A DNA stretch of 64,000 bases from a virus. Shown here one piece after another: positions 1-64,000 of the stretch. A program made the translations under genes and the position numbers. Below the pieces are notes generated by a model, which had not been told where the DNA came from, did no database searches, and saw only the letters and a list, made by a program, of their open reading frames with translations. Numbering within the stretch: the first letter of the stretch is position 1; each line of letters begins with the position of its first letter. The stretch lies in IMG/VR virus record IMGVR_UViG_3300042923_001459, positions 1-64,000 of that record; one strand, written 5' to 3'.

Positions 1-212
1 TGCGTAAATTCAGCTTGAAGCATAGTACCACCCGGCATACGAATTCCCCATTCAATACCACTTACATATGTATCACGCAATTTACGTTTCTCAATATTTA
101 AACCCGTTAATAAACCACTAACCAGAAAAGCATCGAGATAATCTACGCATTCTATATGAAATTGCTGACACTCTTTTTTCCATTCTTTAATTCCTCTTAG
201 TTTCAATTTCAT
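1..212 (-). CDS. hypothetical protein, partial (runs off window start)
   Basis: ATG at 212 after GGAGG at the end of the upstream gene; frame MKLKLRGIKEWKKECQQF... stays open to position 1. Confidence 0.6.
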   Translation of the reverse strand, partial: MKLKLRGIKEWKKECQQFHIECVDYLDAFLVSGLLTGLNIEKRKLRDTYVSGIEWGIRMPGGTMLQAEFT

Positions 213-213
213 A

Positions 214-495
214 TCAATTTCCTCCTAAAATTTTAGCTAAGTACCTATCATCTTCTCTCCAATAAGCAATTTCTGCATACACATCATTAAGATATTTTTG
301 TAAGCTATGTGATTGTCTAAAGTCACATTGAAACTTTTTTCCAAACACATAACCTTCTTTTTGTATTGAATTATGAGAAATTTCAACAAAACATCTATTT
401 TTGCAATTCAAGATATCTTTAGCAAAACTCGTAGTTCTCACTATATGTGATTCGCAAATAGGGCACTTCTTGTATTTAATCCAGTAATCGTTCAT
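214..495 (-). CDS. CPIC/WKENDRY zinc-ribbon family, copy 1
   Basis: CPIC...CKNRCF...YWREDDRYLAKILGG. Confidence 0.85.
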   Translation of the reverse strand: MNDYWIKYKKCPICESHIVRTTSFAKDILNCKNRCFVEISHNSIQKEGYVFGKKFQCDFRQSHSLQKYLNDVYAEIAYWREDDRYLAKILGGN

Positions 496-782
496 TAGTC
501 TACCCTCCCAAGTATCTCACCAACATATCTATCGTTTTCCTTATAATACAGGATTGCTTGCTCTATCAATTTAAAGGTTTCTTGATTTTTATCTGCTTCT
601 TCTATTGTAGTACAAATTCCTATACGAAAATAATTAGAAAAAACTCTAAAATTAAAATCGCCATAGCCATCGACAGATTCTACACTATAACAACTATTTT
701 TACATGTTCTGTCACCAAAAAATTTGTCCATTAATTTGTCATCACATATTGGACATTTTCCGTTTTTACAATAAATATCCAT
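495..782 (-). CDS. CPIC/WKENDRY family, copy 2
   Basis: DIYCKNGKCPIC...CKNSCY...YYKENDRYV. Confidence 0.85.
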   Translation of the reverse strand: MDIYCKNGKCPICDDKLMDKFFGDRTCKNSCYSVESVDGYGDFNFRVFSNYFRIGICTTIEEADKNQETFKLIEQAILYYKENDRYVGEILGRVD

Positions 783-783
783 T

Positions 784-1020
784 TTATTCTCCTAATAATT
801 TAATGAGATATCTTTCATTAGTTCGCCAATATTTAATTTTTTCTGCTATTGTGTTTTCACTATTTTTATCACTAAGTATAATTTGATTAAAAATAATGAC
901 ATACCCGTCACGAATGGTAAAACAACCATTTTTACATTGTTTGGATTTTAGTTTACAATCACAAATTGGACAATCTTCTATTAAAAATTGCAACACATAA
1001 TTACCACGATAGATAACCAT
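784..1020 (-). CDS. CPIC/WKENDRY family, copy 3
   Basis: CPIC...CKNGCF...YWRTNERYLIKLLGE. Confidence 0.85.
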   Translation of the reverse strand: MVIYRGNYVLQFLIEDCPICDCKLKSKQCKNGCFTIRDGYVIIFNQIILSDKNSENTIAEKIKYWRTNERYLIKLLGE

Positions 1021-1021
1021 A

Positions 1022-1357
1022 TTACACTAACCTCTCTGCAATTAACGCGAGAAGTTCTTCTTGGGTATTCACAAAAATAGGTTCCTTTAAAAAATGATCC
1101 CTATCGTTATTATCAAATTCGCCAATATCATGTCTGATGTTGAAAGCATAACTATTTGAAACATAAGTATATACTACAGCTAAAATTCCAAACTTATCAT
1201 AAATGTAAATTTGCGCAGAATTAGCATTGTGTGTAATTTTAAGTCCGTCTCTTGTCAAATAGGACATAATAAGTGCATCTTTTATTTTTGGAACCATTTC
1301 TTTTGCCGTTTGAACTGCATTTATTTTTACATCATCTGGATATACAAAAGTTTTCAT
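1022..1357 (-). CDS. hypothetical protein
   Basis: ORF; start moved to ATG 1357 downstream of GGAGG. Confidence 0.7.
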   Translation of the reverse strand: MKTFVYPDDVKINAVQTAKEMVPKIKDALIMSYLTRDGLKITHNANSAQIYIYDKFGILAVVYTYVSNSYAFNIRHDIGEFDNNDRDHFLKEPIFVNTQEELLALIAERLV

Positions 1358-1420
1358 ATTTTCCTCCAAATCAAATAATTATATTATTATTATTTAGTGA
1401 AGAAATGTTAAAAAGATGTC

Positions 1421-1453
1421 AAAAATAAAAGGATAGTCAGAATCTATCCTTTT
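1421..1453 (-). terminator. intrinsic terminator
   Basis: AGGATAG/CTATCCT stem with T-tract after the glycosyltransferase stop. Confidence 0.7.
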
Positions 1454-1459
1454 AACAAT

Positions 1460-2476
1460 TTATTTAACTTCAGTTAGGTTTTTTAAAAAATCGCTTGTTG
1501 CTTTTTGCCATGTGTACTTAGACATTACATAGTTTCTGCAAGTAACTGAATCCTTATTTTTTAAAGCAATTTTAATTGCTTCAAGTAATGATTGATTAGT
1601 GCAACCAACATTTGAATTAATAATATCAACTATTTGTGGTACTGAAAATGCAGCAACTGGAACACCTGAAGCAAGTGATTCAATCATCACCAAACCAAAT
1701 GTATCAGTTTTACTAGGGAAACAAAATACCTCAGCACTAGCATAATATGTTGCTAGCTCTTCTCCTTTTTTAGGACCAACAAAAACAACATCTGGATAAG
1801 CCTCTTTAAATTCTTCCAATTGTGGACCATCACCAACTACCAATTTTTTAAGTCCAGGTTTAATTGATGATAAATCTAAACCAAGAAAAGCATCTAAATT
1901 CTTTTCACTTGAAACACGTCCAACATAAAGAACATACTCAAAATCAAATTCGTTACTTTTCTTTTCTGGTGAGAATAGTTCTGCATCAACACCTCTAGAC
2001 CAATATTTAACTCTTGATATACCATTTATCCGTAACTCTTTCTTAATTGATTTTGTTGCAACCATAACATTTGATGATCTTCTGTGAAACCATTTCATAT
2101 ATAAATAACCAACTCGCAATGGTACACCTAATTTATCTTTTGCGTACTCTGGAAATTTAGTATGATAAGCAGTGGTGAATTTCAATTTTTTATCTACACA
2201 ATATTTCCTAGCAGAAATTCCCAATGGACCTTCAGTTGCTATATGAATGTAATTGGGTTTGATGTTTTCCATAAGAACATTAAGTTTTTTAGTATGATGA
2301 TAGACAATAGAAATCTCTTTATAAAATGGCAATGGAAATGTATCAAACATACTTGGCTCAATTACAAAAACTTCAAATCCTCTATCTTGTAATTCCTTAA
2401 TTGTATTGTTTAGCGTATTAACAACACCGTTAATTTGAGGTGACCAAGCATCAGTGACAATAAGTATTCTATTCAT
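1460..2476 (-). CDS. GT4 glycosyltransferase, Agt-like (glycosyl-diacylglycerol synthase type)
   Basis: ILIVTDAWxPQINGVV, HIATEGPLG, TTAYHTKFPEY, YVGRVSSEKN, FPSKTDTFGLVMIES motifs. Confidence 0.85.
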   Translation of the reverse strand: MNRILIVTDAWSPQINGVVNTLNNTIKELQDRGFEVFVIEPSMFDTFPLPFYKEISIVYHHTKKLNVLMENIKPNYIHIATEGPLGISARKYCVDKKLKFTTAYHTKFPEYAKDKLGVPLRVGYLYMKWFHRRSSNVMVATKSIKKELRINGISRVKYWSRGVDAELFSPEKKSNEFDFEYVLYVGRVSSEKNLDAFLGLDLSSIKPGLKKLVVGDGPQLEEFKEAYPDVVFVGPKKGEELATYYASAEVFCFPSKTDTFGLVMIESLASGVPVAAFSVPQIVDIINSNVGCTNQSLLEAIKIALKNKDSVTCRNYVMSKYTWQKATSDFLKNLTEVK

Positions 2477-3263
2477 TCTTTATGATCTCTCCGTTTGGTA
2501 ACAATTCTACTATTACATTATTATTATTCTCATCGTACCATCTAATGAGTTTTATTGTTCCATCCATTTCTTCAACTAAAACAGTACAAGACTCAACAAA
2601 ATCTCCATCATTCAAGTAATGCACACCATTAATGTTTCTAATTTCAGGATGATGAATATGTCCACAAACTACTCCATCATATCCGTTTTTCTTGCATTCA
2701 TAAGACAAGGCTTCTTCAAAACTTGATATAAAATTTACAGCTTCTTTAACTTTGAGTTTAATATTAGCACTTAAACTCCAATATCCTAAACCAAATTTTC
2801 TTCTAATCCAGTTAAGAGGAGCATTTAAATTTAAAAGCAATTCATAACCATAATCACCTAAAATTGCTACCCACTTAGCATATCTGGTTACGTTATCAAA
2901 TTCATCACCATGAATGATTAAAAATTTCTTTCCAGTTGCAGTAATGTGATCAGTTTTTTCACATACTTCAATATCTCCAACATCTAATGGACAATAGTTT
3001 CTAATTGCGTCATCATGATTACCTGGAATATATTTAATTATAGTATTGTTTTCACTTTTCTTTAGAATTTTTCGAATAATTTCATTATGATCTTTTGGCC
3101 AATAAACTTTTGATTTCAATCTCCACATATCAATAATGTCTCCAACTAAATACAAATATTCTGATTCTGTATTGTTCAAAAGCGATAATACACTATTTGA
3201 TTTGCTACGTTTAGTACCCAAATGTAAATCTGACATCCATATAGTACGATATTTCATTTTCAA
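2469..3263 (-). CDS. metallophosphoesterase, PlcP/LpxH-like (probable phospholipase C)
   Basis: SDLHLG, LVGDIIDxWRL, YIPGNHD, IHGDEFD, CGHIHHP, NDGDFVES; overlaps the GT4 start. Confidence 0.85.
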   Translation of the reverse strand: MKMKYRTIWMSDLHLGTKRSKSNSVLSLLNNTESEYLYLVGDIIDMWRLKSKVYWPKDHNEIIRKILKKSENNTIIKYIPGNHDDAIRNYCPLDVGDIEVCEKTDHITATGKKFLIIHGDEFDNVTRYAKWVAILGDYGYELLLNLNAPLNWIRRKFGLGYWSLSANIKLKVKEAVNFISSFEEALSYECKKNGYDGVVCGHIHHPEIRNINGVHYLNDGDFVESCTVLVEEMDGTIKLIRWYDENNNNVIVELLPNGEIIKNE

Positions 3264-3348
3264 ATTTCCTCCTCATCATTCATATTAAAATAATAAGTTA
3301 AAGCAAGACTAGAATTAATAGGAAAAAAAAATTTAACATGTAGTTTAC

Positions 3349-3378
3349 AAAATAAAAAGGATAGTTGAATTCTATCCT
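3349..3378 (-). terminator. intrinsic terminator overlapping stop of copy 4
   Basis: AGGATAG-loop-CTATCCT followed by TTTTATTTT on minus strand. Confidence 0.7.
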
Positions 3379-3677
3379 CCGGTGATAATTTTTGCTAAAT
3401 AACGCTCATTTTGTTTCCAATATGTTATGTGTTCTAACACTGCATTTTCTAATTTTTCTAAAGACTGACTATTACTACTAAATCTTGCTACTCTTTTATC
3501 AAACACATAAGCATAATATTGACGACAAGTTTTTAAATCACTGTCTCTATATTTGTATGTTTCAAGTTTGTAACAACCATTTGTGCAAAATAATACGCCA
3601 GAATCAAAATCATCCAATCCATCAAGTTCAGATTCACATATAGGACAATTTCCATCCCCACAATAAATATCTATCAT
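3372..3677 (-). CDS. CPIC/WKENDRY family, copy 4
   Basis: MIDIYCGDGNCPIC...CTNGCY...YWKQNERYLAKI. Confidence 0.85.
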   Translation of the reverse strand: MIDIYCGDGNCPICESELDGLDDFDSGVLFCTNGCYKLETYKYRDSDLKTCRQYYAYVFDKRVARFSSNSQSLEKLENAVLEHITYWKQNERYLAKIITGG

Positions 3678-4009
3678 AACATCCTCTTAAAATTATTAAG
3701 TACTCTCCAAAAACTTGGACTATTTTTCTTTCTGTAAATGATGGGAAATTTATCATTAGAAGAATAAATACTATATTGTGTGAACTGACTATGCTTATTG
3801 CGGTGAATTGTTAGAGTGTATTTATGATCATGATTTTTTTTAAAATAACAATGCATTTGCATATCACTTGAATTATATGCGCAAGTAATATCATATCCCA
3901 CCATTATTGCTAATAATTTAATATTGTCAAATTCATCGGATAGATTTTGCGCAATATCTTCTTTAGCATCATCTAAAAGAAACTCTATTTTGTCAATAAC
4001 TAATTTCAT
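3674..4009 (-). CDS. hypothetical protein
   Basis: ORF with AAGGGG SD; ATGA overlap with copy 4. Confidence 0.7.
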   Translation of the reverse strand: MKLVIDKIEFLLDDAKEDIAQNLSDEFDNIKLLAIMVGYDITCAYNSSDMQMHCYFKKNHDHKYTLTIHRNKHSQFTQYSIYSSNDKFPIIYRKKNSPSFWRVLNNFKRML

Positions 4010-4132
4010 GATTACACCCCCTTGATATTTTATTATAAATAATAATTAAATAAGTTTAAACAAGATGTATATAGATTATCATAGGTGAAATAATAATCAT
4101 GTAAGGAAAAACTATAAAAGGAGCTGATTATT

Positions 4133-4414
4133 ATGACATACCAAAATCGTGGACCTGAAAACCCAAATCACCAAATTGACCCTAATAAACTTAAAATCAC
4201 TGCAGTACGTAAGGATGGTAGAGGTGATATCACAGAAGTTCAATTTCAAAATGGAGAAACAGCTTCAATAGAACAAGCAATTCAAATGGCTGAACAGGAT
4301 TTAATCGAAGATGTTAATACAGGCGCAACACGCGGAGAAGATAAACACAAAACCCTTCGTTCTTATCCTGATGGAGATCCTACCAACAACCTAGATAATT
4401 TACCTACATTCTAA
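4133..4414 (+). CDS. DUF3892-like protein
   Basis: ITAVRKDGRGDITEV...LRSYPDGDPTNNLDNLP pattern; AAGGAG SD. Confidence 0.75.
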   Translation: MTYQNRGPENPNHQIDPNKLKITAVRKDGRGDITEVQFQNGETASIEQAIQMAEQDLIEDVNTGATRGEDKHKTLRSYPDGDPTNNLDNLPTF

Positions 4415-4423
4415 TTTTAAAAT

Positions 4424-4457
4424 TAAAAGAGTACATCATAACGATGTACTCTTTTTA
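4424..4457. terminator. bidirectional terminator
   Basis: AAAAGAGTACATC/GATGTACTCTTTT perfect stem between convergent genes. Confidence 0.8.
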
Positions 4458-4468
4458 TTTGTGTATAT

Positions 4469-4678
4469 TTAAATTTTGATATCTGTTAGTCTATATCTTG
4501 TTTCCTTCGTACTTACAGAACCATTAAATAGTACCAAATAACCCTTTACATAACCTTTTCTAGGAGAAATTTTTTCAAATACTACTTCTCTGCCATCTAA
4601 TTCTGGTTTTCTAAAATGGTTAGTGATTGTAATTTTACTACCTCTTTTGAGTGATGTTGCTTGATTTTCTGTAATCAT
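4469..4678 (-). CDS. hypothetical protein
   Basis: ATG 4678 after AAGGGAG. Confidence 0.65.
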   Translation of the reverse strand: MITENQATSLKRGSKITITNHFRKPELDGREVVFEKISPRKGYVKGYLVLFNGSVSTKETRYRLTDIKI

Positions 4679-4711
4679 AACTTTTCTCCCTTCAATAAAT
4701 TGTATATGATT

Positions 4712-4740
4712 ATTATATAATAACATTTAAGAAATGTAAA
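4712..4740 (-). promoter_or_regulatory. sigma-A-type promoter
   Basis: TTTACA-17 nt-TATAAT on minus strand. Confidence 0.6.
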
Positions 4741-4745
4741 CAAAT

Positions 4746-5381
4746 TTATCTTTCAATAACTTCTGGATGAAATCCATCTTCTTGTACATAGCCGTCAATA
4801 GACCAAATACCTATTTTCTCGTTTTTAGCAAGTTGCTCATCTTTTTGATACTCAATTAAGTGAGGTGCATTCTTAATATAAACATAAGCAACTCTCGCAA
4901 ATCCATTTAAAATTAATTGTTCTTGAACAGATTTACCATCTATGTAAACATATGCTAAACCACGATTGTATTTGTCAAGACCAGATTGAATTTCTAAACC
5001 AACCTCTTTATTTAATAAAAGTTTTTTTATAAACTCACTCGCTTCAGGTCCAAATGGTTGAATGGGCGTACCGGGTTTTTTAGTTTCAGGAGTATCAACT
5101 AACAAAAGTCTAAATTGTGTTTTTACACCATTTAAATCTGTCTCAATAGTATCTCCATCAATTACCCTTGTTACTTTAGCTTTTGCTCTTGAATACGTTG
5201 TTTTTCCAATTGGCGATGATAACGGAATTTCTGGTAATATTGATTGTGGTTGCATAACATTTTGAGTAACAGTTGATTGCGTTGGTTGTGGAACTGGTGT
5301 AGGACTAATTTTTCTAGCATCATAACAACCAACAGTTAAAACCAACATAGCTGACATTAATCCAAATAAAATCTTTTTCAT
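4746..5381 (-). CDS. thermonuclease (SNase family) lipoprotein
   Basis: Lipobox TVGC; RVIDGDT, RLLLVDTPE, DKYNRGLAYVY, GFARV. Confidence 0.9.
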   Translation of the reverse strand: MKKILFGLMSAMLVLTVGCYDARKISPTPVPQPTQSTVTQNVMQPQSILPEIPLSSPIGKTTYSRAKAKVTRVIDGDTIETDLNGVKTQFRLLLVDTPETKKPGTPIQPFGPEASEFIKKLLLNKEVGLEIQSGLDKYNRGLAYVYIDGKSVQEQLILNGFARVAYVYIKNAPHLIEYQKDEQLAKNEKIGIWSIDGYVQEDGFHPEVIER

Positions 5382-5399
5382 TTTAAAAACCCCTTTTTT

Positions 5400-5816
5400 T
5401 TAGTAGAAATATCCTAAGTCGTATTGCCAGACATGTTTATTTAAAAAATCTTTTACTTCATCAAATGTTTTAAGTTTAATTTGAAATTCCTTCATCCATA
5501 AGTTTGATTTACCCTTTAATCCCGCGGCTTTAATTGAGTCCATAATATCTCTCTCGGTATCGTCCAAAAAGAAATCCAGTTCAAACCCATCATCAATAAT
5601 AGCAATAGAAAAAGTGAAGTTCCAACTTAGTTCATCATCACCATTTTCATCTTCTATACCCATATAACCAACCTTGTAAACTCCAACATAATCATTATTA
5701 TGATTGTCGGTACCTGTTCGTGTCTTAGGATCATAACTAGTATCTACCCTAACAGTTGTAATTGCCCACGCAATGATACAAAGGTCAAGATACTCCTGTA
5801 TTTCTTCTATCGTCAG
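5400..5816 (-). CDS. hypothetical protein, probable CTG start
   Basis: Frame of ORF 5400..5663 stays open 51 codons upstream to a CTG 8 nt after AAGGAG. Confidence 0.55.
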   Translation of the reverse strand: MTIEEIQEYLDLCIIAWAITTVRVDTSYDPKTRTGTDNHNNDYVGVYKVGYMGIEDENGDDELSWNFTFSIAIIDDGFELDFFLDDTERDIMDSIKAAGLKGKSNLWMKEFQIKLKTFDEVKDFLNKHVWQYDLGYFY

Positions 5817-5820
5817 AAAA

Positions 5821-6111
5821 TCATCTCCTTATTAATTCAGCTAGATACTTATCGTTTTCTTTCCAATAAACAATTTGATCAATGACTTCCTGTTCTTTAA
5901 GTATCTTGTCTATGTCGCGACTATTAAACCCAATGAATAATTTACCAAAGAAATACACATAATATTTATCTGTCCAATCCAATTGTTCATATTCATCAAT
6001 TTTATAGCAACCATTTAAACAAGTCTTTTTAAAAACAACAAATGGTGAAATATCCATTTTTGAATTACAAATAGGGCACAAACTGTCTTTACAATAAATG
6101 TCAATATTCAT
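5821..6111 (-). CDS. CPIC/WKENDRY family, copy 5
   Basis: MNIDIYCKDSLCPIC...CLNGCY...YWKENDKYL. Confidence 0.85.
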   Translation of the reverse strand: MNIDIYCKDSLCPICNSKMDISPFVVFKKTCLNGCYKIDEYEQLDWTDKYYVYFFGKLFIGFNSRDIDKILKEQEVIDQIVYWKENDKYLAELIRR

Positions 6112-6133
6112 AGTCGCACCACCTAAAGTAATA

Positions 6134-6433
6134 TTATACACTGTTCATAATTTTCATTAAGTATCTGTCATTTTCTTTCCAATAATTAATATTGTCTATT
6201 AATTGATTAGTAGCCATATTTTGTATTGATTTATTAGACATAAGTGGCACTATGCGTTGGTGTTTAAACACCCAAAATCTATCTACATTGTATCCACCAT
6301 TTTGTTGATTGTCTACGTGGAATTCATAACAACCATTTTTACATTGTGAACATCTTCCCATTGGCACTTTGATTTTTTGTAATTCTGAATTACAAATAGG
6401 GCAGAGACCATCTTTACAATAAATATCAATCAT
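6134..6433 (-). CDS. CPIC/WKENDRY family, copy 6
   Basis: MIDIYCKDGLCPIC...CKNGCY...YWKENDRYL. Confidence 0.85.
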   Translation of the reverse strand: MIDIYCKDGLCPICNSELQKIKVPMGRCSQCKNGCYEFHVDNQQNGGYNVDRFWVFKHQRIVPLMSNKSIQNMATNQLIDNINYWKENDRYLMKIMNSV

Positions 6434-6714
6434 CTTGTATCACCCAAAATTCTTATCAAATATCTATCGTTTTCTTTCCAATAAGCAACAATGTCTTTAA
6501 ATATTTGTTCTTCCTTTTTATTAGTTTCGTCACTTGTATAGCCACGAAAAATAATTATTTTTACTTTTTTTAGATCTGGAGACATTAAGCAATGATTAAC
6601 AAAGAGGCCAAAATCTTCAGTCTCATAACAACCATTTATGCAAATGGTGCCTACCATTCCACTACGCTCATATAATAGTTCTTTTTCGCAAATTGGACAA
6701 TGATTAAATTTCAT
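6430..6714 (-). CDS. CPIC/WKENDRY family, copy 7
   Basis: CPIC...CINGCY...YWKENDRYL. Confidence 0.85.
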   Translation of the reverse strand: MKFNHCPICEKELLYERSGMVGTICINGCYETEDFGLFVNHCLMSPDLKKVKIIIFRGYTSDETNKKEEQIFKDIVAYWKENDRYLIRILGDTR

Positions 6715-6774
6715 TTAATTCACCTCATCCTATATTATATATATTTAGGACACGAGATTTAACCAGATGACACC

Positions 6775-6803
6775 AAAAAAGGATAGAAATAGATTCTATC
6801 CTT
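6775..6803 (-). terminator. intrinsic terminator
   Basis: AAGGATAGAA/TTCTATCCTT stem plus T-tract. Confidence 0.7.
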
Positions 6804-6824
6804 CCAAAAAAACCTATACAGATT

Positions 6825-7412
6825 TTAAAACAACACTAATTCTTTCATTACAATAATAGCCGCAAGTTCATCGTATTTTTCTTCATTTAATTCTATTTTC
6901 TTATTGTCAACCTCGCGAATGAATTCTTCAATAATTCGATAATTTACTTTTTTCTTCTTTGAGAGTAATTTTTTTGCTATATAATTTGCATCTTCTTTAG
7001 TTATTTCATGGTCCAATACAATATAAATTCTGCCAACACTAACTCCAACAGATGCATCTATAAGTATAGTTCTATGTTTATCAATAAACTTCTTACGTTC
7101 TACTTTATTTGGTAATAATTGATATGCTAATGCTTCATAACGGTGAACGTATTCAGGGTGTTGTTCAAACTCATACATCATAACTTCTTTTTCATCTTCT
7201 TCAAGAGCAAAGGTATTTGCATAGTCATCCATACTCTTAACATCTTTCAATAAATGACCAACGATCATTTCTTTTTTATTATGCGATATAGAATCAGCAT
7301 TAGCATTTAAATAAACAATTGCAGCTCTACAAGCTCTTTCTACACTACTTGAATCATCTAATTCCAATAGCTGTATAATTCTATCATAGTACTTATCTTC
7401 TTTATTAGACAT
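6825..7412 (-). CDS. hypothetical protein
   Basis: 195-aa ORF with AAGGAG SD. Confidence 0.7.
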   Translation of the reverse strand: MSNKEDKYYDRIIQLLELDDSSSVERACRAAIVYLNANADSISHNKKEMIVGHLLKDVKSMDDYANTFALEEDEKEVMMYEFEQHPEYVHRYEALAYQLLPNKVERKKFIDKHRTILIDASVGVSVGRIYIVLDHEITKEDANYIAKKLLSKKKKVNYRIIEEFIREVDNKKIELNEEKYDELAAIIVMKELVLF

Positions 7413-7439
7413 CGAATCACTCCTTCACCTTATGTATTA

Positions 7440-7468
7440 ATTATATCACAAAGATAAATTAGTGTAAA
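7440..7468 (-). promoter_or_regulatory. sigma-A-type promoter with extended -10
   Basis: TTTACA-17 nt-TATAAT with TG one base upstream of the -10. Confidence 0.65.
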
Positions 7469-7505
7469 CTGTTTTAAAAATAAAAAAGAATGGATTTCTC
7501 CATCC

Positions 7506-8306
7506 TTAAGTAATTATGTGTAAGTTCGTATTAACAGAGTTGACAGAAACTTGATTTCCATCAATAACTAAACCATGTAGCAATCCGCCAAATACTGCTC
7601 CACCATCAATACCAATTTTAGTTTTGCAAGGAGAAAGCCAAACATTATTTTTGTATTTATCATGATGAAGATTTCTTGTTGGTGTATGACCAAAAACAAA
7701 GTTTTTTCCCGTTTCATTTTTCATATGGTGAAATGGAGTACGAATCCATCGAAATTCACTTTCATCCGTTTTTTTCCAATCATCATAAGCAAGATTGACT
7801 CCCGCATGCACACAAACAAAATTTTTCCACTCAAAATAATTTGGTAAACTTCTAATGAAATCTACCTCATCAGGAAAATTATTCTTAATGTAATTAGCAT
7901 TTCGACTTGGTAAATATTTGTATGCATTATTACTATTTTCTTCACTGTAAAAAGAATTAATAGTTTTATCTCCACCATTTGAGACATACCAAATGCTCGT
8001 ACTATTTCCAGCTTCCTCATAAAAGTTTATAATTGATTCATTTTCTTGCCACTTAGAAAACCATACATCTTCTGGATTGTCAAGCCATTCTAAAAACATT
8101 GCTTCATGATTTCCACCAAGAGCAACCGCTCCATATTTTTCATGAAGATCTTTAACTAAATGAATAGCGCCATAAGAATCGTGTCCTCTATCTATATAAT
8201 CCCCAACAAATACTAGGCGTTCAGAATCTGGGTTCCATTTAGTAAGTAATTTATTTAACATATTTAATTGACCGTGAACGTCTCCAACAACAAACAATTT
8301 ATCCAT
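7506..8306 (-). CDS. Ser/Thr protein phosphatase (calcineurin-like metallophosphoesterase)
   Basis: GDVHG, GDYIDRG, GNHE, VHAG, FGHTP, GIDGG. Confidence 0.9.
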   Translation of the reverse strand: MDKLFVVGDVHGQLNMLNKLLTKWNPDSERLVFVGDYIDRGHDSYGAIHLVKDLHEKYGAVALGGNHEAMFLEWLDNPEDVWFSKWQENESIINFYEEAGNSTSIWYVSNGGDKTINSFYSEENSNNAYKYLPSRNANYIKNNFPDEVDFIRSLPNYFEWKNFVCVHAGVNLAYDDWKKTDESEFRWIRTPFHHMKNETGKNFVFGHTPTRNLHHDKYKNNVWLSPCKTKIGIDGGAVFGGLLHGLVIDGNQVSVNSVNTNLHIIT

Positions 8307-8314
8307 AATATCAC

Positions 8315-8626
8315 CTATTTTGTCATTATTTTTATTAAGTACCTGTCATTTTCTTTCCAATATTGAATTTGCTTAATTATTTCTTTCTTTACAGCCTTTT
8401 TCTTTTTTCTAGAATAGATAGTTTTTAATGAATACTTTTTATTGAAAATAAAAAAGTCAATTTGACTATATATTTTCTTGCCATATGACCGCATTGAGAC
8501 AGAACCATAACACTTATTAATACAAAATGACGGAACAAGAGTTCCTGGTTTAAATCTACAACTATAAGTACTTAATAATTTTGATTTACAAATAGGACAT
8601 TTTCTATCTCTATAATAAAGATCCAT
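8315..8626 (-). CDS. CPIC/WKENDRY family, copy 8
   Basis: CPIC...CINKCY...YWKENDRYL. Confidence 0.85.
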   Translation of the reverse strand: MDLYYRDRKCPICKSKLLSTYSCRFKPGTLVPSFCINKCYGSVSMRSYGKKIYSQIDFFIFNKKYSLKTIYSRKKKKAVKKEIIKQIQYWKENDRYLIKIMTK

Positions 8627-8631
8627 CGCGC

Positions 8632-8886
8632 CTATACTCCCATCATCTTTGTGAGATATCTTTCATCTTGCTTCCAATATTTAATTTCATCCATAATTTT
8701 AGCTTCATCTCTAAACATATTAAAGCAAACTTTATCTTCGTCAAAAAAGTGTATGAATACCTCATCAACTGTGAAACATCTATTCTCACAATAACTGAAA
8801 TCTACAAATCTACTTGGATCATTACATGTAATTTTACCATCACATATTGGACATTTATGTATGAATAGATTAAAAACTTTAACCAT
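8632..8886 (-). CDS. CPIC/WKENDRY family, copy 9
   Basis: CPIC...CENRCF...YWKQDERYL. Confidence 0.85.
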   Translation of the reverse strand: MVKVFNLFIHKCPICDGKITCNDPSRFVDFSYCENRCFTVDEVFIHFFDEDKVCFNMFRDEAKIMDEIKYWKQDERYLTKMMGV

Positions 8887-9211
8887 TTGTCATTATCCTC
8901 ATTAAATATTTTTCGTCTTGTTTCCAATAAACTATCTCACTTCTTACAGCATCTTCGACACTTCTCAACTCATCTTTTGACATTGTTTTATTAATTGTGT
9001 ATAATTGGCCAGAAAGTAATTCAAAATAATTAGTACTTTCACTACCATTGATTATCTTCTTAGTTTTTTCACTAACAAACATATGTGAAAAACAAACGTT
9101 TGGACAAATATACCAATACCCTGCACCTTTTCTATAAACAGAAAAACTGGATTTATCTATTAATCTACTATCACAAATAGGACATGCATCATCACAATAA
9201 ATATTTATCAT
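8879..9211 (-). CDS. CPIC/WKENDRY family, copy 10
   Basis: MINIYCDDACPIC...CPNVCF...YWKQDEKYL. Confidence 0.85.
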   Translation of the reverse strand: MINIYCDDACPICDSRLIDKSSFSVYRKGAGYWYICPNVCFSHMFVSEKTKKIINGSESTNYFELLSGQLYTINKTMSKDELRSVEDAVRSEIVYWKQDEKYLMRIMTNG

Positions 9212-9212
9212 A

Positions 9213-9491
9213 TTAAATACCCATCATCTTAGTAAGATACCTTTCGTCTTTTCTCCAATAACAAACAATATCAATTATATTTTCGTAATCCTTTGAAGCT
9301 ACCCCCATAAAATCTCCATAAATGAAAATAGCTGCACTTCTCTCCTCTTCGCCAATATAAATAATAGAATAGCAATTGTTTGCACATTTAACATCTATAT
9401 TGACAGAGCCTTCATATGTGGTTGTACTCATTGTGCTTTTACAAATTGGACATATATTATCTTTGCATAGAATAATATCTAGCACTTTCAC
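9213..9491 (-). CDS. CPIC/WKENDRY family, copy 11
   Basis: GTG start after GGAGG; CPIC...CANNCY...YWRKDERYL. Confidence 0.8.
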   Translation of the reverse strand: MKVLDIILCKDNICPICKSTMSTTTYEGSVNIDVKCANNCYSIIYIGEEERSAAIFIYGDFMGVASKDYENIIDIVCYWRKDERYLTKMMGI

Positions 9492-9492
9492 T

Positions 9493-9957
9493 TTACGCCT
9501 CCGGATATACATCTTTCCAAATAAAATCTCTATGTTCCCATCCTTGCACAATGTATTTTCTTGATAAGAAATGAGCCCTTAAATTATGACTCACAGGAAT
9601 AACATTCAACTTAAAGGATTTAAATTTCTTTAAGTTATTAGCAATCATAAAGACATTACTTTTTTCTAGTCCAATAGGAATAGCATCCTTTTTAACAATG
9701 TGTTTGTTGTATATTTTGGTAACTCTATCGTGAACTTCTTTAGAATTGAAATTGATTTCAACATTTTCCGCACCAATTTCAACTAAACGATCAACAACTA
9801 CCTTTAATGCTAATACGTGTTGACGTAATGATTTTTCTGCATCTTCAACTTGAACTACATTCTCCTCAATAAATTTGCCATTTTTGAAAATCAAGTAAGA
9901 AACTGCAGATTTCTCTCCCTTTAAAGAACCTGTGCAATAAGCTGTATATAAACTCAT
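9493..9957 (-). CDS. RNase HI-fold protein, catalytic acidic residues absent
   Basis: Aligns by eye to RNase HI family: YCTGS / HVLAL / NFNSKEV / IPVSHNLRAHFLS in place of YxDG / EYxAL / GDSxLV / IPRxxNxxADxL. Confidence 0.6.
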   Translation of the reverse strand: MSLYTAYCTGSLKGEKSAVSYLIFKNGKFIEENVVQVEDAEKSLRQHVLALKVVVDRLVEIGAENVEINFNSKEVHDRVTKIYNKHIVKKDAIPIGLEKSNVFMIANNLKKFKSFKLNVIPVSHNLRAHFLSRKYIVQGWEHRDFIWKDVYPEA

Positions 9958-9958
9958 A

Positions 9959-10228
9959 TTATACATCCTCCATCAGTTTTATTAAGTATCTATCATTTTC
10001 TTTCCAATAATTTATCTTTGCATCAACATCTCGATGATATTCTCTCCATTGTTCATTGTCGTATGTGTAGTGAGCGTGAAACTCTTCATAAAAAATAACT
10101 GTCATGGTTGAACCGTAAGCAAATTCATAATAGTAACATCTGTTCGGACAAGCTTCCGAGTTTTCATCGTTATCACCTGTTTGTTTCATTTTGGCTTCAC
10201 AAATTGGACATTTAGACACATTATTCAC
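9959..10228 (-). CDS. CPIC/WKENDRY family, copy 12
   Basis: CPIC...CPNRCY...YWKENDRYL. Confidence 0.85.
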   Translation of the reverse strand: MNNVSKCPICEAKMKQTGDNDENSEACPNRCYYYEFAYGSTMTVIFYEEFHAHYTYDNEQWREYHRDVDAKINYWKENDRYLIKLMEDV

Positions 10229-10550
10229 CTACCATTATTTTTGCTAAGTATCTATCATTTGCCTTCCAATAAGACACTCGTTCTAAGAACTTTTTCATAT
10301 CTTCATCAAATTTCTTTTGTCTTTCGTAATCTCTTGGTTGAATTGGATGCCATTGTAAAAGCGCTTCTTTATATAACTCTAAGAGAAAATATTCTTCTCC
10401 AAAAATTTTAACACTTACATTTTCACCCTGTGGATCAACATCATATGTAACACAACCATTGCTACACCAAAGATCAGTAGCTCCATCATATTCCGAATTT
10501 AACTCCTTACTGCAAATAGGACAAACATGATAATTGTAATCAAATTTCAT
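10221..10550 (-). CDS. CPIC/WKENDRY family, copy 13
   Basis: CPIC...CSNGCV...YWKANDRYL. Confidence 0.85.
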   Translation of the reverse strand: MKFDYNYHVCPICSKELNSEYDGATDLWCSNGCVTYDVDPQGENVSVKIFGEEYFLLELYKEALLQWHPIQPRDYERQKKFDEDMKKFLERVSYWKANDRYLAKIMVGE

Positions 10551-10579
10551 TTTAATCACCGTCTTTAATTTTTTTTATT

Positions 10580-10608
10580 ATTTTATGAAAGATTGTATAT
10601 TATGTAAA
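10580..10608 (-). promoter_or_regulatory. sigma-A-type promoter
   Basis: TTTACA-17 nt-TAAAAT upstream of copy 13. Confidence 0.55.
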
Positions 10609-10711
10609 CACAATTTCTTTACCCATTTCTTAACAAAAAATATTACAAAGGTAATATTTTTTATATACTTATTGTATATAGATTACAAATAACATTCGTG
10701 GAGGTTTTAAA

Positions 10712-11170
10712 ATGTCAAAATATGACGTTGTACTAAATATTAAATTAGATCAAGAGCTAAAATCAGCAATAGAAAAATTTGCAGAAGAATATGACGTTAC
10801 TTCATCTTCTGTAGTAAGAAGTATACTAAAACAACACTTTAATAAGGTTGATAATTTAAATGAAAAACAGACATACTATTACGATCACTTACTTCAAGAA
10901 ATCATTAATAATCAAGATCAAATTAATGATGTTGAATTTCAATCCAGCTTTGGCAAAAATCCATTAGTTAAAGTTGTTAAAGTCGGAAAACAAGAAGAAA
11001 AGAAAAATCAAATGTTAATAAGCAGAATAGAAGCTTTAGAAAATAGTTTCACAAAATACGTGCCAGCCACATATTCTTTAGCAAAAGATAGACATGAAGG
11101 TATCGTAGCTGGAGATTTGGAAATTGCTAGCGAAATAATAAAAAGAGAAAGGAAAAAAGGAGTGGAGTAA
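10712..11170 (+). CDS. ribbon-helix-helix (CopG-like) DNA-binding protein
   Basis: N-terminal VLNIKLDQELKSAIEKFAEEYDVTSSSVVRSIL. Confidence 0.7.
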   Translation: MSKYDVVLNIKLDQELKSAIEKFAEEYDVTSSSVVRSILKQHFNKVDNLNEKQTYYYDHLLQEIINNQDQINDVEFQSSFGKNPLVKVVKVGKQEEKKNQMLISRIEALENSFTKYVPATYSLAKDRHEGIVAGDLEIASEIIKRERKKGVE

Positions 11171-11187
11171 AATCCATTCCCTTTTTA
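11153..11187. terminator. bidirectional terminator
   Basis: AAAAAGGAGTGGA/TCCATTCCCTTTTT between convergent genes. Confidence 0.6.
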
Positions 11188-11192
11188 TCTTA

Positions 11193-11543
11193 TTATTTGA
11201 TTTTATATTTTTTTCTAAGTCCTTCTAATTCATTAGAGTATTTCATTTTATTGGAAACTTCATTGTCTTCTAGTTTCTTCATGTCTTTTAATTTTGTTTT
11301 CAAACGATAAACTTCAGATTCAGCCTTAGATAATTCTTCTTTCAGCAATTGTTCTTGTTGAGCATCTTCGCATGAACAGAAATAAATAATCTCCTCATCC
11401 CATCTATTGTTGTGAGAACATCCAACATCCTTACGTTGCGCCTTCTGTCCACAATACGAACAATAATGAACTTCAACGTGTGAAGAAAAACTAAACATGC
11501 CTGGTTCATACTCATTAAAGGTAAATGTTGATGTACTTTTCAT
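11193..11543 (-). CDS. hypothetical protein (CSYC...CSC putative Zn site, coiled coil)
   Basis: ORF with AGGGAG SD. Confidence 0.7.
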   Translation of the reverse strand: MKSTSTFTFNEYEPGMFSFSSHVEVHYCSYCGQKAQRKDVGCSHNNRWDEEIIYFCSCEDAQQEQLLKEELSKAESEVYRLKTKLKDMKKLEDNEVSNKMKYSNELEGLRKKYKIK

Positions 11544-11653
11544 AAAATCTCTCCCTATGTTTGATATTATATTGTATATATTTAGTGAATAAGTTTGAAA
11601 TGAAATAAAAAAGAAACAGACTTATGTCTATTTCTTCATAACGCCTATATTGT

Positions 11654-12118
11654 TCAATCAGTGTGTTGTTTTGCAATTTTATAAAGTCTACTAATAGACA
11701 CACTTGCCGTTTTGCCAGGCTCTACATTTAATTTCTTTTCATGCATTTCTTCATCCCACGGACCGTCGTCCCCGACATCTGACGCAACATAAGCTTTTAT
11801 TTTATCTTTACCAGCTTTTTGGAATCCCAATGTGCGATGATATCCATCAGCCACCTGATAACGACCAGTTGATTGTTTAACAAGTACTACTGGATCCATC
11901 TTTTGACCATCTTGAACAGCTTTTGCTATACCATTAACCTTACCCATATTACGACCACCCGGACGACGTGACATGTTAATGTCTGAGAGCTTTATTGTCT
12001 TTAAACTCCAATTAGCCTTCTTTACCCAACCAAGAACATCCTTCGGATAATGCTCTTTTAATTTATTGTATACTTCACTTTGCAAATCTTTGCTTGACTT
12101 CTTAATCAATCTGCTCAT
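11654..12118 (-). CDS. ParB/Srx N-terminal-domain protein
   Basis: PVVLVK...YQVADGYHR motif. Confidence 0.75.
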   Translation of the reverse strand: MSRLIKKSSKDLQSEVYNKLKEHYPKDVLGWVKKANWSLKTIKLSDINMSRRPGGRNMGKVNGIAKAVQDGQKMDPVVLVKQSTGRYQVADGYHRTLGFQKAGKDKIKAYVASDVGDDGPWDEEMHEKKLNVEPGKTASVSISRLYKIAKQHTD

Positions 12119-12131
12119 TTTAACTTTCCTC

Positions 12132-12626
12132 CTACTTGTTTCTTCTCTTTTGTTCTACTTCACTAATCATTCTTAATATCTTTTTAGCAAACATCTTTTG
12201 TCCCTCATTAATATATCTATCCTCAATGTCAATAGCGCGTTCATTCTTTATGTCAGTTAGTTCTTCTTCAATGAACTTCTTAAACACAGTAAAGTCAAAA
12301 TCGCTTGCTTCTCTTTGTCTAAACATACCTTGAGTTCTTTCAATCTCTTTAAGTATTTTTTCTTCAATATACCTTTCGATATCATCTTCAAAAGGATCTT
12401 CATAGTTTTTAGTTGTCTCAGCATATTTGTCTGTTTCATTACTAACCAAAACAACAGGATTGTTCTCATTATTAATTAAAAATCTATTCAAGAAAAAACC
12501 ATCCTTAGAATAAGCATTATGTAGCATGGAATGCTCTCCCTCAAATGAATTGTTTTTTCTATTGTAAGCATTCAAATAGGTGAACGTCTTACTTACATCG
12601 GATAAAATAATATATGTTTTACGCAA
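12132..12626 (-). CDS. hypothetical protein
   Basis: TTG start after AGGAGG. Confidence 0.7.
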   Translation of the reverse strand: MRKTYIILSDVSKTFTYLNAYNRKNNSFEGEHSMLHNAYSKDGFFLNRFLINNENNPVVLVSNETDKYAETTKNYEDPFEDDIERYIEEKILKEIERTQGMFRQREASDFDFTVFKKFIEEELTDIKNERAIDIEDRYINEGQKMFAKKILRMISEVEQKRRNK

Positions 12627-12692
12627 TCAGATTACCTCCTACACTATTTAAAAAATAGTAAATTAAGTAATCTGAACTATATTACATCAAAC

Positions 12693-12723
12693 AAAATAAA
12701 AAGGAGTAGATTTCTCCACTCCT
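12693..12723 (-). terminator. intrinsic terminator after copy 14
   Basis: AGGAGTGGA/TCTACTCCT stem plus TTTTATTTT. Confidence 0.65.
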
Positions 12724-13015
12724 AATCACTTATGATTTTTATCAAATATCTGTCGTTTTCTTTCCAATACTCAATGCGTTCTCTAATTTGAGTCTCTTGT
12801 TTTCTGTATTTTGTTTCTCCATCACGCTTAACTAGATTAAAATAACCTTTATTTCCATCTAAATTTACAATAATAGAAACATCGCTTCCGCTGACTTCAT
12901 TATATCCAAATGTATAACAACCGTTTACACAATTAGTTGCCATAGATTCAACATCAAACTTTACCCTACCATCGCATATTGGACATTTTTTATTCTGCAT
13001 ATAAATATCAATCAT
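12722..13015 (-). CDS. CPIC/WKENDRY family, copy 14
   Basis: MIDIYMQNKKCPIC...CVNGCY...YWKENDRYL. Confidence 0.85.
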   Translation of the reverse strand: MIDIYMQNKKCPICDGRVKFDVESMATNCVNGCYTFGYNEVSGSDVSIIVNLDGNKGYFNLVKRDGETKYRKQETQIRERIEYWKENDRYLIKIISD

Positions 13016-13017
13016 AA

Positions 13018-13302
13018 TTATTTTGACAATAGATTCAATAAATATCTATCATCTTGCCTCCAGTACTCAATTTTCTTCTTGATGCTTTTTCTATCTAAAT
13101 ACTTTACAATAAAATTGTCGTCATCCCAAATAGAAGCAACCTTTTCATCAAACACATAGTAATCTATATATCCATATCCACCATACGTGGTATAACAACC
13201 ATTTCTACAAATTTTATTGCTACCATTATACCATGTCATTTCAGATTCACAAACCGGACAACAGTACTCAAAATTCTTAAATTTTTTCTTATTCACCGAC
13301 AA
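13018..13302 (-). CDS. CPIC/WKENDRY family, copy 15
   Basis: CPVC...CRNGCY...YWRQDDRYL. Confidence 0.85.
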   Translation of the reverse strand: MSVNKKKFKNFEYCCPVCESEMTWYNGSNKICRNGCYTTYGGYGYIDYYVFDEKVASIWDDDNFIVKYLDRKSIKKKIEYWRQDDRYLLNLLSK

Positions 13303-13570
13303 TTATCCTCATTAAATATTTGTCATTCTCTTTCCAATAATTAATTTTGTCAATTATCTTTTTCTTTTGTGTCTTAGTACTAAAATAAGTTTCTTCCTCA
13401 TTATCTTCATCATAAAATATAGAAACAGCATACCCGTTTGAAATATCGCTCCTGTATATCTCATAACATTTGTTTACGCATACAGAATCAAATTTGTAAA
13501 AATCACTTACAACAATATTTGATTCGCATATTGGACATTTTCTATTTTTACAATAAATGTCAATTTCCAT
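13289..13570 (-). CDS. CPIC/WKENDRY family, copy 16
   Basis: MEIDIYCKNRKCPIC...CVNKCY...YWKENDKYL. Confidence 0.85.
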   Translation of the reverse strand: MEIDIYCKNRKCPICESNIVVSDFYKFDSVCVNKCYEIYRSDISNGYAVSIFYDEDNEEETYFSTKTQKKKIIDKINYWKENDKYLMRIIVGE

Positions 13571-13880
13571 CTTTCTCAACCTTCTCTTTAAAGGTGTCAC
13601 ATTGGCAATACTTACATCCACATGGATAGTTGTTTTCGTAACTATCAAAATGTCTATAATAAACATGATTACACTCACAAACTCTATTATCTCCATAATG
13701 CGGATTGTATTTTCTATTTTTACTTATCTCAATAGCACTAATATAAGGAGCTTCTTTTACATCTTCAACCAAATGTAAACAATCACATTCTTCCAAATCC
13801 TTCAACAACTGCTCTTTAGTTATATTCTTAAAATAATCGTCAAGTTGTTTCATTAGTATCTTTTCATCCCACATATTCAT
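13560..13880 (-). CDS. hypothetical Cys/His-rich phage protein
   Basis: CECNHVYYRHFDSYE...CGCKYCQC. Confidence 0.7.
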   Translation of the reverse strand: MNMWDEKILMKQLDDYFKNITKEQLLKDLEECDCLHLVEDVKEAPYISAIEISKNRKYNPHYGDNRVCECNHVYYRHFDSYENNYPCGCKYCQCDTFKEKVEKDGN

Positions 13881-13955
13881 CTACCACCTTTTAATTATAT
13901 TATATATATTTAGTTGGCAAACTTGAACAGAATCTAAATAGAAATATATGAAGTC

Positions 13956-14220
13956 ACATGAAATATAAAATATTGCAACTAGAAATAACATCATAGATAA
14001 TATAAATAGAGGTGATTTTATGTCGAAAAAAATTAAGTTCACCGGTTTTGATGCTGGAGTTAATGCGGAATCATTAACATTGTCTCTTTATCACAATAAT
14101 CAAGATGTTAAATTTTTAAAATTAACTGAAAATCAAGAAGTTACTATTTCTGAAGATGACTACAATAGTTTGCCTGAAAGCTTATTTGAAAATGGAACTA
14201 TAGTTTTAGTTGAAGATGTT
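13956..14220 (+). repeat. duplicated upstream region plus N-terminal anchor coding sequence (copy A)
   Basis: ACATGAAATATAAAATATT...TAGAGGTGATTTT-ATG and first ~65 codons similar to 15971..16230. Confidence 0.8.
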
Positions 14221-15951
14221 AATTTAACAAAAGTAAGTATTGATATTGTAAATGTTAAAAGTTTTGGAGCAATTGGAGACGGAGTAAATGATGATTCAGA
14301 TGCTATATTAGCAACTTTTGATTATGCTTTCTCAAATAACAAGGTTGTTTATTTTCCCGCAGGCTCATTTATGATAAGCAAACCAATTGTTTTTAAAGCT
14401 CCTTTTTACGGTTTGTCAAATCATTCTAGTGCTATAAAAGCATTACCTTCTTTTGTAGGAAGACATGATTCAAATTGGGCAGCAACAACAGCATATGCAC
14501 TAAATAGCTATGTATTGTCAACAAATGGGAAAATTTACAAAGCAACTGTGGCTGGTACAAGTGGTTCAACAGCACCATCTCATGCAAGTGGAACATCAGG
14601 AGACGGAACAGTAACTTGGCAATATGTAGATTCATTCATGATTGATTTTTATCATCTAAACTACAAAGAACGTAAATACATTAAAGGAATTAACTTTAGT
14701 GCTCAAAATGTAGTTGGTTTAAAAATCTTTGGTAGTTCAAGTACTGGCGGTGGTGCAGGTAGTGCTCAAACTTTATTTGAAGATTTATGGTTTACAAATA
14801 CACATGCAAATGTTTATGCTGTTGGTGGGGATAGTGGCGGAGTAGTTGAAGCAGGTATGCTTACAGGCGGTACTTTTTTAAGATGTACATGGAACGGTTG
14901 CCCTAGAATGCTTAAAATAGGTAGTAACCAAGATGACACAGTGTTTATTGGTTGTCGTTTTGTTATGCCGGGTACTCCACCTGGTGGCTATACAATGGAA
15001 CTTCAAGGTCAAAACTGTAATTTTACTGATAGTTATATGTCCTTAACTACTGGTTGGTCAAGCGGTGGAATTAAAACATTGATTTTCGTTGGAAGTTTTC
15101 CTGTAAAATTTTCAGGATTATTTTTAGAATGTAACAGCGGTGATTTTACGCATGTATTCCATTGTGGAAATCCTAGCGCGGTACTTATTTTAGAAAATGT
15201 TGTTCATAGAATAGTTGGAAATTCACCATATGTTTCATTAATTCGCTCACAAGTTAATGGTTCTACAAACCCTGATGGAACAACTATAGATGTAAGAAAT
15301 ATTTATGCTTATACAGGAACAACAACTCCAGTTCTTGATGTTTACACAAACGGAATTGCTTCCCCTCAATCAATTACATTTAGATTCAGTGGTATTGATA
15401 TGTTCCCAAATATCATGCAATTCGCAACTGGTAGTGGTGGAGCTGATAACGCAAATGGTTCAGTTAAGTTATTCGGTAACTTTAAAGGAAAATCATATGA
15501 ACACGCAGTCAATTGGACAAATGGAGTAAATAAATTAATACCATTAAAGGCGGATGGTCGTTATGGAATGGTTACAAGTGAAAGTAATGTAACAATTGCT
15601 TCTCAAGTAAGTCCATCAATTTCAACCTTTACCTTACCATCAGCAGGTATGTGGCTAGTTGCTGTTACTGCAAAATTGAATGGAAGTAAAGATCATATGG
15701 GTAATACTTTGTATTTAGTTAATTACTATGATGCAACCAATGATACTTTAACTTCAGAGAATTTGGGTAATGGTTCAAAATTCTCAGCGGGAAGTGGATT
15801 TGGAGCTAACGTTTTGACCGTTAGTGCACCAACGACTGCAGGGGTACTAACTATTACAGCTGGATGGACAGATGGAGCAGCTCACTCGGTTGTTTTCTCG
15901 GTTCAAGCTAGAAAATTAACTTCCTATGATACAGGTTTTAACGGATACTAA
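14020..15951 (+). CDS. beta-helix (pectate lyase 3-like) spike/fibre protein A
   Basis: NVKSFGAIGDGVNDDSDAI...VYFPAG; inserted WAATTAY...GTVTWQY carbohydrate-binding-type segment; Gly/Ser/Thr-rich body. Confidence 0.75.
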   Translation: MSKKIKFTGFDAGVNAESLTLSLYHNNQDVKFLKLTENQEVTISEDDYNSLPESLFENGTIVLVEDVNLTKVSIDIVNVKSFGAIGDGVNDDSDAILATFDYAFSNNKVVYFPAGSFMISKPIVFKAPFYGLSNHSSAIKALPSFVGRHDSNWAATTAYALNSYVLSTNGKIYKATVAGTSGSTAPSHASGTSGDGTVTWQYVDSFMIDFYHLNYKERKYIKGINFSAQNVVGLKIFGSSSTGGGAGSAQTLFEDLWFTNTHANVYAVGGDSGGVVEAGMLTGGTFLRCTWNGCPRMLKIGSNQDDTVFIGCRFVMPGTPPGGYTMELQGQNCNFTDSYMSLTTGWSSGGIKTLIFVGSFPVKFSGLFLECNSGDFTHVFHCGNPSAVLILENVVHRIVGNSPYVSLIRSQVNGSTNPDGTTIDVRNIYAYTGTTTPVLDVYTNGIASPQSITFRFSGIDMFPNIMQFATGSGGADNANGSVKLFGNFKGKSYEHAVNWTNGVNKLIPLKADGRYGMVTSESNVTIASQVSPSISTFTLPSAGMWLVAVTAKLNGSKDHMGNTLYLVNYYDATNDTLTSENLGNGSKFSAGSGFGANVLTVSAPTTAGVLTITAGWTDGAAHSVVFSVQARKLTSYDTGFNGY

Positions 15952-15970
15952 GATAAAAATATTTAAGGTA

Positions 15971-16230
15971 ACATGAAATATAAAATATTTGCACCGAGAA
16001 ATAGCATAATAAAATATGAATAGAGGTGATTTTTATGTCAAAAAAAATCAAATTTACAGGTTTTGATGCTGGTGTTAATGCTGAAACATTAATATTATCT
16101 TTGTATCCAAACAACGAGGATGTTAAGTTTCTAAAATTAATTGAAAATCAAGAAGTTACTATTTCCAACAGTGACTATAACAACTTACCAGAAAGTTTAT
16201 TTACAGATGGAACAATAGTTCTACTTGAAG
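15971..16230 (+). repeat. duplicated upstream region plus N-terminal anchor coding sequence (copy B)
   Basis: Matches 13956..14220. Confidence 0.8.
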
Positions 16231-17564
16231 ACAAACTTTCAATAAATGCAAAAGAATTTAACGTTATAGGCGATGGAGTCGCAGACGATACGGTAGCTAT
16301 ACAAAACGCAATAAACGCAGCAACAAACGCTAAACTACCATTATTCTTACCAGCTGGTACTTACAAAATCACTGCTGGATTAACAGCCCCTGTAAGAAAC
16401 TTCATGATGTATGGAGCAGGCGGAACATTAACTAAAATCGTTCCAGATACTTATACATTCGATGTTTTAACTATTGGTACAGCTGCAGGTTCAGTTCCTA
16501 TTGGCTCATCAGGTTACCTAAAGGACATTTTCATTGAAGGTAAAACTACTTACTATTCAACAGATTACTGGACAGGAGTAAAATTAGTAAGTACGAGACA
16601 GTTCAATGTTGAAAACGTAACGGTTCATAAAATGTCAATTGGTTTCGATCTTATAAGTAATTGCTACGGAACCGTATTCAACAACTGTAGAGCTATGTTA
16701 GGAGCTGTCGGCGTAAACCTTAGATCAGGCCCAGAAAGTGGTAGTGATCTTAACTTCTATGGTGGTTGGTTTTCTGGAGTTGTTGCTGCTGTCCACATGA
16801 GTCCAGACGGTGGAGGATATCACTTCTTTGGTGGACAATTCTCTGGTGGAGCAAATTTATCTTCAGATCAAGACTTACTTGGTTCAATTATTATTGGTAA
16901 AGATTATATCACTGGAGCAGTTGGTATTACTCCAAACGTAATATTTGACGGTATTGATTTTGAAGGCGCAAAATATATGCACGCAATCAGATGTTTCGGT
17001 CAAACTACATTGACAATTCGTAATTGTAGCTTCTTACAAACTGATTCTTCAGCACCTGGATTATTAGCGGCTCCACTTAGTATTATTAAATCTGATAACG
17101 CTGTTCAATCTCAAATCATATTTGATAATAATGGAGTTAAAGGTTACTGGAAATCTGTTAAAGCGTTTGATATAACTGGTCAAGGAAGCGTATGTTATGT
17201 ACAGGAAACTGGAACAGTTCTTGAGTCTAATGTTAAATTCAATAACGTATCTGTTGGTAATGGAACTCCATTGATGGTTCAATCTCAATGCTCTTTAGGT
17301 TCTGCATTCTGGAGATCTGGTTCAGCACCAAAGGTATTGATGGGAAGTGTTATTTCTCGTATGACAAGCGGAAAATTAGAGAAATCATACGACTGGGGTA
17401 CAACTTGGAATACTGAAATTCCTTCTGGAACAACAGCAGCAAGACCTACTACCACAGCAATTATGTATGCAGGCTATATGTACTTTGATACAACTCTTGG
17501 AAAACCTATCTGGAGAAATACAGCTAATACTGGTTGGGTAGATTCTGCAGGTACAACAGTTTAA
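16035..17564 (+). CDS. beta-helix (pectate lyase 3-like) spike/fibre protein B
   Basis: NAKEFNVIGDGVADDTVAIQNAI...LPAGTY; C-terminal GTTAARP...YFDTTLGKPIW...WVDSAG fibre-tip motif. Confidence 0.75.
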   Translation: MSKKIKFTGFDAGVNAETLILSLYPNNEDVKFLKLIENQEVTISNSDYNNLPESLFTDGTIVLLEDKLSINAKEFNVIGDGVADDTVAIQNAINAATNAKLPLFLPAGTYKITAGLTAPVRNFMMYGAGGTLTKIVPDTYTFDVLTIGTAAGSVPIGSSGYLKDIFIEGKTTYYSTDYWTGVKLVSTRQFNVENVTVHKMSIGFDLISNCYGTVFNNCRAMLGAVGVNLRSGPESGSDLNFYGGWFSGVVAAVHMSPDGGGYHFFGGQFSGGANLSSDQDLLGSIIIGKDYITGAVGITPNVIFDGIDFEGAKYMHAIRCFGQTTLTIRNCSFLQTDSSAPGLLAAPLSIIKSDNAVQSQIIFDNNGVKGYWKSVKAFDITGQGSVCYVQETGTVLESNVKFNNVSVGNGTPLMVQSQCSLGSAFWRSGSAPKVLMGSVISRMTSGKLEKSYDWGTTWNTEIPSGTTAARPTTTAIMYAGYMYFDTTLGKPIWRNTANTGWVDSAGTTV

Positions 17565-17572
17565 TTTCTAAT

Positions 17573-17604
17573 AAAAAGAGTAGCTTAAAAGCTACTCTTT
17601 TTTT
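17573..17604. terminator. bidirectional terminator
   Basis: AAAAAGAGTAGCTT/AAGCTACTCTTTTT. Confidence 0.8.
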
Positions 17605-17645
17605 ATGTCATTTTTAAATATCATTACATTTGTTTTTCTAGCTCT

Positions 17646-18113
17646 CTAAAATTCAACCTCTACATTAAACTTAACACCATTCTCATTGTAATAAAATACC
17701 TTAAAACCATCTAATCTAGCATCAATTTCTCTATAAGTTACATCTCTCGGCCATTCAAAACTATATTGACCAATTTCTTCCCATTTCTCGTAAGTGATTT
17801 CTTCGGGCCAATCTTCATCATAAGCTGGTTCGCCATCCATTGAACCAAGATATTCATGACCAAACCAAAGTTTATATTCGGCATGCTTAGAATAAGAATT
17901 ACGAGCTTCATTCCATGGCAGATTTTTAAACTTATGTAATGTTGCAAGTACTTCTTCAACTAATTCAATTTTCTCAGATGGAATTCTAACATACTCCTTA
18001 GTATAAGCATCCGCGTCACCATGCATAAATTTAACTTCAATTTCATACCTGTTTGTACTTTTAGGGGTATCTGACATTGTCCCAATTGTTAATTTCAATT
18101 TTATTCTCTCCAT
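17646..18113 (-). CDS. hypothetical phage protein
   Basis: 155-aa ORF; MHGDADAY...WPRD. Confidence 0.7.
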   Translation of the reverse strand: MERIKLKLTIGTMSDTPKSTNRYEIEVKFMHGDADAYTKEYVRIPSEKIELVEEVLATLHKFKNLPWNEARNSYSKHAEYKLWFGHEYLGSMDGEPAYDEDWPEEITYEKWEEIGQYSFEWPRDVTYREIDARLDGFKVFYYNENGVKFNVEVEF

Positions 18114-18182
18114 TCATTTTTAATGATAAATAATTATTATTTATTAAGTCCTATTTTTTAACAAAATAAAAAGAGAGTATTT

Positions 18183-18461
18183 TTACTCCCCAACAAGGAT
18201 TCTCATTAAGTATCTATCATTCTCTTTCCAATATTCAATCTTCTCAATTATCTTCACCATTTGCTTTTTAATACTAAAATAAGTTTCATCTTCATTGTCT
18301 CTATCATAAAATACAGAGATTGCATACACTCTCTCTTCACCATCCATATGTATCTCATAACATTTATTTTCACAATAGGCAGAAAGATCGCTAAGATGAA
18401 TGAGATCGTTTTCACATATTGGACATTTGTTATCCTTACAATAAACATCTATTTCACTCAT
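18183..18461 (-). CDS. CPIC/WKENDRY family, copy 17
   Basis: IDVYCKDNKCPIC...CENKCY...YWKENDRYL. Confidence 0.85.
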   Translation of the reverse strand: MSEIDVYCKDNKCPICENDLIHLSDLSAYCENKCYEIHMDGEERVYAISVFYDRDNEDETYFSIKKQMVKIIEKIEYWKENDRYLMRILVGE

Positions 18462-18480
18462 TTTCTCCACCTTCTAGTCA

Positions 18481-18759
18481 TTAGTTAATAGTTAATATCT
18501 TGGTCAAGTATCTATCATTCTCTTTCCAATATTTAATAGTGTCTTCTATTTTATTGGATACATCAAAACACTGTTCTTTATTAAAATCATAGTGTTCATA
18601 AAATTCTTCTCCAAATATCAAAATTTTTGTAGTTCCATACGCATAATCTTCAGAATAGCAACCATTAACACATTTCTCATGAGACTCTTCTGTTCTTCCA
18701 TACTCATCACTATAAATATTATAATGAAGTTTTGAACCACAAATTGGACAATCTCGCAA
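18481..18759 (-). CDS. CPIC/WKENDRY family, copy 18
   Basis: CPIC...CVNGCY...YWKENDRYL. Confidence 0.85.
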   Translation of the reverse strand: MRDCPICGSKLHYNIYSDEYGRTEESHEKCVNGCYSEDYAYGTTKILIFGEEFYEHYDFNKEQCFDVSNKIEDTIKYWKENDRYLTKILTIN

Positions 18760-18760
18760 T

Positions 18761-19063
18761 TTAATCCACTCCCATAATCTTCATTAAATATCTATCATTC
18801 TTTCTCCAATAAATCAATCTTTCCATGAATCTAATTTGATGCATTGAGAATTCTTCTAAGTCTTCGTCATCAAATAATAATTTTTCTACGTTGTAAAGTA
18901 TTGGCTCATCAAAAATCTTAACATTGGCAAATGCAGTGTATCTATCAATAAAGCACCAAAAGCATTTATTAGGGCATGTTGAATAACCATACTTGTCTTC
19001 GTCAAACATCTTGCTTCTACATATTGGGCATTCTCCAAGTTTAAAATTTATTTTATTTCGCAT
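18761..19063 (-). CDS. CPIC/WKENDRY family, copy 19
   Basis: CPIC...CPNKCF...YWRKNDRYL. Confidence 0.85.
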   Translation of the reverse strand: MRNKINFKLGECPICRSKMFDEDKYGYSTCPNKCFWCFIDRYTAFANVKIFDEPILYNVEKLLFDDEDLEEFSMHQIRFMERLIYWRKNDRYLMKIMGVD

Positions 19064-19077
19064 TTATATCACCTATT

Positions 19078-19359
19078 TTATACATTCATTATTTTTACTA
19101 AGTACCGATCGTTTTCTTTCCAAAAATTAATTTTCTCTTTAACTGCTATTTCCGTCTCTTTCTTATACTCATCATAATGACATCTAACCATTTCTTCAAA
19201 AATTAGAAAAGTATGAACTTCTGGTTCACCTAACCAATAAACATATTCATAACATTTATTTTTACAACAAATTCTATACAGATAACTTTCTTTTGTTTGC
19301 ATTTTAGATCCACATATGGGACAAATCTCTTTTTCACAATAAATATCTATTTTACTCAC
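19078..19359 (-). CDS. CPIC/WKENDRY family, copy 20
   Basis: IDIYCEKEICPIC...CKNKCY...FWKENDRYL. Confidence 0.85.
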   Translation of the reverse strand: MSKIDIYCEKEICPICGSKMQTKESYLYRICCKNKCYEYVYWLGEPEVHTFLIFEEMVRCHYDEYKKETEIAVKEKINFWKENDRYLVKIMNV

Positions 19360-19654
19360 CTGCCATTATCCCAATTAAATATCTATCATTTTCTTTCCAA
19401 TATCTGATTGTTTGTTCAATTTTATCTCTAGTTGCTTTATAACTAATAAAATAAGAATCATCATGAAATAAAGATATGTAAGGATCTTTATTGAAAAATC
19501 GAAAGACAGAATAGCTATTATTGTTTCCAATAAAATAACAGGCATTTTTACATTGAAACATTTTATCCGATAGATCCCAACCATCATATTGATCAAGTTC
19601 AATCAACAAACTATCACAAATAGGACATTTTCCATCACTACAATGAATATCCAT
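19352..19654 (-). CDS. CPIC/WKENDRY family, copy 21
   Basis: MDIHCSDGKCPIC...CKNACY...YWKENDRYL. Confidence 0.85.
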   Translation of the reverse strand: MDIHCSDGKCPICDSLLIELDQYDGWDLSDKMFQCKNACYFIGNNNSYSVFRFFNKDPYISLFHDDSYFISYKATRDKIEQTIRYWKENDRYLIGIMAGE

Positions 19655-19669
19655 GTGTCATTTCTCCCA

Positions 19670-20636
19670 TTAACTCTTCTTTTTATTTTTAGTTTCAACA
19701 TTGCCTAAACTTGTAAGTATATCTGCTCTTTTCTTTCGCTCTTCTTTACTAAATTCAGTATACCAAACACTCTTGCACATTTTATATTTGAAATGAACTC
19801 CAAATTTTGTTAAATCCGTACGAGCATTAATGTTTGTATTATTAAATAAAGATTTAATGATTTTTATTTGACCGTCATAAAACTCAATATGTTTACTATC
19901 AGTTGAATGTATTAGATGTTTCATCCAGTCTTTATAATAATTAGAACAAACTAAACATTGTTCATAATTATCTTTAATTAATTGCTCGTCATCTGATTTA
20001 TAAAATTCTGGATTATCTCTAACATTTTTTTTATCATTTTCCCATAACGGAAGTTTATGAGAAAACCATCTTTCTAATTTTCTATATCTGTCTCTTTCAA
20101 TTACAATTAATTTCCTTTCACCATATTGTTCTTTAAACAGTTTTACCTTTTCAATTGCATCAGTTTCCCATTTCCCTTTTACTTCTATATATCTATAGAT
20201 ATTTAGGTAAATAGAAATCTACATTGTAAGCAAACTTTAAATTACCACATTCATCATATAAGGGCATAGATGTTTCTTCGAACTTATAATCTATATTTTT
20301 TAGTTTTAATATTCTAGCAATATTTGCTTCCCAAGTTGCTCTAAAATATTGATTGTTTAAATCTCCACGTTTACCACCAATACTTCTTCCAAAACCTTTA
20401 GAAACTTTTCTTTTTCCATCGGCAAAGTCTTGTTTTGCTTGTCGAGAACGTTCTTCCTTTGTTTCAACTTTATTTTTCTTTATTTTGTCTATGATTTTTT
20501 GAGATGTTATTGGTGAGTTCAGGAATTTTTCTTTATATTCATCAACAGTCATATTGTGTTTATTTTTTATGTGTACATTTAATTGCATTTTTTTCTCTTT
20601 GCATATCCTACAAACGACATATTCATAACTATCCAT
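19670..20636 (-). pseudogene. zinc-finger / PD-(D/E)XK endonuclease (homing-endonuclease-like), one frameshift near 20195
   Basis: ORF 20193..20636 (CRIC..HIKNKH; FRATWEAN; VDFYLPKY) continues in another frame as YIEVKGKW...CLVC...MKHLIH into ORF 19670..19924; span 967 = 3n+1. Confidence 0.75.
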
Positions 20637-20700
20637 TAGATTGTTTCCATCCTTACATTTTTAAATATCATATAAAAAATAGCTTAATAAATAAACAAAT

Positions 20701-20730
20701 AAAAAAGGAGTGGATTTCTCCACTCCTTCT
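20701..20730 (-). terminator. terminator after major capsid gene
   Basis: AAGGAGTGGA/TCCACTCCTT stem plus T-tract. Confidence 0.8.
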
Positions 20731-20746
20731 ATATGATTTCTTAAGA

Positions 20747-21595
20747 TTAAGAAATTGTGATTTTTGCGATAGCTAAGCTATTTACTACGGCCAAGCCTAT
20801 TTCTTCGTAAATAACCCACCCAAGGCGTAGCTCTTCTGGTTTGTCGGCTGGGATGACTTGGATATCTTGACGAATTGGCATTACGCCAACGAACTCAGGG
20901 TCAGCCATTACATAAACTACGCCCATTGGAACTTTCTTACTGATAAGGATATCAGCAGTCCAGATGTGTCCAAAAAGACCAGTTTGTAATACTTCGTGTT
21001 GAGTTACTGGATCGAATTCGTTTTGTCCCCATGAACGGATGTCAGCGAACTGAGAAGCGTTCATAACGATTTTAGTAACAACAAGGTCATGCTTTTCGAT
21101 TTCTTGGAAAGCTTTTGTTAAAGCAGTACGTTGTAAACCACCAGTGGATACTGTTACTGGGTTAACTGCAGTTGCTGAAGAATCAAGCAATGCGAAGATT
21201 TCAGCATCTTCAACAGCCATGATATCGGATTTAGCACGTTGTTGAGCACGGTCGATAACATTGAAACGACGCTCTTTAACTTGGCTAAAACGAACTTGTG
21301 GGTATGAAACGATTTCGAAAGTAGGAACTTGAATTCTGTCGCCTTCGATTACTTGATCAGGTACTTGACCACGTTTTGAGATAACGAACGCTTTAGCATC
21401 AACGTCTTTATCGTAAACAGGCAATGCGCCTTGTGGTAATGGATCTACTACTAACAATTTACGTCCTACTCCTTGATAGTCAAGGGATACACGAATTGGG
21501 TTAGCCATAGCTTGAGCTAGAGCAACTCTTCCTTCTTCTGTTTCAAGAGCTTTAGAAATTAAAAATTCTTTTTGATCATTTGTTAATTCACTCAT
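20747..21595 (-). CDS. major capsid protein (HK97 fold)
   Basis: LAQAMANPIRVSLDYQGVGRKLLVVDPLPQG, FEIVSYPQV, GWVIYEEIG pattern (recalled similarity to Bxz1/Myrna-type capsids); strong SD and own terminator. Confidence 0.85.
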   Translation of the reverse strand: MSELTNDQKEFLISKALETEEGRVALAQAMANPIRVSLDYQGVGRKLLVVDPLPQGALPVYDKDVDAKAFVISKRGQVPDQVIEGDRIQVPTFEIVSYPQVRFSQVKERRFNVIDRAQQRAKSDIMAVEDAEIFALLDSSATAVNPVTVSTGGLQRTALTKAFQEIEKHDLVVTKIVMNASQFADIRSWGQNEFDPVTQHEVLQTGLFGHIWTADILISKKVPMGVVYVMADPEFVGVMPIRQDIQVIPADKPEELRLGWVIYEEIGLAVVNSLAIAKITIS

Positions 21596-21622
21596 TTTTG
21601 ACACCTCCATTTTTCCTTTAGA

Positions 21623-22153
21623 TTAGATGAATAGGATAAATCCGATAAAGTCTCCGCCATTAGCAGCAGTTCCTGCGTGTGCATACATGTTACCAGCTGT
21701 GAAAGCACCTACGTGTGTGCAAACACCAAGAGCTTTGTGAGTTGGGTTAGCAACTAAGTCAAGTTTAACTAATTTACCGTTTGCATCAGAAGTAATTTGG
21801 TCACCAACAGCGATTGTAGCTGTAGTAGCTGTAGTACGTGATACTGAAACATAATATTCTCCGCCGCGGAAGTAGAAAGTTGCTTTCAAAGAAGCATTAA
21901 TCATATCTCCCAAATCTTCACGGAATAAACCGATTGCATCTTTACCGCCTGCAGTTGCAAGACCTACTCCGTCTGCTTTTATAGCTGCAAATTTACCAGC
22001 AAGTTCACCTGTTACACCTGTACCGTCATTACCACCAGTAGCAACTATAGCTGCTGAAACGTCATGTGCGCCGTTTAAAGTTCCCTCGTAACCAAGTCTT
22101 ACAAATGGTGTAGAGTTATAAGTAGGACCGAATTTTTTGAATCCACCTGCCAT
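21623..22153 (-). CDS. head decoration/cement protein
   Basis: Gly/Ala-rich 176 aa directly upstream of the MCP; VGDQITSDANGKL...ALGVC. Confidence 0.65.
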   Translation of the reverse strand: MAGGFKKFGPTYNSTPFVRLGYEGTLNGAHDVSAAIVATGGNDGTGVTGELAGKFAAIKADGVGLATAGGKDAIGLFREDLGDMINASLKATFYFRGGEYYVSVSRTTATTATIAVGDQITSDANGKLVKLDLVANPTHKALGVCTHVGAFTAGNMYAHAGTAANGGDFIGFILFI

Positions 22154-22427
22154 GTTAAAACACCTCCGAGTGTCATTTACAAAATTTATTATTGTATTGA
22201 TTGGATTTTCCGAGACTGGCTATATTTGAATCTGAGAAAAGAAAGGGTGCGAGTGCGTTATCTAATCTCTTCTTCTTCAAAGTGAAGCATCATGGTCTCT
22301 TTTGTTCTCTTTCGTATTAGAAATATGGAATCTTGAAGTTTATATAACCGCTGATTTAAAATATTTGTAAGTTTTTTTCACTTTATTTTAGACCAGATTA
22401 AACGCCCTTCTTGATTTAATACTATTA

Positions 22428-22457
22428 TTAAAGGAGAGCTATTGTGCTCCCCTTTAA
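22428..22457 (-). terminator. hairpin/terminator after holin
   Basis: TTAAAGGAGAGC/GCTCCCCTTTAA inverted repeat. Confidence 0.55.
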
Positions 22458-22481
22458 TTATTTTAAAAAGAGTAACTTTTT

Positions 22482-22865
22482 TTAAATATTTATTGTAACA
22501 TCTTTGCTTTCTTCCTTCTTGCTAGTTGCTTTTCCCCATTCTTCGCCGAACTGATCTTTAAGTTCACGAATGGTTGCTTCAACTAAACCTCTAATCTCTT
22601 TCTCTTCCACCTTAATTCCTTTAGAAGCTAACGTAGTAATAATCCATTCAATCGCATGGTCCAATTTTTCACCAGATTCGAAAGTTTGTTCAGCGTACTT
22701 AACGCCCATCTCAACAATTTGTTTAATCAAATGTGATTGCTCTTGAATTTTCTTCATATTTTCTACGCCAATTTTCTTTTTCAGGAAAGCGATTAAAAAA
22801 CCAACACCGACAGTAACTAAAGCATAAGCCAAATCTTGAATTAACGCCATAAATAATTCGTTCAT
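22482..22865 (-). CDS. holin, LL-H family-like
   Basis: Single N-terminal TM; VKYAEQ...GEKLDHA...IRGLVEATI. Confidence 0.75.
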   Translation of the reverse strand: MNELFMALIQDLAYALVTVGVGFLIAFLKKKIGVENMKKIQEQSHLIKQIVEMGVKYAEQTFESGEKLDHAIEWIITTLASKGIKVEEKEIRGLVEATIRELKDQFGEEWGKATSKKEESKDVTINI

Positions 22866-22879
22866 CCTAATGCACCTCC

Positions 22880-23371
22880 TTAAATATCGTCCGTGAAACG
22901 ATTTGAATCTTTGAAAATCTCAGTTGAACCAGACTCGCTCAATTCACTAGAAGTACTAGGTGTGTCGATTTCATTTAAGCTTTTCGACTGCTGTTGTTCC
23001 TTGCTGTTTGGTACAACCATATTCTTAATAGCAGTAGTAACACCAGATATAACACCTGGAATGGTATCTATCATATTAAATTGTGATTTTACGAAAGAAC
23101 TACCACCACTTAAGACTAAAGCAGTTAATAACCAACCTTCCCATGGCTTAGAAAAGTTAATATTGAGGTATCTAAAGAGATCGAAATTGCCCTCCATACA
23201 TACAACATAACTTATTCCTAACACAACGAAATAAGCAATCCACCATTCAAACTGATCTGGTAGTCTTGGAATACGTTTCATGATAGCTTGCAGAACCAAA
23301 GTAATTCTATCAGCCATAACAGAAATTAAAGCTAAAGCAATAAAAGGAATAATTAATGCAACAATTTCCAT
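22880..23371 (-). CDS. membrane protein, putative holin/antiholin
   Basis: Three hydrophobic segments, LTALVLSGGS; lies between endolysin and holin. Confidence 0.6.
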   Translation of the reverse strand: MEIVALIIPFIALALISVMADRITLVLQAIMKRIPRLPDQFEWWIAYFVVLGISYVVCMEGNFDLFRYLNINFSKPWEGWLLTALVLSGGSSFVKSQFNMIDTIPGVISGVTTAIKNMVVPNSKEQQQSKSLNEIDTPSTSSELSESGSTEIFKDSNRFTDDI

Positions 23372-23389
23372 TGCGAGCACCTCCTATAG

Positions 23390-25399
23390 TTATCTCACAA
23401 AGAATATTTCTTGAGCCTTTGTATCATACTTAGCTGCATAACCAAATGCTTTAGCGATACCAGTTGCTCTAACAAACCCTTTCCCATCAATAATTAAAGC
23501 TTCCATGTCTGAGTTTCCAAGATGAGCTACCGTGTAATACACATCTATGTTTACAATTTGCTTGTCACCTGGAGCATCGTATGGTTTTCTTGCGGGAGGT
23601 AAACTAGATATAACAATCTCACTCGTTTGATTATCAAATAGTGCTTTCTGATTAAATCTATCGGCAATATCTGAAGCTCTTACGTAACCTTTACCATCAA
23701 CAACAACTGATAAGATTTTGTAGCTATCAATATTTGTAAATGTATAGAAAACATCTTTCTTTTCCGTACGTTTTACAAATTCTTCATTATCAGATGTAGG
23801 TTTTTCTTGTGGTACTGGTTTTGTAGCGGGTGGTGTAGTACCAACAGCAGTCTTCATTGCTTCAAACATTTTTACAATATCTTGACCGTAGGTCGCGTTA
23901 TTTTTAAATGCCTCATCAAATGAAGTGTATTTATTTTTGTCAAATCCAGGAACTGCCCAACGACCGCCAAGATCTTCAAATGAGTTAGCATTTTTGTTTA
24001 AACTTTGTACTAACTTGAAACGCGGGTCGATTACTTGAATGCCATTTGGAAGTGGTTGATTTGTGATGTAAGCCCATAAATGTTGCATGTGAGCCATTAC
24101 ACCTTCTTCAACTGTTGCAAATGAAGCACCCTTTACTCCGCCACCAGTAGTTCCAAGACCGCAGAAATTATTTTGATCCGCAGTTACATCTCCGCCAAAT
24201 TTAAACCATCCAGTTTCCTTGATAGCTTGGCAAATAGCGATATCTCCGCGAATGCCTAATTGAGCACCGATTTTGATATATGCCTTACCAACTGATGGAG
24301 CTTTGGGATTACGTTGTTTGATGTATGCATCTATAGCATCTCCATCAGTAACTTCAGATAAACCTTTAATTAAAGTGCCCTTAACTGGAGTAGGTTGTGG
24401 AGTTGGAATAGTTTTTTTAGCAGGGTTTTCATCCTGGTGTTTATCGAAAGTATAGATACCATCTGGGTCTGTCATGACAACACCTGGGTAGCCGTTGTTG
24501 TATAATTGCCAGCCTCTGTCGTATCCTTCTTTTTTGTTGAAATATACTTCGATAACGCCATTTACATTTAATCTATATGCATAAGGGTTATCTTCGGGGT
24601 GTTTAGCAAAAGTATATACACCGTCTGGTTCGATTGCAAAGACATCTTTGTATCCAGCCTTTAGCAAGTCCCAACCTCTCTTATAGGCTTCTTCAACAGT
24701 GTCATAATGTTCTTCTACACCATTTACGTTAATCTTGAAAACTTTTTTAGCTGGAATATTACTCCAGACCCAGTTTCCAGTAGCTATTTCACGAACTGAT
24801 GAATTAGACCATTTTTTAGCTTCTTGAACGGCATCATCGTAGTCAGCAAATTTACTTAGCAAATTGTCGTTTTGATAAACGTTGTATTTTGGTGTAGCGC
24901 TTTGATTTAGTACTTTTTTAACATCAGCAATAAAACTAGCCATTGATTGACCATGATCTGCAAAGTAATCATCTGGATCAGAATGATTTGTTTCGCGCCA
25001 TTGTTGAGAGCACCAGTGATGCGAGTGAATAGCTTCACTAGGGTTCCATCCGTATCGTTTACACATATCAGCTACTAACCACACGCCTCTTTTCCAAATT
25101 TCTTGGAATTTAGCTTCTTCATCAAAATGACATAATTCAATACCAACATACCTTTTATTTGCTGTAGGGCCGGCGTGCCAAGCTTGTTCGTTTTCTGGAA
25201 TGAATTTAGAAATAGAATCGTAATCTACAAAATAGTGAGCAGATGCATTTCTATTTCCGCCGCAGAAGTAACGGTATTCCGCTTCATCTGTAGCATTTGG
25301 AGTTGCTGTTTCGTGAATAATTACGCCGACTGGGTTTAATCTTGTACCTGGGCGGTTCACGCCAGCAGGAAGCAACGTGTCTTTAACTTGATATCCCAT
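23390..25399 (-). CDS. multidomain endolysin: Amidase_2 + glucosaminidase + repeated binding modules
   Basis: IIHETA/ASAHYFVD/AWHAG/GIELC/HSDP amidase; QAIKETG...QNNFCGLG glucosaminidase; two internal and two C-terminal repeats. Confidence 0.88.
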   Translation of the reverse strand: MGYQVKDTLLPAGVNRPGTRLNPVGVIIHETATPNATDEAEYRYFCGGNRNASAHYFVDYDSISKFIPENEQAWHAGPTANKRYVGIELCHFDEEAKFQEIWKRGVWLVADMCKRYGWNPSEAIHSHHWCSQQWRETNHSDPDDYFADHGQSMASFIADVKKVLNQSATPKYNVYQNDNLLSKFADYDDAVQEAKKWSNSSVREIATGNWVWSNIPAKKVFKINVNGVEEHYDTVEEAYKRGWDLLKAGYKDVFAIEPDGVYTFAKHPEDNPYAYRLNVNGVIEVYFNKKEGYDRGWQLYNNGYPGVVMTDPDGIYTFDKHQDENPAKKTIPTPQPTPVKGTLIKGLSEVTDGDAIDAYIKQRNPKAPSVGKAYIKIGAQLGIRGDIAICQAIKETGWFKFGGDVTADQNNFCGLGTTGGGVKGASFATVEEGVMAHMQHLWAYITNQPLPNGIQVIDPRFKLVQSLNKNANSFEDLGGRWAVPGFDKNKYTSFDEAFKNNATYGQDIVKMFEAMKTAVGTTPPATKPVPQEKPTSDNEEFVKRTEKKDVFYTFTNIDSYKILSVVVDGKGYVRASDIADRFNQKALFDNQTSEIVISSLPPARKPYDAPGDKQIVNIDVYYTVAHLGNSDMEALIIDGKGFVRATGIAKAFGYAAKYDTKAQEIFFVR

Positions 25400-25466
25400 C
25401 GTTTTTCACCTCAATAAAAAATTTAAATTGAAAGACCTACCTCAATCTATCAATTCATATTTATAT

Positions 25467-25500
25467 AAAAAAAGATGTCACTATAATAATAGTAACATCT
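25467..25500 (-). terminator. intrinsic terminator
   Basis: GATGTTACTATT/TATAGTGACATC stem plus T7. Confidence 0.7.
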
Positions 25501-25564
25501 TATATAAAATTTACCTTCTCTTACTGTTTCTTTAGTTCCAGAAAAATTAATAGTTTTATTTTTA

Positions 25565-27070
25565 TTATCTACCAATTCTTAGGTTACTACCTTTTTTTGG
25601 AGTTCCCGACCAGCCCATATCGCTAAATAGATCGGCAAACTTTGCACCAGCATTCATATCTTTATTTGGAATATTAATAGGTGTAGTTAAACCTTGCAAA
25701 TTATTAAAACTTGAAAAATCTAACCCAGTATCAGCCTTTCTATTAATAGCTTTTCTTTCTTGACTGGCTGTGGCTAATTTTCTTGATTCATTACTACCAG
25801 AATTTCCACTAGTTTGTGATGAAAAATCTCCAACATTAGCTCTAAAATTAGATGCTAGACCACCATTTTCAAAGAAAGAAGTATCTCCCATTTCAATTCC
25901 ATCTACAGAACGACCTGGTTTCACTGACTTTTTCATAGCTTCTTTAGTTCTAGCATATTCTTGACCATCTTCAATATCAGAATAATCGTCATCACCAAGA
26001 AGGGCTTCAATTTCAGCGGCGTCAGCAGCGGAAGCTAATTTTGTTCCAAGAATTGCTTGCTTATATGTTTCAAATGCTTGGTCATCCATAGCCATAATTG
26101 CTGCCATTTGTAATTCTACAACTTCTTCAGCTTTACCAAGCATTCCTTTCTTTTGCATAAGATCAATTATTTCACTTGCAGCTTTTTCTTTGATTTTTTG
26201 AATATCAATTTCATTTACTTGAGCTTGCAATTCATTAACCTTTCTTTGCAACTTAACCTTCTCAATGTCAATGTCGCCTTCAACTTCTTCATCTTCACTT
26301 GACTCAGTAGAACTTAAAGCATTATTGATGGTTTGTTCTAATCCACTCTTTGGAAAAGAAGGAGTTTCTAAAGGACTAACACGTTCTTGTACTGGATCAA
26401 CATATGCTTTCTTTAAAAACTTTGAAGCATCCGATAGATTCATACGTTCACGTGTGTTATCATTCCAAACCACAGAAACAATATTACGACCAATAAAAGC
26501 AACCTTACCCTTTAAACCCATTTCTTCATCTTCAACTTGGTCTCCAGCTTGAAAAGTATCGGTTTGTGTAGGTTTTGTTTCTTCTACCTTTAGTTCATCT
26601 AAACTAAATCTTCCATTGGGGCTAGTTCTATCAATTGCTTCTTCTTGATTAATTTGCTCGTAAAAATCTTGGGCGGTTTCTTTGATTTTATTAACCTCAT
26701 CTTCACGAGGATTGTTTGGTAAAGCATATGTTTCAGGGCTCAAATCCATTTTATCGTAAATTTGAGGTTTGTTCTTAATTCTATAAGAACGTTGTCTATG
26801 ATCTTGAACAACTGCAATAGGATCAAATGTAACTACGGGAGTATTTTGAACTAACGGATTAGAATTATTAATTGTAACTTCTGGTTGAACGTTGTAAAGT
26901 TCTTCGTTGTTCTTGTTATCATCCGGATCGTTAGCATGATAACCAACTCTCTTGTCTTCATTTGGATATTGATAGTCCCCTTCTTGTTTTCCATCAAAAG
27001 GATAAGTGTGTGCATATTCTTGCTCAGTTTGTCTTGCGACTTTTTGTCTTGCATCAATTCTATTACTCAC
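25565..27070 (-). CDS. putative head scaffolding/internal protein
   Basis: Acidic, coiled-coil 501 aa between protease and capsid genes. Confidence 0.5.
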   Translation of the reverse strand: MSNRIDARQKVARQTEQEYAHTYPFDGKQEGDYQYPNEDKRVGYHANDPDDNKNNEELYNVQPEVTINNSNPLVQNTPVVTFDPIAVVQDHRQRSYRIKNKPQIYDKMDLSPETYALPNNPREDEVNKIKETAQDFYEQINQEEAIDRTSPNGRFSLDELKVEETKPTQTDTFQAGDQVEDEEMGLKGKVAFIGRNIVSVVWNDNTRERMNLSDASKFLKKAYVDPVQERVSPLETPSFPKSGLEQTINNALSSTESSEDEEVEGDIDIEKVKLQRKVNELQAQVNEIDIQKIKEKAASEIIDLMQKKGMLGKAEEVVELQMAAIMAMDDQAFETYKQAILGTKLASAADAAEIEALLGDDDYSDIEDGQEYARTKEAMKKSVKPGRSVDGIEMGDTSFFENGGLASNFRANVGDFSSQTSGNSGSNESRKLATASQERKAINRKADTGLDFSSFNNLQGLTTPINIPNKDMNAGAKFADLFSDMGWSGTPKKGSNLRIGR

Positions 27071-27102
27071 CTTTGCTCTCCCCTTTCTATATTTGAATAT
27101 AC

Positions 27103-27912
27103 TTAAATTCTATTATTATCAAAATCTTTGTCAGACTTTTCAACTTTTTCTTGATCTTCATCATCTTTTTGTTTAAGTCTAGACTTAGGTTGCTCATGCT
27201 GTTCGTGTCCTTCAGGTTTTGCTGGAGGATGTGCAGGAATTGGAGCATGTGGAGATGGAGAATTTGGAAGAGCTGGTACAGCTTCTGGAGCTTCTGGCTT
27301 TTCCGGACCAGGTGATTGTGGAGCTTCACTTGGTGATTTTGGTGTATCTATTTTGTCTTCAAGACTATCTCCGTTACCTTCAGGTTTTTGTTCTTCCTTT
27401 GGTTCAGGATTCTTGTTTTCATCAGTGACTTCTTGTTGGCGTTGATATATAGCATTAATGTCCATGTTTTCAATGTCAAAAACAACATCATAAATTGATT
27501 GTGCAGATGTTTCAAGATTTTTCTTTTTACCTTGAATCATTTCAGTTAACGCAGGATCGTTTTTCATTACTCGAGAAGCTTGATCAACAAAGAACTTGTA
27601 ATCTTCAATAGATTTTAAAACATCTCTACCTTTATCACTAATTTGGTCTAATTGTGATTGAAACATATTAATTGGCATCATTGCTATTTTTTTAAGACGA
27701 GTATTTTTAGTCATAGTTACCACCTGTTTCTTTTCTTCTTTTTTAACTAAACGTTCAACTGTTTTTTCATTCATCATTTTTGAATAAGACTGTTCGTCAC
27801 TATCCTTAAATGTATCATCATGTTGATCTGGAAAAGAAGGATAAGCAGGAGTAGTTTTTAAAACTAACTCCCTTACATCCGGATTTTCATCATTAGCAAT
27901 TAATCTTTTCAT
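27103..27912 (-). CDS. hypothetical head-region protein (Pro-rich tail)
   Basis: MKRLIA start, internal TRLKKIA. Confidence 0.7.
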   Translation of the reverse strand: MKRLIANDENPDVRELVLKTTPAYPSFPDQHDDTFKDSDEQSYSKMMNEKTVERLVKKEEKKQVVTMTKNTRLKKIAMMPINMFQSQLDQISDKGRDVLKSIEDYKFFVDQASRVMKNDPALTEMIQGKKKNLETSAQSIYDVVFDIENMDINAIYQRQQEVTDENKNPEPKEEQKPEGNGDSLEDKIDTPKSPSEAPQSPGPEKPEAPEAVPALPNSPSPHAPIPAHPPAKPEGHEQHEQPKSRLKQKDDEDQEKVEKSDKDFDNNRI

Positions 27913-27914
27913 AA

Positions 27915-28814
27915 TTAACTCCAAGGTAGATTATTAAGTTGATCTTTGAATGATTTAAACTCAACACCTTCATGGCGTCTGTTCTTCTCACTTGCGACCT
28001 TTAATAATGCTGCTTCATACGGGTTACTTGTAGTCATTTTAGCAACTCTAGGAGCACCTTTAGAAGCTACTTTTTCTAAAATTTTAGCTTGCTTATCAGC
28101 ACCTTGACTAACGAAACTGATTTCAAAGAATTCAATTTCTCTATTATCTTCAAATACTGGTTTGTTATCAATTTCTCTACCTTTTGCTGAAATAATGTGA
28201 TCACAGAAATCTTCTTCTGTAATAGCTTCGTTTTTGCAAACGGAGCAAATTGACTTTCCACAACGGCATCCCATAGATACGTCTGTAATGTAGCCCATTT
28301 CTATGCCCCTAGTTAACTCTGGAAAAGCCTTTTTATCGACAGCAATAAGTAATTCTACAAATTTACCACGTTCATTCCAGATAGAGTCTAAAATAATACC
28401 TCTAGCTTCTTCAACGTTTTCGTTTTGATGATCAACGAAAGCAGCTTTACCAATGAATGTTTTGTAAGTTTTTTTCAATTCATCGTAAGAGAAAAAATCT
28501 CCATTATCATTTGCGCCTCTGATTTGTTTACCATATTTTGCTAGATTATCCATAAGTGTTTCCATTGGAACCAATTCAGCATATCCATTATCATGTTCAA
28601 TAACGTTACCGGCAGATACCGCTCTAACTCTAACATATAGAAAGTCATCTTCTTTTGGAGCAATTTTTACAACTTTGGAAGCTGTTTTGACCATATTCAA
28701 TGTATTAGATCTATTCAAAACTGACAAATCTGGTCTTTTATTTGGCTCCAATGAAACTTTTGCAACCGAATCACTATATCCTGCAATTTTTACAGGTAGC
28801 GTATATTTAATCAT
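27915..28814 (-). CDS. prohead (capsid maturation) protease, with Zn-ribbon insert
   Basis: NDNGDFF, FVDH, DVSMGC, CSVC...CDH, FFEISFV...AD; position between portal and MCP. Confidence 0.75.
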   Translation of the reverse strand: MIKYTLPVKIAGYSDSVAKVSLEPNKRPDLSVLNRSNTLNMVKTASKVVKIAPKEDDFLYVRVRAVSAGNVIEHDNGYAELVPMETLMDNLAKYGKQIRGANDNGDFFSYDELKKTYKTFIGKAAFVDHQNENVEEARGIILDSIWNERGKFVELLIAVDKKAFPELTRGIEMGYITDVSMGCRCGKSICSVCKNEAITEEDFCDHIISAKGREIDNKPVFEDNREIEFFEISFVSQGADKQAKILEKVASKGAPRVAKMTTSNPYEAALLKVASEKNRRHEGVEFKSFKDQLNNLPWS

Positions 28815-28920
28815 TTAGCTCACCGCCTATTTTTTTAGTTCTCTTTAAACTAATAAAGCAAATAAAACTTCTTATAATTAATAAGAGAGATTACATGTAA
28901 TATTACAAAAGAAACCCGTC

Positions 28921-29940
28921 TTATTTAGACGAGTTCTTTTTAATTAGTCTTTTATTCATTGTATTAGCAACGTTACTACTTTGCAATTCTTGTTTGATGC
29001 TTTCGAAAAACTGATCAACATTTTGTCCATATGTCTTGAGTGAATCTATTGAATAACCATCAAGAACAATCCTAATGTTTTGTTCTGCATCAATCATTTT
29101 TTGATAGTTATCTTTTTTAAATATTTTAGCTTCTGGCTCATTAAGATAAGCATTAAAATCATTATCATTTCCAAATATAGAGTCTAAAGATTTTAATGGA
29201 ATGTAATAGTTAACATTAGGACCATCAATTTTGATTCTAAGATAATTAGTGATTAATTTGTCAAAAGCAGCACCTTGAAAAACTTTTCTAGATACTTCGT
29301 CTAACGCTGCTTTAAATATAGTTAGTGAGGTATTTGAAACTAAACCATTATCATCAACAGTGACACCTTTTTCTCTTAAACCAGCTATTAATTCTGGAGT
29401 TTTGTTGTTTAAATTCTCTCTGTTATTTATGTTGTAGTAACTTTCATTCCATTCCGACTCTGTTGTTTCACCGGAGATAAGCTTTGAAACTTCCGGAAAT
29501 ACTCCCTTTTCATCTACCGCTCTTTTAAAAGTTTGCTGTAAATCATAATTTGCAAAATCAGCTCGAACTGGCATCCAATAACTGGAATTTTTCCCCCAAT
29601 TTTGATTGTAGTAATTTAAAAAATTCTTAAATAATACTGCAGCAGCCATGGTTTTTCTTTTTTCAGGTAAATTAAAATAAAGTTGATCATTAACATTAAC
29701 GATATTTACATCCAAAACTTTATCTTCTTCTTCATAACCTTGATTTTCTATAATATCAATTGTTTCTTCTTTACTCAAATCAGCAGAACTACAAGCTGAT
29801 TTTATATCCGTGATTTCTCCAACCAACCACATAACTGGTTCATTTGGAGATAGCTCATCGTCATAGACTCCAACCTTTAAATTACCACCGGAAAATTCTA
29901 CCTTACTTTGAAGCTTTGCAAGTCTCTTAAAAAACGACAT
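28921..29940 (-). CDS. hypothetical protein with divergent copy of the GNAT-like repeat
   Basis: LFKNFLNYYNQNW...PVRADFAN...FKRAVDEKGVFPE resembles the repeat core LYKKFGEIY...PVxxxFxNP...FRKAVxxGWxPE. Confidence 0.6.
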   Translation of the reverse strand: MSFFKRLAKLQSKVEFSGGNLKVGVYDDELSPNEPVMWLVGEITDIKSACSSADLSKEETIDIIENQGYEEEDKVLDVNIVNVNDQLYFNLPEKRKTMAAAVLFKNFLNYYNQNWGKNSSYWMPVRADFANYDLQQTFKRAVDEKGVFPEVSKLISGETTESEWNESYYNINNRENLNNKTPELIAGLREKGVTVDDNGLVSNTSLTIFKAALDEVSRKVFQGAAFDKLITNYLRIKIDGPNVNYYIPLKSLDSIFGNDNDFNAYLNEPEAKIFKKDNYQKMIDAEQNIRIVLDGYSIDSLKTYGQNVDQFFESIKQELQSSNVANTMNKRLIKKNSSK

Positions 29941-30037
29941 CCTTTGCACCACCTATTGTGTATTAAATAATAATCATACAAATGAATATACTCACCTGTA
30001 TCTAAAAACACTTCCCCTTGCGAGGAAGTATTTAGAT

Positions 30038-30313
30038 TTAGCTTATAATGATGTTTCTAGCCCTTAAAATCTGTTTTGCTCTAGCCAACCAAGCATCCCA
30101 ATTAGCCTTGGCATCAGCTTGACTACTAATGTCATCAAAATCTCCACGTTCGATATCTTGTGCCATTTGAGCTTGTAAATCATATCTTGGAACAATTGGT
30201 AATCCATAAATTAGATCTTTTGCTAAAGCAAAACTATTACTAATATAATCTTCTTTATCAGAAACGGTTTTGTTTGGTGTAGTCCCATTCATTTTGTGAA
30301 CATCTTTATTCAT
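30038..30313 (-). CDS. hypothetical protein, paralogue of 30379..30687 (probably its -1 frame extension)
   Basis: FALAKDLIYGLPIVP vs FLLAKQLIAALPISP; no SD; frame open back to the A9 run. Confidence 0.6.
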   Translation of the reverse strand: MNKDVHKMNGTTPNKTVSDKEDYISNSFALAKDLIYGLPIVPRYDLQAQMAQDIERGDFDDISSQADAKANWDAWLARAKQILRARNIIIS

Positions 30314-30378
30314 ATCAAGATAATTGTTTGTATATAAATTATCAGTATATTTATCAGTATAAAGATTGTTTGGTCCTG

Positions 30379-30687
30379 CTAGTCTTTTTTTTTAGCAACT
30401 AAAATACCTTTTGTTTTTAAAAAATCTTGAGCTGCCTTAAGAAGAGCTCCAAAATCAACATTGTCTCCCTCAATTGAACCTAATGCTCCTTCAGCAAGTG
30501 CATCTGCAAGAACATGAGTTACGGAGTTTGATGGAGAAATAGGTAATGCAGCAATTAACTGTTTAGCGAGCAAAAATGCATCAATCTTATCCTCATTTGG
30601 ATTTTGTGATGGGTTTGAAACCATCTTCTCAATTTTAACATTAATATAAGGATCTGAACCATTAGCAATTTTTTTTAATCTACTCAA
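30379..30687 (-). CDS. hypothetical head-region protein
   Basis: Starts MSRLKKIA after AGGAGGAG. Confidence 0.75.
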   Translation of the reverse strand: MSRLKKIANGSDPYINVKIEKMVSNPSQNPNEDKIDAFLLAKQLIAALPISPSNSVTHVLADALAEGALGSIEGDNVDFGALLKAAQDFLKTKGILVAKKKD

Positions 30688-31045
30688 AATTAACTCCTCC
30701 TTGTTTCAGCTTATTGTAAGCTTCGTTTGCAATTTCTTCCACATCGCCATTGACTGGAGTAACACCTAGAATTCTCCATGGAAACGGTAAAGCATAGTTT
30801 AAAGCCATTAAGTAATAGCTATCAAATACGTCAATTGTTTCTTCATGTATCATATTTTTATTATCAACTTTTTCCTCGTTTAAAAGAAACATTTTATGAT
30901 CTAGGATGATATTTAATGTCTCCATAAGTAAGTTATCTTCGGTTGAATAAGCAACATCACCAGTACCGTGACAAGAGCAAATTACTCCAACTGGTTTATT
31001 TTCTCTGATATCGCATATGATAGCTAAATTACCTTTTCTATCCAT
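30680..31045 (-). CDS. hypothetical protein
   Basis: ORF coupled to neighbours. Confidence 0.7.
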   Translation of the reverse strand: MDRKGNLAIICDIRENKPVGVICSCHGTGDVAYSTEDNLLMETLNIILDHKMFLLNEEKVDNKNMIHEETIDVFDSYYLMALNYALPFPWRILGVTPVNGDVEEIANEAYNKLKQGGVNFE

Positions 31046-31065
31046 ATTAGAAATACCCGCCTTTA

Positions 31066-32616
31066 TTAGAAAAATTCAACTGAATTAAAAATATTCTCCT
31101 TGATATAGTCAAACACACTTTTGTCTATTGATTTCAATTTATTTGGTTGATTTACATATGCTATAGTAGATTCAATTAAATAATCTTCTGCAGTATCTTG
31201 AGCCAGATAACTTATAAATGGATCTTGAAATACTGCAATACCAGTACCAATGTGTTTAGAATTTACTTTTTCAGTATATCTATTTTTAACCCATTCGGTA
31301 ACTGTAATCTTATCCCCAACAATTTTTCTAACAAGCATGTTCTCAATTAGTTGAGCATCGAAAGACATTGGAGAAACATAGTAAATGTTATCATAATCAA
31401 ATGACGCTATTTTAAAACGAAGTTTATCTTGTGCAATACAAGCTTCGTTATTAGCTTTAAACTCATTTTCATCTTTTGATAAATAGTGAGTCTTTACAGA
31501 TTGAAACCAATCATCTACATCTGTAATGTTATCGACAAATACAAAAGTTGTATCACTCATAAATTGCTTTGCATAAATTTGAAATTTCTTAATGAGCTTA
31601 ATAACTCTGTATTCCATCTCAATAGGTACATTTTTAAATTCAAAATTAGAAATCTTGAAATCAATATGCGTGTGTATTTCTTTATTGAGAAATGTTGATT
31701 TATGTTTCATGAATGGAGAAGTTTCTACGTGAGTATTAACTTCAGCCAATATACTTAAATCTGTAATTTGATTTCTATAGCTAATTACTGGGTCAATAGA
31801 TAATTTACAAAATGAATGATTAGTACCACCATTAACACCATAGTCGGATATTGAATCACTCAGGCTTGTAATTTTACCCGACCTAGCATTACAAATGGGA
31901 CAACACAGAGATTCATCTTCAGATATAAATACTACAGCATCAATACCAAGATTTTTAAACTCCTCAATTTGAGCTCTTCTAAATAACTGAATAATTTCTC
32001 TAGCTATTGCATCCATAAATTCATCAAATACTCCAGAAAAAGAATTCTCAACTACCTTAATAACTCCATTCATTTCTTCATCGGACAACTCTTGCTTACT
32101 ATATTCAAAATGAGTATAATCTTCATCACCATCTAAATTCCACTTTCCTTGGATTTTTTTAGAAGTTATTCTTTCAACTAGATAATTAACAATAGCATTA
32201 TCGAATTGAAGGGTGAGTTGTGTTAATTTATTTGACTTATAAAGATTAATGAATTGCTTGTCATTACTAGTAAAAGAGTATTTTTCACCATGATTTGGTT
32301 GTTGTTTTGCTAACTTTAGTTTCTTTCTAGTAATTAGTTTACCGCTATAGTACACACCTTCAGCATAGTAATCCATTAGAGAAATTATAGTTTGAACAAA
32401 ATCTCCCATTTCTTTTTCAATTATATTTCTCATAAAATTATTGCTAGATATAAGAGGTGCCGAAAGCACCTCTTTTTTAATTCTATCTTGAATGAACCCT
32501 AAAGTTTTTTCAAAACATTCTTTTGCTTCTTCATCGATAGACAAAATATATTTTTTAGCCAATTCACTCACCTGCATCTTCAACAACAATTCTCTCCAAC
32601 CTTCTTCAACAGCCAT
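31066..32616 (-). CDS. MuF/gp7-like head morphogenesis protein with C-terminal extension
   Basis: Adjacent to portal; CCPICNARSGK...HSFCK motif. Confidence 0.6.
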   Translation of the reverse strand: MAVEEGWRELLLKMQVSELAKKYILSIDEEAKECFEKTLGFIQDRIKKEVLSAPLISSNNFMRNIIEKEMGDFVQTIISLMDYYAEGVYYSGKLITRKKLKLAKQQPNHGEKYSFTSNDKQFINLYKSNKLTQLTLQFDNAIVNYLVERITSKKIQGKWNLDGDEDYTHFEYSKQELSDEEMNGVIKVVENSFSGVFDEFMDAIAREIIQLFRRAQIEEFKNLGIDAVVFISEDESLCCPICNARSGKITSLSDSISDYGVNGGTNHSFCKLSIDPVISYRNQITDLSILAEVNTHVETSPFMKHKSTFLNKEIHTHIDFKISNFEFKNVPIEMEYRVIKLIKKFQIYAKQFMSDTTFVFVDNITDVDDWFQSVKTHYLSKDENEFKANNEACIAQDKLRFKIASFDYDNIYYVSPMSFDAQLIENMLVRKIVGDKITVTEWVKNRYTEKVNSKHIGTGIAVFQDPFISYLAQDTAEDYLIESTIAYVNQPNKLKSIDKSVFDYIKENIFNSVEFF

Positions 32617-34598
32617 TAATTCTCCGAATTCTTCTGTTGAGTCTCCGCTTGACGTCTCACTTTTGTCGTTTGTGAAGAACGGGGATCCGTAGACGTCTGA
32701 GTTTCTTCTTGAACCCCGCTTTGTACTAAAAAATCTGATAAATTGTTAGAGGAATGCTTTGGTCCAACTGATGGAGGTGGAGCATTCTGTTGTGATTTAT
32801 CATTTGGTGAAGGAGCTTTCTCTGTTGGAGCAGGTCCCTTACCAGGGAAACCAAATGCTTGAGGGTTTGGTCCTTTATCACCACCAGGTACTGGTGCTCC
32901 TGGTTTTCCCGGAGGAGTTGGTGGTGTTGGTCCATGTCCCGGTGCTCCTGGTGGCCCACTTGCTGGAGGATGAACTCCTGGAGGTCCTGGAGGATGTGGA
33001 GGTCCACCTGTAGGAGCACTTGGTCCGCCTGCTGCTGGGCCGCCTCCTGGAACTTTAGGAGCGTTGGAATCAAATACTGTTCCACGTTCTTTTTCAAGAT
33101 TTTTCATTTCGGTTTCAGGATCAAGCTTAAGCATAGGTAAAATAGTATGCATAGATACAAGACCTTTTGATTGCAATTGTTGAACAAAGTTTAAAACGGA
33201 TTGGTTAGAAGTCAAATCTTGTTGAGACCAAGAAATTTCAGGAATGATTAGATTCATTTCTTTTTTACTTGCCAATCTTCTTTGTTCTTTTTCGCTTAAA
33301 TACTTACTAGAAATAGTTCCAGTAGCTGGTTTATAGAAACCTTGAATTTCAGCAATAGGCTTGTAAACTTTTCTTCTAATCCAAGATTCCATCTTTAAAC
33401 GATAAGAAGCATAACGCTTAGCTAATGCATCCATACCAACTTGAGCATTAGCATATGTTGGACCAGTACCATCAACAAGGGCTTGGTTAATCATAAGACC
33501 ATTCATAAGTTCTTTTTGAATAAAATCAAACTCTTGATTCAGAGGAAGAATTTTTCCTGAAGAACCAACATAATCTGTTTGAAGGGCATAGTGATAAACT
33601 AGAACGAAGTTAGGGTCTTCATCGGCCATCATTAAAGTATCACGTAAAGAATCTAAATCTTCTTGTTGTGGCATTGGCTCACCAGGTGCACCAACTTTAA
33701 AGATACGTAATGGTGTGATGTGTCTATTTGCAATAGCGTTTTGTGCTTCTCTCAATTTATCCTTATAGATAAGAGTTTTGAAACAACGCATCATGATAGG
33801 TGTTCCCCAAGTTTCATACTGAGCAGCCTTATGAGCAATATGAGAAACAAGACGATTATCTAATTTCATGTTTCTACCCATACGTACTTGACGCACGACA
33901 TCTTCAGGTAATTGTTGATAGATTGAAGCATAATCTCCACGCGGTCCAGCAGAAACAATTGCTTTAACTGTTTCATCGGGAATAAGTTCAATAACTGGAT
34001 CACCAGCTAGAATTGAAGCTTTAATATCTACGAAGTCTGGATTTAAGAGTACAAATCTTTCCCACATTCCATCACTTTCATTTAATTGACCAAATGGGAA
34101 AACGTCTCCAATCTTCCAATACTCTAGTCCAATATCTAAAAGTAGACTTATTAAATCTAAACGATCGAATGCCATGTGATCAAAGAAATCTTTAATTCCA
34201 TTATCTGAAACTACATGATTAAAATCTGAAATTGGAAATTCAGTGTGTAAATCTAATGACGTAGCAATAATTGGTTCAGTTCTATAGAAATGTCTGCACC
34301 ATTCATTACGCTCCCTTCTGTCTCTTGGGAGCATTATGTTCATAGCTTGGAATAAAGGGTGATAGAAGTTAGGATTACCCATCTTAATATTACCCATTGA
34401 CGGATTAGCCATTTTTCTTTGTATGTTCTTAGGCAAGCCATTTTTATCTTGTAAAAGCGCACTACGCATCATAGCTCCGCCGCCATGATTATTGTTCATG
34501 CCACTATTTCCTGTTGCGTTCATCGCAGCTTGTTTTGCCATTTTAAAATCTGATTCGGTAACATTTGTGATGATACGATCACTCACGCGGTACACCAC
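32616..34598 (-). CDS. portal protein
   Basis: WCRHFYRTEPIIATSLDLHTEFP, EYWKIGDVFP, LLNPD, WGTPIMMRCF; head-module position; Pro/Gly-rich tail. Confidence 0.8.
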   Translation of the reverse strand: MVYRVSDRIITNVTESDFKMAKQAAMNATGNSGMNNNHGGGAMMRSALLQDKNGLPKNIQRKMANPSMGNIKMGNPNFYHPLFQAMNIMLPRDRRERNEWCRHFYRTEPIIATSLDLHTEFPISDFNHVVSDNGIKDFFDHMAFDRLDLISLLLDIGLEYWKIGDVFPFGQLNESDGMWERFVLLNPDFVDIKASILAGDPVIELIPDETVKAIVSAGPRGDYASIYQQLPEDVVRQVRMGRNMKLDNRLVSHIAHKAAQYETWGTPIMMRCFKTLIYKDKLREAQNAIANRHITPLRIFKVGAPGEPMPQQEDLDSLRDTLMMADEDPNFVLVYHYALQTDYVGSSGKILPLNQEFDFIQKELMNGLMINQALVDGTGPTYANAQVGMDALAKRYASYRLKMESWIRRKVYKPIAEIQGFYKPATGTISSKYLSEKEQRRLASKKEMNLIIPEISWSQQDLTSNQSVLNFVQQLQSKGLVSMHTILPMLKLDPETEMKNLEKERGTVFDSNAPKVPGGGPAAGGPSAPTGGPPHPPGPPGVHPPASGPPGAPGHGPTPPTPPGKPGAPVPGGDKGPNPQAFGFPGKGPAPTEKAPSPNDKSQQNAPPPSVGPKHSSNNLSDFLVQSGVQEETQTSTDPRSSQTTKVRRQAETQQKNSEN

Positions 34599-34736
34599 CT
34601 TCTCTGTTTTAACATCTAATATATGCTTAATATATTATGCAATTCTATTTTAATAATAAAATCATTGCACAAATTAAAAATAGCTTGCTACAAAAAAGAC
34701 AAATACTCTTTTTTTGAGTATTTGTCTTAATATAAT

Positions 34737-35003
34737 TTATTTGTTTTTTGCTTTTAATTTGTGTTTTTTCAAACCATGATCAATTGAGTTGTGTAACATT
34801 TCATAATGTTCACTTTTATCATGTCCCTTACGACCTTTGATTCCATCAATATGACCACCATTTTCATGAAAATGATCAATAATATCTGCAAAGTGGTCTT
34901 GCTCAAGTCTTAAGCCTGAACGTCTAGTTACCAAATAACCGATTAGTTTTTCTAGTTCGCTTTTTGCTGCATAAGCAGCACTTTTTGCCATTAAACGTTT
35001 CAT
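34737..35003 (-). CDS. hypothetical His/Lys-rich protein
   Basis: MKRLMAKSA start after GGAG. Confidence 0.65.
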   Translation of the reverse strand: MKRLMAKSAAYAAKSELEKLIGYLVTRRSGLRLEQDHFADIIDHFHENGGHIDGIKGRKGHDKSEHYEMLHNSIDHGLKKHKLKAKNK

Positions 35004-35018
35004 TGTCAACAACTCCAA

Positions 35019-35390
35019 TTAGAATAAGTCGTCATCTTCCTTTTCTTCCACTGGAGGAACATACGCTTTAATTGAAACTCCATCATCTTCAGCGGTAGTA
35101 ATGCCGCCTTCTTCTGTTTCAATTTCATAGTTATCTTTTCCATTTTCTGAAGCATAAGGACCATAGATGACAGTTCCGAAGATACCTCGTGTCTCTACTT
35201 GATCTCCAACCGCAAAATTAGCTTTCTTAGTTTTCTTTTTGGTTGTTTTGTTTTTCTTAACCAATCTGAAATCATCGAAGTACTCTTTTAAATCAGGGTC
35301 AAGGCCCCCGAACATCATAGCTTCTCTAGTAAAAGAATCCATGTCATCCATACTGCTATATGATTTTTTTAAACGTCCTTTATCTTTCAT
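35019..35390 (-). CDS. hypothetical protein (SH3/KOW-like C-terminal domain)
   Basis: GRLKKS start; FAVGDQVETRGIFGTVI. Confidence 0.65.
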   Translation of the reverse strand: MKDKGRLKKSYSSMDDMDSFTREAMMFGGLDPDLKEYFDDFRLVKKNKTTKKKTKKANFAVGDQVETRGIFGTVIYGPYASENGKDNYEIETEEGGITTAEDDGVSIKAYVPPVEEKEDDDLF

Positions 35391-35461
35391 TGCTCAATTA
35401 GCTCCTTAACCCTGAATTATTAATATATCTATATTATGCGGTTGGCCATATAAAAGTTTAA

Positions 35462-36595
35462 TTATTTTTTATGTTGAAAGATTTCTCCACTTCTCAAATC
35501 AACTGCGTATTCAGTACCACCTTTTGGTGAATACACGCCTTGGAAATGACCAGCAGTAGTGGATTTAACAAGTTCTTCACCTGTTTCTGGACAAATACCT
35601 TGTTGGAAGATTTTTTCAGCTACACCGCTAAGTTTTTCAACTTTATCTTCTCCACATGTGCATTCTCCATTTTCACAACCACAATCCTCGCAACAATCTT
35701 CGTCTTTATCTTTTTCACCAGGAACTTCAACTTTAGGTTCAAGCTCAGGTTTAGGTTCTTCTTCAGCAGGTGCTTCAACCGCTGGAGTTTCTGTTGCTAC
35801 TGGAGCATCATTAGTTACAGCTTGTTGAACTTCAGAAGGAGCGTGTTGTGATAACTCAACGCGACCAGCTGGAGAAGTAATGTCAACAGCTTTTTCTTTA
35901 GCGAGTTCTTGAGCTGATTGGTTAGCTGAATCAGTAAAGTGTTGAACTTCATCTTGAATAGCTTGAGTAGCACCTGGATCATCAACAAATTGTGGAACAC
36001 GAGCATATTGTTGTTCAATGCTAGATAGACGTTTCTCTAAAGTAGCAATAGTAGCTTCCAATTCTTCAAAGCCAGAAGCAATTACGTTCATAACTTCTTC
36101 ACCCTCAAGAACTTCATCTTCTTCGCCAACTGCAGCTTCTTTAGTTTCATTAACTGGTGGAACATCACAAGCTTCTTCTTCAACACTTGCAGTAATGTCT
36201 TCATCTTCACCCTCAAGGATTTCATCTTCTTCACCTAAGGAGAGAGCAAGTTTATCCAATTCGTTTGCTAAATCATCTTCTTTAACTTCTTCAGCAGCAA
36301 CAATCTCATTAGCATTAAGTTTGTGATCTACTTCTTCAACAGATTTAACATCTGGAATAGAAGTAACAGTGTTACCAAATTCATTTATAACGTTTGCGCC
36401 TTTTTCATCAAAAGCTACTCTAAAAGTTTCATCTTTCCATACAATTTTATCAAGGTCACCAACATTAATTTCAGCTACTACTTCTTCTTTAGTCTCCTCT
36501 TCTTTTGTGTCGACTTCAGCCTTTTTTGCTAATCCATTAATAAATTCTTCCATCCAAGCAGATAAACCTCTTTTTGAAACATGTTTGTTTTCCAT
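35462..36595 (-). CDS. acidic putative internal head protein
   Basis: Very Glu/Asp-rich 377 aa with Cys cluster; AGGAG SD. Confidence 0.65.
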   Translation of the reverse strand: MENKHVSKRGLSAWMEEFINGLAKKAEVDTKEEETKEEVVAEINVGDLDKIVWKDETFRVAFDEKGANVINEFGNTVTSIPDVKSVEEVDHKLNANEIVAAEEVKEDDLANELDKLALSLGEEDEILEGEDEDITASVEEEACDVPPVNETKEAAVGEEDEVLEGEEVMNVIASGFEELEATIATLEKRLSSIEQQYARVPQFVDDPGATQAIQDEVQHFTDSANQSAQELAKEKAVDITSPAGRVELSQHAPSEVQQAVTNDAPVATETPAVEAPAEEEPKPELEPKVEVPGEKDKDEDCCEDCGCENGECTCGEDKVEKLSGVAEKIFQQGICPETGEELVKSTTAGHFQGVYSPKGGTEYAVDLRSGEIFQHKK

Positions 36596-36747
36596 CTTGA
36601 AAAATCACTCCTAACAGAATTTTATATTGTCTTTGAACTTTAATTTAATTATTCAAAAACCAAAATGATAACTATCTATAATTATTACGTAATTATATTA
36701 GCCTTAACACTATAAAATATTTCACTTTTTAATATTTTTTATAATGC

Positions 36748-36984
36748 TTATTTTTTGAGTCTACTTCTCTTATTAGAGCTCATTAATTGATGTTCAGCAT
36801 AGTCAATTGGTTGTTCAAATAACCATTGCTGCGAAATTGAAGGTCCATATGTTTTTTTTGTTATCTCATCTTTATTATCAACTATTTCTTCTGGATTTCC
36901 AAAAAGAACGGGTACTGCTGAATAACCAGTACCCATACCGCCGGATTCATCGGCAATTTTTTTAAGTCTTGTTTTAGTTTCCAC
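36748..36984 (-). CDS. hypothetical protein
   Basis: TRLKKIA at N-terminus and SRLKK at C-terminus. Confidence 0.65.
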   Translation of the reverse strand: METKTRLKKIADESGGMGTGYSAVPVLFGNPEEIVDNKDEITKKTYGPSISQQWLFEQPIDYAEHQLMSSNKRSRLKK

Positions 36985-37003
36985 TCGGTACCACCTCTTT
37001 TTA

Positions 37004-37417
37004 TTACGAAAAACCTAAGAAGCTAGGTTTCTTGAGTAGTAAATTATGATAATAGTCATTTTTACCTTTGTTACGTGGATTAGATACAAATTGCTCTAAT
37101 TGCTTTTGAAGTACTGGTATTTGTTTTGCAAACTTCTCAGCACGCGATACTCCTTTAAAAGCAGTTAATAAATCTGAATACATTCTAAATGCAGATTTAA
37201 CATCTGGACCATCATAAAAAGAACTAGTGTTTGTATCATAATTAATATAAACTTGATACCATGGGTTCCAGTTTACAACTCTTGCGGATAGACCAACAAT
37301 GTCTCCACTTCCAAGAATTTCCGTATCAAGATCCATAGCGGGTGATGCTATCTTAGTCATCGTGTCTATATTGATTTTTGCCTCTTCTGATTTTTTCAAT
37401 TTTCTTAAACGACTCAC
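37004..37417 (-). CDS. hypothetical protein
   Basis: GTG start giving MSRLRKLKKS; TKIAS. Confidence 0.65.
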   Translation of the reverse strand: MSRLRKLKKSEEAKINIDTMTKIASPAMDLDTEILGSGDIVGLSARVVNWNPWYQVYINYDTNTSSFYDGPDVKSAFRMYSDLLTAFKGVSRAEKFAKQIPVLQKQLEQFVSNPRNKGKNDYYHNLLLKKPSFLGFS

Positions 37418-37571
37418 GTGTATCACCTTGGCCTTTAACTGACTTTAAACTGCCGTCGTCACAGGATTCGCAGATTGTAATAATGGTTTTATCATCTAAC
37501 CATACCTTTTTAATCTCTTCTTCCGGGGTATAATTATTACAATCTGGCATACCGCACCTGAAAATTTTCAT
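37353..37571 (-). CDS. small Zn-ribbon protein
   Basis: CGMPDC...CESC; GGGGG SD. Confidence 0.55.
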   Translation of the reverse strand: MKIFRCGMPDCNNYTPEEEIKKVWLDDKTIITICESCDDGSLKSVKGQGDTRESFKKIEKIRRGKNQYRHDD

Positions 37572-37603
37572 TTGCTTTCAATTTCCCCCAATAAACTATT
37601 ATG

Positions 37604-37978
37604 TTATTGTGACCATACTGGTCCATGAGGAGCAATAAAATCACTATCTGGTGGTCTATCTTGAGATCCACTATTTTCATACTCAATTTTTAAGCCAGGA
37701 ACAGGAATAATGCTTGATTTTTGAATATCATTAATCAAGTCAGTTTTTTCTAGCTCTTTCGATATACTTTCATTATTAGAGGTTTTGCGTAAATCTTTTA
37801 CAAGTTTACCTTCTAAGGCTGATTTTTTTTCAAGACTTGTTTTTCTTTCATCGGCTATTTTGTCTAATTTTGACATAGAACCCAATAATTGACTATAATC
37901 AATGCCAAGAGGCTGATTGACAGCCTCTTGGTTTTTTGGTAAGTTTGTTCTTTCGCTTGACTTAATGTAAGGATTCAT
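37604..37978 (-). CDS. hypothetical protein
   Basis: AAGGAG SD. Confidence 0.7.
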   Translation of the reverse strand: MNPYIKSSERTNLPKNQEAVNQPLGIDYSQLLGSMSKLDKIADERKTSLEKKSALEGKLVKDLRKTSNNESISKELEKTDLINDIQKSSIIPVPGLKIEYENSGSQDRPPDSDFIAPHGPVWSQ

Positions 37979-37990
37979 ACCTACATCTCC

Positions 37991-40768
37991 TTATTGGAAA
38001 TAGCGGCGTAATTCTTTTGCCACCATCTCTAAATCTTTCGCAGATTCAGCGTTTTCTAAAGCTACTTTTAACAAACTAGATTTATTAGCAGTTATTTTTT
38101 TCATTGATTCAGCCTTGTTAATTGTAGATTCTATGCTATTTTTAGCTTCTATCAATTTTGGAGCTAAACCTTTTTGAACTTCTAAAGCTCTAGTTTCAGA
38201 ACGCATTTCGTATGCAGAACCAAGATTGAATCTATGTTCATCTCTATTAGCCAATTGAATTTGTTCTTTACCTTCTTTAACGTTCATTTGATCTCCAGCT
38301 AAAGCTACAAGTTCAGCAACTGTGCGTTGACTTGCAAATGTAGCACTGTTCAGTGGTTGAATAAAACCTTTGCTAACAAAACCATCAATGATAGATGCGA
38401 TTTTATCAGTAGATGCAACTACTTTAAGTTTACCCATTAAGTTGCTTTTGCTAATTAGATTTCTGTCATTGCTTCTATTATCAACTTTATTATGAGCTGT
38501 AAATTGTTTTTGAGCTTCAGAAACATTTTTAGCTAGTAATTCAGAAAGTTTATTTACTGGAACCTCTTCATTACCATGAGCAACCGAAACAAGATTTTTC
38601 AATTTACCTTCTTCTTTGTTAAAATTGAAAGCTAATTTAAGATTTGTTCCGCTAAGAGGATTACGAACGTCTGCAACTACAGAATAAGTTGTTTCACTTT
38701 CACCAGCAGCTACAACAATGTATTCTTTGAACATTCTACCAATTGCGTCAGATGCAAATACATTCTTCTTATCAATAGACCATTCAGATTCTATAACATC
38801 TCTCACGCCAGTATCTTCAGTTGTTTCATCAGTATTAACTTTAAGCTGTCTACCAAAGTGTTGACTTTGATAATCTGCAACTTTTTGTTCTTCGTCAGTA
38901 ATAATAGAGTCATCAGCGACTTTAGAAAGCAATTCTTCGAATGAATGATCACTTGCCAAAGTTTCTTGATTGAGCTCAGTCATCAAACCATTATCCAACC
39001 ATTTTTGAATTGTTTCATCGATTTTGGATGCTGTAACAACTGATGCTAGTTTTCTTTGAAGATTCTTTCTAGAAATAACAATTGATTCAACTGTTAATCC
39101 AGCAGTTTTATCTTGTAAATACTTAGCAAGAACCTTGTTCTTAATAAATGCTTGTGCTAAGTTTTTAATACTAACATCATGATCTCCGATAGAAGCAACA
39201 CATTCAACAACTTTTGATCCATCGAAAGAAATAGTGAATGGAACATCATGACGAGTACCAGTAGCCTTATTCATTAAACTAACATTCATAGCATAAGAAT
39301 CTCTATTAATCTTATTAAAAGAAGATACTCTGTATTTTTTCAAGTGTTTATTGATGAATGAATTAGCATTAAATAATCTTTGCTCATCAGTACCCTTATC
39401 TTCAACTTCACGAACTTCTTCTTGAGGTTTAATTAAATCTGTTTCAACCTCTAAACCGCCACCGAAGTGTTTTTGTAAATCTGAAATTTCAGAAGTTTGC
39501 TCGTCAGTTAACATATCAACATTAGCACTTCGAAGAAGTTCTTCAAAAGTTTTTTCTGTAGCAAAAGTTGAGCTGTTGATTGGGGTTACCAAGCCGTCAG
39601 CAATCCAATTTTTAATAACATTTGGAATTTGACTTGCTTCAACAGTTTTGAACAATTTAGACTCAATATCTTTGCTTGTTAGAACCATGCCAGAATACGC
39701 ATGTTTTGAAGCTGTCTTGCCTGTTGAAAGATATTTATTTAGTAACGAATTATCAATCTGAGTTAATTGTTGGTGCAGTTCATTGGTTGTTAAGTGTTTT
39801 TGATTAATTTGAGCTGTTTTTATACCAGAGAGCTTTTCACCCTCAATGCCAAATGAGAAGTTAATGTTTTCTCTAACACCATTTTTCCCCAAGATAACAG
39901 CACTAACAAGTAATTCGTTTCCATTTCTTTGAGCTTCTTTAACAGAAACATCTTTTCCAAATTCTCCTACTAAGTAGTTATTAGCATCAATAGTTAATAA
40001 TCTTGCAGATTTAACTTGATTAGAAGCTACATGCTCTTGATTTGGTGTGAAATGGAATTCTCCCATTTTGTCATTTGCGCCTTGTTTTTCCAATTGCGGA
40101 AATAATTGGTCTGCATCATAAAATGAAGCGTAAGTGTTACTTCCCGCTCCGATAATAACTCCATCATGCAGTAATTCATTAATTTTATCAGTTGCTTGCC
40201 TTAATGAACCATTATAGCGACGTACGATTTCTTCTCTATTGATAAGATACGCTTTACCAACAGCCTCCACTTTTTTGGATTCTTTAGTTCTGCCAGCCTT
40301 AATATCTGCTAAGCTTTCCTCTAATCCAGCTTTACTAAATGGATATTCTCCATTGTTTGCATAAAAAATATTAGCAGTTGTAAGTTTTCCAGCTTTAATT
40401 TCGAACGGAAATTGAAAATTTGCACCAACACTATCAAGAACAGCGTCCAATGCAACATAATCAGTACCTACATTAGTACTGGTAACTTTATAGTATTTAC
40501 CTACTAGAAATTTAGCTAAGCTAATTTTAGACTCAGAAATCAGCTTGGTTTCGTTATAATTATTTTTAAGATAACGAGGATCAGCTGACATTTCTGGGCG
40601 ATATACTTGTTGTCTTTCAGCAAATACACCTTTTTGTTCTGCTTCTAATTCTATAGTTTCACGTTGTTTAATCTGTAAATTATCCGTTAGGTTACTCATC
40701 CAATCAGGAATATTCTCCTTATTTTGTTTGGTGAATAAACTAGGGTTTGTAGTACTAAATTTGCTCAT
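37991..40768 (-). CDS. large protein with four ~210-aa internal repeats
   Basis: Repeated I..W/L...G.I..[LI]NSxT[FY]AS....EEL block. Confidence 0.8.
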   Translation of the reverse strand: MSKFSTTNPSLFTKQNKENIPDWMSNLTDNLQIKQRETIELEAEQKGVFAERQQVYRPEMSADPRYLKNNYNETKLISESKISLAKFLVGKYYKVTSTNVGTDYVALDAVLDSVGANFQFPFEIKAGKLTTANIFYANNGEYPFSKAGLEESLADIKAGRTKESKKVEAVGKAYLINREEIVRRYNGSLRQATDKINELLHDGVIIGAGSNTYASFYDADQLFPQLEKQGANDKMGEFHFTPNQEHVASNQVKSARLLTIDANNYLVGEFGKDVSVKEAQRNGNELLVSAVILGKNGVRENINFSFGIEGEKLSGIKTAQINQKHLTTNELHQQLTQIDNSLLNKYLSTGKTASKHAYSGMVLTSKDIESKLFKTVEASQIPNVIKNWIADGLVTPINSSTFATEKTFEELLRSANVDMLTDEQTSEISDLQKHFGGGLEVETDLIKPQEEVREVEDKGTDEQRLFNANSFINKHLKKYRVSSFNKINRDSYAMNVSLMNKATGTRHDVPFTISFDGSKVVECVASIGDHDVSIKNLAQAFIKNKVLAKYLQDKTAGLTVESIVISRKNLQRKLASVVTASKIDETIQKWLDNGLMTELNQETLASDHSFEELLSKVADDSIITDEEQKVADYQSQHFGRQLKVNTDETTEDTGVRDVIESEWSIDKKNVFASDAIGRMFKEYIVVAAGESETTYSVVADVRNPLSGTNLKLAFNFNKEEGKLKNLVSVAHGNEEVPVNKLSELLAKNVSEAQKQFTAHNKVDNRSNDRNLISKSNLMGKLKVVASTDKIASIIDGFVSKGFIQPLNSATFASQRTVAELVALAGDQMNVKEGKEQIQLANRDEHRFNLGSAYEMRSETRALEVQKGLAPKLIEAKNSIESTINKAESMKKITANKSSLLKVALENAESAKDLEMVAKELRRYFQ

Positions 40769-40822
40769 CTTTTCTCACCTAACCTTATGAGTTATAAAAA
40801 GTAGGGGGAGTTTTCCTCCCCA

Positions 40823-41194
40823 CTATCTTAGATATCCATTAATTTCATTTTTAGCTTCTTCAAGTGTAGTATAGAAACCTCTATACTCTACATTTTCCCA
40901 TTCGCCTTGTTGATAACCTTCAACAACATGATCAGCACTTAAAACAACATATGCTTCATTTGTTTGATTTCTCTCTTGCTCAACAAATACTTTCCAAACC
41001 TCAAATACCTCTACGATATTTTTTGGAAGTCTAAAACCTTTTGGTATTTCTTGATTGGGATTCTCAGCTTGATTATTATCCTGTTTTTTAACTGTCTCAA
41101 CAGGCACTGGAGGAACCTCTAAATTTCTAGTCATCAATGCTGCTACATTATGAGATGCAACTGAGAGTGCATCTAAAACTAAATTTAAAGGCAA
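40823..41194 (-). CDS. hypothetical domain; probable -1 frameshift extension of 41215..42339
   Basis: TTG start without SD; frame open back to A_AAA_AAG. Confidence 0.6.
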   Translation of the reverse strand: MPLNLVLDALSVASHNVAALMTRNLEVPPVPVETVKKQDNNQAENPNQEIPKGFRLPKNIVEVFEVWKVFVEQERNQTNEAYVVLSADHVVEGYQQGEWENVEYRGFYTTLEEAKNEINGYLR

Positions 41195-41227
41195 ATTCTC
41201 AATTGCATTAGCAGTTACTTTTTTTTT
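41155..41227 (-). other. putative programmed -1 ribosomal frameshift signal
   Basis: In-frame A_AAA_AAG then TAA; 9 nt later ATGCAATTGAGA pairs with TCTCAGTTGCAT (11 Watson-Crick + 1 GU). Confidence 0.65.
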
Positions 41228-42339
41228 AAGCGATTTGTTACTGCATTTGCTTTATAAACGTTGAATGGTCCAGTTTCATATGAACTTGGAGAAACTCCAC
41301 CGGAACTAGGAGAATCGGATCTCATTTGAGTTGTAGAATCATATCCGCCCATTCCACCGTCATTTGGCTTACCAACTGGATCTTGATTACCACTATCCAT
41401 CTTTTCCATTTGATCTAAAGCTTCATCAGAAAGTTGAATGTCTTTGAACTCTTCAAATCCAATAGTAGGTTTATCCAAAGTAACATCAATTAGAGCTGAA
41501 GCATAATCATCTGGGAAAATTTGTTTGAAGTAATCTAACATACCCATGGCTTCTGCTTTTTTAACAATTATGTTAGATTTTTCTAATTCCGTTACTTCAT
41601 CAAACATTGCTTTAGCAACCTTAGAAGTGGGAAAGATTTTATTGAGTTCAGCTAAGCGCGAAATGATAGAACCTTTAGATAACTTAGAAATTTTTGTAAA
41701 TACCTTGATTTTCGAAGCATATCTAGGAGTTTCATCAGTTAGCGTTGGAGTTACTTCATATCCCCAACCTTTAAGAATTTCTGCAATTTGTTTTTTCATT
41801 TCATTTGTGGTTTTATTCATTGTAAAACCATCATAGAAGTTTTGAATCGGACCGTCTACTTGACTCCATAAAGTTAAAATCTCTTTTGCAAGATTCTCTG
41901 GTGTGTAAGTGATGTCTTGAACTTCTTTAGTGGCAACTCTTTCTGGTCTTCTACCAACAATCAACATTAAACCTTCCTTAATTGGTTGTTTTGCTAAATC
42001 ACTATTTAGTTCAGCGATTTTACTAGCTTGGTTTTCATGACCAAAATACTTTTTAGCGATACTTGCTAAAGTTTCGCCTTTTGTTGTTTGATGCAAAACA
42101 TTTCTATCAGCAAAATATCTCATAGTATACGGCTCCATTTCATACCCCTTATTGTAATCATTAATTGAAGGATCGGTGAGAGACGGGATGGACGGGTCAA
42201 TTAGACCGTGGTCATTTTTGACTCCGCCATCATCTTGCCAGTTGAGGTCTGACGTTCCATACTCATTGTTCTCTTCTACATTTAGAGTATAATCTAGGGG
42301 TTTAGATTTATTATTATTGAATTTTTTAATCCTACTCAC
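41215..42339 (-). CDS. LysM-domain protein
   Basis: HQTTKGETLASIAKKYFG...IAELN...IKEGLMLIV. Confidence 0.75.
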   Translation of the reverse strand: MSRIKKFNNNKSKPLDYTLNVEENNEYGTSDLNWQDDGGVKNDHGLIDPSIPSLTDPSINDYNKGYEMEPYTMRYFADRNVLHQTTKGETLASIAKKYFGHENQASKIAELNSDLAKQPIKEGLMLIVGRRPERVATKEVQDITYTPENLAKEILTLWSQVDGPIQNFYDGFTMNKTTNEMKKQIAEILKGWGYEVTPTLTDETPRYASKIKVFTKISKLSKGSIISRLAELNKIFPTSKVAKAMFDEVTELEKSNIIVKKAEAMGMLDYFKQIFPDDYASALIDVTLDKPTIGFEEFKDIQLSDEALDQMEKMDSGNQDPVGKPNDGGMGGYDSTTQMRSDSPSSGGVSPSSYETGPFNVYKANAVTNRLKKK

Positions 42340-42352
42340 AATTTCATCACTC

Positions 42353-43168
42353 CTATTTGTTAAAGTACTTTCTTTGTCTTCCGACTTTTTCCAAGTGCTC
42401 TTTAACAGCAGAGTTGATAAATTTACTTAGCGTATATTTAGAATTAACTTCCATAGTCAATGCTGTTGCTGCAAGTTTCTTAATTTCATCAACTGCATCG
42501 TCATCAGTAATTCCATGTTCAGCCAATTTAGAAATAATCAATTTGTCCATTTTTTGATTAAACATTGCATATAATGCGTGTTTCACTTCGGGAGTTGCAT
42601 CATGTAAAAAAGCATCGCCAAATGAAGAATCGTAAAGTATGTTTGCAATTGTCTTGAAAGAAACATCTGAAGTATATCTAACGTCTTTTCTTTTTGTTGC
42701 AGCTGTTTTTGTTTGTTGTGCGAGTTGAGGATTTCTTACTGGAGTTTCTTCTTCATCCTCTTCAACTTCTTTAACTAAAACTGGAGCACCATTTTCATCT
42801 GTCGCTAATTTCCAAATTGTACCATCGTTAAAATTGTAATTGAACAACTCGCCGACACCTGATTCTCTTTGAAAACAATATCTTCCCCAAGCTAATTTTT
42901 TAAACTGACCACTTTCTTCAGCTTCATTTAAAGAAACATGTTGTAATTTAGCAGTATAAACTTTAAACTTACCATTTACAGTTTCTTCAACTTCAGTTTT
43001 GAATCCATTTACCTTTAACTCAGCTGCACAAACATCTGCTTCTTTTTTGGAATCAAATGTATCAAAAAGTTTTTTACTTTCGGCTTTCTCAATAGCTGAA
43101 GCAATCTTATTGAGTTCCTTACTTGAGAAAACTGAATAATCATCGGTACGTTTTATCATATTAAACAC
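42353..43168 (-). CDS. hypothetical head-region protein
   Basis: ORF with NKIAS and KTAA motifs. Confidence 0.7.
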   Translation of the reverse strand: MFNMIKRTDDYSVFSSKELNKIASAIEKAESKKLFDTFDSKKEADVCAAELKVNGFKTEVEETVNGKFKVYTAKLQHVSLNEAEESGQFKKLAWGRYCFQRESGVGELFNYNFNDGTIWKLATDENGAPVLVKEVEEDEEETPVRNPQLAQQTKTAATKRKDVRYTSDVSFKTIANILYDSSFGDAFLHDATPEVKHALYAMFNQKMDKLIISKLAEHGITDDDAVDEIKKLAATALTMEVNSKYTLSKFINSAVKEHLEKVGRQRKYFNK

Positions 43169-43244
43169 CTCACCTACTAAATGTATTACACTTTTGTATT
43201 TACATAAGTAAGTGTCTATTGATTATTATACATTTAAGTAAATA

Positions 43245-43865
43245 TTAATCGTTTTTAAGTTGGTCTTTCAATTTCTTGATTGTTTTCTTTTTAATAACAG
43301 ATACTCTGCTTTGACTAATATCTAACATATCACCAATTTCTTGTTGCTTAAATCCACTCATTGATAATTTAATAATTTGACTTTGTCTATCAGAAATTAA
43401 ATCGTATATTTCTTCTACGAACATTTTGTCATCTATAGATAAATGATCTTTTGAAGCTCCCATTAGATATTCCGAAAATTCTGTAGGTTGTTCTCTTTTG
43501 CGTTTAAAGTAGTAGCTTTGAATAAAAGCACGAAGTTTAATGATAAGATTTTTGAAAAGATATTTATCAAAAGGTATAAAGTTACCATTGTAGTAAGGAT
43601 TGTAATTTTTGCAAAAATCTACAAAATACATATAAGCTTGTTGATAAAGTTCATCGGAATCAAAATTTTTCCAGTATCCTAAACTATTTGCAACTTTTCT
43701 AATTTTTTCATCATACTTAAACCACATTGCATTTGGATCGTTCTTAATCAAGTATAAATCAGCTTCTACCGGTAAATCTTTTAGTTCTATAGGCCCATAT
43801 TCTCTTGCTTCTACTTCTTTATTTTCTGAAACCTCTGTATTTTCATTTTGCGGATTGTTTACCAT
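43245..43865 (-). CDS. phage RNA polymerase sigma factor (sigma-70 family, regions 2 and 4)
   Basis: DELYQQAY...FDKYL; ISDRQSQII...QQEIGDMLDISQSRVS. Confidence 0.8.
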   Translation of the reverse strand: MVNNPQNENTEVSENKEVEAREYGPIELKDLPVEADLYLIKNDPNAMWFKYDEKIRKVANSLGYWKNFDSDELYQQAYMYFVDFCKNYNPYYNGNFIPFDKYLFKNLIIKLRAFIQSYYFKRKREQPTEFSEYLMGASKDHLSIDDKMFVEEIYDLISDRQSQIIKLSMSGFKQQEIGDMLDISQSRVSVIKKKTIKKLKDQLKND

Positions 43866-43959
43866 TATTTAATTTCCCTCCCAATTTTTAAAACAATAAA
43901 GGGCTGCAAGACAAAAATGAATGTCTCACAACCCATAAGGTGCTCTTTTAGGTTGTACA

Positions 43960-45180
43960 CTATTTTGGTGTAATTTGTGAAAACTGCCAGTTGTCCGGTA
44001 CAAAATACTGTCTTGCAACTCTTTGTATATCTTCTTTTGTTACTGCTTCGATACCACTGAGATAATCGTCAGGTTCAGTGGATGTTTCATCTATAATAGC
44101 ATTTCCGATGTAACTATTGATTGATGATGGTTTCTCAAGATTGATAATGTGAGAACCGCGAGTATATGCTATAGCGCGTTTCAATTCAATATCACTTACA
44201 GGTTCATTTCTTAAACGTTCGAATTCTTCAATAACAGTATCCTTAACTGCTTCAATCTTGCTTGCATCTAAACCAGTATAACCAAGAATCATTCCAGAAT
44301 CGCGAAGCGCATAATAACTAACACGAACTGTGTAAGCTAAACCACGTTTTTCTCTAATAAGTTGATATAATCTTGAAGAAGAACTGCCGCCTAAAATAAC
44401 ACATGCAATATCCATAGCGTAATAATCAGAACTATTAATCGATGGACCAAATAAACCCCAAGCAAAGTGAGCTTGTTCAATGCTTCTTTCAATCTCTATC
44501 GTGTTTGAATCTAAAATATCAGGTTCGAATTCTTCTTTTTTAAATTCATTAGGATTTTCTTGAAAGTCTTTTGTGTATTCTTCCATAAATTTATTGATAG
44601 CTTCATCATCTATCTTGCCAGTTGCTACAACAAATATATTGTTAGGTTGGTAAAATTTATTCTTGAAATCAATTAAATCTTGTCTTGATATCTCAGCAAC
44701 TTGTTTTGGTGTTCCACCAACTAATTGTCTGCTTGGAAAACTCTTATGCATTGCTGTAAAAAGCATGTCTGTAACATGTGAAGAAGTATCATCTGAGTAC
44801 ATCTTGAGTTCTTCTTGAATCACCGTTCGTTCCAATTCGACTTCTTCTTCAGGAATAGTAGAATGAAATATGATGTCAGATATTACATCTGCTGCTGTTT
44901 TCCAATTTTCCGCTGGCACTGTAGCAAAGTACCTAGTGTGTTGAAAACTTGTCTCAGCATTAATGTAACCGCCTATTGATTCAATTTCTTCCATAATTTG
45001 CTGTGAATTGCGTGAATCCGTTCCTTTAAATACCATGTGTTCAATGAAATGAGCGATACCAAATCTATCTGTTTCATCGTATGAACCAACTTTTACATAA
45101 ATACTAAATGTCATTGTTTTTGCAGACTCGATTTTTTCTGTATAAACATCGAGACCATTTGGAAGTGTTTTCTTTTGCAA
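43960..45180 (-). CDS. M16 family zinc peptidase
   Basis: GIAHFIEHMVFKGT, INAETS, ERTVIQEE, SSRLYQLIREKRGLAY. Confidence 0.92.
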   Translation of the reverse strand: MQKKTLPNGLDVYTEKIESAKTMTFSIYVKVGSYDETDRFGIAHFIEHMVFKGTDSRNSQQIMEEIESIGGYINAETSFQHTRYFATVPAENWKTAADVISDIIFHSTIPEEEVELERTVIQEELKMYSDDTSSHVTDMLFTAMHKSFPSRQLVGGTPKQVAEISRQDLIDFKNKFYQPNNIFVVATGKIDDEAINKFMEEYTKDFQENPNEFKKEEFEPDILDSNTIEIERSIEQAHFAWGLFGPSINSSDYYAMDIACVILGGSSSSRLYQLIREKRGLAYTVRVSYYALRDSGMILGYTGLDASKIEAVKDTVIEEFERLRNEPVSDIELKRAIAYTRGSHIINLEKPSSINSYIGNAIIDETSTEPDDYLSGIEAVTKEDIQRVARQYFVPDNWQFSQITPK

Positions 45181-45193
45181 CGTCGTACCTCCT

Positions 45194-45751
45194 TTATTTT
45201 AATAATCCTTCAATAGTAGATTCAACTTCATTCCAATCCTTAACCCTAATGATTCCTTCTGAAGTAGAATTTTTTCTATTTTTTGGGAGGTCCATGAAGA
45301 TAGTGGTAATTCCTACTTTATGCATCGATTCAACAACTTTTGGATAATCATCAACAAATGCGTTTAAGTTTAGGTCTTTAGCTAAGTTAGATTTTTCTTC
45401 ATCAAAATACAATTCATGATATTTAATTCCATTCTGCTTCAACCAGATTTTTGTTCTCTCTACAGCTGTTAGAGGTCTGGCTGTAATAATGATAATTTCA
45501 TGACCTTCATCATACCACTTATTAATTGTTTCTACTGATTTTGGAAATGGACTTAAGTCTTCAAATATTTCATTTCCAAAGTTTTTAAAAAATTCATCCA
45601 TTAGTGATTTTGGTATATCGTATACGTCACTGAGTCTTCCATTAACATCGTTTACTGTAATGTTCTTATTAAATTTTTCGTTTAATAATGGAAGGTAGTA
45701 ACTAAAGCTATCGGCTATTGTATCGTCAATGTCAAAACCTAACTTTGCCAA
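45194..45751 (-). CDS. HAD-family 5'-nucleotidase-like protein
   Basis: FDIDDT, IITAR, FVDD. Confidence 0.85.
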   Translation of the reverse strand: MAKLGFDIDDTIADSFSYYLPLLNEKFNKNITVNDVNGRLSDVYDIPKSLMDEFFKNFGNEIFEDLSPFPKSVETINKWYDEGHEIIIITARPLTAVERTKIWLKQNGIKYHELYFDEEKSNLAKDLNLNAFVDDYPKVVESMHKVGITTIFMDLPKNRKNSTSEGIIRVKDWNEVESTIEGLLK

Positions 45752-45763
45752 CTTGAAAACCCC

Positions 45764-46177
45764 TTACTCGTTTTGTTTTATATAATCTTCTAGAATTTTG
45801 AATGCTTCTGGGCTTTTATCCTTGTCCTGGATATCGGTGCCTCTGGGAATGTAGATAATGTTTCTACGTTCTGGCTTAAGAGTTTCAATTAAAACTTCCA
45901 TTGCTTTGAATGGGTCTCCTTCATCACCACAAGTAAATACATCTGCTGCAGCATAACCAAGCTCTGGATAGGTGTGAATGCTCATATGACTTTCACTCAA
46001 TAAAGCTAAGGCTGTTACTCCAAATGGTTTGAATTGATGTGAGGACAAATTCAGCAATGTCATTTTAGCTTCTTCAACCGCTTTCTTGAATGTTTCAAGA
46101 AAAAGTTCCTCATTATCTAATACTTTAAAATCACAACCGTACATTTCCAATATAACGTGTTTTCCCAGTGACTGCAA
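45764..46177 (-). CDS. speD: S-adenosylmethionine decarboxylase proenzyme
   Basis: GKHVI, HQFKPFGVT, LSESHMSIHTYPE, DVFTCG. Confidence 0.92.
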   Translation of the reverse strand: MQSLGKHVILEMYGCDFKVLDNEELFLETFKKAVEEAKMTLLNLSSHQFKPFGVTALALLSESHMSIHTYPELGYAAADVFTCGDEGDPFKAMEVLIETLKPERRNIIYIPRGTDIQDKDKSPEAFKILEDYIKQNE

Positions 46178-46451
46178 TTCCAGCCCCCTCCTTTATAATA
46201 TGCATTTTTAATTTTTTTTTAAATACCTCACTAACAAAGTGGAATATTTGATCTTTGTTAACGTATTAGAATCTTCTTACTTGAATGATTATCAACGCAA
46301 CATTCTAAGAATAATCAACTGACTAAATATAATAACCAAAGTATGTATTTTTTTTAAATAATTTTTTTTCTAATAGCCAAGTCTGGGTTGCATTTTAGAG
46401 ACGCTAACAAAACAAAAAGGTGAGATAAATTCTCACCTTTCATTTTACAAA

Positions 46452-47378
46452 TTATTTTATGTTATTGAAAGAGAATAATCCATATCCAAATTCATTATCT
46501 CTACCACTTATTCCTTCATCTTTACTGTTAGCTGCAAGGAATGATAGAACATCATGCGGTTTCATCATTTTACCTGTTTTTTGTAGAGAATCAGCTTGAA
46601 TTAATGCAACAGCACCGGCAATATGAGGACAAGCCATAGAGGTTCCAGATAGACGAGCATATTTTCCATTAGGAAAAGTACTAACCACGTCAACCCCGGC
46701 AGCAGAAACGTCAACCTCTACACTAGTACTAGAAAAAGAACCCTTGTGTTCTATTGAGTCAACGGCTGCAACTGAAATAACTTCATCAAAACTTGCAGGA
46801 TAACCAACTGTATCTTGACCAGCACCTTCATTACCAGCAGCAGCTACCAATACAATTCCAGCATCATATGCTTTTTTAATTGCATTATACAATGACGGGA
46901 TAAAACCTGGAGCTCCGAGACTCATAGAGACAACATGAATTCCATTTTCAATACACCATTCAAGACCTTGAATAATCCATTCTAATGTACCTTGACCACT
47001 GTCACTAAGTACCTTTACAGCATATAACTCAACTTCAGGTGCAACTCCTACAATACCAAGATAGTTTATTGAAGCGCCAATTACTCCAGCACAGTGAGTA
47101 CCATGACCTTGACGATCCATGTAATCATTGATGTCTGAAGTGGTAAAATTAACTCCACCCTTGAATCTGTCTTTTAGATCTTGATGATTGTAATCAATGC
47201 CAGTATCAAGTACAGCAACTTTAATTCCAGCGCCCTTTGTTTTTTCCCATTCTTTTTGAGCGCCAATTAGACGTACACCATATTCAACATTATCAATTGC
47301 ATTAGTTGATGCAGTCTTTAAAAATCCTTCAGCTTCAATAATTTCTAAAACCTTAAAACCAGAAACTTTAAATTCCAT
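46452..47378 (-). CDS. subtilisin-family (S8) serine protease, no signal peptide
   Basis: VLDTG, HGTHCAG, AAAGN, SGTSMACPH. Confidence 0.92.
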   Translation of the reverse strand: MEFKVSGFKVLEIIEAEGFLKTASTNAIDNVEYGVRLIGAQKEWEKTKGAGIKVAVLDTGIDYNHQDLKDRFKGGVNFTTSDINDYMDRQGHGTHCAGVIGASINYLGIVGVAPEVELYAVKVLSDSGQGTLEWIIQGLEWCIENGIHVVSMSLGAPGFIPSLYNAIKKAYDAGIVLVAAAGNEGAGQDTVGYPASFDEVISVAAVDSIEHKGSFSSTSVEVDVSAAGVDVVSTFPNGKYARLSGTSMACPHIAGAVALIQADSLQKTGKMMKPHDVLSFLAANSKDEGISGRDNEFGYGLFSFNNIK

Positions 47379-47466
47379 TTAAAGCACCTCCAGTGATTTA
47401 AAATACTTAATTCAATGATTAGAATTAAGTATAATAAATATATAAGATGATGTTTAAAAAATAATA

Positions 47467-47498
47467 AAAGCTTACTCTATTTGAGAGAGTAAGCTTTT
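47467..47498 (-). terminator. terminator after terminase
   Basis: AAAAGCTTACTCT/AGAGTAAGCTTTT stem. Confidence 0.75.
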
Positions 47499-47511
47499 AT
47501 ACTTGAGGTTA

Positions 47512-49179
47512 TTAAACTCTATACATTCTTCCAGTTGTAGGTCTTGGCATTCTACTTTTTCCACCAAATTCAGCTGCAAAATTAGCTAACGCATCAGAAC
47601 AACAAGCATCATCATGTCCACCATTTGGAGCTTCAATTCTTTTATTAACTGTTTGACGAACTTCCATCTCTAAATCTTTCCATTCACCAATCATTTTATG
47701 ATAAAAACCACCTAAATCTCTATTGCCAGTTTTATTAATTACATCTTTAGAAGGATATTTGAACCTTCCAACTTCTATATCATGCTTTATTTTTGCGAAC
47801 ATAATATTTTTCATATTCATACCAGAACGAGTATAGGAATCAGAAGCATTAAATGTGATACCTTCTAATTGTCTTAACCCATCTTGATCTCTAAGAATAT
47901 CAACAATTGGTCTACCTACACCAGTAAAATCAGCAAAAATTGACTCTACTGGAAATTTAGGTCTTGGTCCGCCAAACAATTTTAAAATTTCTAATCTTTG
48001 AGTATTAAAGCTCTCACCATGCATCTCCATAGCAAATACCTTTTCTCTTAATCCATTTGGTTGAACTCTCAATACTGAAATATGAGTATAATCGGCACCT
48101 GATGCGGCAGAACCTGCAAAGTCAATACCTGCAACGTATTTTTCTCCATAGTTGCCACTTTCTTGCCATTCGTGTTCTCCAGAGATCAATGTATCCCATT
48201 CCGATGTACTTAGGAATTGGCCAGCTCCATCAACAAATTCAAGCATATATTGTGTCTTAAAATCCTCTACTGACATTTCTCCTTCAGTCCAAACTTCTGG
48301 ATTTTTAGGGAAATATTGTTGCTTTAAAGGCTTAGGCATCAAACGAAGAACGTAAGCAGAGTATGGTCTCATTTCTTCTGGATTTTTGTAATCTGGAAGA
48401 TAAGTAGCATCCAAAGCCCATAATTGAGGACACTCTGTCCAGTCTTTTCTGATTTGAACAAATCCTTTTGGATTTTTAATTGAATCATATGCAATACCAG
48501 GTTGAAATGATTCCCAGAAATGATTACGAAATTTAGGTGTACCAATTTTAATAATTTTAGCATTTGTTGCACCACCCATCGGAACAATACGCTCAGATAC
48601 GGTGTAATTGGAAATTTTTTGTGCTTCATCTAATACAATTATATCAAATGTCAAACCCTCAATATTTGATTGGTCGGAACCAGAAACTGCCATTACATAA
48701 GAGCCATTGCTAAGTTCAATTTTACCTTTTGTACATTTTACAAGTTTATTGTTGAGTTTTTCTTCATTCATTTGAAAGAAGATAGCTGTACGTCCAACAT
48801 TAAGTTCTGCTTGCTGAATACGAGGGGTAAAGATACCAATTCTCATGTTTGGATAATTATCTAATAGGTAACCGGTAAATGATGCAATTGATTCTGTTTT
48901 ACCAGCTTGTCGAGCCATGAGGGCTGCAACAGAACGAATTTTAGGATTACATACAGCTCTAATTAACTCTACTTGATTAGCATGTAATTTCTGTTTATTT
49001 GGTGGCAAATGAGCTCTAAGAACTCTATGACAATATTCAACTGGATCCATTTTTGTAAGCATTTTTTTAAATATATAGCCACCTAAATCTTCACCATGAA
49101 TTTTATTTTGTTTCATAGCATTAAGTTGACCTTGAATAGCATTTGTATCACTTTTAAGTTTCGATATGTCGAAGAACAA
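47512..49179 (-). CDS. terminase large subunit
   Basis: Walker A ARQAGKT, Walker B IIVLDEAQ, IGTP, nuclease GIDFA and HDD. Confidence 0.9.
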   Translation of the reverse strand: MFFDISKLKSDTNAIQGQLNAMKQNKIHGEDLGGYIFKKMLTKMDPVEYCHRVLRAHLPPNKQKLHANQVELIRAVCNPKIRSVAALMARQAGKTESIASFTGYLLDNYPNMRIGIFTPRIQQAELNVGRTAIFFQMNEEKLNNKLVKCTKGKIELSNGSYVMAVSGSDQSNIEGLTFDIIVLDEAQKISNYTVSERIVPMGGATNAKIIKIGTPKFRNHFWESFQPGIAYDSIKNPKGFVQIRKDWTECPQLWALDATYLPDYKNPEEMRPYSAYVLRLMPKPLKQQYFPKNPEVWTEGEMSVEDFKTQYMLEFVDGAGQFLSTSEWDTLISGEHEWQESGNYGEKYVAGIDFAGSAASGADYTHISVLRVQPNGLREKVFAMEMHGESFNTQRLEILKLFGGPRPKFPVESIFADFTGVGRPIVDILRDQDGLRQLEGITFNASDSYTRSGMNMKNIMFAKIKHDIEVGRFKYPSKDVINKTGNRDLGGFYHKMIGEWKDLEMEVRQTVNKRIEAPNGGHDDACCSDALANFAAEFGGKSRMPRPTTGRMYRV

Positions 49180-49256
49180 AACAATACACTCCCTTGTGAA
49201 TATTTATTAATAAATATAAACACAAGGTACTTTATAATAACAAGAAAAAAGAGAAC

Positions 49257-49991
49257 TCAAACGAGTTCTCTTTCAGTAATTATTTTATCAATTTCTCTTT
49301 TAATCATAGCAAATACTTCGTCAACTGATTTTTGTTTGCCATTTTTCATTTGATCAATAACGATCCAGTTATCTCTAGTTTTTGCAAAGTCGAGATAAGT
49401 TTCTGATACATTAATTAGAAGTTGATTGTTATTTTCATGAATATCTTCTTTACCTTCTTGATACTCTCGTTTACCACGAGATTCAATTCGCTCGATAGAA
49501 ATTGAAGGGTCAACATAAAGATAAAAATTGTAATCAGGCTTCACAACTTTAAGTTCATTGAACTCCATGTCTTCAATCCATCCAATGAATTCTTGTCTCT
49601 CTTCTTTTGATATTTTTTTACCAGCTGTAAAAAGATTAGAGTAAGTATATCTATCAGCCAATACAATATGACCATTTTCAATACTATTTTTTATTTCATC
49701 TCTTAATCTTGCTCTATCTGCAGCATAAGCAATACATATGAGTTCATCAGGGACGCTGTCAATACCACCATATTCGCCCTTGAGGTATGATGCAATTACT
49801 TTTCCAATTGGACGTTCATATTCAGGAAAAGAAACAATGTGCACTGTATGACCAAGATTTTCAAGATACTTAGCTGTACTTTTAACATGTGTACCTTTAC
49901 CCGCTCCATCAATTCCCTCGAATGTAAGAAGTAAGCCTTGTTCTAGACGTTTTTTGTTTTTAAAGAGATTGTAAATTTGTAGCTTACTCAT
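49257..49991 (-). CDS. tmk: thymidylate kinase
   Basis: TFEGIDGAGK, AADR, LADRY, KPD. Confidence 0.88.
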   Translation of the reverse strand: MSKLQIYNLFKNKKRLEQGLLLTFEGIDGAGKGTHVKSTAKYLENLGHTVHIVSFPEYERPIGKVIASYLKGEYGGIDSVPDELICIAYAADRARLRDEIKNSIENGHIVLADRYTYSNLFTAGKKISKEERQEFIGWIEDMEFNELKVVKPDYNFYLYVDPSISIERIESRGKREYQEGKEDIHENNNQLLINVSETYLDFAKTRDNWIVIDQMKNGKQKSVDEVFAMIKREIDKIITERELV

Positions 49992-50004
49992 TGCTGCCAT
50001 CCCT

Positions 50005-50304
50005 TCAAACGTTTAATTTTTGTTTGTATTTATTTTTAAGAACAGTATTAAGAGTATCGAAATAGAAACAAGGTTCACCTTTATCGTTTAAACCTCTACC
50101 CATATAGACAAATTCTTCAACAGTGTTATCTTCAAATTCAATTTTAAATCCTTCTTTGTATAAATAGTCTTCTAATTGATGGAAAACATAAGTATCTACC
50201 GTTTCTGTATCTACTAACACATCACCATTTGGCATAGTGATTTTAGCAATTGAACCAATGCTATCTTGTTCGTTAACAATGAATTCTAAGAACTCCATAA
50301 ACAT
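50005..50304 (-). CDS. hypothetical protein
   Basis: ORF with GAGG SD. Confidence 0.65.
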   Translation of the reverse strand: MFMEFLEFIVNEQDSIGSIAKITMPNGDVLVDTETVDTYVFHQLEDYLYKEGFKIEFEDNTVEEFVYMGRGLNDKGEPCFYFDTLNTVLKNKYKQKLNV

Positions 50305-50384
50305 TCCTCTTTTCTTATTCTTATTTAATTATTATATGAATTATGTATACTCATTTTAAAGGATAATTAAATAAAAAAGACACC

Positions 50385-51086
50385 TTATTCATCGGTGCCT
50401 TTCAATTTGTTTATTTTGTTAATAAAAGCATTGTTGAAACCAGTCACTTCACGTATCTTGGCTTTACTTAAATCTATTTCACCAATACAACTTTTTTGAG
50501 CACATTTAATTGTTCCCGTGAAATCCTTATTGATAAGTTCTTTTGTAGCTTTTCTACAGGTTGGGCATCTTACTGATATGAGTTTCACAATTGCGTTCCT
50601 AGAGAACTTGCCAGCAGTTTCATCTTTATTCTCTTTATTTTCTTCATGATAGAGAAAAGTATTAGTTAAAGACCTTGCTGTTCTCTTTAAAGTGGTATCA
50701 AACAAAGTTTTCAATCTACCTGTATTTTTTACTGGATTTTTTACAACCTCAACTTGATCGTGTTCGTCAACCCACAATAAACCATATCCTTGTGGTAGTT
50801 CTTCTGGTTGAATTAAGTTAGTTGGACACATGATGTATGCATAGTGAGCATGATGAAAATAGGATGTTTTATCTCCAAATAGTTTAGTGTCTCTCTTATA
50901 ATCACCTTTTGAAGCTTTTACCTCAATAACCCTAACTTCTCTTCTTTTCAGATTCAAACCAACTGCATCCGCTATACTCCAAGCGTTATTGAATTCGACC
51001 TCGTTAGCTACTAAATCAGTCACTTTACTTTTTAGCCAATGCAATGCTACATATTTAAGGTGCTTGTGTGTTTCTCCCTCAGCCAT
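50385..51086 (-). CDS. PD-(D/E)XK nuclease, MmcB-like, with C-terminal Zn ribbon
   Basis: H..LK, ADAVG, IEVKASKGDYKRD, ELPQGYGLL; CPTC...C. Confidence 0.7.
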   Translation of the reverse strand: MAEGETHKHLKYVALHWLKSKVTDLVANEVEFNNAWSIADAVGLNLKRREVRVIEVKASKGDYKRDTKLFGDKTSYFHHAHYAYIMCPTNLIQPEELPQGYGLLWVDEHDQVEVVKNPVKNTGRLKTLFDTTLKRTARSLTNTFLYHEENKENKDETAGKFSRNAIVKLISVRCPTCRKATKELINKDFTGTIKCAQKSCIGEIDLSKAKIREVTGFNNAFINKINKLKGTDE

Positions 51087-51163
51087 GAAATCGCCTCCTT
51101 ATATATTCTATTCAAAATTTGCAAACTTTATTACAAAATAAATAAAAAAGGAGCCGAAGCTCC

Positions 51164-51538
51164 TTATTCAAAACCATCTTTTAATTTAGCAATTCTTGCT
51201 ATTTCTACAAAAAGCTTTTTAAATTCATCAAAATCATAGAAAGTATATCTAGCACTGTGTGTTGAAGAATCATGATTGAAATGCGAAGTTTTAAAATTGG
51301 ATTTATCTAAATACGATATTAAAGTTCTGTGATCATGTGCATGTTTCATTAAGTAAATAGAAAAGACCAATTTATCTTCATAACAAAACAATTCAAACTC
51401 AAATATTTTATTTACATTAATTCGTAGATAGGTTAGTGTTTCATCACTGTGAAGTGTCTTCATCGTTACTGGAGCTCCACCAGTTAATTCTGCCATTACA
51501 AGAAATGCGCTTAGAAAATCCTCAAATTCATCCAACAT
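51164..51538 (-). CDS. hypothetical protein
   Basis: ORF; start uncertain. Confidence 0.6.
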   Translation of the reverse strand: MLDEFEDFLSAFLVMAELTGGAPVTMKTLHSDETLTYLRINVNKIFEFELFCYEDKLVFSIYLMKHAHDHRTLISYLDKSNFKTSHFNHDSSTHSARYTFYDFDEFKKLFVEIARIAKLKDGFE

Positions 51539-51545
51539 TACAATA

Positions 51546-52280
51546 CTACTCTTTATATGCACCAACGAGTTTTTCAATTGCTTTTTTCCTCGCTTTCATA
51601 GATTCCAAATTATCTCTAAGCGTATCAAGCTTTCTTTGAGCCAAATTTACTTTATCTGGTTCAATTTCGTTATCAACGATAATTTTTTGAATTTCAATTT
51701 CAACTTCTAACTTTGGAATACTTTTGGTTACGTCTTCTAATAAACCTTTTAAAATATAAATCTTTAATTCGTCCATGTTACTCACTTTTTCTTCGCCACC
51801 TTTTGGTAAATTACTTATTCTTTCAATAGTGCTGTTTTCAGAGTTGCGTTGAAACACATAGTGAGGTATTTTTTTAGCCTCATCTTTTTTTGGTTCAACT
51901 TTTTTCTTTTTTAACTCTTTTACAGGAACAACAATATCTTTTGTTTCTTCTTCTAAATCTAATTTTAGATTTATTTTTTCAATATCTAGACTTTGTTCTT
52001 TAGCTATCACTCTTTCTAACCATTCATCATTGATTGGAGGAAGATCAAGCTCTGCAATAGGGGCATAAACTGTGTCTAGTGTTTTCAATTCTTCTTCGAC
52101 GTTAAGTTCAACTTCCTTTTCAACAAATACTTCATCAACTGCAGATTCTTTTTCTGGCTGACTTTCTTCAATCGGAGCTTGTTGTATTGGCTGTGAGTCA
52201 TTTATTAACTCAGATTCGCTCTGTTTCCTTGAAGAATTATTATTTAAACGTGGATTATAAGAATTTTTACCCTTGGCCAT
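51546..52280 (-). CDS. hypothetical acidic/coiled-coil protein
   Basis: ORF overlapping the exonuclease stop. Confidence 0.7.
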   Translation of the reverse strand: MAKGKNSYNPRLNNNSSRKQSESELINDSQPIQQAPIEESQPEKESAVDEVFVEKEVELNVEEELKTLDTVYAPIAELDLPPINDEWLERVIAKEQSLDIEKINLKLDLEEETKDIVVPVKELKKKKVEPKKDEAKKIPHYVFQRNSENSTIERISNLPKGGEEKVSNMDELKIYILKGLLEDVTKSIPKLEVEIEIQKIIVDNEIEPDKVNLAQRKLDTLRDNLESMKARKKAIEKLVGAYKE

Positions 52281-53145
52281 TATAAAAACCGTCCTTCATT
52301 AGCTTTTTAATAAAGCTATAAAACTCGAGGTCAGTAAATATTTCTCTTGCAGCCTTCCAATTGAGTTGAATTTCACAGTCATCGAAGGTATAAGGAACCG
52401 GAACATCCCGTCGAATAGTTACAAGTTCTAATGTTTTGCTTGCATTTGGTGCCCAAGCTCTAACATTTTCACCAATTTTACCTTTAATAGCTCCAGCATT
52501 TTCAACAACACCATCAAGAGAACCATATTCTTTAAGAAGTTTGATTCCTGTTTTTTGGCCGCATTTTTCAATACCCTTAACATTATCTCCACCATCACCC
52601 ATTAAAGCTTTAAGTTCTGCAAATTGTTCAACTTTAATATCATACTCAGTTTCAAATGCTTCACGAGTATAAAATTTCATATTAGAAGTACCTGTTAATG
52701 GAAACATTACTGTTGTGTTATCATCAATCAATTGAAAACTATCTTTATCACCAGTAAAAATATAAGTCTTATCAGCTTCAGTGATATTAGCATAAGTACC
52801 AAGAACATCATCTGCTTCATAGCCAGGAATGCCAACATGTTTAATGCCAATTAAAGTTAAGATAGATTTAATGTCTTCAAATTGACTATATAATCCTTCT
52901 GATTTAGAAGAATCACGATTAGCTTTATATGTTTCATCAATACCTGTTCTAAAGTTAGCTTTTCCTACATCCCATCCAATAACAACGTGAGTAGCTCTTA
53001 CCATTTTCATAGCACTATCAAGCATTGTGAAAAACCTGTAAGTTCCTCCAGTTTCTCTACCGCCAGAAGTTGTCATTACTGGTGGTACAAAAGCTCCCCT
53101 ACAAGCAATTGAGTTACCGTCTACGATTAAAAGTACTTTTTCCAT
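52267..53145 (-). CDS. 5'-3' exonuclease / flap endonuclease (PolA N-terminal type)
   Basis: LIVDGNS, YKANR, GYEADD, TGDKD, LMGDGGDNVKGI. Confidence 0.92.
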   Translation of the reverse strand: MEKVLLIVDGNSIACRGAFVPPVMTTSGGRETGGTYRFFTMLDSAMKMVRATHVVIGWDVGKANFRTGIDETYKANRDSSKSEGLYSQFEDIKSILTLIGIKHVGIPGYEADDVLGTYANITEADKTYIFTGDKDSFQLIDDNTTVMFPLTGTSNMKFYTREAFETEYDIKVEQFAELKALMGDGGDNVKGIEKCGQKTGIKLLKEYGSLDGVVENAGAIKGKIGENVRAWAPNASKTLELVTIRRDVPVPYTFDDCEIQLNWKAAREIFTDLEFYSFIKKLMKDGFYNGQG

Positions 53146-53160
53146 TTTTGTATCCTCCAG

Positions 53161-53355
53161 TTAGCTACTTACGATTTCTATATTTTCTTTCATCCAAGCA
53201 AATACTTTTTCTCTAAATTCCGTATCATTGGGTCCCCATTGAATTGCGAGATTCATAATATCTAACGGAATAGAATCAATAATGTCGTCAATTTGATTTT
53301 GACTTGGTTTTTCTCCAATAATATCGACAAAACAATCATTAATTGTATTTTTCAT
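53161..53355 (-). CDS. hypothetical protein
   Basis: ATGA overlap with NAD kinase; AAGGAG SD. Confidence 0.65.
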   Translation of the reverse strand: MKNTINDCFVDIIGEKPSQNQIDDIIDSIPLDIMNLAIQWGPNDTEFREKVFAWMKENIEIVSS

Positions 53356-54137
53356 ACAAATGACTCCTTTACGCGATTCCAAAAAGTATGTCTTTTGCAT
53401 CTAGCAAATCTAATCTTCTTATTTGAAACTCTTAATTTCAATTTTGAAAAATTATCAGCTATCACAGTATGGTCTGCACCAAGAACCAACTCATCGCTAT
53501 CTCCTTCAATGTGAATTTCTAGAGTGTGATGCTTTGGTAAAATGATAGAAGAACCAATAGTTCTAAACACGTTGTTGTTTACTGACGCCATCTCTGATAA
53601 TTGTATAGCTTCCAATGAAGGATGAACAATTGATCCATTTAGAGCTTTATTGTAAGCAGTACTTCCAGATGGAGTTGATATACATAAACCATCACCTCTG
53701 AAATTTTCGAAATGATCACCATTGATGTATACACTGCATATTAAAGATTTTTTAGGACTTTTCAAATAAATTTCATTTACAGCCAAGTACTCAAGTTCTT
53801 CTTCACCATCATTAAATGTCAACTCAACAAGTGGATATTCAACAATGGTTGGTTCATCATTGATTAAATGGTTAAGTAGTTCTTCAAAATCAGCTTGTTT
53901 CCAATCAGTATAGAAACCCAAGTGACCAGTATGTAAACCAACAAAAGCTACTTTGTCAAGAGAATCACTATATTTGTGGAATGCATGTAGCATAGTTCCA
54001 TCCCCGCCAATACTCAACACAATATCAGGTGTACCATAAGTTTGCCACCCAGCATATTTTAATCTATCTCTTATGGCATTTGCTAATCCGTCAGAAAGAA
54101 TGTCACCACGACTAACAATATCGAATTTTTTAATCAT
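53352..54137 (-). CDS. ppnK: NAD kinase
   Basis: GGDGT, GHLGFY, NE, GDGLCISTPSGSTAY. Confidence 0.92.
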   Translation of the reverse strand: MIKKFDIVSRGDILSDGLANAIRDRLKYAGWQTYGTPDIVLSIGGDGTMLHAFHKYSDSLDKVAFVGLHTGHLGFYTDWKQADFEELLNHLINDEPTIVEYPLVELTFNDGEEELEYLAVNEIYLKSPKKSLICSVYINGDHFENFRGDGLCISTPSGSTAYNKALNGSIVHPSLEAIQLSEMASVNNNVFRTIGSSIILPKHHTLEIHIEGDSDELVLGADHTVIADNFSKLKLRVSNKKIRFARCKRHTFWNRVKESFV

Positions 54138-54230
54138 TTATCTTTACCTTCCCATCTTTTTTTAATTATTATATGATAAAAAGGGACTGAGTTTTACTCA
54201 ATAAAAAAATAGTAGGTTTTATCCTACTAC

Positions 54231-54920
54231 TTAATTGGTGTAATCATAAGTTTCAAAATCAAGTAAGACACCTTTTTTATTTGAAATTGATTTTTTACAA
54301 GTATCTATTAGTCTTTCTAATGCAGCTTTCATTAATGGTTCTCTACCATATGTACCAAGTTTTGTTTCAATAGCACATAGTACAGTTTCGTGTATGCCGG
54401 ATTCCATATAGTTACCGCTTGAATCGAGTATACCTGAATTATTATTGTGTTTGTAACCCATTTTAATTGGGCTTTCACCGAGATTTGGATCATATATAAC
54501 TACTGGAGAAGGGTTGCTTTTTCCTGCATTCCATCCCTCTTGAGATTTAGTAAATAACATAACAAACGTCCATTCATTTGACCACTTACTCAAAATATCT
54601 TCCAATTCATCTAGAAGAGATTTAGTTTTATCGAAATCAACGTAGACGTCATTGTTGGCGGTGTACATAAAGGTTGGATACTTACTACCCATTAACCTCA
54701 AATTATCAAGACCTTTAGCATTACCGCCACCAATGATGTGTTCTAAATTATACCAAATGGTATCCATTAGATTATAGAGAAGTGGTGGTGAAATCGTAAT
54801 TTTTTCCCATAGCTGATTGTCAATTTCATCAGCAATTCTAGCCATGTTAGCGCGAATATCACGATCTTGAATTCCTTCATCTCTTAGCATTTTTAAAATC
54901 TTACTCGTAAAATCTTCCAT
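54231..54920 (-). CDS. hypothetical protein
   Basis: 229-aa ORF. Confidence 0.65.
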   Translation of the reverse strand: MEDFTSKILKMLRDEGIQDRDIRANMARIADEIDNQLWEKITISPPLLYNLMDTIWYNLEHIIGGGNAKGLDNLRLMGSKYPTFMYTANNDVYVDFDKTKSLLDELEDILSKWSNEWTFVMLFTKSQEGWNAGKSNPSPVVIYDPNLGESPIKMGYKHNNNSGILDSSGNYMESGIHETVLCAIETKLGTYGREPLMKAALERLIDTCKKSISNKKGVLLDFETYDYTN

Positions 54921-54963
54921 ACTAAGGACACAAAAATCGTATCCTCACACCTTCCTTTCTCTT

Positions 54964-55281
54964 TTAGAGTAGGGGATTCTTGCTGTCTTTCTTGATACCA
55001 AATACTTCATTCACTACTTCAGAAGCAGCAGATAGAGCAGCACCAGCAATAATTGTAAAGAATACTTCGCTTGCATAGAAAGTTTCAGGTAGATCACCAT
55101 TGATAGATTCAACTATTTTCTCCAAAGAATCAATCTTCTTCTCAATTTCAATTAAGCGAGCCTTGATTTCTTTTTCCTCGTCAGTCAATTCTATTTGCAC
55201 ATCTGGTTGTTGTTTCGACTTTGAAGCTCCTGGAAGGAGAACCAATTTCGATTTTAAGTCCTTGTCATCTTTATTGCTCAT
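54964..55281 (-). CDS. hypothetical protein
   Basis: GAGGGG SD; coiled coil. Confidence 0.65.
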   Translation of the reverse strand: MSNKDDKDLKSKLVLLPGASKSKQQPDVQIELTDEEKEIKARLIEIEKKIDSLEKIVESINGDLPETFYASEVFFTIIAGAALSAASEVVNEVFGIKKDSKNPLL

Positions 55282-55427
55282 ATAATGACCCCCTCGAGAG
55301 AAGCTAGTAAAGCCCTCTCAAGGAATAAATATCGTTATATTTGATAATTATTACTTAGCACCCTGTGAACGGTTTTAATGCTTTTTTAAACTTTTTTCTT
55401 CATAAGAAGAACTCAATAAACCCAATA

Positions 55428-56189
55428 TCAATTATCTTGTAATACCCAAAACTTAAGTTGCTTGTTACCAAGTTTTAAGGCTTCTTGCGTAGTTGAGACG
55501 CATATGTCGACTCTGTATTTTCCTTTAATAGCTCCTCCGGTGTCTTGGGCAATTACCACACCGAATCCTTCTACATAGAACTTTGTACCGAGTTCCCAAT
55601 AACGAGTATCTACCGCTATCGTCACTCCTGGTTGCGCTTTTGCACCAGAGGCAGTTTTGCCTGTGCATCCAACACATTTCGGAGTATAGAATGAAGCATT
55701 AAAAACACCAGTGGGTTGGGTGTTTTCTATTTCATTGATGTTGTTGGTCTGGATAGGTTTCACTTTAGCCACATTTGAAGAATCAACAGAAAGATTCTTA
55801 AGTGTATTAGCTTGTTTCTCACTACCCAAGGCTATTGTTAGCCGTTTTTTTTCCAGGGCGTCACGGCGTTCCCTGTATTTTTTTGTTAAATCCTCATTAT
55901 CTACTGTTAATTGTTGTATACTTTGTTCTTGTAATGCGACCTTACTTTTTAAATCTTCAATTATCTGTTTATTAGCCGTAGATTCTTGCTTGATGATTTC
56001 AAACTGACCAACTACTTCATTCAACTGTCTCGATCTCTCTGTTAAGTCTTTGCCCATTACCCACATACTAAGTGAGGAAAACAGAATCAACGCTGCACTG
56101 CCAATCGCAACGATATAAAATTTCTTTCGTGAAACTGGTAATGCATTTGGGTTTAATTGAGTTCTCCTATTGGCTGCCGGGTTTTTCAT
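55428..56189 (-). CDS. 3D-domain cell-wall enzyme with TM anchor and coiled coil
   Basis: TASG, IAVD, AQDTGGAIKG, VDI. Confidence 0.85.
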   Translation of the reverse strand: MKNPAANRRTQLNPNALPVSRKKFYIVAIGSAALILFSSLSMWVMGKDLTERSRQLNEVVGQFEIIKQESTANKQIIEDLKSKVALQEQSIQQLTVDNEDLTKKYRERRDALEKKRLTIALGSEKQANTLKNLSVDSSNVAKVKPIQTNNINEIENTQPTGVFNASFYTPKCVGCTGKTASGAKAQPGVTIAVDTRYWELGTKFYVEGFGVVIAQDTGGAIKGKYRVDICVSTTQEALKLGNKQLKFWVLQDN

Positions 56190-56263
56190 ACAGCACCTCC
56201 ATAGGATGTTTGTGAATCATTTTTTATTTTATGATTATAAATGTCAAATATTAACTGCTAATG

Positions 56264-56464
56264 TCGAGACGTAAGTGTCTCTAGGATGTCCTCTAATTCA
56301 CGTAGTGCATTGATATCAGTGATATCTATGAATCAATGGTTATTCACAGGGTGCATCTATAAATATAAGATCTATTATATAAGAATATAAATAAAGAAAT
56401 ATAGAGAAAGATAAGAGAGAGAGGGAAGCAAGTTCCCTGTGCAATTAATGTTTTTACGTCTCGA
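56264..56464. repeat. nested inverted repeats flanking a purine-skewed AT-rich core
   Basis: TCGAGACGTAA (56264) / TTACGTCTCGA (56454); CACAGGG (56345) / CCCTGTG (56435). Confidence 0.6.
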
Positions 56465-56541
56465 ATTCAGTCGTGTTACTATTTGATATTTGAACTTTAA
56501 TAGGTTTAACCATGACTTATATTCTAGTTTTATCCTTGCAT

Positions 56542-57042
56542 CTACTTACCCTTAACTGCTCTCAACAAGTTTACGTAATCAAGAAAAGCTTTCAACTCTT
56601 TACCTTCAATTCTACTAACATTTAACTTGTTGTTCTTAAGAGGACCGCTATTTTGTATTTTGTGTATCAGATAAGAGTTTGGAAAAAAGCGATACTCATA
56701 AATCCCAAACTTTTTAAAATCAACAAGAAATGCAACCCAAACTTTCTTACCTGTGTTTGCTTCTTTTTTTGCATAAGCTTCAACGTGACTCTTGTTTATA
56801 AGTAAACAATTTTCAGGTTCAATACCTGTATGCTGCATTGACCACATAAACTCAGATTCTAGATACTTACTGTCTACGTACATTTCATCGTACACAAGTT
56901 CAATATCAATATCCTTCACATCTTCTTCGTTGTTGAGTTTTGATGGAACACCATTAAGATTTAATAACTCAACTAATAAATCTTCTTTGTCATTGCCAAT
57001 CTTTAATTTTTCTTCAAAGCTTCTACTATCTGATTGATACAA
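56542..57042 (-). CDS. hypothetical protein, possible PD-(D/E)XK fold
   Basis: G..KE, DIDIE, YVDSK. Confidence 0.55.
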   Translation of the reverse strand: MYQSDSRSFEEKLKIGNDKEDLLVELLNLNGVPSKLNNEEDVKDIDIELVYDEMYVDSKYLESEFMWSMQHTGIEPENCLLINKSHVEAYAKKEANTGKKVWVAFLVDFKKFGIYEYRFFPNSYLIHKIQNSGPLKNNKLNVSRIEGKELKAFLDYVNLLRAVKGK

Positions 57043-57366
57043 GTTTATTCACATCCCTTTAAAAAGTTAATATTATTAAGCGTTAAAATATGAATCGAGT
57101 ATATTGTATGAAATTTAGCAGCTATGTTTAAATTTTATGTAAATAAGTTACGTGATTAAAAATGTTCAATTTTTGATTCTGTGGCGATATTTACATCAAT
57201 ATGAATGAAATAACACAGTATGTATATTTTCAAACCTCAGTTGAAATCATGTACCTAAATAATAATCATTTCCATCAGTAAAAGATGCGGAATATGTTCA
57301 CCGTCTGGTATAATCTGGTTTTTGACAAAAAAATACCCATCTTTTAATGAGATGGGATATCAGGAC

Positions 57367-57732
57367 TTATTTTTTTATATCCATAATTTTATCAATCATT
57401 TCTTCAGAAACTGCATCAGTTATGTCAAGCTCAATCTCAACACCATTTTGCACAAATAGTTGTACAGCAATTGTTACGCAATTAGAACAAATAAGGGGTT
57501 CATTTTTTTCACTTAAAGAAACTACTGGTTTTTCGTTAGTTCCAATAGTTCCACAAAATGAACACGAATGAAATGAACTTTGCAAACCTTCAAGTCCAGC
57601 AGTTCCTCCATATAGTGGTAAAATTTGTCCATCTTCAAATTCAACAAAAGTCATTTGTCCATCTTGTTTGATGTCCTTTACTGGTTGTTTCATTAATATT
57701 GTAAGTTCTTTTATTCTTTCCTCATCTAACAT
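57367..57732 (-). CDS. ClpX C4-type zinc-finger-like protein
   Basis: CSFCG-x(16)-ICSNCV. Confidence 0.65.
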   Translation of the reverse strand: MLDEERIKELTILMKQPVKDIKQDGQMTFVEFEDGQILPLYGGTAGLEGLQSSFHSCSFCGTIGTNEKPVVSLSEKNEPLICSNCVTIAVQLFVQNGVEIELDITDAVSEEMIDKIMDIKK

Positions 57733-57733
57733 A

Positions 57734-58003
57734 TCACATCTTCCTTCCAAGTATAGAATTTAACATTGAATCAACTTGGTTAGAACCATTTGAGTTCTTT
57801 AAAATGGTCTGTGTTACTGTTAATTCATTAAGCACTCTAGAAAGTTGAAGCATAATTGAACTAGCTTCTATTAGATTTTCAAACTTATAGTTCTTGTCAT
57901 TTCTATTATCTTCCATAGAACACTTACGAGACAACAATTCTATTTGTTTTACTATGGCATTTATAGCTAAATCAATTTGATCTTGCTGCGACTCCAAACT
58001 CAT
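57734..58003 (-). CDS. hypothetical protein
   Basis: ORF. Confidence 0.65.
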   Translation of the reverse strand: MSLESQQDQIDLAINAIVKQIELLSRKCSMEDNRNDKNYKFENLIEASSIMLQLSRVLNELTVTQTILKNSNGSNQVDSMLNSILGRKM

Positions 58004-58018
58004 TTTTAACTTCCCTTC

Positions 58019-58774
58019 TTACTTGTTGTTAAAAGTTTTAATAAAACATCCAGTATATTCATTGACGCTACTATCATTGCGTGTTATTTTAGCAGAAATA
58101 ACGTCATAATCCAAAACATCACTAGTGTTTAAAATAATATTAACTAAATCAGTAGAAATTACATATGAAATTATCTTTGAAAGTTTAACATCAGTATTAT
58201 CATCAAAAACAACAATTAATTTGTTCGTAATTAAATCAAATCTAATGTTGCCAAAATGAGTTCCGTCCTTAACAATATCTGCTTCTACTATAGATGTTTT
58301 TAATATATCATATTCAAAGACTTCATCATTGTAAACAAGGAATTTACCAATAATATCTGAAGCATTACCCTGAATATTTAATTTAAAATTCTTAAAAAGA
58401 GATAAATCAATACTTTTTAAAGAACTTTCATCCTGTAGCACTGAAAATCCAATATTTATTTTGTTATTTTCAATCACTGAAGCAAAAATTCTTGAAAAAG
58501 CTAAACTAGCACAATTAAAACACCAGTAAGTATTTCTAACTTCATCAATTAAAAGCTTATCTAAAAATCCATCAACATTGTTTTTGTAGTAGAAATCTTG
58601 CGCTCCTAAATTTTGATGTTGTGCAAATCCCCATCCATTATGAAGAGATAAAGGTGATAATATTCCTTGTTTCATTTGACTTTCTACACCTTCACAAAAA
58701 ATGCAAACAATTGCATCTTCACCATTTGCGTTAGCTGCGATCAAGTTTCTACTTTGTATAGGTTTTGAAATCAT
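58019..58774 (-). CDS. hypothetical protein
   Basis: CIFC...CFNC. Confidence 0.65.
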   Translation of the reverse strand: MISKPIQSRNLIAANANGEDAIVCIFCEGVESQMKQGILSPLSLHNGWGFAQHQNLGAQDFYYKNNVDGFLDKLLIDEVRNTYWCFNCASLAFSRIFASVIENNKINIGFSVLQDESSLKSIDLSLFKNFKLNIQGNASDIIGKFLVYNDEVFEYDILKTSIVEADIVKDGTHFGNIRFDLITNKLIVVFDDNTDVKLSKIISYVISTDLVNIILNTSDVLDYDVISAKITRNDSSVNEYTGCFIKTFNNK

Positions 58775-58791
58775 AACAATTCAACTCCAAA

Positions 58792-59088
58792 TTACTTCTT
58801 TTTCTTTTGTTTTTCTAATTCTTTAATTTGATCATCTGTCAGAGTCTTAAGTTGTTTCGTATCATCACCATCTATATCGGACTGATGTTTAATGATTACT
58901 TTGTAACCTGCAGCGCCAAGCAATTGCTTTGCTAATTGTAGTGAAATTTCTGCGTCTTCATTTTTCAAACGAGAAATCCAAGACTTAGAAACATCAGCTT
59001 TTTTGGCAAATTGAGTAACAGTAATACCGTTTTGATAGCAATAAGTTCTTACGATTCTTATAATATCTTTTGTGGTAGGTTGAATCAT
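58792..59088 (-). CDS. XRE-family HTH regulator
   Basis: ITVTQFAKKADVSKSWISRL...ISLQLAKQL. Confidence 0.85.
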   Translation of the reverse strand: MIQPTTKDIIRIVRTYCYQNGITVTQFAKKADVSKSWISRLKNEDAEISLQLAKQLLGAAGYKVIIKHQSDIDGDDTKQLKTLTDDQIKELEKQKKKK

Positions 59089-59187
59089 GAACTACAACTC
59101 CTTTTTTTATATAGATAAAATAATTGATTTGCTTAATAATAACAAAAAAAATCAAAAACCCTACACAACGTAGGGTTATACATATTG

Positions 59188-61743
59188 TTATACAACTGAT
59201 TTGTTCTTCTGCCTAAAGTCTGTTAACTTCGGTAAGAGCTCGTTATACCATTTTTCCTCATCTTGATGATTATAATCTCTCTTAGTATTGTTGAGCGTAA
59301 TTTCGGGGAACCAACCCATAGCAACAGCCTTGTTAAATGTATATTCTGCTACTGGGTTTATGAATGTTCTACCAAGTCTCCAATTTTGATATTGAGAATT
59401 GTATTCTTCTGAAAATGTTTTATATAAGAGCATAGCAACTCCATTTTTTCTATATTGCTCTTGTACTTCAACATAATTAATGTAGATGTATTCATGTTCA
59501 GGATAGATTTCATACTTCATATCTCCAAGCATTTCTCCATCTCTAAAGATCTCAATTTTACGTCCTCTATTATTAATTTCTTTTTTCTGAACATCAATTG
59601 GACCAACTGCAACTTCGGATGCAAATTTACGCAATCTGTAATCATTACCTTTAGCCCAATATTCAGGACCTTTATACTGTTCTGGCAACTTATTACGTAA
59701 GTCATTCCAAACTTCGTCTGGGTTTGTTTTAAGGCTTTTATTATATCGATCTCTCTTCACATACTTATCATCTATTGAAGTTTCATTTATCCAACCTAAA
59801 CTTACAGCTTTTCTAAATGCATATTCAGCTATTGGATTAATATAGTATCTAGAAACCGGCCAATCACTAAAGTTAGAATTGTAGATTTCACCAAACTTTT
59901 TGTAAAGTAGTTGTCCAACACCATAACTTCTATATTCTTCCTTTACTTGGACTTCATCTACGTGAATAATATTGCTGCCAGGTGGTAAATCCCTAAGACT
60001 TCTATTGTTTTCGTGAATATATTTAGGGTTTTCAACATTGTAAAAAGCTGAAAAATACATATTTCCAATATTAATACCATTAGATAATTTAGCGTTTATT
60101 GAATAGTCAACTTGTTTTTCGGCACCAACATAATCTCCATCTTCTTCTGACTCAGTATAAGATAGTACAATGTTTCTCATATCAATTTCTGACAAATCAG
60201 CTAATTTAAATAGTTTTTTCAATCTAGAACTACCTCTATACATTGGAGGAAGTTTCTTTCTCAAATCCTTCCAAAGCGTTTTATCTTTTTTATCATAATT
60301 GCGCTTTAATTTATCATCATTTAAAGCCCATCCAGAAATCCACCCTAATGAAATAGCTTTACGATAAGAATATTCAGCTATAGGGTTATGAAAATCTACA
60401 GAAACTGGGAGACGATCAAATTGTTGTTGATAAATTTCACCAAATTTCTGAAGAAGTAATTGACCAATACCAAGGCTTTGATATTGTTCAGTAACTTTAA
60501 TTAAATCGATATGAACTTTATCTCTTCCTGCATAGGCACTATTTGTATCATAAACGTAAGCTGTAAATCTTATGCTTCCCACTTCTTCACCATTAAGTTG
60601 TGCATAAACCATGTGGGTGTCCATTGTTAAGCCATTGTCATAAGTTGAACTACCAATAGAACCTCCATCTTCAAGTATTATGCCAGACCTAATATCGGTC
60701 ACGCTTAGATCTGAAGCTAGTTTACGTAAATCTTTTTTCATACTAGCCTCCGGCCCTCTAACATGTTCTGGAAGTTTTTGTCTTAAATCATTCCAAAGCG
60801 CTTTATTTTTTGTACTATAGTCACGAATTATCTTTTCTTCAGAAAGAGCCATATCTGGAACCCAGCCAAGAGATACTGCTTTTCTAAAGGAATATTCAGC
60901 AACAGGATTTACAAATTGTCTACCAACTGCCCAACCATTAAATTGTTCAGTGTACATCTCACCAAATTTTTTGTAAAGCATTTGGCCTACGCCAGCTCCT
61001 TCAAAATATTGTTGCACATACAAAAACGAAACATATAATTCTGGTTCAGTATAATCTTTAGCTTCTTCTTTTGGAACATACTTTGAAAAATCCAAATAAC
61101 CAATTTGACTTCCAGCGTACATAGCGGAAATTTCATAACTAGATCTAAGTGTTTGTCCCCAGTCTTTTTCTTCACTAGGACCAGAAACTTCAAATTGAAT
61201 ACCTTGTCGTAAGTCAATTTTTTCATCATCACTTATGGCAATTTTTTTCAATCTTGAAAATCTACTAGCATGTAAATTTTCTGGTAATTTTTGTTTTAAG
61301 TCATTCCATTGTTGCTCTTTTTTATCATCATAACTTCTAGTTGTTCTCTCTGGAGTATAAGCTTGATTTGGTACCCAACCTTGATCTACTGCTTTTTTAA
61401 AAGAATATTCAGCAATGGGACTCTCAAAGTGTCTTTCAACTTCCCAGTCCATAAAGTTTTGGCTATACACTTCACCAAATTTTTTGTAAAGCATACCACT
61501 AATTCCAGTTCCACGATACTCAGATTCAACTTTGATATAAGCAAGGTATAGAATATCTTCCTCGTTGCCATTTTCATCTAGTTGCGAAACTTGATTGAAA
61601 TCTAAAGCGCCAATTTCGCCTCCATTGTACATAGCTTCAATTCTATGCATAGTCATGTAGTATCCATCTTCAGGATCACTATCACTACCAACATTAGGTG
61701 AGTAATCAATTCTAACTTTTCTAATGTCAAACTGATCAGACAT
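59188..61743 (-). CDS. polyprotein of five tandem GNAT-like domains
   Basis: Five repeats with motif A (YRGTGIS, FEGAGVG, YQSLGIG, YRSYGVG, YRKNGVA) followed by L[YL]xxF.E.Y...[NS]P[IV]AEY.[FY].KA[VI]..GW. Confidence 0.85.
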   Translation of the reverse strand: MSDQFDIRKVRIDYSPNVGSDSDPEDGYYMTMHRIEAMYNGGEIGALDFNQVSQLDENGNEEDILYLAYIKVESEYRGTGISGMLYKKFGEVYSQNFMDWEVERHFESPIAEYSFKKAVDQGWVPNQAYTPERTTRSYDDKKEQQWNDLKQKLPENLHASRFSRLKKIAISDDEKIDLRQGIQFEVSGPSEEKDWGQTLRSSYEISAMYAGSQIGYLDFSKYVPKEEAKDYTEPELYVSFLYVQQYFEGAGVGQMLYKKFGEMYTEQFNGWAVGRQFVNPVAEYSFRKAVSLGWVPDMALSEEKIIRDYSTKNKALWNDLRQKLPEHVRGPEASMKKDLRKLASDLSVTDIRSGIILEDGGSIGSSTYDNGLTMDTHMVYAQLNGEEVGSIRFTAYVYDTNSAYAGRDKVHIDLIKVTEQYQSLGIGQLLLQKFGEIYQQQFDRLPVSVDFHNPIAEYSYRKAISLGWISGWALNDDKLKRNYDKKDKTLWKDLRKKLPPMYRGSSRLKKLFKLADLSEIDMRNIVLSYTESEEDGDYVGAEKQVDYSINAKLSNGINIGNMYFSAFYNVENPKYIHENNRSLRDLPPGSNIIHVDEVQVKEEYRSYGVGQLLYKKFGEIYNSNFSDWPVSRYYINPIAEYAFRKAVSLGWINETSIDDKYVKRDRYNKSLKTNPDEVWNDLRNKLPEQYKGPEYWAKGNDYRLRKFASEVAVGPIDVQKKEINNRGRKIEIFRDGEMLGDMKYEIYPEHEYIYINYVEVQEQYRKNGVAMLLYKTFSEEYNSQYQNWRLGRTFINPVAEYTFNKAVAMGWFPEITLNNTKRDYNHQDEEKWYNELLPKLTDFRQKNKSVV

Positions 61744-61762
61744 TTATTACACCCTCTTTTGA

Positions 61763-62251
61763 TTAAGAATATTTAAGTTTTCTTTTTAGTCTTTTAGCAC
61801 CTCTATATTGTTCAGGCACCTTTTCTCTTAAATCTTGCCATTGTTGTTTTTGTTGATCGTCGTAATTTCTATTTACGTTGTTTTCATCTAAGGCTGAAGA
61901 TGGTATCAATCCACCAGAAATTAAATTTCTAAATGCTAATTCAAATTCTGGATCGTGAAAGTTTAAAATTACCTTCCAACCCGTGTAATTAGCTTCAAAT
62001 TCCTTACCAAATTCATCCATTAACATTTCTTCTAAATCATAATCTCTGTATTTTTCACTAATAAGACATTCATCTACGGATAAAACACCTTTAGATGCTT
62101 CTGTAAATTCAACGTGACCAACTTCTTTGCCGTTATAGATAGACGAAATTCTATGATCTTTTGAACCAAAAGTACCTTGATGATCAAAATAAATTTGAGC
62201 TTGAAACTGTTCTATGTTTGACGGTGCTGCAACCTTTCTAAGTTTACTCAT
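61763..62251 (-). CDS. single degenerate GNAT-like repeat
   Basis: MSKLRKVAA start; YRDYDLE replaces motif A; WQDLREKVPEQYRG. Confidence 0.8.
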   Translation of the reverse strand: MSKLRKVAAPSNIEQFQAQIYFDHQGTFGSKDHRISSIYNGKEVGHVEFTEASKGVLSVDECLISEKYRDYDLEEMLMDEFGKEFEANYTGWKVILNFHDPEFELAFRNLISGGLIPSSALDENNVNRNYDDQQKQQWQDLREKVPEQYRGAKRLKRKLKYS

Positions 62252-64000
62252 TTTTATCACCCTTATCCCTATAATCTTTTCTTTCAATACTTTTCTTAAA
62301 CTTCTTTTTCTCTTTTGCTGGTAACCAATCAAATAAATCTTTAGCAATTTGTTTTTCATGTTCATCATATTGACGCGCTATTAAATCATCATTATATGCA
62401 GTTTCAGGGATATTTCCCTTATCGACTTCTTCTTTAAATACATATTCTGCTATAGGGTTTGCAAAAACTTGAGCAACTGGCCAATCCATAAAATCTTGCT
62501 TGTAAATTTCTCCAAACTTCTCATATAATTTCTTGCCAATTCCATAACCTCTGTACTCACTATTCACAAGAACGTTGTTTACATATAACATTTCATCATA
62601 ATGCTTGTTTTCAAGAGAAGTATGAACATCTTTAGCTGTTACATTATGAAATTCTGAAAAGTGCATGTAACCAATTTGAGAACCATAATAATCACAATAA
62701 ATTTCGTGATCAACTACATGATCTGCTCCATTCTTGTTTTCTTCTCTTGGGATATTTTGAACATCAATTTCTATGTGATTCCATTCAATGTCTGGTTTAT
62801 CATCTTTTTTTTCTTCACCATCATATGAGTCAGAAACATAATTAACTGCATTTTCTTTTTTGAGCAATCTTTTTGTCAATTTAGCCCAAGTCTCAGGGCC
62901 CTTTAAATTGTCTGGAAGTTTATTTCTTAAATCGGTTATTGTTTGTGAATCATAATTTTTATAATCCCTAGTGATCATTGGTTCAGTTAATGCTGATTCT
63001 GGCACAAAACCTTTTGAAACTGAATTTCTAAAAGCGTATTCAGCTACTGGATTCATAAAATGCCTTTCAACAGGCCAACCATTAAACTTTTCACTATAAA
63101 TTTCTCCAAATTTTTTGTAAATTTCATACGCTAGACCTTGATTTTGATATTTTGGATCAACCTCAAGTTGAATAATTTCAATATATTTTCCATTAGTATC
63201 AGCAGTGAAGGCTAAGAATCCAGCGTGATCACCATTTACAAGCAAAGTAATGTCATTTGTTGAACTAGTTCCCCAATCTTCAAAGAAATAGGTTGTTTCA
63301 ATATTTTGTTCCTCTGATTTTCTAATCATACGAAGTCTTTTAATTTTTGACCATGTTTCAGGACCTTGAACATGTTCTGGTAACTTATTGCGTAAATCTT
63401 TTGCTAGATTTCTTTCAGTATCGGTATATACTCTTGCAATGTCATCTTCTTGTAATGCTTCTTGGGGAACCCAACCTAATCCAACAGCTTTTCTAAATGA
63501 ATATTCTGCTATAGGGTTAATAAAAAAACGTTTAACTTTTGTGCCCATATATTTTTGTGAGTAAATATTTCCAAATTCTTTATACAATAATTGCCCAATT
63601 CCTAAATTTCGATATTTATCATCAACGTCTACTGAATCAATTTCAATATGATTATCGCTTCCGACTATTTTAAAGTCCATTTCTCCAACTTTTTGTCCAT
63701 TCAATTTAGCGGTAATGTAATTATGATAATTCCAATTGGAGAATTCAAATTGTATATTTCTTAAATCAACTTTTTCTTCTTCAGCTGTTTTTAGAAGTTT
63801 AATTTTTTTCAGTCTTGATTGAATTTCTGGACCACGATATTGTTCTGGCAATTTTTGTCTTAAATCTTGCCAAAGTTGTGTTCTATTATCGTTTTCATCT
63901 AGTGGTTTATTGTATCCTCTATTGATATATTGTTCAGTTAACGCATTTTCACTAATTAATCCATTTGCAACCGCTTTTCTAAATGAATATTCTGCGACTG
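62244..64000 (-). CDS. polyprotein of at least 4 tandem GNAT-like domains, partial (start beyond window)
   Basis: Frame open to 64000 (VAEYSFRKAVANG...); motif A YRNLGIG, YQNQGLA, YRGYGIG. Confidence 0.85.
   Translation of the reverse strand, partial: VAEYSFRKAVANGLISENALTEQYINRGYNKPLDENDNRTQLWQDLRQKLPEQYRGPEIQSRLKKIKLLKTAEEEKVDLRNIQFEFSNWNYHNYITAKLNGQKVGEMDFKIVGSDNHIEIDSVDVDDKYRNLGIGQLLYKEFGNIYSQKYMGTKVKRFFINPIAEYSFRKAVGLGWVPQEALQEDDIARVYTDTERNLAKDLRNKLPEHVQGPETWSKIKRLRMIRKSEEQNIETTYFFEDWGTSSTNDITLLVNGDHAGFLAFTADTNGKYIEIIQLEVDPKYQNQGLAYEIYKKFGEIYSEKFNGWPVERHFMNPVAEYAFRNSVSKGFVPESALTEPMITRDYKNYDSQTITDLRNKLPDNLKGPETWAKLTKRLLKKENAVNYVSDSYDGEEKKDDKPDIEWNHIEIDVQNIPREENKNGADHVVDHEIYCDYYGSQIGYMHFSEFHNVTAKDVHTSLENKHYDEMLYVNNVLVNSEYRGYGIGKKLYEKFGEIYKQDFMDWPVAQVFANPIAEYVFKEEVDKGNIPETAYNDDLIARQYDEHEKQIAKDLFDWLPAKEKKKFKKSIERKDYRDKGDKNE

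Follow-up and report, generated by a model that had tools for sequence, protein, structure and literature searches.

Why does one megaphage locus encode 21 divergent copies of the same small zinc-ribbon protein, and what might these proteins do? The window, a 64,000-nucleotide stretch of DNA forming the first part of a 108.6 kb fragment from a phage-G-like megaphage, encodes all 21 on the minus strand between positions 214 and 19654. They lie in clusters of 3, 1, 3, 4+2, 3 and 5 copies interrupted by cargo genes, each cluster being located exactly where a preliminary description, made from the DNA letters, had placed it. The family profile matches the 108.6 kb record exactly 21 times (E 1.4e-29 to 1.6e-16), finds zero further copies over the remaining 88 kb of the record, and has 36 matches in phage G, gp32 (YP_009015343.1) among them. 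Every window copy is a single-domain protein. The sizes first given, about 78-110 aa, were close to the mark, but three open reading frames (5821-6111, 9213-9512 and 13289-13570) probably start at an internal ATG, so that the real range is about 78-112 aa. The copies are as follows.

214-495, minus strand: copy 1, 93 aa; profile E 4.2e-24; AF2 model with pLDDT 90
495-782, minus strand: copy 2, 95 aa; tail variant YYKENDRYV; E 2.1e-24
784-1020, minus strand: copy 3, 78 aa; compost-phage orthologue at L009:8376-8708, 56% identical, support 97
3372-3677, minus strand: copy 4, 101 aa; solitary; terminator-like hairpin at 3380-3356
5821-6111, minus strand: copy 5, 96 aa counted from ATG; frame open to a GTG at 6141
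6134-6433, minus strand: copy 6, 99 aa; top family-profile match, E 1.4e-29
6430-6714, minus strand: copy 7, 94 aa; upstream sigma-A-like promoter TTAAAT-17-TATAAT at 6765-6731
8315-8626, minus strand: copy 8, 103 aa; the sole strongly basic member, pI 10.0, charge +19
8632-8886, minus strand: copy 9, 84 aa; open reading frame and profile match
8879-9211, minus strand: copy 10, 110 aa; open reading frame and profile match
9213-9512, minus strand: copy 11, about 99 aa; start uncertain, frame open to 9551; profile match 9219-9473
9959-10228, minus strand: copy 12, 89 aa; open reading frame and profile match
10221-10559, minus strand: copy 13, 112 aa; orthologue at L009:5405-5788, 57%, support 98; subfamily shared with the Tad2-fused protein P0177 (40% identity)
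12722-13015, minus strand: copy 14, 97 aa; terminator-like hairpin at 12723-12702
13018-13302, minus strand: copy 15, 94 aa; open reading frame and profile match
13289-13570, minus strand: copy 16, 93 aa from an internal ATG; frame open to 13696
18183-18470, minus strand: copy 17, 95 aa; terminator-like hairpin at 18191-18172
18481-18759, minus strand: copy 18, 92 aa; open reading frame and profile match
18761-19063, minus strand: copy 19, 100 aa; open reading frame and profile match
19078-19359, minus strand: copy 20, 93 aa; open reading frame and profile match
19352-19654, minus strand: copy 21, 100 aa; first gene of the array region that follows the head module

Relatives in phage G and other megaphages

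Judged by sequence, the window family is an already known one, the "ZnR" expansion of phage G (PHROG 4661/13559), whose tandem array Hua et al. 2017 (PMC5646251) had noticed and which Iyer et al. 2021 (PMC7824862) described as a lineage-specific expansion, naming gp32 as an example. The phage G members, roughly 35 copies, are gp32/34/35/37/46, gp166, gp206, gp410, gp444 and gp447-474. They share with the window copies reciprocal profile matches, the signature CPxC...CxNxC[YF]...IF...YWKENDRYL and the predicted fold, and both phages are Bacillales-type megaphages of roughly 0.5 Mb in which the copy number is high. All ten window copies tested match phrog_13559 (107 aa) and phrog_4661 (205 aa), with E values between 2e-5 and 7.5e-24; nine reach 6e-13 or better for both, and the short copy at 784-1020 gives 2.8e-08 and 2e-05. 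The window proteins align to positions 107-204 of phrog_4661. The preliminary description had allowed that a profile might lead to a known single-function family; instead, the window copies are members only of PHROG entries that carry no assigned function. The module has no match in NCBIfam or PADLOC, and its best Pfam score, 16.9 bits, falls short of the cut-off of 25.7, with weak sub-threshold matches to primase and other zinc-finger models.

The two phages differ in the architecture of the expansion. Most of the phage G set consists of 27-28 two-domain proteins, each about 200 aa long, encoded in tandem without interruption, whereas the window carries single-domain copies in interrupted clusters. 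The extra N-terminal alpha+beta domain of the phage G proteins is undetectable in the window, and an HMM built from it finds no match in the window or the compost loci. The idea that this domain is a degenerate ZnR module was rejected (hhalign probability 0.1%), as was a winged-helix reading of gp206 made by eye, PHROG 4661 spanning the full length of gp206. Phage G proteins gp475-484, checked as cysteine-less relatives, are not relatives.

The expansion is common to at least three G-like phages, namely phage G, the window phage and a compost megaphage. The expectation that the family continues past the window is supported: a further paralogue, P0028, at most 40% identical to any window copy, sits on a 163,216-bp NCBI contig that also carries window copies. 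A megablast of 20 kb against the phage collection returned no match, IMG/VR yielded phage G only, apart from the window's own record, and no relatives were found in 185,579 representative prokaryote genomes. On our reading, the family is confined to phage-G-like megaphages. Relatives carry the module joined to other domains, including a Tad2-like one: P0177, encoded on one metagenomic contig, has an N-terminal domain resembling the Thoeris anti-defence protein Tad2 (PF11195; 28.3 bits, cut-off 25), and its ZnR module is the one that is 40% identical to the window copy at 10221-10559.

Conservation, selection and age

In an alignment of the 21 copies (alignment A1), C11, P12, C14, C31, N33, C35 and Y85 are invariant and I13, Y78, W79 and L86 nearly so. 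Across 213 non-redundant modules the four cysteines and Y86 are 100% conserved, and each of nine successive helix positions, 79-87, is at least 68% conserved; in window copies and relatives the C-terminal helix ends I-x-Y-W-K-E-N-D-R-Y-L-x-K-I-L. Conservation is concentrated at the zinc knuckles, in one strand and over the final 15 residues of that helix, and the four invariant cysteines (CPxC, CxNxC) should hold one zinc ion. Elsewhere the hairpin between the knuckles varies from 8 to 36 residues, net charge across the members ranges from -9 to +19, and the pI of the window copies ranges from 4.7 to 10.0. Pairwise identity among the 21 window copies averages 31%, with a maximum of 59%. The middle region, at first described as barely alignable, is indeed poorly conserved but can still be aligned, I50 being conserved at 58% and F51 at 92% family-wide.

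The ratio pN/pS takes values of 0.41 for the ribbon, 0.55 for the middle and 0.23 for the tail. The middle region does not evolve neutrally but is under constraint, and no positive selection is visible, the ratio lying below 1 in every region. Synonymous variation in the tail codons, reported in the preliminary description, is readily seen at invariant residues: Y139 is encoded by TAC in 8 copies and TAT in 13, L140 by five codons and R138 by four. DNA repeats between copies are confined to conserved motifs and reach only 60-83% identity, so that recent gene conversion was rejected; a mobile element was rejected as well, flanking repeats being absent. The C-terminal half of copy 16 is 79% identical in nucleotides to copy 17 (repeat D5).

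Two clear cross-phage orthologues show dN of 0.28-0.29, compared with 0.27-0.33 in ordinary cargo genes, and orthologues are retained between phages in which dS is saturated. Monophyly of the window copies is rejected (AU p = 0.00075); they interleave with compost-megaphage copies, and the phage G array forms a clade of its own (support 92). In comparison with a phage that has a 94% identical capsid-like protein, most copies lack a counterpart of more than 40% identity, and the median best identity is 35% for ZnR copies versus 58% for shared cargo genes. ZnR is an old, selectively maintained multigene family of shared ancient origin.

Predicted fold and the conserved helix

The AF2 single-domain model (pLDDT 90) predicts a compact one-domain protein, an alpha-beta sandwich in which a five-stranded sheet is arranged around the Cys knuckles and a 29-residue C-terminal helix, at residues 62-90, probably packs across the sheet. 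The earlier picture of a constant scaffold with variable surfaces fits this model, but its docking tail does not, for in the model the conserved tail is the end of the packing helix rather than a free extension. Whether the tail is core or exposed has a divided answer: by helical periodicity, without coordinates, about half of it consists of hydrophobic core candidates (I77, W80, L87, I90, L91), and the other residues, K81, E82 and R85, which are kept in every paralogue and phage examined, would form a conserved polar patch. A helix that packs on a sheet has no way of burying all nine conserved residues. The polar ones could, instead of lying exposed, contact the invariant N32 and the zinc knuckle internally.

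For the two-domain form of phage G, AF2 gives pLDDT 90 and pTM 0.85, and independent BFVD models of phage G proteins match (TM 0.66-0.86). Foldseek found no PDB match for the ZnR module below E 0.2, the VIA wide structural search peaked at Z 5.1 with the module and at Z 5.2 with the two-domain model, and neighbours of the module in the ESM Atlas score below 0.9. The family profile run against PDB sequences returned chance matches only, among engineered proteins and RING knuckles. Structurally, the module comes closest to frataxin/CyaY (Z 5.0-5.1, rmsd 3.5 A, 73-75 residues), where a Z below 8 may signify a common arrangement; frataxins share the order helix, five strands, long helix, but lack the zinc ribbon and any sequence relation. 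Since the best fold matches are weak (Z about 5), structure offers no functional analogy. Classical zinc ribbons (TFIIB/TFIIE-type, Zn_Ribbon_Prim) resemble the module in having two Cys knuckles around a beta-hairpin; in ZnR, however, the second knuckle is C-x-N-x-C, not CxxC, and the ribbon is part of a larger sheet accompanied by a long C-terminal helix. A prediction of a two-copy ZnR complex scored 0.00, which says nothing either way about a homodimer.

The expansion in phage G was known already. What is new is that it is not peculiar to phage G but an old trait of a whole clade of phages of roughly 0.5 Mb, together with orthologues kept across genomes, a confidently predicted fold without known match and a putative conserved polar patch. 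ZnR ranks with the largest families of paralogous proteins known from any phage genome. These findings make it a well-defined experimental target, and phage G is cultivable.

Candidate functions

Sigma-A-like promoters lie upstream of ZnR genes, and terminator-like hairpins, several of which end ZnR clusters, are enriched (12 found versus 5.9 expected); a generic sigma-70 promoter scan showed no enrichment (115 found versus 116 expected). Cargo genes of the compost phage had no Pfam match. The ZnR genes appear to be expressed from short operons of sigma-A type, interspersed with accessory genes, within a plastic region downstream of the head module. This operon type and location make it most likely that the proteins act in host takeover, through regulation or counter-defence.

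The reading we favour, tentatively, is that ZnR proteins form a panel of non-enzymatic, target-specific binding proteins, built on a constant scaffold and used for host takeover. The constant polar patch would contact a partner shared by every copy, and the variable face would give each paralogue its own target; sequence, length and charge vary freely in the hairpin between the knuckles, in the later strands and in the helix's first half. An arms race might show positive selection; none was seen, an observation that tells against a panel of binders. An anti-defence or adaptor role, as the preliminary description suggested, is unproven, the sole direct hint being the Tad2-like fusion of one metagenomic relative. 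It is doubtful, though worth stating, that G-like megaphages have a germline-encoded repertoire of 20-36 diversified recognition modules which all dock through an invariant K-E-N-D-R-Y helix patch onto one effector, candidates being a protease of the phage or its host, host RNA polymerase or some other hub. The phage would then retarget one machine to many host proteins, and we know of no such combinatorial adaptor system described for any virus of bacteria. If the copies do share one partner, they would show how a polymerase-less megaphage controls its host.

Iyer et al. (PMC7824862) proposed that the phage G proteins are specific transcription factors, and a possible, if unlikely, account of the whole family is that its members are such factors or other regulators directed at DNA or RNA polymerase. 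[quoted passage not shown] The spread of the genes over many small operons with sigma-A-like promoters, the conserved basic residues K81 and R85 of the tail helix and the strongly basic copy of pI 10.0 are consistent with regulators. Zinc ribbons commonly contact nucleic acids or RNA polymerase. The module nevertheless matches no DNA-binding Pfam family above threshold and no DNA-binding fold, the winged-helix reading of gp206 is unsupported, and 16 of the 21 copies have a pI of 4.7-6.6, with about half of the family acidic, which is unusual for direct DNA binders, if not for polymerase binders. We rate as rather improbable the proposal that each paralogue is a stand-alone inhibitor or sponge against a different host defence or host protein, its tail purely structural, so that the family would amount to an anti-defence arsenal instead of adaptors for a shared partner. 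Like Tad2 (PF11195) and other small phage anti-defence proteins and sponges, ZnR proteins are small, often acidic, non-enzymatic and encoded beside variable cargo in an accessory region; the P0177 fusion and the 35% versus 58% median identities, which fit fast turnover, point the same way. The fusion, however, comes from a single metagenomic contig, the window's record has no Tad2-like gene, and the module shares neither sequence nor fold with Tad2 and has no PADLOC or known anti-defence Pfam match. To our knowledge, no ZnR member has anti-defence activity. Values of pN/pS below 1 in all regions and the ordinary cargo-gene rate of the two clear orthologues also argue against an arsenal of inhibitors, and the consecutive conservation of polar tail residues is hard to attribute to folding alone.

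Two further accounts concern the genome itself. Structural DNA-binding proteins were the second suggestion of Iyer et al. (PMC7824862), and the location of the single-domain copies directly downstream of the capsid module in all three phages is what DNA-condensing or head-internal proteins, packaged with a huge genome, might show; the mostly acidic or mixed charges and the extreme sequence diversity, unexpected in a bulk structural role, make this very unlikely. A weaker point against it is that the main-text proteomic descriptions in the 2025 phage G multi-omics paper (PMC12484599) name no ZnR member, gp465/467/472/473 figuring in that main text only as hypothetical proteins in the methylome table. 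Hua et al. 2017 (PMC5646251) took the array in phage G to reflect tandem duplication during genome growth, which would accord with functionless or selfish duplicates that pad the genome, as in the capsid-ratchet idea. Such padding is already disfavoured, and we give it scarcely any credence: no flanking repeats hint at mobility, pN is below pS in all regions, orthologues persist across phages with saturated dS, and although no pair of paralogues exceeds about 63% identity, all 21 frames are intact and their motifs invariant.

Family membership and genomic context

All 21 minus-strand family ORFs claimed in the preliminary description are present in the ORF listing for positions 1 to 22000, at their claimed coordinates and in clusters of 3, 1, 3, 4+2, 3 and 5, with neighboring genes within clusters overlapping by 1 to 14 nt; three of the ORFs probably begin at an internal ATG. 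In an alignment of the 21 copies (A1), residues C11, P12, C14, C31, N33, C35 and Y85 are invariant, I13, Y78, W79 and L86 are nearly so, and mean column identity is 29%. Pairwise identity averages 31% and reaches at most 59%, for 13289-13570 vs. 18183-18470. Codons vary synonymously at invariant residues, as had been reported earlier in support of selection on the protein, and DNA repeats between copies show only 60-83% identity and are confined to the conserved motifs; the copies are therefore alike at the protein level, without recent gene conversion. In copies 16 and 17, numbered by coordinate, the 3' halves (13286-13433 and 18180-18327) are 79% identical as DNA and the 5' halves far more diverged, which suggests that, long ago, part of the gene was duplicated or the paralogues recombined.

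A count of copies by HMM, suggested in the preliminary description, finds exactly 21 places in the 108,591-bp source record (E-values from 1.4e-29 to 1.6e-16), with no further match anywhere else in that record, and 36 places in Bacillus phage G. Among the latter is gp32 (YP_009015343.1), the example cited by Iyer et al. for the phage G ZnR expansion (PMC7824862); the tandem array of phage G had been noted by Hua et al. in 2017 (PMC5646251). All ten of the ten copies tested match PHROG 4661 (205 aa), of which the window proteins span positions 107-204, and PHROG 13559 (107 aa), both annotated as function unknown. Searches of Pfam, NCBIfam and PADLOC return nothing credible for the module, the single domain of zinc ribbon and C-terminal helix, and a 2025 multi-omics paper on phage G gives array members as hypothetical (PMC12484599). 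The window genes are thus real, new members of a family described earlier in phage G and still uncharacterized; they show the expansion to be old and shared across the clade, and they contribute a structural model of high confidence and a sharper, testable hypothesis.

The source record is linear and estimated to be 22% complete, implying a genome of about 0.5 Mb. Of 50,697 phage records, phage G (497,513 bp) is the only one related to it, but a compost-metagenome contig, RCUH01000011.1 (475,962 bp), is closer to the window than phage G: the capsid-like proteins share 94% identity and the rest of the head-module proteins 55-70%, and gene order agrees, the zinc-ribbon region following the head module in both genomes. 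Proteins of the window also occur on a 163,216-bp NCBI contig labeled "MAG: Bacillales bacterium" (e.g. MDF2534377.1, K0R18_534), which appears to be megaphage sequence binned into a bacterial MAG. This contig, which overlaps the window's genome, carries an additional paralogue (P0028), so the family extends beyond the window, as had been guessed.

In a search of 1.84 billion representative proteins, 390 clusters match the family profile at E <= 0.001, and 229 of them also at E <= 1e-10; they are mostly of 83-133 aa with some two-domain forms of about 200 aa, and come from phage G, compost contigs and scattered metagenome contigs. The family is absent from the 185,579 representative prokaryote genomes searched, and in IMG/VR phage G is the only carrier found besides the window's own record.

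Age of the expansion and rates of change

The compost phage has 20 copies within one 20-kb locus (L009), in clusters interrupted as in the window. In a tree of 77 modules, window and compost copies are interleaved, with cross-genome pairs 787 + L009:8376 (support 97), 10224 + L009:5405 (support 98) and, on a long branch, 9216 + L009:10245 (support 93), and monophyly of the window's 21 copies is rejected by the AU test (lnL difference 134, p 0.00075). The expansion is therefore not specific to phage G. The two-domain array of phage G is monophyletic, with 27 members (support 92). Much of the diversification is older than the split of these phages, and the part of the expansion found in phage G only is the two-domain tandem burst and nothing else.

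Synonymous divergence between window and compost phage has reached saturation, with dS at about 1.1 even for the capsid-like gene. The two clear orthologue pairs have dN of 0.28-0.29, compared to 0.27-0.33 for accessory genes and 0.06 for the capsid-like gene. For most window copies no compost-phage counterpart exceeds 40% identity; best identities have a median of 35% for family copies, 58% for shared cargo and 65% for head-module genes. Low identity persists even at a conserved position, where both genomes have four zinc-ribbon genes ahead of a phosphoesterase gene. It could stem from faster divergence or from birth-and-death turnover.

Neutral evolution of the middle segment, an outcome the preliminary description named as contrary to its reading, was not seen. 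Among all copies, from whichever genome, the six most similar pairs (52-63% identity) give uncorrected pN/pS values of 0.41 for the ribbon, 0.55 for the middle and 0.23 for the tail, so that the middle is constrained. At the resolution of these regional values for six pairs, no positive selection is visible. Neutral duplication is an unlikely account of the family.

Predicted structure and candidate roles

AlphaFold2 applied to A1 gives a model (pLDDT 90, pTM 0.78) with a short N-terminal helix, five strands including a knuckle-flanked hairpin, and a helix at residues 62-90. Seven phage G proteins modeled independently in BFVD match it at TM 0.66-0.86, and no other BFVD model does. The best PDB matches are frataxin/CyaY-type sandwiches, a weak likeness at Z 5.0-5.1, under the tool's meaningful level. 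As modeled, the module seems to be a fold variant not described before, built around a zinc ribbon. The phage G two-domain form (pLDDT 90, pTM 0.85) has an extra alpha+beta N-domain that has no sequence relation to the module and is not detectable in the window.

Four cysteines and Y86 are invariant in 213 non-redundant modules; P12, I13, N32, F51, I77, W80, L87 and R85 are at least 88% conserved, and all nine of residues 79-87 at least 68%. Nine consecutive conserved residues cannot all be buried by a helix lying on a sheet, so the tail is probably part core and part conserved surface. Helical periodicity would place I77, W80, L87, I90 and L91, with Y79 and Y86, on the side packed against the sheet and leave K81, E82 and R85 exposed. 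The earlier intuition of a constant scaffold was largely right, but the tail is not the free docking peptide that had been offered as an option.

We tentatively favor a panel of small, non-enzymatic binders. The zinc ribbon and helix would form a scaffold constant across copies, the conserved polar patch would contact a partner or ligand common to all, and a variable face would confer paralogue-specific targets; the copies would be expressed from short operons of host type and would serve in host takeover. The published proposal of a transcription-factor role (Iyer et al.) we consider doubtful, and most plausible if exerted via RNAP rather than DNA: window copies have pI values of 4.7-6.6 (sixteen), 8.5-8.8 (four) and 10.0 (one, +19), about half of the family is acidic and a third basic, and this mixed charge counts against DNA binding as a uniform role. 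Knuckle spacing ranges family-wide from 8 to 36 residues. A structural role is unlikely.

That the copies are a set of independent anti-defense inhibitors seems rather improbable, although one fusion points that way. Longer relatives join the module to other domains, including the phage G N-domain (also in gp206) and an extra CxxC ribbon (P0161). In P0177, on a 2.1-kb metagenome contig, a Tad2-like Thoeris anti-defense domain (PF11195, 28.3 bits vs. a cutoff of 25) is followed by a G-type N-domain and then a module with 40% identity to window copy 10221-10559. This single case is the only direct hint of a counter-defense link.

Operons and intervening genes

Terminator-like hairpins are enriched (12 found vs. 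5.9 +/- 2.1 expected), several lying directly 3' of the last gene of a cluster. An 18-nt minus-strand motif, CTAAATATATATAATATA, occurs three times vs. 0.01 expected. One copy lies inside a sigma-A-like promoter at 6765-6731 (TTAAAT, 17 nt, TATAAT), which comes after a terminator hairpin, and the motif probably marks a class of phage promoters used by host RNAP.

Motif copies and genes in the zinc-ribbon region
6731-6748, minus strand: CTAAATATATATAATATA, just upstream of a minus-strand operon
11568-11585, minus strand: CTAAATATATATAATATA, just upstream of a minus-strand operon
13896-13913, minus strand: CTAAATATATATAATATA, just upstream of a minus-strand operon
1460-3263: GT4 glycosyltransferase and overlapping calcineurin-like metallophosphoesterase, with their own terminator at 1454-1426
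4133-4414, plus strand: DUF3892 protein, 81% identical to its compost-phage homologue
4746-5381: staphylococcal-nuclease homologue (PF00565, E 4.6e-29), lipoprotein-like N-terminus (…LTVGC…)
Plus strand, opposite to the zinc-ribbon genes: two pectate-lyase-like spike proteins, 643 and 512 aa

The region between clusters is a typical plastic accessory region, with a PPP-type phosphoesterase gene among its cargo. Neither the 1460-3263 pair, PlcP/Agt-like in the preliminary description, nor the spike proteins have counterparts in the compost-phage loci examined. The spike genes have a common 201-nt 5' segment (14016-14216 and 16031-16231, 81% identity) and then diverge. Judging by its N-terminus, the 4746-5381 product may be a phage nuclease that is secreted or anchored in the membrane. 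The DUF3892 protein is far better conserved than neighboring genes, and its gene is followed by a 13-bp bidirectional terminator-like hairpin at 4425-4455. The gene at 20193-20636, which separates the capsid-like gene from the zinc-ribbon region, has a compost homologue twice as long and a sub-threshold ROS/MucR zinc-finger match (23.7 bits vs. a cutoff of 25.4). In phage G, gp475-484 (26034-29206 of its locus L001), small proteins of 83-122 aa, directly follow the zinc-ribbon array; among them gp478-480, which have none of the ZnR family's cysteines, are another small paralogous set with a common IEEWIEE-type C-terminal helix.

Follow-up and report, generated by a model that had tools for sequence, protein, structure and literature searches.

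Gene content of the head module

The window, a stretch of 64,000 nucleotides from the IMG/VR virus record IMGVR_UViG_3300042923_001459 (positions 1 to 64,000), corresponds to the head module of a phage G-like megaphage and shows synteny with gp1-gp39 of phage G. Many of the proteins encoded here (Table 1), otherwise unrelated, carry at their ends an eight-residue basic peptide with the consensus M-[KS]-R-L-[KI]-K-x-[AS], referred to below as the tag. The tag is absent from the shell, decoration, portal and terminase proteins. About 285 aa long, the major capsid protein is of the minimal HK97-fold type and has 87-94% identity across full-length relatives. The 501-aa gp21 orthologue is not the capsid protein, whose gene is placed by synteny; an ESM Atlas search with the 501-aa protein gave no match.

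Table 1. Features of the head module, with coordinates as positions in the window
Protein	Coordinates	Strand	Tags, sites and remarks
154-aa protein	11654-12118	-	N-terminal tag MSRLIKKS, 12095-12118, RBS AGGAGG upstream; near-C-terminal tag SRLYKIA, 11672-11692
Major capsid protein, gp27 orthologue	20747-21610	-	Untagged; synteny with phage G
Decoration protein, gp26 orthologue	21623-22153		Synteny with phage G
501-aa protein, gp21 orthologue	25565-27070		Not the major capsid protein
Scaffold-like protein, gp20 orthologue	27103-27912	-	N-terminal MKRLIA, 27895-27912; further copies TRLKKIA, 27682-27702, and SRLKQK, 27166-27183
Prohead protease, phage G gp19 orthologue (80% identity)	27915-28814	-	K-x-A-S sites, 28677-28688, 28062-28073 and 27990-28001; conserved C-terminal tail NLPWS, 27918-27932
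~340-aa protein	28921-29940	-	N-terminal tag-like MSFFKRLAK, 29914-29940; C-terminal KRLIKK, 28936-28953
gp17 orthologue	30379-30687	-	TTG start; N-terminal tag SRLKKIA, 30664-30687
gp13 orthologue	34737-35003	-	N-terminal MKRLMAKSA, 34977-35003
gp12 orthologue	35019-35390	-	GRLKKS, 35361-35378, five residues after Met
gp10 orthologue	36748-36984	-	N-terminal TRLKKIA, 36952-36972, then Gly-rich spacer; C-terminal SRLKK-stop, 36748-36765
gp9 orthologue	37004-37417	-	GTG start; SRLRKLKKS, 37388-37417; spacer; TKIAS, 37343-37357; conserved domain
gp5 orthologue, LysM-containing	41215-42339	-	N-terminal SRIKKF, 42319-42339; C-terminal NRLKKK, 41218-41235
M16 zinc peptidase, phage G gp2 orthologue	43960-45180	-	Intact HFIEH, 45037-45051
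Five-unit GNAT polyprotein	59188-61743	-	Linker tags SRLKKIA, 61237-61257; DLRKLAS, 60712-60732; SRLKKLFKLA, 60199-60228; YRLRKFAS, 59617-59640
Single GNAT-like unit	61763-62251	-	N-terminal MSKLRKVAA, 62225-62251; C-terminal KRLKRKLKYS, 61766-61795
Four-unit GNAT polyprotein	62244-64000	-	Linker tags, 63783-63818, 63315-63350 and 62847-62876; extends beyond the window, to 64406 on the contig

The N- and C-terminal tags listed in the first-pass annotation are all present at the positions it gave. The 154-aa protein is 59.5% identical to a tagged 138-aa protein of the relative L003 and occupies the genome position of phage G gp38, to which BLAST gave no match. In the scaffold-like gp20 orthologue, the copy TRLKKIA falls, on alignment, where phage G and other relatives have the N-terminal tag of their gp20, and both terminal tags of the ~340-aa protein are retained in its L030 orthologue. 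The C-terminal NRLKKK of the gp5 orthologue overlaps a conserved A-rich slippery site. Orthologues of gp9 share a fixed order of tag, variable spacer, [KR]-x-A-[SA] and conserved domain, and because the spacer places 0-14 residues between them, the tag and the K-x-A site are separable.

Sequence and distribution of the tag

Tags occur immediately after RBS-supported start codons, with a Shine-Dalgarno-like sequence upstream, at extreme C-termini, and in the linkers of GNAT polyproteins. They are often followed by a spacer rich in Gly, Ser or Asp. Among the open reading frames of the contig (31,175 residues), RLKK is found nine times, where about 0.7 would be expected, and all nine copies lie between 27 and 64 kb. 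Terminal enrichment was counted with the pattern [STK]R[LI]x[KR] in the first or last 15 residues. In the first 15 residues it occurs 8 times on the contig versus 0.44 in shuffles, and 31 times in phage G versus 2.1 (sd 1.35), so that the tag is 15-18 times commoner than in shuffles of either; the corresponding values for the last 15 residues are 3 versus 0.36 and 7 versus 1.5. The interiors of phage G proteins show no enrichment of this pattern (25 versus 20.6). In a stricter column control, residues were permuted within each N-terminal position of the phage G proteins, and the 31 observed matches compare with 3.35 (sd 1.84, maximum 11 in 1000). At the DNA level, the pattern start-K-R-L-x-K-K has ten matches in phage G and its reversed control none.

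The genome is about 32% GC and Lys-rich, and it might be supposed that the tag reflects chance, this composition, or a signal in the nucleic acid, for example a translation enhancer or an A-rich start region. Enrichment survives the shuffle, column-permutation and reversed-pattern controls, which rule out chance and composition, and the tag is conserved in orthologues and recurs at C-termini and in linkers. Synonymous codons inside the tags follow genome-wide usage, with Ser drawn from both the AGY and TCN families, Leu from TTA, TTG and CTT, and Arg from AGA and CGT; the constraint thus acts on the peptide and not on the codons, and this diversity rules out a nucleic-acid signal. The probability left to any such explanation is negligible. 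A signal peptide was rejected by eye, since the residues after the tags are polar or charged and no hydrophobic stretch was seen there. A literature search on the motif strings found nothing relevant. These results support the tag as a real, terminal-specific, protein-level signal common to unrelated proteins.

The tag is kept in orthologues from about ten related phages (phage G, L003, L030/L033, L031, L034, L036 and L038-L041), while the rest of the tagged proteins have diverged to 30-60% identity. In the 497-kb genome of phage G, 27 tagged proteins are found with a strict pattern and checked starts, and 36 with a looser one, amounting to about 4-5% of its genes. The tag was first described on head-region proteins but is not confined to them; the marked genes of phage G are scattered across its whole genome. 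Among its tagged enzymes are proteins with matches to ParB_N (3e-9), SLOG (3e-6) and GNAT (2.5e-5), and six YHGT paralogues are tagged as well, with weak matches to the ART superfamily. The same pattern is seen in Alt and the internal proteins of phage T4. Distant relatives that have the same protease lack the tag.

The prohead protease and its predicted sites

The prohead protease was placed only by PHROGs and by fold comparison; Pfam and a profile search against PDB sequences returned nothing usable. Its model resembles the proteases of VZV (1vzv, Z 9.9) and PRV (4v08, Z 9.7) and T4 gp21 (5jbl_B, Z 9.6, with 127 residues aligned and an rmsd of 2.8). By model comparison the protein has the herpesvirus assemblin / T4 gp21 fold, in keeping with the relationship to assemblin first suggested for it. 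His129 and Ser180 are invariant, and at least 90% of the 24 sequences compared retain His206. KTAS, KVAS and KVAS do flank the protease core as originally described; these conserved motifs occupy aa 43-46, 248-251 and 272-275. In the 24 sequences the core lies between K43-x-A45 and A250(-S), also in those at 30-36% identity, whose protease stands at the head of a protein longer than 1000 aa.

The K-x-A(S) at the protease edges matches the K-x-[AS] at tag positions +3 to +5, and the edge sites, the gp9 propeptide site and the tag have hydrophobic-x-K-x-A in common. In 48 RBS-supported tags picked with the looser pattern [STKGNQ]R[LI]x[KRA], the fifth residue after Arg, which lies outside that pattern, is Ala or Ser in 29, versus a background of 12%. 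Several tags end in K-K-S or without Ala. A strict assemblin-like rule of cutting between Ala and Ser does not appear to hold, because Ser is not the usual residue after the presumed cut; in the 48 tags this residue is Asn in nine, Ser in seven and Lys in six, and S, A, N, K and C all follow the presumed P1 Ala of the edge and tag sites. Internal KLAS, KIAS and KTAA sites do exist in the 925-aa and 271-aa proteins, as had been noted, but show poor conservation among orthologues. Most internal K-x-A-S or hydrophobic-x-K-x-A sites of gp4, gp7, gp11, gp14, gp15 and gp21 are likewise unconserved, so these sites carry no weight here.

A second candidate processing enzyme in the head module, missed by the earlier annotation, is the M16 zinc peptidase. 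M16 enzymes of the mitochondrial processing peptidase (MPP) type cut basic N-terminal leaders, and the head-module enzyme could in principle read and remove the tag as MPP removes basic presequences. Its N- and C-domains are recognized at 1.7e-32 and 7.3e-39, its HxxEH motif is intact, and in phage G it is conserved adjoining the terminase gene. The Arg of the tag, however, lies five residues before the conserved Ala/Ser (P6) and not at P2 or P3, and the serine protease conserves K-x-A at its own edges, which makes this an improbable route. A scan of viral contigs for co-occurrence of the peptidase and the tag returned phage G alone.

GNAT polyproteins

The end of the window toward position 64,000 encodes an array of ten GNAT units in which every linker carries the tag or its K-x-A/S half. 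All seven linkers of the two multi-unit genes are of this kind, and the intervening single-unit gene bears a tag at each end. A homologous polyprotein of three units, with DLRK-x-A linkers, occurs in phage G, together with an N-terminally tagged single unit. In an AF2 model of a GNAT polyprotein, the linkers have pLDDT values from below 50 to 62 and the domain blocks values of 89-97, which supports a predicted placement of the tags in flexible linkers between folded GNAT units.

These internal linker copies bear on the possibility that the tag is a ClpX-type degron, which would resemble MuA's basic C-terminal signal and set when tagged proteins are degraded. The tag is strictly terminal on other proteins, ClpP is encoded by phage G, and a preprint reports ClpP and ClpX in particle preparations. 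A degron nevertheless leaves the linker copies unexplained. Also against it are the concentration of the tag on head-module proteins, including the scaffold-like protein, and the K-x-A common to the tag and the prohead protease edges. No ClpXP was seen on the contig, which is incomplete. A degron is accordingly considered very unlikely.

Models for tag function

The likeliest reading is that the tag is a two-part leader, functionally analogous to the capsid targeting sequence (CTS) of phage T4 but with a different motif, in which R-L-K-K would provide docking and K-x-A/S a cut site; we put its chances at about even. The R-L-K-K half would be a short basic docking element that takes unrelated proteins into the assembling prohead. 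Its cargo would comprise scaffold-like gp20, small head-module proteins and GNAT acetyltransferases and, in phage G, also ParB_N, SLOG and ART-like proteins. The K-x-[AS] half would be a site for the assemblin / gp21-fold protease, which could trim the leader, split the GNAT polyproteins into single units, and free itself from its own N- and C-terminal extensions. Cargo would then remain in the head and probably enter the host along with the DNA. Within this reading, we infer docking, the receptor, the cut position and ejection. [quoted passage not shown]

A simpler proposal is that the whole tag is an extended recognition sequence for the protease, with a hydrophobic P5, Lys at P3 and Ala/Ser at P1, that serves to mark the junctions of propeptides and polyproteins and plays no part in targeting. 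The hydrophobic-x-K-x-A common to the protease-edge sites, the gp9 propeptide site and the tag is consistent with this, as is the presence of the tag at every GNAT junction. Tags at the extreme C-terminus, which end at the stop codon, nevertheless have nothing downstream to release, and thus argue for a docking role beyond cleavage. Moreover, trimming seven or eight N-terminal residues from some 30 unrelated proteins offers no selectable benefit in itself; removal of about eight residues would have an obvious benefit only if the tag must come off a receptor. The Arg-Leu part is also conserved even where a spacer splits it from K-x-A. Cleavage by itself is thus a rather unlikely explanation.

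Conversely, the tag may be an uncleaved docking peptide that stays on the mature protein, either loading cargo in the manner of encapsulins or anchoring it to the portal, the scaffold or packaged DNA. It is basic, works at either terminus and often precedes a Gly/Ser/Asp-rich spacer, and the shell is a highly conserved minimal HK97-fold protein. Against this stand the conserved Ala/Ser at +5, which matches the protease-edge motifs, and the tags at every polyprotein junction, which a single chain would not need. We consider permanent docking unlikely.

The two-part leader may belong to a large system of cargo delivery in phage G-like megaphages, a reading we rate as less likely than not. Tentatively, a tag at either end or between units could load about 4-5% of the proteome, including acetyltransferase arrays and ART-like, ParB_N and SLOG enzymes, into the prohead, with the protease or the highly conserved HK97 shell as a possible receptor, and the protease, cutting with Ala at P1, could free this cargo for injection. 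A 2024 preprint on phage G reports many replication enzymes in its 'particles', so it cannot separate cargo from contaminants.

No phage in culture is larger than phage G and, according to the abstract of the same preprint, over 65% of its genes are without known function. A readable address tag would nominate about 30 of its function-less genes as head cargo or injected effectors, and likewise the GNAT arrays of the relative analyzed here. It would also establish the site rule of a protease lineage connecting phage and herpesvirus capsid maturation and, if the model is true, would extend a herpesvirus-type rule to a phage lineage. A short peptide of this kind might then serve as a programmable packaging tag, with which foreign proteins could be brought into the very large capsid of the largest cultured phage. 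The model is testable with existing material, namely purified phage G and mass-spectrometry data collected by others.

Comparison with known systems

In phage T4, IPI, IPII, IPIII and Alt bear the CTS, which the gp21 prohead protease cuts off (Mullaney and Black 1996, as cited in PMC5694885 and PMC10052503). The systems are alike in having a short N-terminal leader common to unrelated proteins, some of them enzymes, and a protease of the same fold (Z 9.6 to gp21). Judged by motif match, the tag would also suit the head protease of its own phage in its final residues, as the T4 leader does, and scaffold or core proteins, which are substrates in T4, are predicted to be so here. The tag differs in being basic, R-L-K-K-x-A/S, instead of ending in the hydrophobic-x-Glu (Leu/Ile-x-Glu) of T4; Glu is not among the commonest residues at any tag position from the residue before Arg to +5, and first appears among them at +6. 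It is also shorter (eight residues), occurs at C-termini and as a polyprotein linker as well, and is used on a larger scale, on about 4-5% of phage G genes. A further difference lies in the capsid protein, which is of a minimal HK97 type and not gp23-like; packaging, established for the T4 CTS, is putative for the tag.

Herpesvirus assemblin, with its R-site, M-site, Ala-Ser cut and C-terminal capsid-binding tail, has the same fold (Z 9.9 and 9.7) and the same order of conserved His, Ser and His. Both edges of the phage catalytic domain keep Ala at the presumed P1, and distant relatives fuse the phage protease to a long C-terminal region ending in a conserved LPW-S/T tail. Unlike assemblin, the phage enzyme has a Cys-rich insert beside the catalytic Ser, and its sites, at which cleavage is predicted, are not restricted to Ser at P1' and conserve Lys at P3.

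Encapsulin cargo-loading peptides likewise are short, sit at either terminus on a flexible linker, and would resemble the tag in sending diverse cargo inside an HK97-fold shell, although shell binding is putative here. The tag has the basic R-L-K-K in place of a Gly-Ser-Leu type consensus, and a maturation protease is present. Its terminal position and, in the AF2 model, the low-confidence linkers are the parts of this likeness that are observed.

Gene content of the head module

The window has a GC content of ~32%, carries almost all of its genes on the minus strand and shares synteny with the beginning of the Bacillus/Lysinibacillus phage G genome; its source contig (108.6 kb) is incomplete. 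Proteins are named here after their phage G orthologues (gp numbers), and L numbers denote the sequence loci used for comparison. The 501-aa gp21 orthologue is ruled out as the capsid protein, because synteny with phage G assigns that role to the gp27 orthologue. Full-length relatives share 87-94% identity in the major capsid protein but only 25-79% in their other head proteins, an unusually strong constraint. An M16 (insulinase/MPP-type) zinc peptidase, encoded here between terminase and the head genes, is not commonly expected in a head module.

Features of the window and related phage G loci
Feature	Window position	Phage G counterpart	Remarks
Terminase	47512-49179	gp1
M16 zinc peptidase	43960-45180	gp2	conserved in phage G
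LysM-containing protein	41215-42339	gp5
gp5 3' end	41194-41240	L001 5820-5900	frameshift candidate
925-aa protein	37991-40768	gp7
Portal	32616-34598	gp14
Protease	27915-28814	gp19	80% identical
Cys-rich insert of protease	28190-28270		aa 183-206
Scaffold-like protein	27103-27924	gp20
501-aa protein	25565-27070	gp21
Decoration protein	21623-22153	gp26
Major capsid protein	20747-21610	gp27
GNAT gene	59188-61743		5 units (Pfam)
GNAT gene	61763-62251		1 unit (Pfam)
GNAT gene	62244-64406		4 units (Pfam)
CPIC paralogues	214-19654	gp32, gp34, gp35, gp37 (L001 26153-28126)
Six YHGT paralogues, tagged		70929-71849, 81748-82587, 163172-163849, 178671-179204, 401815-402312, 446709-447356	L008, L009, L013, L025, L027

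Occurrence and anatomy of the tag

A basic peptide tag occurs on the ends of unrelated proteins and in polyprotein linkers, and every terminus at which the first-pass annotation listed it was found in the window sequence. RLKK occurs nine times (~0.7 expected), always within 27-64 kb. The pattern [STK]R[LI]x[KR] is present in the first 15 residues 8 times in this contig (0.44 after shuffling) and 31 times in phage G (2.1), in the last 15 residues 3 times (0.36) and 7 times (1.5), and in the interior 8 times (3.8) and 25 times (20.6), the phage G counts covering the whole genome as joined from loci L005-L029. Enrichment is restricted to the termini. Lysine-rich composition had been named beforehand as a competing explanation; the N-terminal excess survives both the shuffles and a position-by-position permutation of the N-terminal residues, which preserves the lysine-rich bias of protein starts (31 versus 3.35 ± 1.84 in phage G).

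A degenerate DNA pattern for start-K-R-L-x-K-K has 10 matches in phage G, its reversed control has none, and Shine-Dalgarno-like sequence lies upstream of tagged starts. Because synonymous codon usage inside the tags is ordinary, with both serine codon families present, selection acts on the peptide. Roughly half of the tagged genes of phage G use TTG or GTG as start codon instead of ATG, which may reflect deliberately low cargo expression.

Tag anatomy was drawn from 48 RBS-supported N-terminal tags in two genomes, this contig and phage G. Relative to the arginine (48 of 48), position -1 is K (26), S (14) or T (5); +1 is L (42) or I (6); +2 is K (16), I (10), R (5), M (4) or L (4); +3 is K (38) or R (6); and +4 is K (18), I (7), L (6) or T (4). 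Position +5, which lies outside the search pattern used to collect the tags, is A (15) or S (14), against a background of 12% for the two residues together. Since the tag directly follows the methionine in 31 of the 48 and no conservation was seen beyond +5, the unit is taken to be an eight-residue leader, M-[KS]-R-L-x-K-x-[AS].

Conservation and C-terminal copies

Among the phage G orthologues, gp5 (both ends), gp9, gp10, gp12, gp13, gp17 and gp20 retain the tag, and gp38 likewise begins with it; the lineage is a cultured one. A literature search found no paper describing it. It is also retained in relatives from several environments (L003, L030/L033, L031, L034, L036 and L038-L041), whose proteases are 51-86% identical to that of the window and whose tagged proteins have themselves drifted to 30-60% identity. 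In marine relatives (protease identity 30-36%), the protease is fused to a >1000-aa protein and the tag is absent. In seven of eight gp9 orthologue sequences, the tag is followed by a spacer of 0-14 residues, [TIL]-[KR]-x-A-[SA] and the conserved domain; tag and K-x-A are two separable elements.

Tags occupy the extreme C-terminus in gp5 orthologues (4/4), gp10 orthologues (4/8), a ~340-aa protein and its L030 orthologue, two phage G YHGT paralogues and the single GNAT unit. A tag ending at the stop codon leaves no product to release. This is our best argument for a docking role, and it makes improbable the alternative that the tag is a protease site with no part in docking. The best fit, to which we would give an even chance, is that the tag functions analogously to the T4 capsid targeting sequence; packaging, receptor and cut position are inferred. 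It would differ from the T4 sequence in its basic motif and in a putative Ala/Ser P1 rule.

The prohead protease

The first pass had also proposed the gp19 orthologue as the head protease, its core flanked by K-x-A(S), and both points are borne out. PHROGs assigns it as a head maturation protease, and its AF2 model has the assemblin/T4 gp21 fold, matching the herpesvirus capsid maturation proteases (assemblins) of VZV (Z 9.9) and PRV (Z 9.7) and T4 gp21 (Z 9.6); all of the 33 highest-ranking rows of the comparison belong to these families. Across 24 aligned sequences, His129 and Ser180 never vary, and at least 90% retain His206. K43-x-A45 and A250(-S) mark the edges of the core, even in distant fusion proteins. 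In G-clade proteases, a further K-[VI]-A-S precedes a conserved tail that terminates in NLPWS, and a 964-aa fusion protein in L004 ends similarly (NLPWT). Herpesvirus protease precursors have an R-site, an M-site and a capsid-binding tail, which this layout recalls. By contrast with these edge motifs, most of the internal K-x-A-S sites that the first pass cited in large structural proteins lack conservation.

The tag's K-x-[AS] is the same as the motifs at the edges of the protease core; docking with no cleavage at all is, in our estimate, slightly less probable again than cleavage alone. Processing by the M16 peptidase, whose HFIEH is intact, is quite unlikely, and a ClpX degron, for which the ClpP encoded in phage G might be cited, is less likely still. 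No rival explains all features equally well.

Directly after the catalytic serine, the protease has a Cys-rich insert (CxC...CxxC...CxH) with C190, C193 and C204 invariant in the 24 sequences, which looks like a zinc site within an assemblin-fold protease.

Polyprotein linkers and candidate cargo

All seven linkers within the two multi-unit GNAT genes bear the tag or its K-x-A/S half, and the intervening single-unit gene is tagged N- and C-terminally. In an AF2 model of GNAT unit 2 with its flanks, domain blocks have pLDDT values of 89-97 and the tag-bearing flanks below 50 to 62. The phage G homologue is a three-unit GNAT polyprotein with DLRK-x-A linkers; one phage G single GNAT unit has an N-terminal tag and another has none.

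Phage G encodes 27 tagged proteins by a strict pattern with checked starts, or 36 by a looser one, scattered across 497 kb. They include proteins with ParB_N (3e-9), SLOG (3e-6) and GNAT (2.5e-5) matches. The YHGT...G...Y paralogues have weak matches to the ART superfamily (Tpt1, 0.011; DarT, 0.12; PARP, 0.012; diphtheria-toxin catalytic (C) domain, 0.027), which give no more than a lead towards an ART assignment. The tag is missing from the capsid, decoration, portal and terminase proteins and, as first reported, from all of the many small CPIC...YWKENDRYL zinc-ribbon paralogues, which also occur in phage G.

The scaffold-like protein (gp20 orthologue) exceeds its relatives by an N-terminal segment of ~70 aa with a tag on each side. 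An internal RBS-supported methionine stands just ahead of the second tag, and a Pro-rich insert is present close to the C-terminus; the protein may exist as two isoforms.

The last six codons of the gp5 orthologue, CGC TTA AAA AAA AAG TAA, are shared exactly by phage G, down to the rare CGC. From this hexacodon, the -1 frame is open into the gp6 orthologue, and its amino-acid sequence is conserved between the two phages (KKVTANAIENLP... versus KKVTADSIEDIP...). This would fit a programmed -1 frameshift yielding a gp5-gp6 fusion with the RLKKK tag as an internal linker.

Follow-up and report, generated by a model that had tools for sequence, protein, structure and literature searches.

The question raised by this locus is how the reading frame that follows a LysM gene is expressed. 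The window, the whole stretch of viral DNA analysed here (64,000 nt, positions 1 to 64,000 of IMG/VR record IMGVR_UViG_3300042923_001459), belongs to a source contig that is a 108.6-kb viral fragment with an estimated completeness of 22%. A gene located between those for the terminase and the portal, and not at the position of a tail chaperone, ends in a homopolymer of nine A residues, and the -1 frame at this point leads into a second long open frame. The features of the junction are as follows.

41215..42339, minus strand: ORF-A, a 374-aa open reading frame (found by open reading frame and Pfam/homologue search), homologue of phage G gp5
41219..41227, minus strand: A9 homopolymer, the putative slip site, with G at 41218 and the TAA stop at 41217–41215 directly after
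40823..41218, minus strand: ORF-B, the predicted transframe (-1) coding region of 131 codons plus stop, homologue of phage G gp6 and its unannotated upstream part

Anatomy of the junction

In the product of ORF-A, a LysM domain and then a helical domain are flanked by disordered segments, one at the N-terminus and the other a Gly/Pro-rich tail that ends in RLKKK, the motif on which a preliminary description of this DNA had correctly placed the slip site. The 3′ end of the gene on the minus strand is ...AAT CGC TTA AAA AAA AAG TAA, as that description gave it from CGC onward, and the heptamer A_AAA_AAG that it had noted is indeed in frame at 41224–41218, within the nine A's (41227–41219) and the following G. 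Starting just ahead of the run, the -1 frame stays open until a stop at 40825–40823, 131 codons past the last Lys. Translated from the A9 run it gives KKKVTANAIENLPLNLVLDALS..., and at the junction it reads KKKVTANAIENLPLNL..., passing straight into ORF 40823..41194 as had been proposed. The predicted fusion would be 505 aa in length (374 + 131), and the part contributed by ORF-B is predicted to fold as an alpha+beta roll domain.

Nine A's were found in the source assembly and also, with no gaps, in a 256-nt contig from an independent soil metagenome, a comparison made between assembled contigs of which the soil contig is of low depth.

Relationship to phage G

Megablast of the phage collection produced no match, and phage G was reached only via protein-level and distant searches. 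The ORF-A protein is 58% identical to gp5 of Bacillus phage G (GenBank accession number JN638751) and that of ORF-B is 66% identical to gp6. The gene order terminase gp1, M16-type peptidase gp2, sigma-like gp3, gp4, gp5, gp6 and the 925-aa gp7 is common to the window and phage G, and by these similarities the window is assigned to a phage G-like megaphage. The gp5/gp6 pair is orthologous to ORF-A/ORF-B and has the identical junction, CGC TTA AAA AAA AAG TAA, with the -1 frame reading KKKVTADSIEDIPVYLVLDALS... from the run onward. It differs in how it has been recorded, as the GenBank entry annotates two separate proteins and no recoding, with gp6 given as a 68-aa protein whose start is an internal ATG lying 62 codons past the junction.

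Passages of a multi-omics study of phage G (PMC12484599) place the portal at gp14 and the head protease at gp19, report that the phage encodes sigma factors, and name only the tail-chaperone frameshift. The same passages contain no text on gp5/gp6 or ps587/588, and no recoding at gp5/gp6 or gp17/gp18. A search of the literature on slippage in phages likewise found nothing on gp5/gp6 or gp17/gp18.

Conservation of the split arrangement

Conservation among relatives, which the preliminary description had set down as something to look for, was assessed using 12 distinct loci for which DNA was recovered in scans of IMG/VR and JGI metagenomes, a list that includes the window and phage G. In all 12, the frame of the B homologue is -1 relative to that of the A homologue, and a run of nine or ten A's falls in the overlap. 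The loci (designated L and a number) group by run and following base.

A9 then G (7 loci): the window, L006, L007, phage G, L008, L013, L014
A10 then T (2 loci): L009, L017
A9 then C (3 loci): L011, L015, L016

The A proteins of these loci share between 80% and about 30% identity. Depending on the locus, the first A of the run occupies codon position 3 or 1, and the 0-frame stop falls 0 to 5 codons after it, directly after AAG in the close clade. The length of the run is independent of the codon phase and of the next base (G, T or C), and is never below nine in any locus. In databases, 27 homologues of ORF-A were found, and the C-terminal end is KKK in 23 of them. Synonymous sites are saturated (dS >1) among five relatives, and dN/dS for ORF-B was 0.10–0.42 with the first 40 codons after the junction included, values that place ORF-B under purifying selection from the junction on.

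An error of sequencing or assembly, masking a true A10 and one continuous 505-aa gene, was considered. Errors in homopolymer length are common, and one relative (P0013, described below) is fused at exactly the same point. Set against this are the reappearance of A9 in the independent metagenome contig and of the same -1 split, with A9 and with A10, in 12 independently assembled lineages that include the cultured phage G, and we regard such an error as extremely unlikely.

Start signals for ORF-B

In the window, the TTG at 41194 is the sole early start available to the -1 frame. Its Shine–Dalgarno (SD) duplex of -1.5 kcal/mol, compared with -7.4 to -10.7 kcal/mol at three neighbouring gene starts and -4.2 kcal/mol at a fourth, upholds the earlier statement that ORF 40823..41194 has no SD. 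A GTG with a moderate SD is found 48 codons into the same frame. The sole early candidates elsewhere are a TTG at codon 40 in L006 and L007 and an ATG at codon 22 in L017, in each case without an SD, while in L013 ATG, GTG and TTG are all absent from the first 75 codons of the B frame. No conserved start or SD for ORF-B was found among the relatives compared.

Gene callers and the phage G record, with its separate gp6, treat the two frames as two genes, which would require ORF-B to be translated alone from an internal start or by termination–reinitiation, and the TTG and GTG of the window could serve such a purpose. Both routes were rejected because no start is conserved. As the position of potential starts varies, with none in 75 codons of L013, as conservation and the predicted fold both begin upstream of all of the candidates, and as relatives with in-frame fusions exist, two separate genes are highly improbable. 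The pattern indicates that ORF-B is expressed only as an extension of ORF-A.

Relatives with the two parts in frame

A full-library search with B recovered proteins with B at the C-terminus and an A homologue N-terminal to it. Five of these (P0029, P0040, P0059, P0060 and P0061), and P0013 from among the 27 ORF-A homologues, are known here from their protein sequences alone. P0013, at 488 aa, is continuous across the junction (...RVKKKVVADELETIPL...) and equivalent to the predicted transframe product. P0059 is an A-B fusion without the Lys run (...YEVTSCRRVVADVMDNIPL...), P0060 and P0061 are in-frame fusions reading RLKKKITAD and KLKKKIIQAD, respectively, and P0029 and P0040 are also A-B fusions. 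Scans of viral contigs with P0059, P0029 and P0061 found no locus. The B-domain alignment was too divergent for pattern scanning.

Six IMG/VR contigs (L020–L025) encode an in-frame A-B fusion with a 70-residue acidic linker. They retain AGT AAA AAA AAA CTA (A9C) in frame, and both of the other frames reach a stop within 1–6 codons. The sequence RLKKK[IV]TAD is kept in in-frame relatives, so part of the conservation of KKK may be at the level of the protein.

In a quick maximum-likelihood tree of the A domain (IQ-TREE), at least three changes between the split and fused states were seen, and in the same quick tree the fused P0013 was nested inside a split clade. This alternation, and the hypermutability of homopolymers, would be in keeping with variation or decay at the DNA level, where A9 is a mutational hot spot, the split is a frameshift mutation reflecting either phase variation or a pseudogene in formation, and only genomes with A10 produce the long protein. 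We consider this very unlikely, as the split has been kept in 12 lineages through saturated synonymous divergence with B under purifying selection, and the window phage has A9 in two independent assemblies. Moreover, a structural-module protein needed in every infection cannot depend on rare DNA variants.

Domains and predicted folds

The match of ORF-A to the LysM Pfam model (PF01476) scored 19.3 bits (E 0.0011), just below the cut-off of 20.9. PF01476 is precomputed for eight homologues, and Foldseek aligned the domain with the LysM structures 7pvc, 3zqd, 5bum and 4uz2 (probability 0.99–1.00, rmsd about 2 Å). The near-threshold Pfam match, the assignments to homologues and the fold support the presence of a LysM domain in ORF-A.

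The natural fusion P0013 was modelled with AlphaFold, using an alignment made up of A and B homologues. The model has a disordered N-terminus, the LysM domain at approximately 68–125 (pLDDT near 90), a helical domain at 137–309, a disordered segment at 311–362 that contains the KKK site, and a confident C-terminal domain at 368–487. This places the slip site within a disordered linker, about 10 residues ahead of the B fold. Modelled alone, B gave a pLDDT of 86 and a pTM of 0.78, with the first helix (residues 12–29) upstream of every candidate internal start. The annotated start of phage G gp6 would halve the predicted B fold.

The best Z scores for the B domain were 6.2–5.8 (VIA-align: 4r80, 2lyx, cystatins, NTF2-like), a Z of about 6 being in the range of common arrangements, and the only match to it in BFVD was phage G gp6. 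A Foldseek search of the full-length fused model against the PDB found nothing beyond the LysM domain. There were no informative matches for the helical domain or the B domain, and none in PHROGs or Pfam for ORF-B or the neighbouring 925-aa and 271-aa proteins. The location of the gene suggests that its product is a morphogenesis or virion protein.

A second A9 junction

The 108.6-kb contig contains four runs of nine or more A or T. One is the run at 41227–41219, two are apparently intergenic (at 3323 and 46212), and the fourth is at a second junction.

30385..30393, minus strand: second A9, a putative slip site joining ORF 30705..30379 (gp17 homologue) to the -1 ORF 30391..30038 (gp18 homologue)

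Here, A9 at 30393–30385 closes a 108-codon ORF (...VAKKKD*) and opens a -1 ORF reading KKRLAGPNNLYTDKYTDNLYTNNYLDMNKD... The phage G gp17 gene ends TTA AAA AAA AAC TAA (A9C), and its -1 frame, KKKLRLAANQNNFYGDKYVDSLSSDNYLD..., is conserved upstream of the annotated ATG of gp18. In a further locus, L027, both the gp17 and gp18 parts are found in one in-frame ORF of about 226 aa without an A-run. As the second site is split in the window and in phage G and fused in L027, the same device appears to have been used twice in the terminase–portal–protease module. This would represent a deeply conserved recoding event, very likely two, in the one megaphage that has been cultured and in its uncultured relatives. 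It would also correct the annotation of phage G gp5/gp6 and gp17/gp18, where use of the downstream internal ATGs would truncate a folded domain.

RNA structure and the case for ribosomal frameshifting

A -1 split in 12 loci, selection on ORF-B and the lack of a start for it together make recoding to a 505-aa isoform via a -1 frame change very likely. Both the 374-aa and the approximately 505-aa products, which the preliminary description had predicted outside the usual tail-chaperone context, are accordingly to be expected. The structure around the run bears on whether the frame change takes place at the RNA or at the ribosome.

41140..41214, minus strand: lineage-specific RNA hairpin, with a 12-bp stem (41208–41197 with 41166–41155), an inner imperfect stem and an outer 6-bp stem

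The segment ATGCAATTGAGA (41208–41197) is fully complementary to TCTCAGTTGCAT (41166–41155), with one G-U pair, and begins nine nt after the G; the outer 6-bp extension pairs 41214–41209 with 41145–41140. The hairpin has a predicted energy of -28 kcal/mol (ViennaRNA) and z-scores of -4.5 and -4.3, and none of 200 shuffled sequences was as stable, bearing out the stem at 41208–41155, with its inner imperfect stem, that had been described. In the relatives, the z-scores downstream of the run were +0.29 for phage G, +0.07 for L017 and -0.37 to -0.44 for L008 (-0.37), L014 (-0.41) and L011. Scores below -2 were found only in the window, L009 and L016, where the stems start 0–4 nt after the run. 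RNAalifold found no consensus structure across the relatives (-0.85 kcal/mol). When the pairs of the window were projected onto the alignment, 61% of cells were paired compared with 32–48% in slid controls, a weak partial signal that is inflated, as one of the aligned sequences had itself supplied the structure. The downstream stem is specific to the window phage and is not conserved.

None of the loci has an SD-like motif in the 45 nt that precede the run, and the z-scores of folds upstream of the run were not significant. An upstream nascent-RNA hairpin as a stimulator of slippage was rejected: a 7-bp stem abuts the run in phage G, the window and others are without one, and the z-scores are not significant. 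A search of Rfam at the junction returned two chance matches only (E 2.6 and 7).

A stop adjacent to AAG and a 3′ hairpin are classic stimulators of ribosomal frameshifting. In programmed -1 frameshifting of the dnaX/IS type, tRNA-Lys would slip on A_AAA_AAG or A_AAA_AAA of an unaltered mRNA, aided by the adjacent 0-frame stop and, in the window phage, by the downstream hairpin. A valid X_XXY_YYZ heptamer is in frame in every split locus; it is the optimal A_AAA_AAG in seven of the 12, with the stop directly after it in the close clade. The 12-bp stem of the strong window hairpin has a workable 9-nt spacing from the heptamer, and the weak pairing signal in the alignment also points this way. 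In-frame A_AAA_AAG is approximately 3-fold depleted in the genome, with five seen and about 17 expected from a simple model based on codon-pair and third-base frequencies, which suggests that the heptamer is slippery for host ribosomes.

Several features do not suit ribosomal frameshifting. The hairpin is not shared, even with phage G, and the upstream SD-like element is absent. Five of the 12 lineages have only A_AAA_AAA or A_AAA_AAC (A10T or A9C runs), on which shifting in E. coli is far less frequent than on A_AAA_AAG (PMC5009743). The minimum run length of nine and the A9 of the in-frame L020 lineage are left unexplained. The dnaX/IS-type signal proposed in the preliminary description is thus not supported in that form: the heptamer and stem are both present in the window, but among the relatives the stem is not conserved and AAG is missing from the same five loci. 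Ribosomal frameshifting as the main route is, in our estimation, possible but doubtful.

Proposed slippage by RNA polymerase

Runs of nine or more A or T are about 5-fold depleted in the 108.6-kb contig, with the four seen comparing with about 20 expected under a first-order Markov model, and no A or T run of ten or more occurs anywhere in it. Among KKK triplets in ORFs of at least 100 aa, one of 19 is all-AAA, compared with about seven expected from an AAA usage of 72.5%. These expected counts derive from simple models. Selection against runs appears at 9 nt in many bacteria (PMC1088944). Bacterial RNA polymerase slips at high efficiency in vivo on nine A's or T's, its RNA:DNA hybrid is 9–10 bp, and insertions predominate (PMC5009743). 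The predominance of insertions fits with all 12 splits at the first site and both at the second needing one additional A.

A run of at least nine A's, a sequence characteristic of slippage by RNA polymerase, is found in all of the split loci, at the second site and in the in-frame L020 lineage. Because this minimum is invariant whatever the phase or the next base, we favour polymerase slippage over frameshifting of the dnaX type. The interpretation that phage G-like megaphages have conserved a recoding site here, with the frame changed by slippage of RNA polymerase, has, on comparative sequence data, about an even chance of being correct. The enzyme that transcribes the slip-site genes would probably be that of the host, since passages of PMC12484599 make no mention of a phage RNA polymerase.

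Under polymerase slippage, standard decoding of the LysM gene would stop right after A9 and give the 374-aa product. The host RNA polymerase would slip on the 9-nt A/T run, the length of its RNA:DNA hybrid, and insert one extra A in some transcripts, which would then be translated normally. A fraction of expression events would thereby yield the 505-aa protein, with an extra C-terminal alpha+beta domain after the disordered linker. Ribosomal -1 slippage on A_AAA_AAG may contribute in the lineages that have the heptamer, with a possible boost from the local hairpin in the window phage; it is quite possible that both processes contribute. The anatomy of the junction, the existence of fused relatives and the reliance of ORF-B on ORF-A have been documented above. 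The molecular step, at the RNA or at the ribosome, and the ratio of the isoforms are what we infer from them. Both slippage routes yield the same protein.

If polymerase slippage is correct, this would be a dsDNA phage exploiting the infidelity of the host RNA polymerase to set the ratio of two isoforms of a morphogenesis-module protein, and the evolution of sites of this kind would be illustrated by the recurrent switching from split to in-frame and back. Phage G on Lysinibacillus would be a natural test bed for polymerase and ribosomal slippage at the same A-rich site. A broader and rather unlikely proposal is that A9 slippage by the host RNA polymerase is a general dosing device for head-module proteins, with at least two sites per genome, and that lineages flip between split and in-frame states by indels of one A, inverting the isoform ratio. 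Flips of this kind would lose neither product, because slippage would yield both isoforms from either genomic state. As part of this proposal, the RLKK-type linker may be a signal for capsid targeting or maturation cleavage, in which case the extra domain would be delivered as sub-stoichiometric, cleavable cargo; a role in cleavage for the motif at the slip site is speculation.

For metagenomic phage contigs, gene callers could flag any ORF that ends in a run of A9 or longer where the -1 frame is open.

Comparison with known systems

The class of mechanism is known from dnaX, mxiE/spa13, IS elements and the capsid and tail extensions of phages. What is new here is a deeply conserved member in a new context, with repeated switching between split and in-frame states.

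The sites resemble those of E. coli dnaX and IS3/IS911 in the 0-frame A_AAA_AAG and, in the window, the 3′ stem-loop. They differ in having no upstream SD-like stimulator (present in dnaX and IS911), in that the stem is not conserved and several relatives have no AAG, and in that the conserved feature is a run of 9–10 nt rather than the heptamer. T7/T3 gene 10, the Listeria phages A118, A500 and PSA, and lambda G/GT also involve a morphogenesis-module gene whose two products share an N-terminus, with a C-terminal domain in only one of them (PMC5009743). Those cases are ribosomal and use their own shift sites, none includes LysM or A9, and the gene in the window lies between the terminase and portal genes.

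In Shigella flexneri mxiE/spa13, overlapping ORFs are joined by one non-templated base at a homopolymer and the long functional protein needs slippage (PMC1088944, PMC5009743). The window would be alike in that the short product is the default and slippage gives the long one. The organism and gene family are different, and conservation here spans a deep phage clade, with two sites in one module.

Thermus thermophilus dnaX also has A9 in the coding sequence, where RNA polymerase adds A's and the short and long products share their N-terminal part (PMC1088944, PMC5009743). It differs from the window, where slippage is inferred, in that the default product of the window would be the short one, with slippage giving the long, and in that the protein belongs to a phage structural module and is not a replicase subunit. 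The L020 lineage has the same layout as T. thermophilus dnaX, with the long form as the default and nearby stops in both of the other frames.

A second A9/-1 junction

On the minus strand of the window, the gp17 and gp18 homologues (phage G numbering) are linked by a second conserved A9/-1 junction. The two halves are split between different frames at the A9 run in both the window phage and phage G; in L027, the locus of another relative, the corresponding parts form one in-frame fusion lacking the A-run. The gp17-like and gp18-like halves are also paralogous to each other (FLLAKQLIAALPI versus FALAKDLIYGLPI).

30038-30705, minus strand: conserved second A9/-1 junction, gp17-gp18 homologues
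L019 (phage G sequence at gp17/gp18) 379-1043: phage G counterpart of this junction

Annotation of gp6 and gp18 in phage G

In the phage G record (JN638751), both downstream genes are annotated from internal ATG codons.

L001 (phage G sequence at gp5/gp6) 5281-5487: gp6 as annotated
L019 798-1043: gp18 as annotated

Conserved coding sequence begins at the A9 run in each case, 62 codons upstream of the annotated ATG for gp6 and about 33 codons upstream for gp18. The modelled fold of gp6 is likewise predicted to begin at the A9 run, 62 codons ahead of its annotated start. Both entries look truncated.

Slip-site motif and variant relatives

The slip site of ORF-A, the LysM protein gene homologous to gp5, is embedded in a peptide motif that is kept in the in-frame fusions P0060 and P0061 too.

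41215-41235: slip-site peptide motif RLKKK[VI]TA[DN]

The N-terminus of ORF-A (at 42339) reads MSRIKK, and the gp17-like ORF has LSRLKKIA close to its N-terminus.

The fusion of ORF-A to the B domain, its -1-frame extension, is also encoded in frame by the lineage L020-L025, from IMG/VR contigs of up to 379 kb; here the A9 run is followed by an inserted linker of 70 residues, rich in Asp and Glu. IMG/VR flags the 379 kb contig as a provirus that is 100% complete. Two database relatives are, judged from their protein sequences, variants of the junction. In P0016 (393 aa), an ORF-A homologue, the 0 frame runs five codons past KKK (…LLKKKRQPVG), and P0048 (204 aa) consists of an acidic N-terminus, a hydrophobic, transmembrane-like segment and then the C-terminal half only of the B domain.

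Avoidance of homopolymers and shift sites

The whole 108.6-kb contig (window 1-64000 plus 44.6 kb beyond) shows avoidance of homopolymers and shift sites. Only 4 A/T runs of at least 9 were observed against about 20 expected, and none of at least 10. A single KKK triplet out of 19 is encoded entirely by AAA, AAA-AAG as a pair of codons turns up less often (31) than AAG-AAA (67), and A_AAA_AAG occurs in frame only 5 times. The two runs of nine outside the junctions fall in sequence that looks non-coding.

3323-3331, plus strand: run of nine
46212-46220: run of nine, T9 on the plus strand

An SD-like AAAGGAGGGGG is found just downstream of one of these two runs.

Follow-up and report, generated by a model that had tools for sequence, protein, structure and literature searches.

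Ten tandem GNAT domains in a phage G relative and a basic peptide tag shared with several of its head-module proteins

Why are related acetyltransferase-like domains strung together in adjacent phage genes, and what is the short basic peptide between them? The question is raised by a locus at the end of the window, i.e. the whole stretch of 64,000 nucleotides analysed here, from an uncultured relative of the giant Bacillus phage G. By ORF listing and profile scan, the locus consists of three co-oriented genes on the minus strand. One of them, gene C, runs 406 nt beyond the window end in contig coordinates and contains four profile domains with E-values from 1e-56 to 1e-62. An earlier note, made from the letters alone, had counted 5 + 1 + at least 4 units in three adjacent genes. 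The three genes stand, but with gene C read fully on the contig and holding four units, the total is exactly 10 rather than "at least 10". The genes and units are as follows.

59188-61743, minus strand: gene A, 851 aa, five GNAT units (ORF listing, Pfam, alignment, profile scan, models)
61258-61743, minus strand: unit A1
60739-61257, minus strand: unit A2
60229-60738, minus strand: unit A3
59641-60228, minus strand: unit A4
59191-59640, minus strand: unit A5
61763-62251, minus strand: gene B, 162 aa, single unit (B1); the ATG of M-S-K-L-R-K-V is the start
62244-64406, minus strand: gene C, 720 aa, four GNAT units; in-window portion 62244-64000
63819-64406, minus strand: unit C1
63348-63818, minus strand: unit C2
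62883-63347, minus strand: unit C3
62247-62882, minus strand: unit C4
59157-59177, minus strand: intrinsic-terminator-like hairpin and T run, directly 3' of gene A

The genes form one operon in the order C, B, A. Upstream of gene C lie a terminator and a promoter-like site together with a GGAGG ribosome site, the start codon of gene B overlaps the stop of gene C (ATGAGTAA), and gene A is preceded by a ribosome site. The operon is located inside a block at 8-67 kb that also contains morphogenesis genes. The contig has 62 strong sigma-A-type promoters, all of them outside this block; non-early expression is the best explanation. The distance to terL is about 10 kb and that to the scaffold-like, protease and portal genes 25-30 kb, with regulators and DNA enzymes in the immediate surroundings. 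Synteny of the locus is retained in phage G (gp678-gp679) and in a more distant relative, G002.

The ten units, each of about 160 aa, align over about 170 columns with 27-39% identity. Pfam Acetyltransf_1 matches gene A with 59 bits and gene C with 71 bits, at a cut-off of 20.7 bits, and further matches are to Acetyltransf_7, _10 and _CG; gene B alone gives no Pfam match. A structure model of one unit reaches a pLDDT of 92.9. All its matches in Foldseek and VIA are GNATs (Z up to 9.7, 139 chains with Z of 8 or more), and the same is true of every top PDB match (Z 8-9.7), which share the core fold beta4-alpha3-beta5-alpha4. The N-terminal arm is all-beta without the usual alpha1-alpha2, similar to minimal GNATs such as YjdJ (5i0c, Z 8.4). 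Judged by profile and predicted fold, the units are thus real GNAT domains, as the earlier note had proposed, while acetyl transfer is predicted only. The unit motifs quoted there are present in the alignment, and the N-terminal halves do differ, so that each module probably has a different substrate.

Motif A had been ascribed to each unit. Its strict form (Q/R-x-x-G-x-G/A) is found in seven of the ten, and near-canonical forms occur in A1 (S at the end) and A2 (E at the start). In B1, however, the motif is lost (R-D-Y-D-L-E) and the A-E-Y motif is altered, changes that are common to the orthologues P0019, P0029 and P0013 unit 2. From its sequence, the gene B unit type is probably non-catalytic; not all ten units are therefore likely to be enzymes.

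The family is small, with 124 matches at an E-value of 1e-3 or better among 1.84 billion representatives, and a restriction to phage-G-like megaphages best explains the sequence matches. Its members carry one, two, three or five units per protein. In the unit tree, built by a quick search and supported by SH-aLRT values only, none of the window units has another of them as its sister; nine cluster with units from other phages, and C2 falls into no supported group. By this sequence comparison the ten units represent as many old paralogue types. Matching types are found in relatives alone or fused in other orders, and such free fusion and splitting between phages suggests that the modules act independently. 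Stand-alone GNAT homologues begin with the basic peptide. The relatives P0005 and P0061 combine GNAT and ADP-ribosyltransferase-like (ART-like) domains, and in the homologous polyprotein P0005 the ART-like domain follows such a peptide. A separate giant multi-GNAT family (P0041, P0044, P0055, P0062) has L-L-Q-H-F-A between its GNAT domains.

The short basic peptide, hereafter the tag, precedes units with the consensus [S/K/D]-R/x-L-[K/R]-K-hydrophobic-A, followed by S, D, E or A. The linker positions given in the earlier note were correct to within 3 nt.

61237-61257, minus strand: tag before A2, S-R-L-K-K-I-A (alignment; pLDDT <60 in models)
60712-60732, minus strand: tag before A3, D-L-R-K-L-A-S (alignment; pLDDT <50)
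60199-60228, minus strand: tag before A4, S-R-L-K-K-L-F-K-L-A
59617-59637, minus strand: tag before A5, R-L-R-K-F-A-S
62225-62251, minus strand: N-terminal tag of gene B, M-S-K-L-R-K-V-A-A
63783-63818, minus strand: tag before C2, S-R-L-K-K-I-K-L-L-K-T-A
63315-63347, minus strand: tag before C3, K-I-K-R-L-R-M-I-R-K-S
62853-62882, minus strand: tag before C4, K-L-T-K-R-L-L-K-K-E

Gene A has no tag at its own N-terminus. In a two-unit model both units are folded and linker residues 171-189 have a pLDDT <50, at a pTM of 0.47 from a shallow alignment of 13 rows; the linkers are predicted to be disordered. In G002, the GNAT linkers are reduced to K-V-A or K-V-S, showing that the full tag is not always kept.

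The same peptide occurs on proteins of the head module. Outside the GNAT genes, exact R-L-K-K-I-A was found three times in the window against 0.003 expected, in each case in the head module, and N-terminal tags six times against 0.31 expected, with ORF starts called mechanically in these statistics. Compared without the tag, the tagged head-module proteins show no similarity among them.

27103-27924, minus strand: scaffold-like gene immediately 3' of the prohead protease gene; R-L-K-K-I-A at aa 76-81, N-terminus tag-like
30379-30687, minus strand: small head-module protein beginning M-S-R-L-K-K-I-A, with tagged orthologues in phage G (gp17) and G002
36748-36984, minus strand: small head-module protein, R-L-K-K-I-A at aa 6-11 and a tag-like C-terminus
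37004-37426, minus strand: head-module protein, N-terminal tag S-R-L-R-K-L-K-K...A

Phage G gp20 and the G002 protein, both orthologous to the scaffold-like gene product, begin a few residues ahead of the tag. In phage G itself, 18 of 692 ORFs carry the tag at their start, compared with 0.55 expected and a maximum of four in 200 shuffles. Among these are gp20, which adjoins the protease, gp9, gp10, gp13 and gp17, as well as ART-fold paralogues and one further GNAT; the tagged genes are scattered across the genome and mostly without known function. In the third phage, G002, the tag is kept on the tested orthologous head-module proteins, including the scaffold-like one. Three related phages thus have the tag on head-module proteins unrelated to one another and on ART-like enzymes. 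The K-x-A element picked out in the earlier note is a real signal and not filler. On the evidence of these sequences the peptide is more than a linker, and it is probably a functional shared signal.

Two phage enzymes are candidates for cutting at the tag.

27915-28814, minus strand: prohead protease (PHROG head maturation protease, E 1.8e-17)
43960-45180, minus strand: M16 (insulinase/MPP family) zinc peptidase with intact H-x-x-E-H

In the family alignment of the prohead protease, the N-terminus holds invariant K-T-A and K-I-A immediately before P-K-E, a hint at the specificity of this enzyme. The M16 peptidase (H-F-I-E-H) has terL as its neighbour; phage G (gp2) and G002 both retain it, so that it is conserved in all three phages. 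Genes A, B and C contain no peptidase domain detectable by Pfam at E-values up to 1, and Prp (PF04327) is absent from the contig and from phage G.

We propose that the ten GNAT modules are tag-marked cargo, loaded and/or cut by a phage peptidase, a reading to which we give an even chance. The tag would act in head assembly as an "address and/or cut here" signal. It would direct the polyproteins into the procapsid, and the prohead protease or the M16 peptidase would cut at the tags and release single enzymes. These would enter the next host together with the DNA and acetylate targets there. Since the tag also heads head-assembly proteins, the modules may well be capsid-loaded enzymes that are cut apart. 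The earlier note had proposed packaged polyproteins that are cut into acetyltransferases with different targets; this interpretation gains partial and indirect support from the shared tag, the predicted disorder of the linkers and the free fusion and splitting of unit types. The parts of this proposal differ in strength. That the tag serves head-linked loading or processing is slightly more likely than not; the arrays may quite possibly be cut into single units, and delivery of the units by the virion is more tentative. Against the proposal stand the distance of the operon from terL and the scaffold-like, protease and portal genes, the untagged start of gene A, the reduced linkers of G002 and the scatter of tagged genes in phage G; other roles for a basic, disordered peptide are also conceivable. 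In the phage G literature searched, to which the Gonzalez 2020 proteomics does not belong, gp678 is not mentioned.

The concept is not unprecedented; phage T4, for example, has the ADP-ribosyltransferase Alt. In T4, a capsid-targeting sequence (CTS) is present on Alt and on the internal proteins IPI-III and is removed by the prohead protease gp21 (PMC3012670). The polyvalent proteins of phages and conjugative elements comprise ART and GNAT effectors, for which entry into the host along with the DNA and processing into single units have been predicted (Iyer et al. 2017, PMC5512222; PMC7824862). Both embody the same principle, although the earlier note had seen no described equivalent. The likeness to the CTS, known here from sequence alone, lies in a short N-terminal tag on unrelated proteins including scaffold-like and head proteins, and in a cargo of host-modifying enzyme types. 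However, the present tag is a basic peptide (R-L-K-K-hydrophobic-A) without a terminal L/I-x-E, it also stands internally between ten homologous enzyme modules, and the head is that of the HK97-type phage G lineage. Polyvalent proteins are resembled by the multi-domain GNAT proteins and by the mixture of GNAT and ART-like domains in the relatives mentioned above. They join unlike domains, usually with a zincin-like MPTase of their own, whereas genes A-C hold GNAT units only, and the joints bear a tag common to head proteins.

A further parallel is the leader L-x-L-Q-x-F|A, which Prp cuts from the capsid and scaffold proteins of staphylococcal phage 80alpha and from ribosomal L27 (PMC5744158). 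It is likewise a short leader on non-homologous structural proteins with a hydrophobic residue and then A-S at the cut site. The tags of the window lack this motif and its Q-F-F core, and the cutting enzyme of 80alpha is that of the host. The motif does occur in the separate multi-GNAT giants P0041, P0044, P0055 and P0062. The giant phages phiKZ and SPN3US, with the cleavage motif S/A/G-x-E, are similar in that many head-internal proteins are cut at a short motif; they represent another lineage with another motif, and tandem enzyme arrays are not described there. In these phages, the prohead protease processes head and ejection proteins (PMC5694885, PMC10052503). More than one GNAT fold per chain is also found in tandem-GNAT enzymes (PDB 2wpw/2wpx). 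Those have two to three domains packed as one active unit, in contrast to the up to five flexible beads predicted here, whose types also exist alone. MshD and Eis are further tandem-GNAT enzymes. Rac of phiKMV-like phages, a GNAT acetylating the alpha subunit of host RNA polymerase (cited in PMC7824862), is comparable as a phage GNAT for host takeover; by its description, it is a single early protein without tag or array.

An alternative is that the products stay uncut and that, in the middle or late phase of infection, they act as cytoplasmic multi-domain acetyltransferases, in which the basic peptide would be a flexible spacer or a binding element for nucleic acid, ribosome or an adaptor, e.g. 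of ClpX. The peptide would then have been copied along with each module and would be present on head-module proteins for an unrelated reason. Uncut multi-GNAT proteins do exist, as the tandem GNAT 2wpw among the fold matches illustrates, and the untagged N-terminus of gene A fits as well. The clade's ClpX-type zinc finger is encoded 1.4 kb downstream, and phage G encodes ClpX and ClpP (PMC12484599), which also counts for this explanation. On the other hand, relatives have the unit types singly or in any number and order, which removes the need for a fixed multi-domain architecture; the two-unit model predicts no confident packing between units, and a spacer role leaves unexplained the N-terminal bias in phage G (18 against 0.55) and the tag on the scaffold-like protein in three phages. 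We regard uncut products as unlikely.

Cutting might also take place in the cytoplasm, with the tag as a pro-sequence that the phage M16 peptidase takes off, as the mitochondrial processing peptidase (MPP) does with presequences. Potentially toxic enzymes would thereby be activated or released on time, and no capsid packaging would be involved. In line with this, an intact M16 peptidase is conserved beside terL in the three phages, the cargoes are host-modifying enzyme types (GNAT, ART-like), and the tag has basic but no acidic residues. Tags with R-K-hydrophobic before A-S fit the loose MPP R-3 rule, xRx(Y/x)|(S/A/x)x (PMC3117770). However, the rule is loose and many tags carry K in place of R, M16B peptidases are widespread enzymes of general peptide degradation, and the sharing of the tag with the scaffold-like and small head-module proteins ties it to head assembly. 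We consider such a pro-sequence quite improbable. A recent tandem duplication or assembly artefact without special function, as a repeated architecture on a metagenomic contig might suggest, is contradicted by the low identity of the units and the unit tree and, with all frames open and provided with ribosome sites and synteny kept in phage G and G002, has a negligible probability.

Returning to tag-marked cargo, a wider form of this reading can be envisaged, though it is rather unlikely as a whole: a clade-wide presequence-like tag as a combined head-loading and cutting signal, read by the HK97-lineage prohead protease or the MPP-like viral M16 peptidase and packing a capsid arsenal. Its contents would be ten or more types of GNAT, some ten paralogues resembling ADP-ribosyltransferases, and nuclease-like proteins. 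As the products would end up separated in any case, joining or dividing tagged modules at the gene level would be neutral to selection.

To our knowledge, no megaphage other than phage G has been cultivated, and the majority of the ~670 phage G genes are, as far as we know, without known function. If the explanation is true, a tag that predicts processed or packed proteins would annotate about 20 phage G genes at once and would point to injected host-modifying enzymes, namely acetyltransferases and ADP-ribosyltransferase-like proteins. Cutting of the products at the tags would also explain arrays of variable length, since it would make the fusion or splitting of genes free of cost. The idea is testable in cultivated phage G, for which mass-spectrometry data already exist, and, as with the T4 CTS, the tag might help to bring foreign proteins into a capsid of very large size.

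The IMG/VR viral contig, whose first 64 kb form the window, comprises 108,591 bp (CheckV completeness 22%) at a GC content of ~30-35%, and nearly all of its genes lie on the minus strand. The GNAT units are encoded by three of them:

62244-64406, minus strand: gene C, 720 aa, extending 406 nt beyond the window
61763-62251, minus strand: gene B, 162 aa from the ATG giving M-S-K-L-R-K-V
59188-61743, minus strand: gene A, 851 aa
59157-59177: terminator directly 3' of gene A

A profile derived from the units detects 4 + 1 + 5 domains in C, B and A (units C1-C4, B1 and A1-A5) and none elsewhere on the contig, so that the count is exactly ten. The aligned units share pairwise identities of 27-39% and contain the motifs quoted in the earlier note, which confirms the multi-unit array described there. 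Gene C is preceded by a terminator (hairpin plus T run), a promoter-like site and a ribosome site, GGAGG, the start codon of gene B overlaps the stop codon of gene C (ATGAGTAA), and a ribosome site lies 7 nt ahead of the start of gene A. The three genes look like a single transcription unit. Among cultured phages, the locus had no Megablast match. The gene order has parallels in two related phages: gene A is followed by an HTH gene (58792-59088), as is the three-unit gp678 of the cultivated Bacillus phage G by the HTH gene gp679, and in the third phage, G002 (a 156 kb contig), a 3 + 1 unit gene pair precedes the same HTH gene. A stand-alone ClpX-type zinc-finger protein (57367-57750, minus strand; PHROG matches only) is encoded 1.4 kb downstream of the array and is syntenic in G002.

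The units are GNAT domains, and here the earlier note is borne out by several methods. Pfam Acetyltransf_1 matches genes A and C with 59 and 71 bits (cut-off 20.7), and PHROGs labels both products as acetyltransferases. A model of unit A2, computed with 40 family sequences as input, reached a pLDDT of 92.9 and a pTM of 0.85; its Foldseek matches are GNATs without exception, as are 139 of 139 VIA matches at Z >= 8, the best structural match being 5f46_B (Z 9.7, rmsd 4.3 Å, 113 residues aligned). The model contains the GNAT core of beta4, motif A, alpha3, beta5, alpha4 and beta6; the N-terminal arm consists of beta strands only, without the two helices normally found there, and beta7 gives way to a C-terminal helix. 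Motif A had been ascribed to each unit; this stands strictly for seven units and nearly for A1 and A2, where it is slightly off, and fails for B1, where the motif is lost and the family-invariant A-E-Y is also altered. Since other phages carry B-type units with the same changes, gene B is a conserved and probably non-catalytic member of the family.

Few proteins belong to the family: among 1.84 billion representative proteins, a profile search yielded only 124 matches at E <= 1e-3, about 40 of them full-length, with one unit (~25 proteins), two (P0008-14), three (P0002-7, gp678 included) or five units (gene A only); P numbers denote metagenomic homologues from this search. Bacillus phage G is the sole cultured phage with a match, and gp678 its only matching protein. 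In a maximum-likelihood tree of 71 units (quick search, SH-aLRT support), none of the ten window units adjoins another window unit, and nine cluster with units of other phages, mostly with good support, the placement of C2 being unresolved:

A3: with unit 3 of P0002 and unit 2 of P0008, support 100
A4: with unit 2 of P0002, support 99
A5: with unit 3 of gp678 and the single-unit P0028 and P0030, support 97
C4: with the single-unit P0016, support 96, and with unit 1 of gp678, support 99
B1: with the single-unit P0019, support 88

Because of these placements, the array has to be regarded as ten old paralogue types, and recent tandem duplication is ruled out. Elsewhere the same types stand singly or are fused in different orders (A1-A4-A3 in P0002, A1-A2-A5 in P0003, C1-C4 in P0009); in gp678, unit 1 is of C4 type, unit 3 of A5 type and unit 2 is nearest to the B-type clade. 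In a model of the pair A2-A3, computed from a shallow alignment of 13 rows, each unit is folded (pLDDT 80-90); pLDDT drops below 50 in the linker (residues 171-189) and in the tag at the N-terminus, and with a pTM of 0.47 no fixed packing between the units is predicted. Units that work separately, cut or uncut, would be expected to show such flexible joints and free fusion and fission.

The short basic peptide preceding the units, here called the tag, also occurs on other proteins. R-L-K-K-I-A is the exact junction peptide between A1 and A2, and a motif scan of all contig ORFs detected three further copies, all inside the head module of the window. Four PHROGs matches define this module and are listed first, followed by the tagged proteins:

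20747-21610: major head protein
27915-28814, minus strand: head maturation (prohead) protease
32616-34598: portal
47512-49179: large terminase
27103-27924, minus strand: scaffold-like ORF directly downstream of the prohead protease, R-L-K-K-I-A at residues 76-81
30379-30687: 102-aa protein, R-L-K-K-I-A N-terminal
36748-36984: 78-aa protein, R-L-K-K-I-A N-terminal
37004-37426: protein beginning with a close tag variant
35019-35390: protein beginning with a close tag variant
11654-12118: protein beginning with a close tag variant

Outside the GNAT genes, the three copies compare with 0.003 expected by chance, and the N-terminal tags on the contig number six against 0.31 expected. With the tags removed, no similarity was detectable among the tagged proteins or to the GNAT units, and Pfam gave no matches for the small tagged head-module proteins. 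The scaffold-like protein has a tag-like N-terminus and then ~70 residues, absent from its counterparts in phage G (gp20) and G002, ahead of the exact tag; either it carries a two-tag propeptide or translation really begins at residue 71, an internal Met. Tag-like basic tails of R-L-K type end gene B (61763-61800), the 78-aa head protein (36748-36770) and a 343-aa protein (28921-28950), all on the minus strand; they resemble former linkers truncated by a stop codon, or tags able to act at a C-terminus as well. The tagged 154-aa protein at 11654-12118 (minus strand) shows a weak ParB_N match (E 0.014), which is a lead only; its G002 orthologue is tagged as well. Packaged polyvalent proteins typically contain ParB-like nuclease domains.

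In phage G, the tag sits at the same place in the proteins orthologous to the tagged ones of the window. It opens gp9, gp10, gp13 and gp17, and gp20, next after the protease gp19, begins seven residues ahead of it; both linkers of gp678 are tag variants. Across the phage G genome, 18 of 692 mechanically called ORFs carry the tag within the first 15 residues, against 0.55 expected and a maximum of 4 among 200 shuffles. In G002, whose protease is 68% identical, orthologues were found for five of the window's six non-GNAT proteins with an N-terminal tag; all five start with the tag, and so does the orthologue of the scaffold-like protein. The seventh query, the protein at 28921-29952, gave no G002 orthologue. 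GNAT homologues standing alone open with the tag too, and the junctions of multi-unit homologues are tag variants, in most with a recurrent core of a hydrophobic residue, alanine and S/D/E/A. The GNAT joints of G002 are shortened to K-V-A or K-V-S.

A second family, ADP-ribosyltransferase-like (ART-like), carries the same peptide. Several tagged phage G ORFs run straight into an L-Y-H-G-T motif, which varies as (L/F)-(Y/F)-H-G-T in a family of ~10 paralogues, most of which begin with the tag of the GNAT units:

178671-179219, minus strand: ART-like
163172-163870, minus strand: ART-like
245985-246467, plus strand: ART-like
81739-82587, plus strand: ART-like
35181-36314, plus strand: ART-like
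446697-447356, plus strand: ART-like
401788-402312, plus strand: ART-like
402412-402885, plus strand: ART-like
420403-420834, plus strand: ART-like
70899-71849, plus strand: ART-like

With the family profile, matches were obtained to DarT1, an ADP-ribosyltransferase (8baq, E 1.9e-5), and to Tpt1 (E 2.9e-3); the ESM Atlas locates the family among DarT, PARP and Arr clusters, and Pfam matches to PARP and to the C domain of diphtheria toxin stay below threshold. In phage G, one more tagged ORF, at 388147-388674, encodes a GNAT. Both domain types are joined in P0005 (747 aa, three GNAT units), where an ART-like domain is inserted between units behind a tag, and in P0061 (2909 aa), where the two are mixed. 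The giant proteins P0041, P0044, P0055, P0062 and P0072 (989-2422 aa) have as many as six GNAT domains each; the first four proteins carry four to six, separated by (S/A)-L-L-Q-(H/F/Y)-F-A, e.g. L-L-Q-H-F-A. A leader and cleavage motif of this Prp type occurs in Firmicutes phages and in ribosomal protein L27. The P0041-type giants form a separate family and an independent case of GNAT domains linked by a known cleavage-type motif; they had no match among viral contigs or cultured phages.

The prohead protease and an M16 peptidase are conserved in phage G, in G002 and on the contig, and we regard these two as the candidates for cutting the tag, if either acts. Two peptidase genes lie between those for terminase and portal:

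43960-45180, minus strand: M16 (insulinase/MPP family) zinc peptidase, H-x-x-E-H intact
46452-47378, minus strand: S8 subtilase

The prohead protease has family-invariant K-T-A and K-I-A immediately ahead of P-K-E at its N-terminus. A four-Cys/His cluster (C-R-C ... C-S-x-C ... F-C-x-H) is conserved in its family, L-P-W-S is invariant at the C-terminus, and no Pfam family matches it. The M16 peptidase gene lies near the terminase gene, in phage G directly after terL as gp2, and is present in G002. Tags with R-K-hydrophobic ahead of the putative cut and A-S behind it agree with the R-3 rule of the mitochondrial processing peptidase, which is loose (PMC3117770). The subtilase is an unlikely cutter, missing as it is from the syntenic place in phage G, the one place examined. 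A host-type Prp is unlikely as well, since a Prp gene was found neither on the contig nor in the phage G genome and Q-F-F is absent from the tag. A Sec signal peptide can be dismissed: polar or acidic residues follow the tag, with no hydrophobic core.

On its minus strand the contig carries 62 strong promoters of sigma-A type, nearly identical to one another and of the form AAAAACAGTTTACA, spacer, TGTGATATAAT, then TCTATAAGGTAAT. Sixty lie at 67999-108300, outside the window, before small genes and nearly one each, and two at 4741 and 7469; the stretch from 8 to 67 kb, which contains the GNAT operon as well as the morphogenesis genes, has none. The promoter-rich 68-108 kb block looks like an early-gene region, and the absence of such promoters at 8-67 kb suggests that the GNAT operon is not early. 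For a late promoter common to the GNAT operon and the head genes, the sole hint was a weakly similar A-T-A-G-A-A-T ahead of both gene C and the portal gene.

The best explanation for the tag is a functional signal common to head-assembly proteins and host-modifying enzyme modules, and by analogy, capsid targeting as in T4 would be its most economical reading. The GNAT polyproteins would be taken up by the procapsid and cleaved at the tags, and single enzymes would enter the next host along with the DNA; all steps past the shared signal we infer. Three findings limit this reading: the GNAT operon lies outside the head module, gene A has no N-terminal tag, and the tag is cut down to K-V-A or K-V-S in the GNAT joints of G002. 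Alternatively, the basic peptide could be a spacer in cytoplasmic multi-domain enzymes that stay uncut, or else a pro-sequence that the M16 peptidase removes, with packaging not involved.

The principle behind the capsid-targeting reading is already known, and the earlier note, whose author knew of no described equivalent, has to be corrected on this point. The ADP-ribosyltransferase Alt of T4 is packed by a capsid-targeting sequence, which the prohead protease then strips. This sequence encapsidates unrelated internal proteins into the scaffolding core (PMC3012670). Ejection proteins of phiKZ/SPN3US-type giants are processed by the prohead protease (PMC5694885, PMC10052503), polyvalent proteins combine ART with GNAT domains and are predicted to be injected and then processed by a peptidase domain of their own (PMC5512222; PMC7824862), and in staphylococcal phages unrelated proteins share an L-Q-x-F-A leader cut by Prp between F and A (PMC5744158). 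In contrast, the present case belongs to the phage G lineage with an HK97-type head, its tag is basic, lacks a terminal Glu and is not of Prp type, the array is homotypic with ten GNAT types and has no built-in peptidase, and the fusion pattern is mosaic between phages. The note's interpretation is supported in part: the units are GNAT domains, and the basic linkers are a real signal, found here to be shared with head proteins and kept in relatives. In the phage G papers examined we found no mention of gp678, GNAT or ART; the phage itself is cultivated, and the tag idea is testable in it at once.
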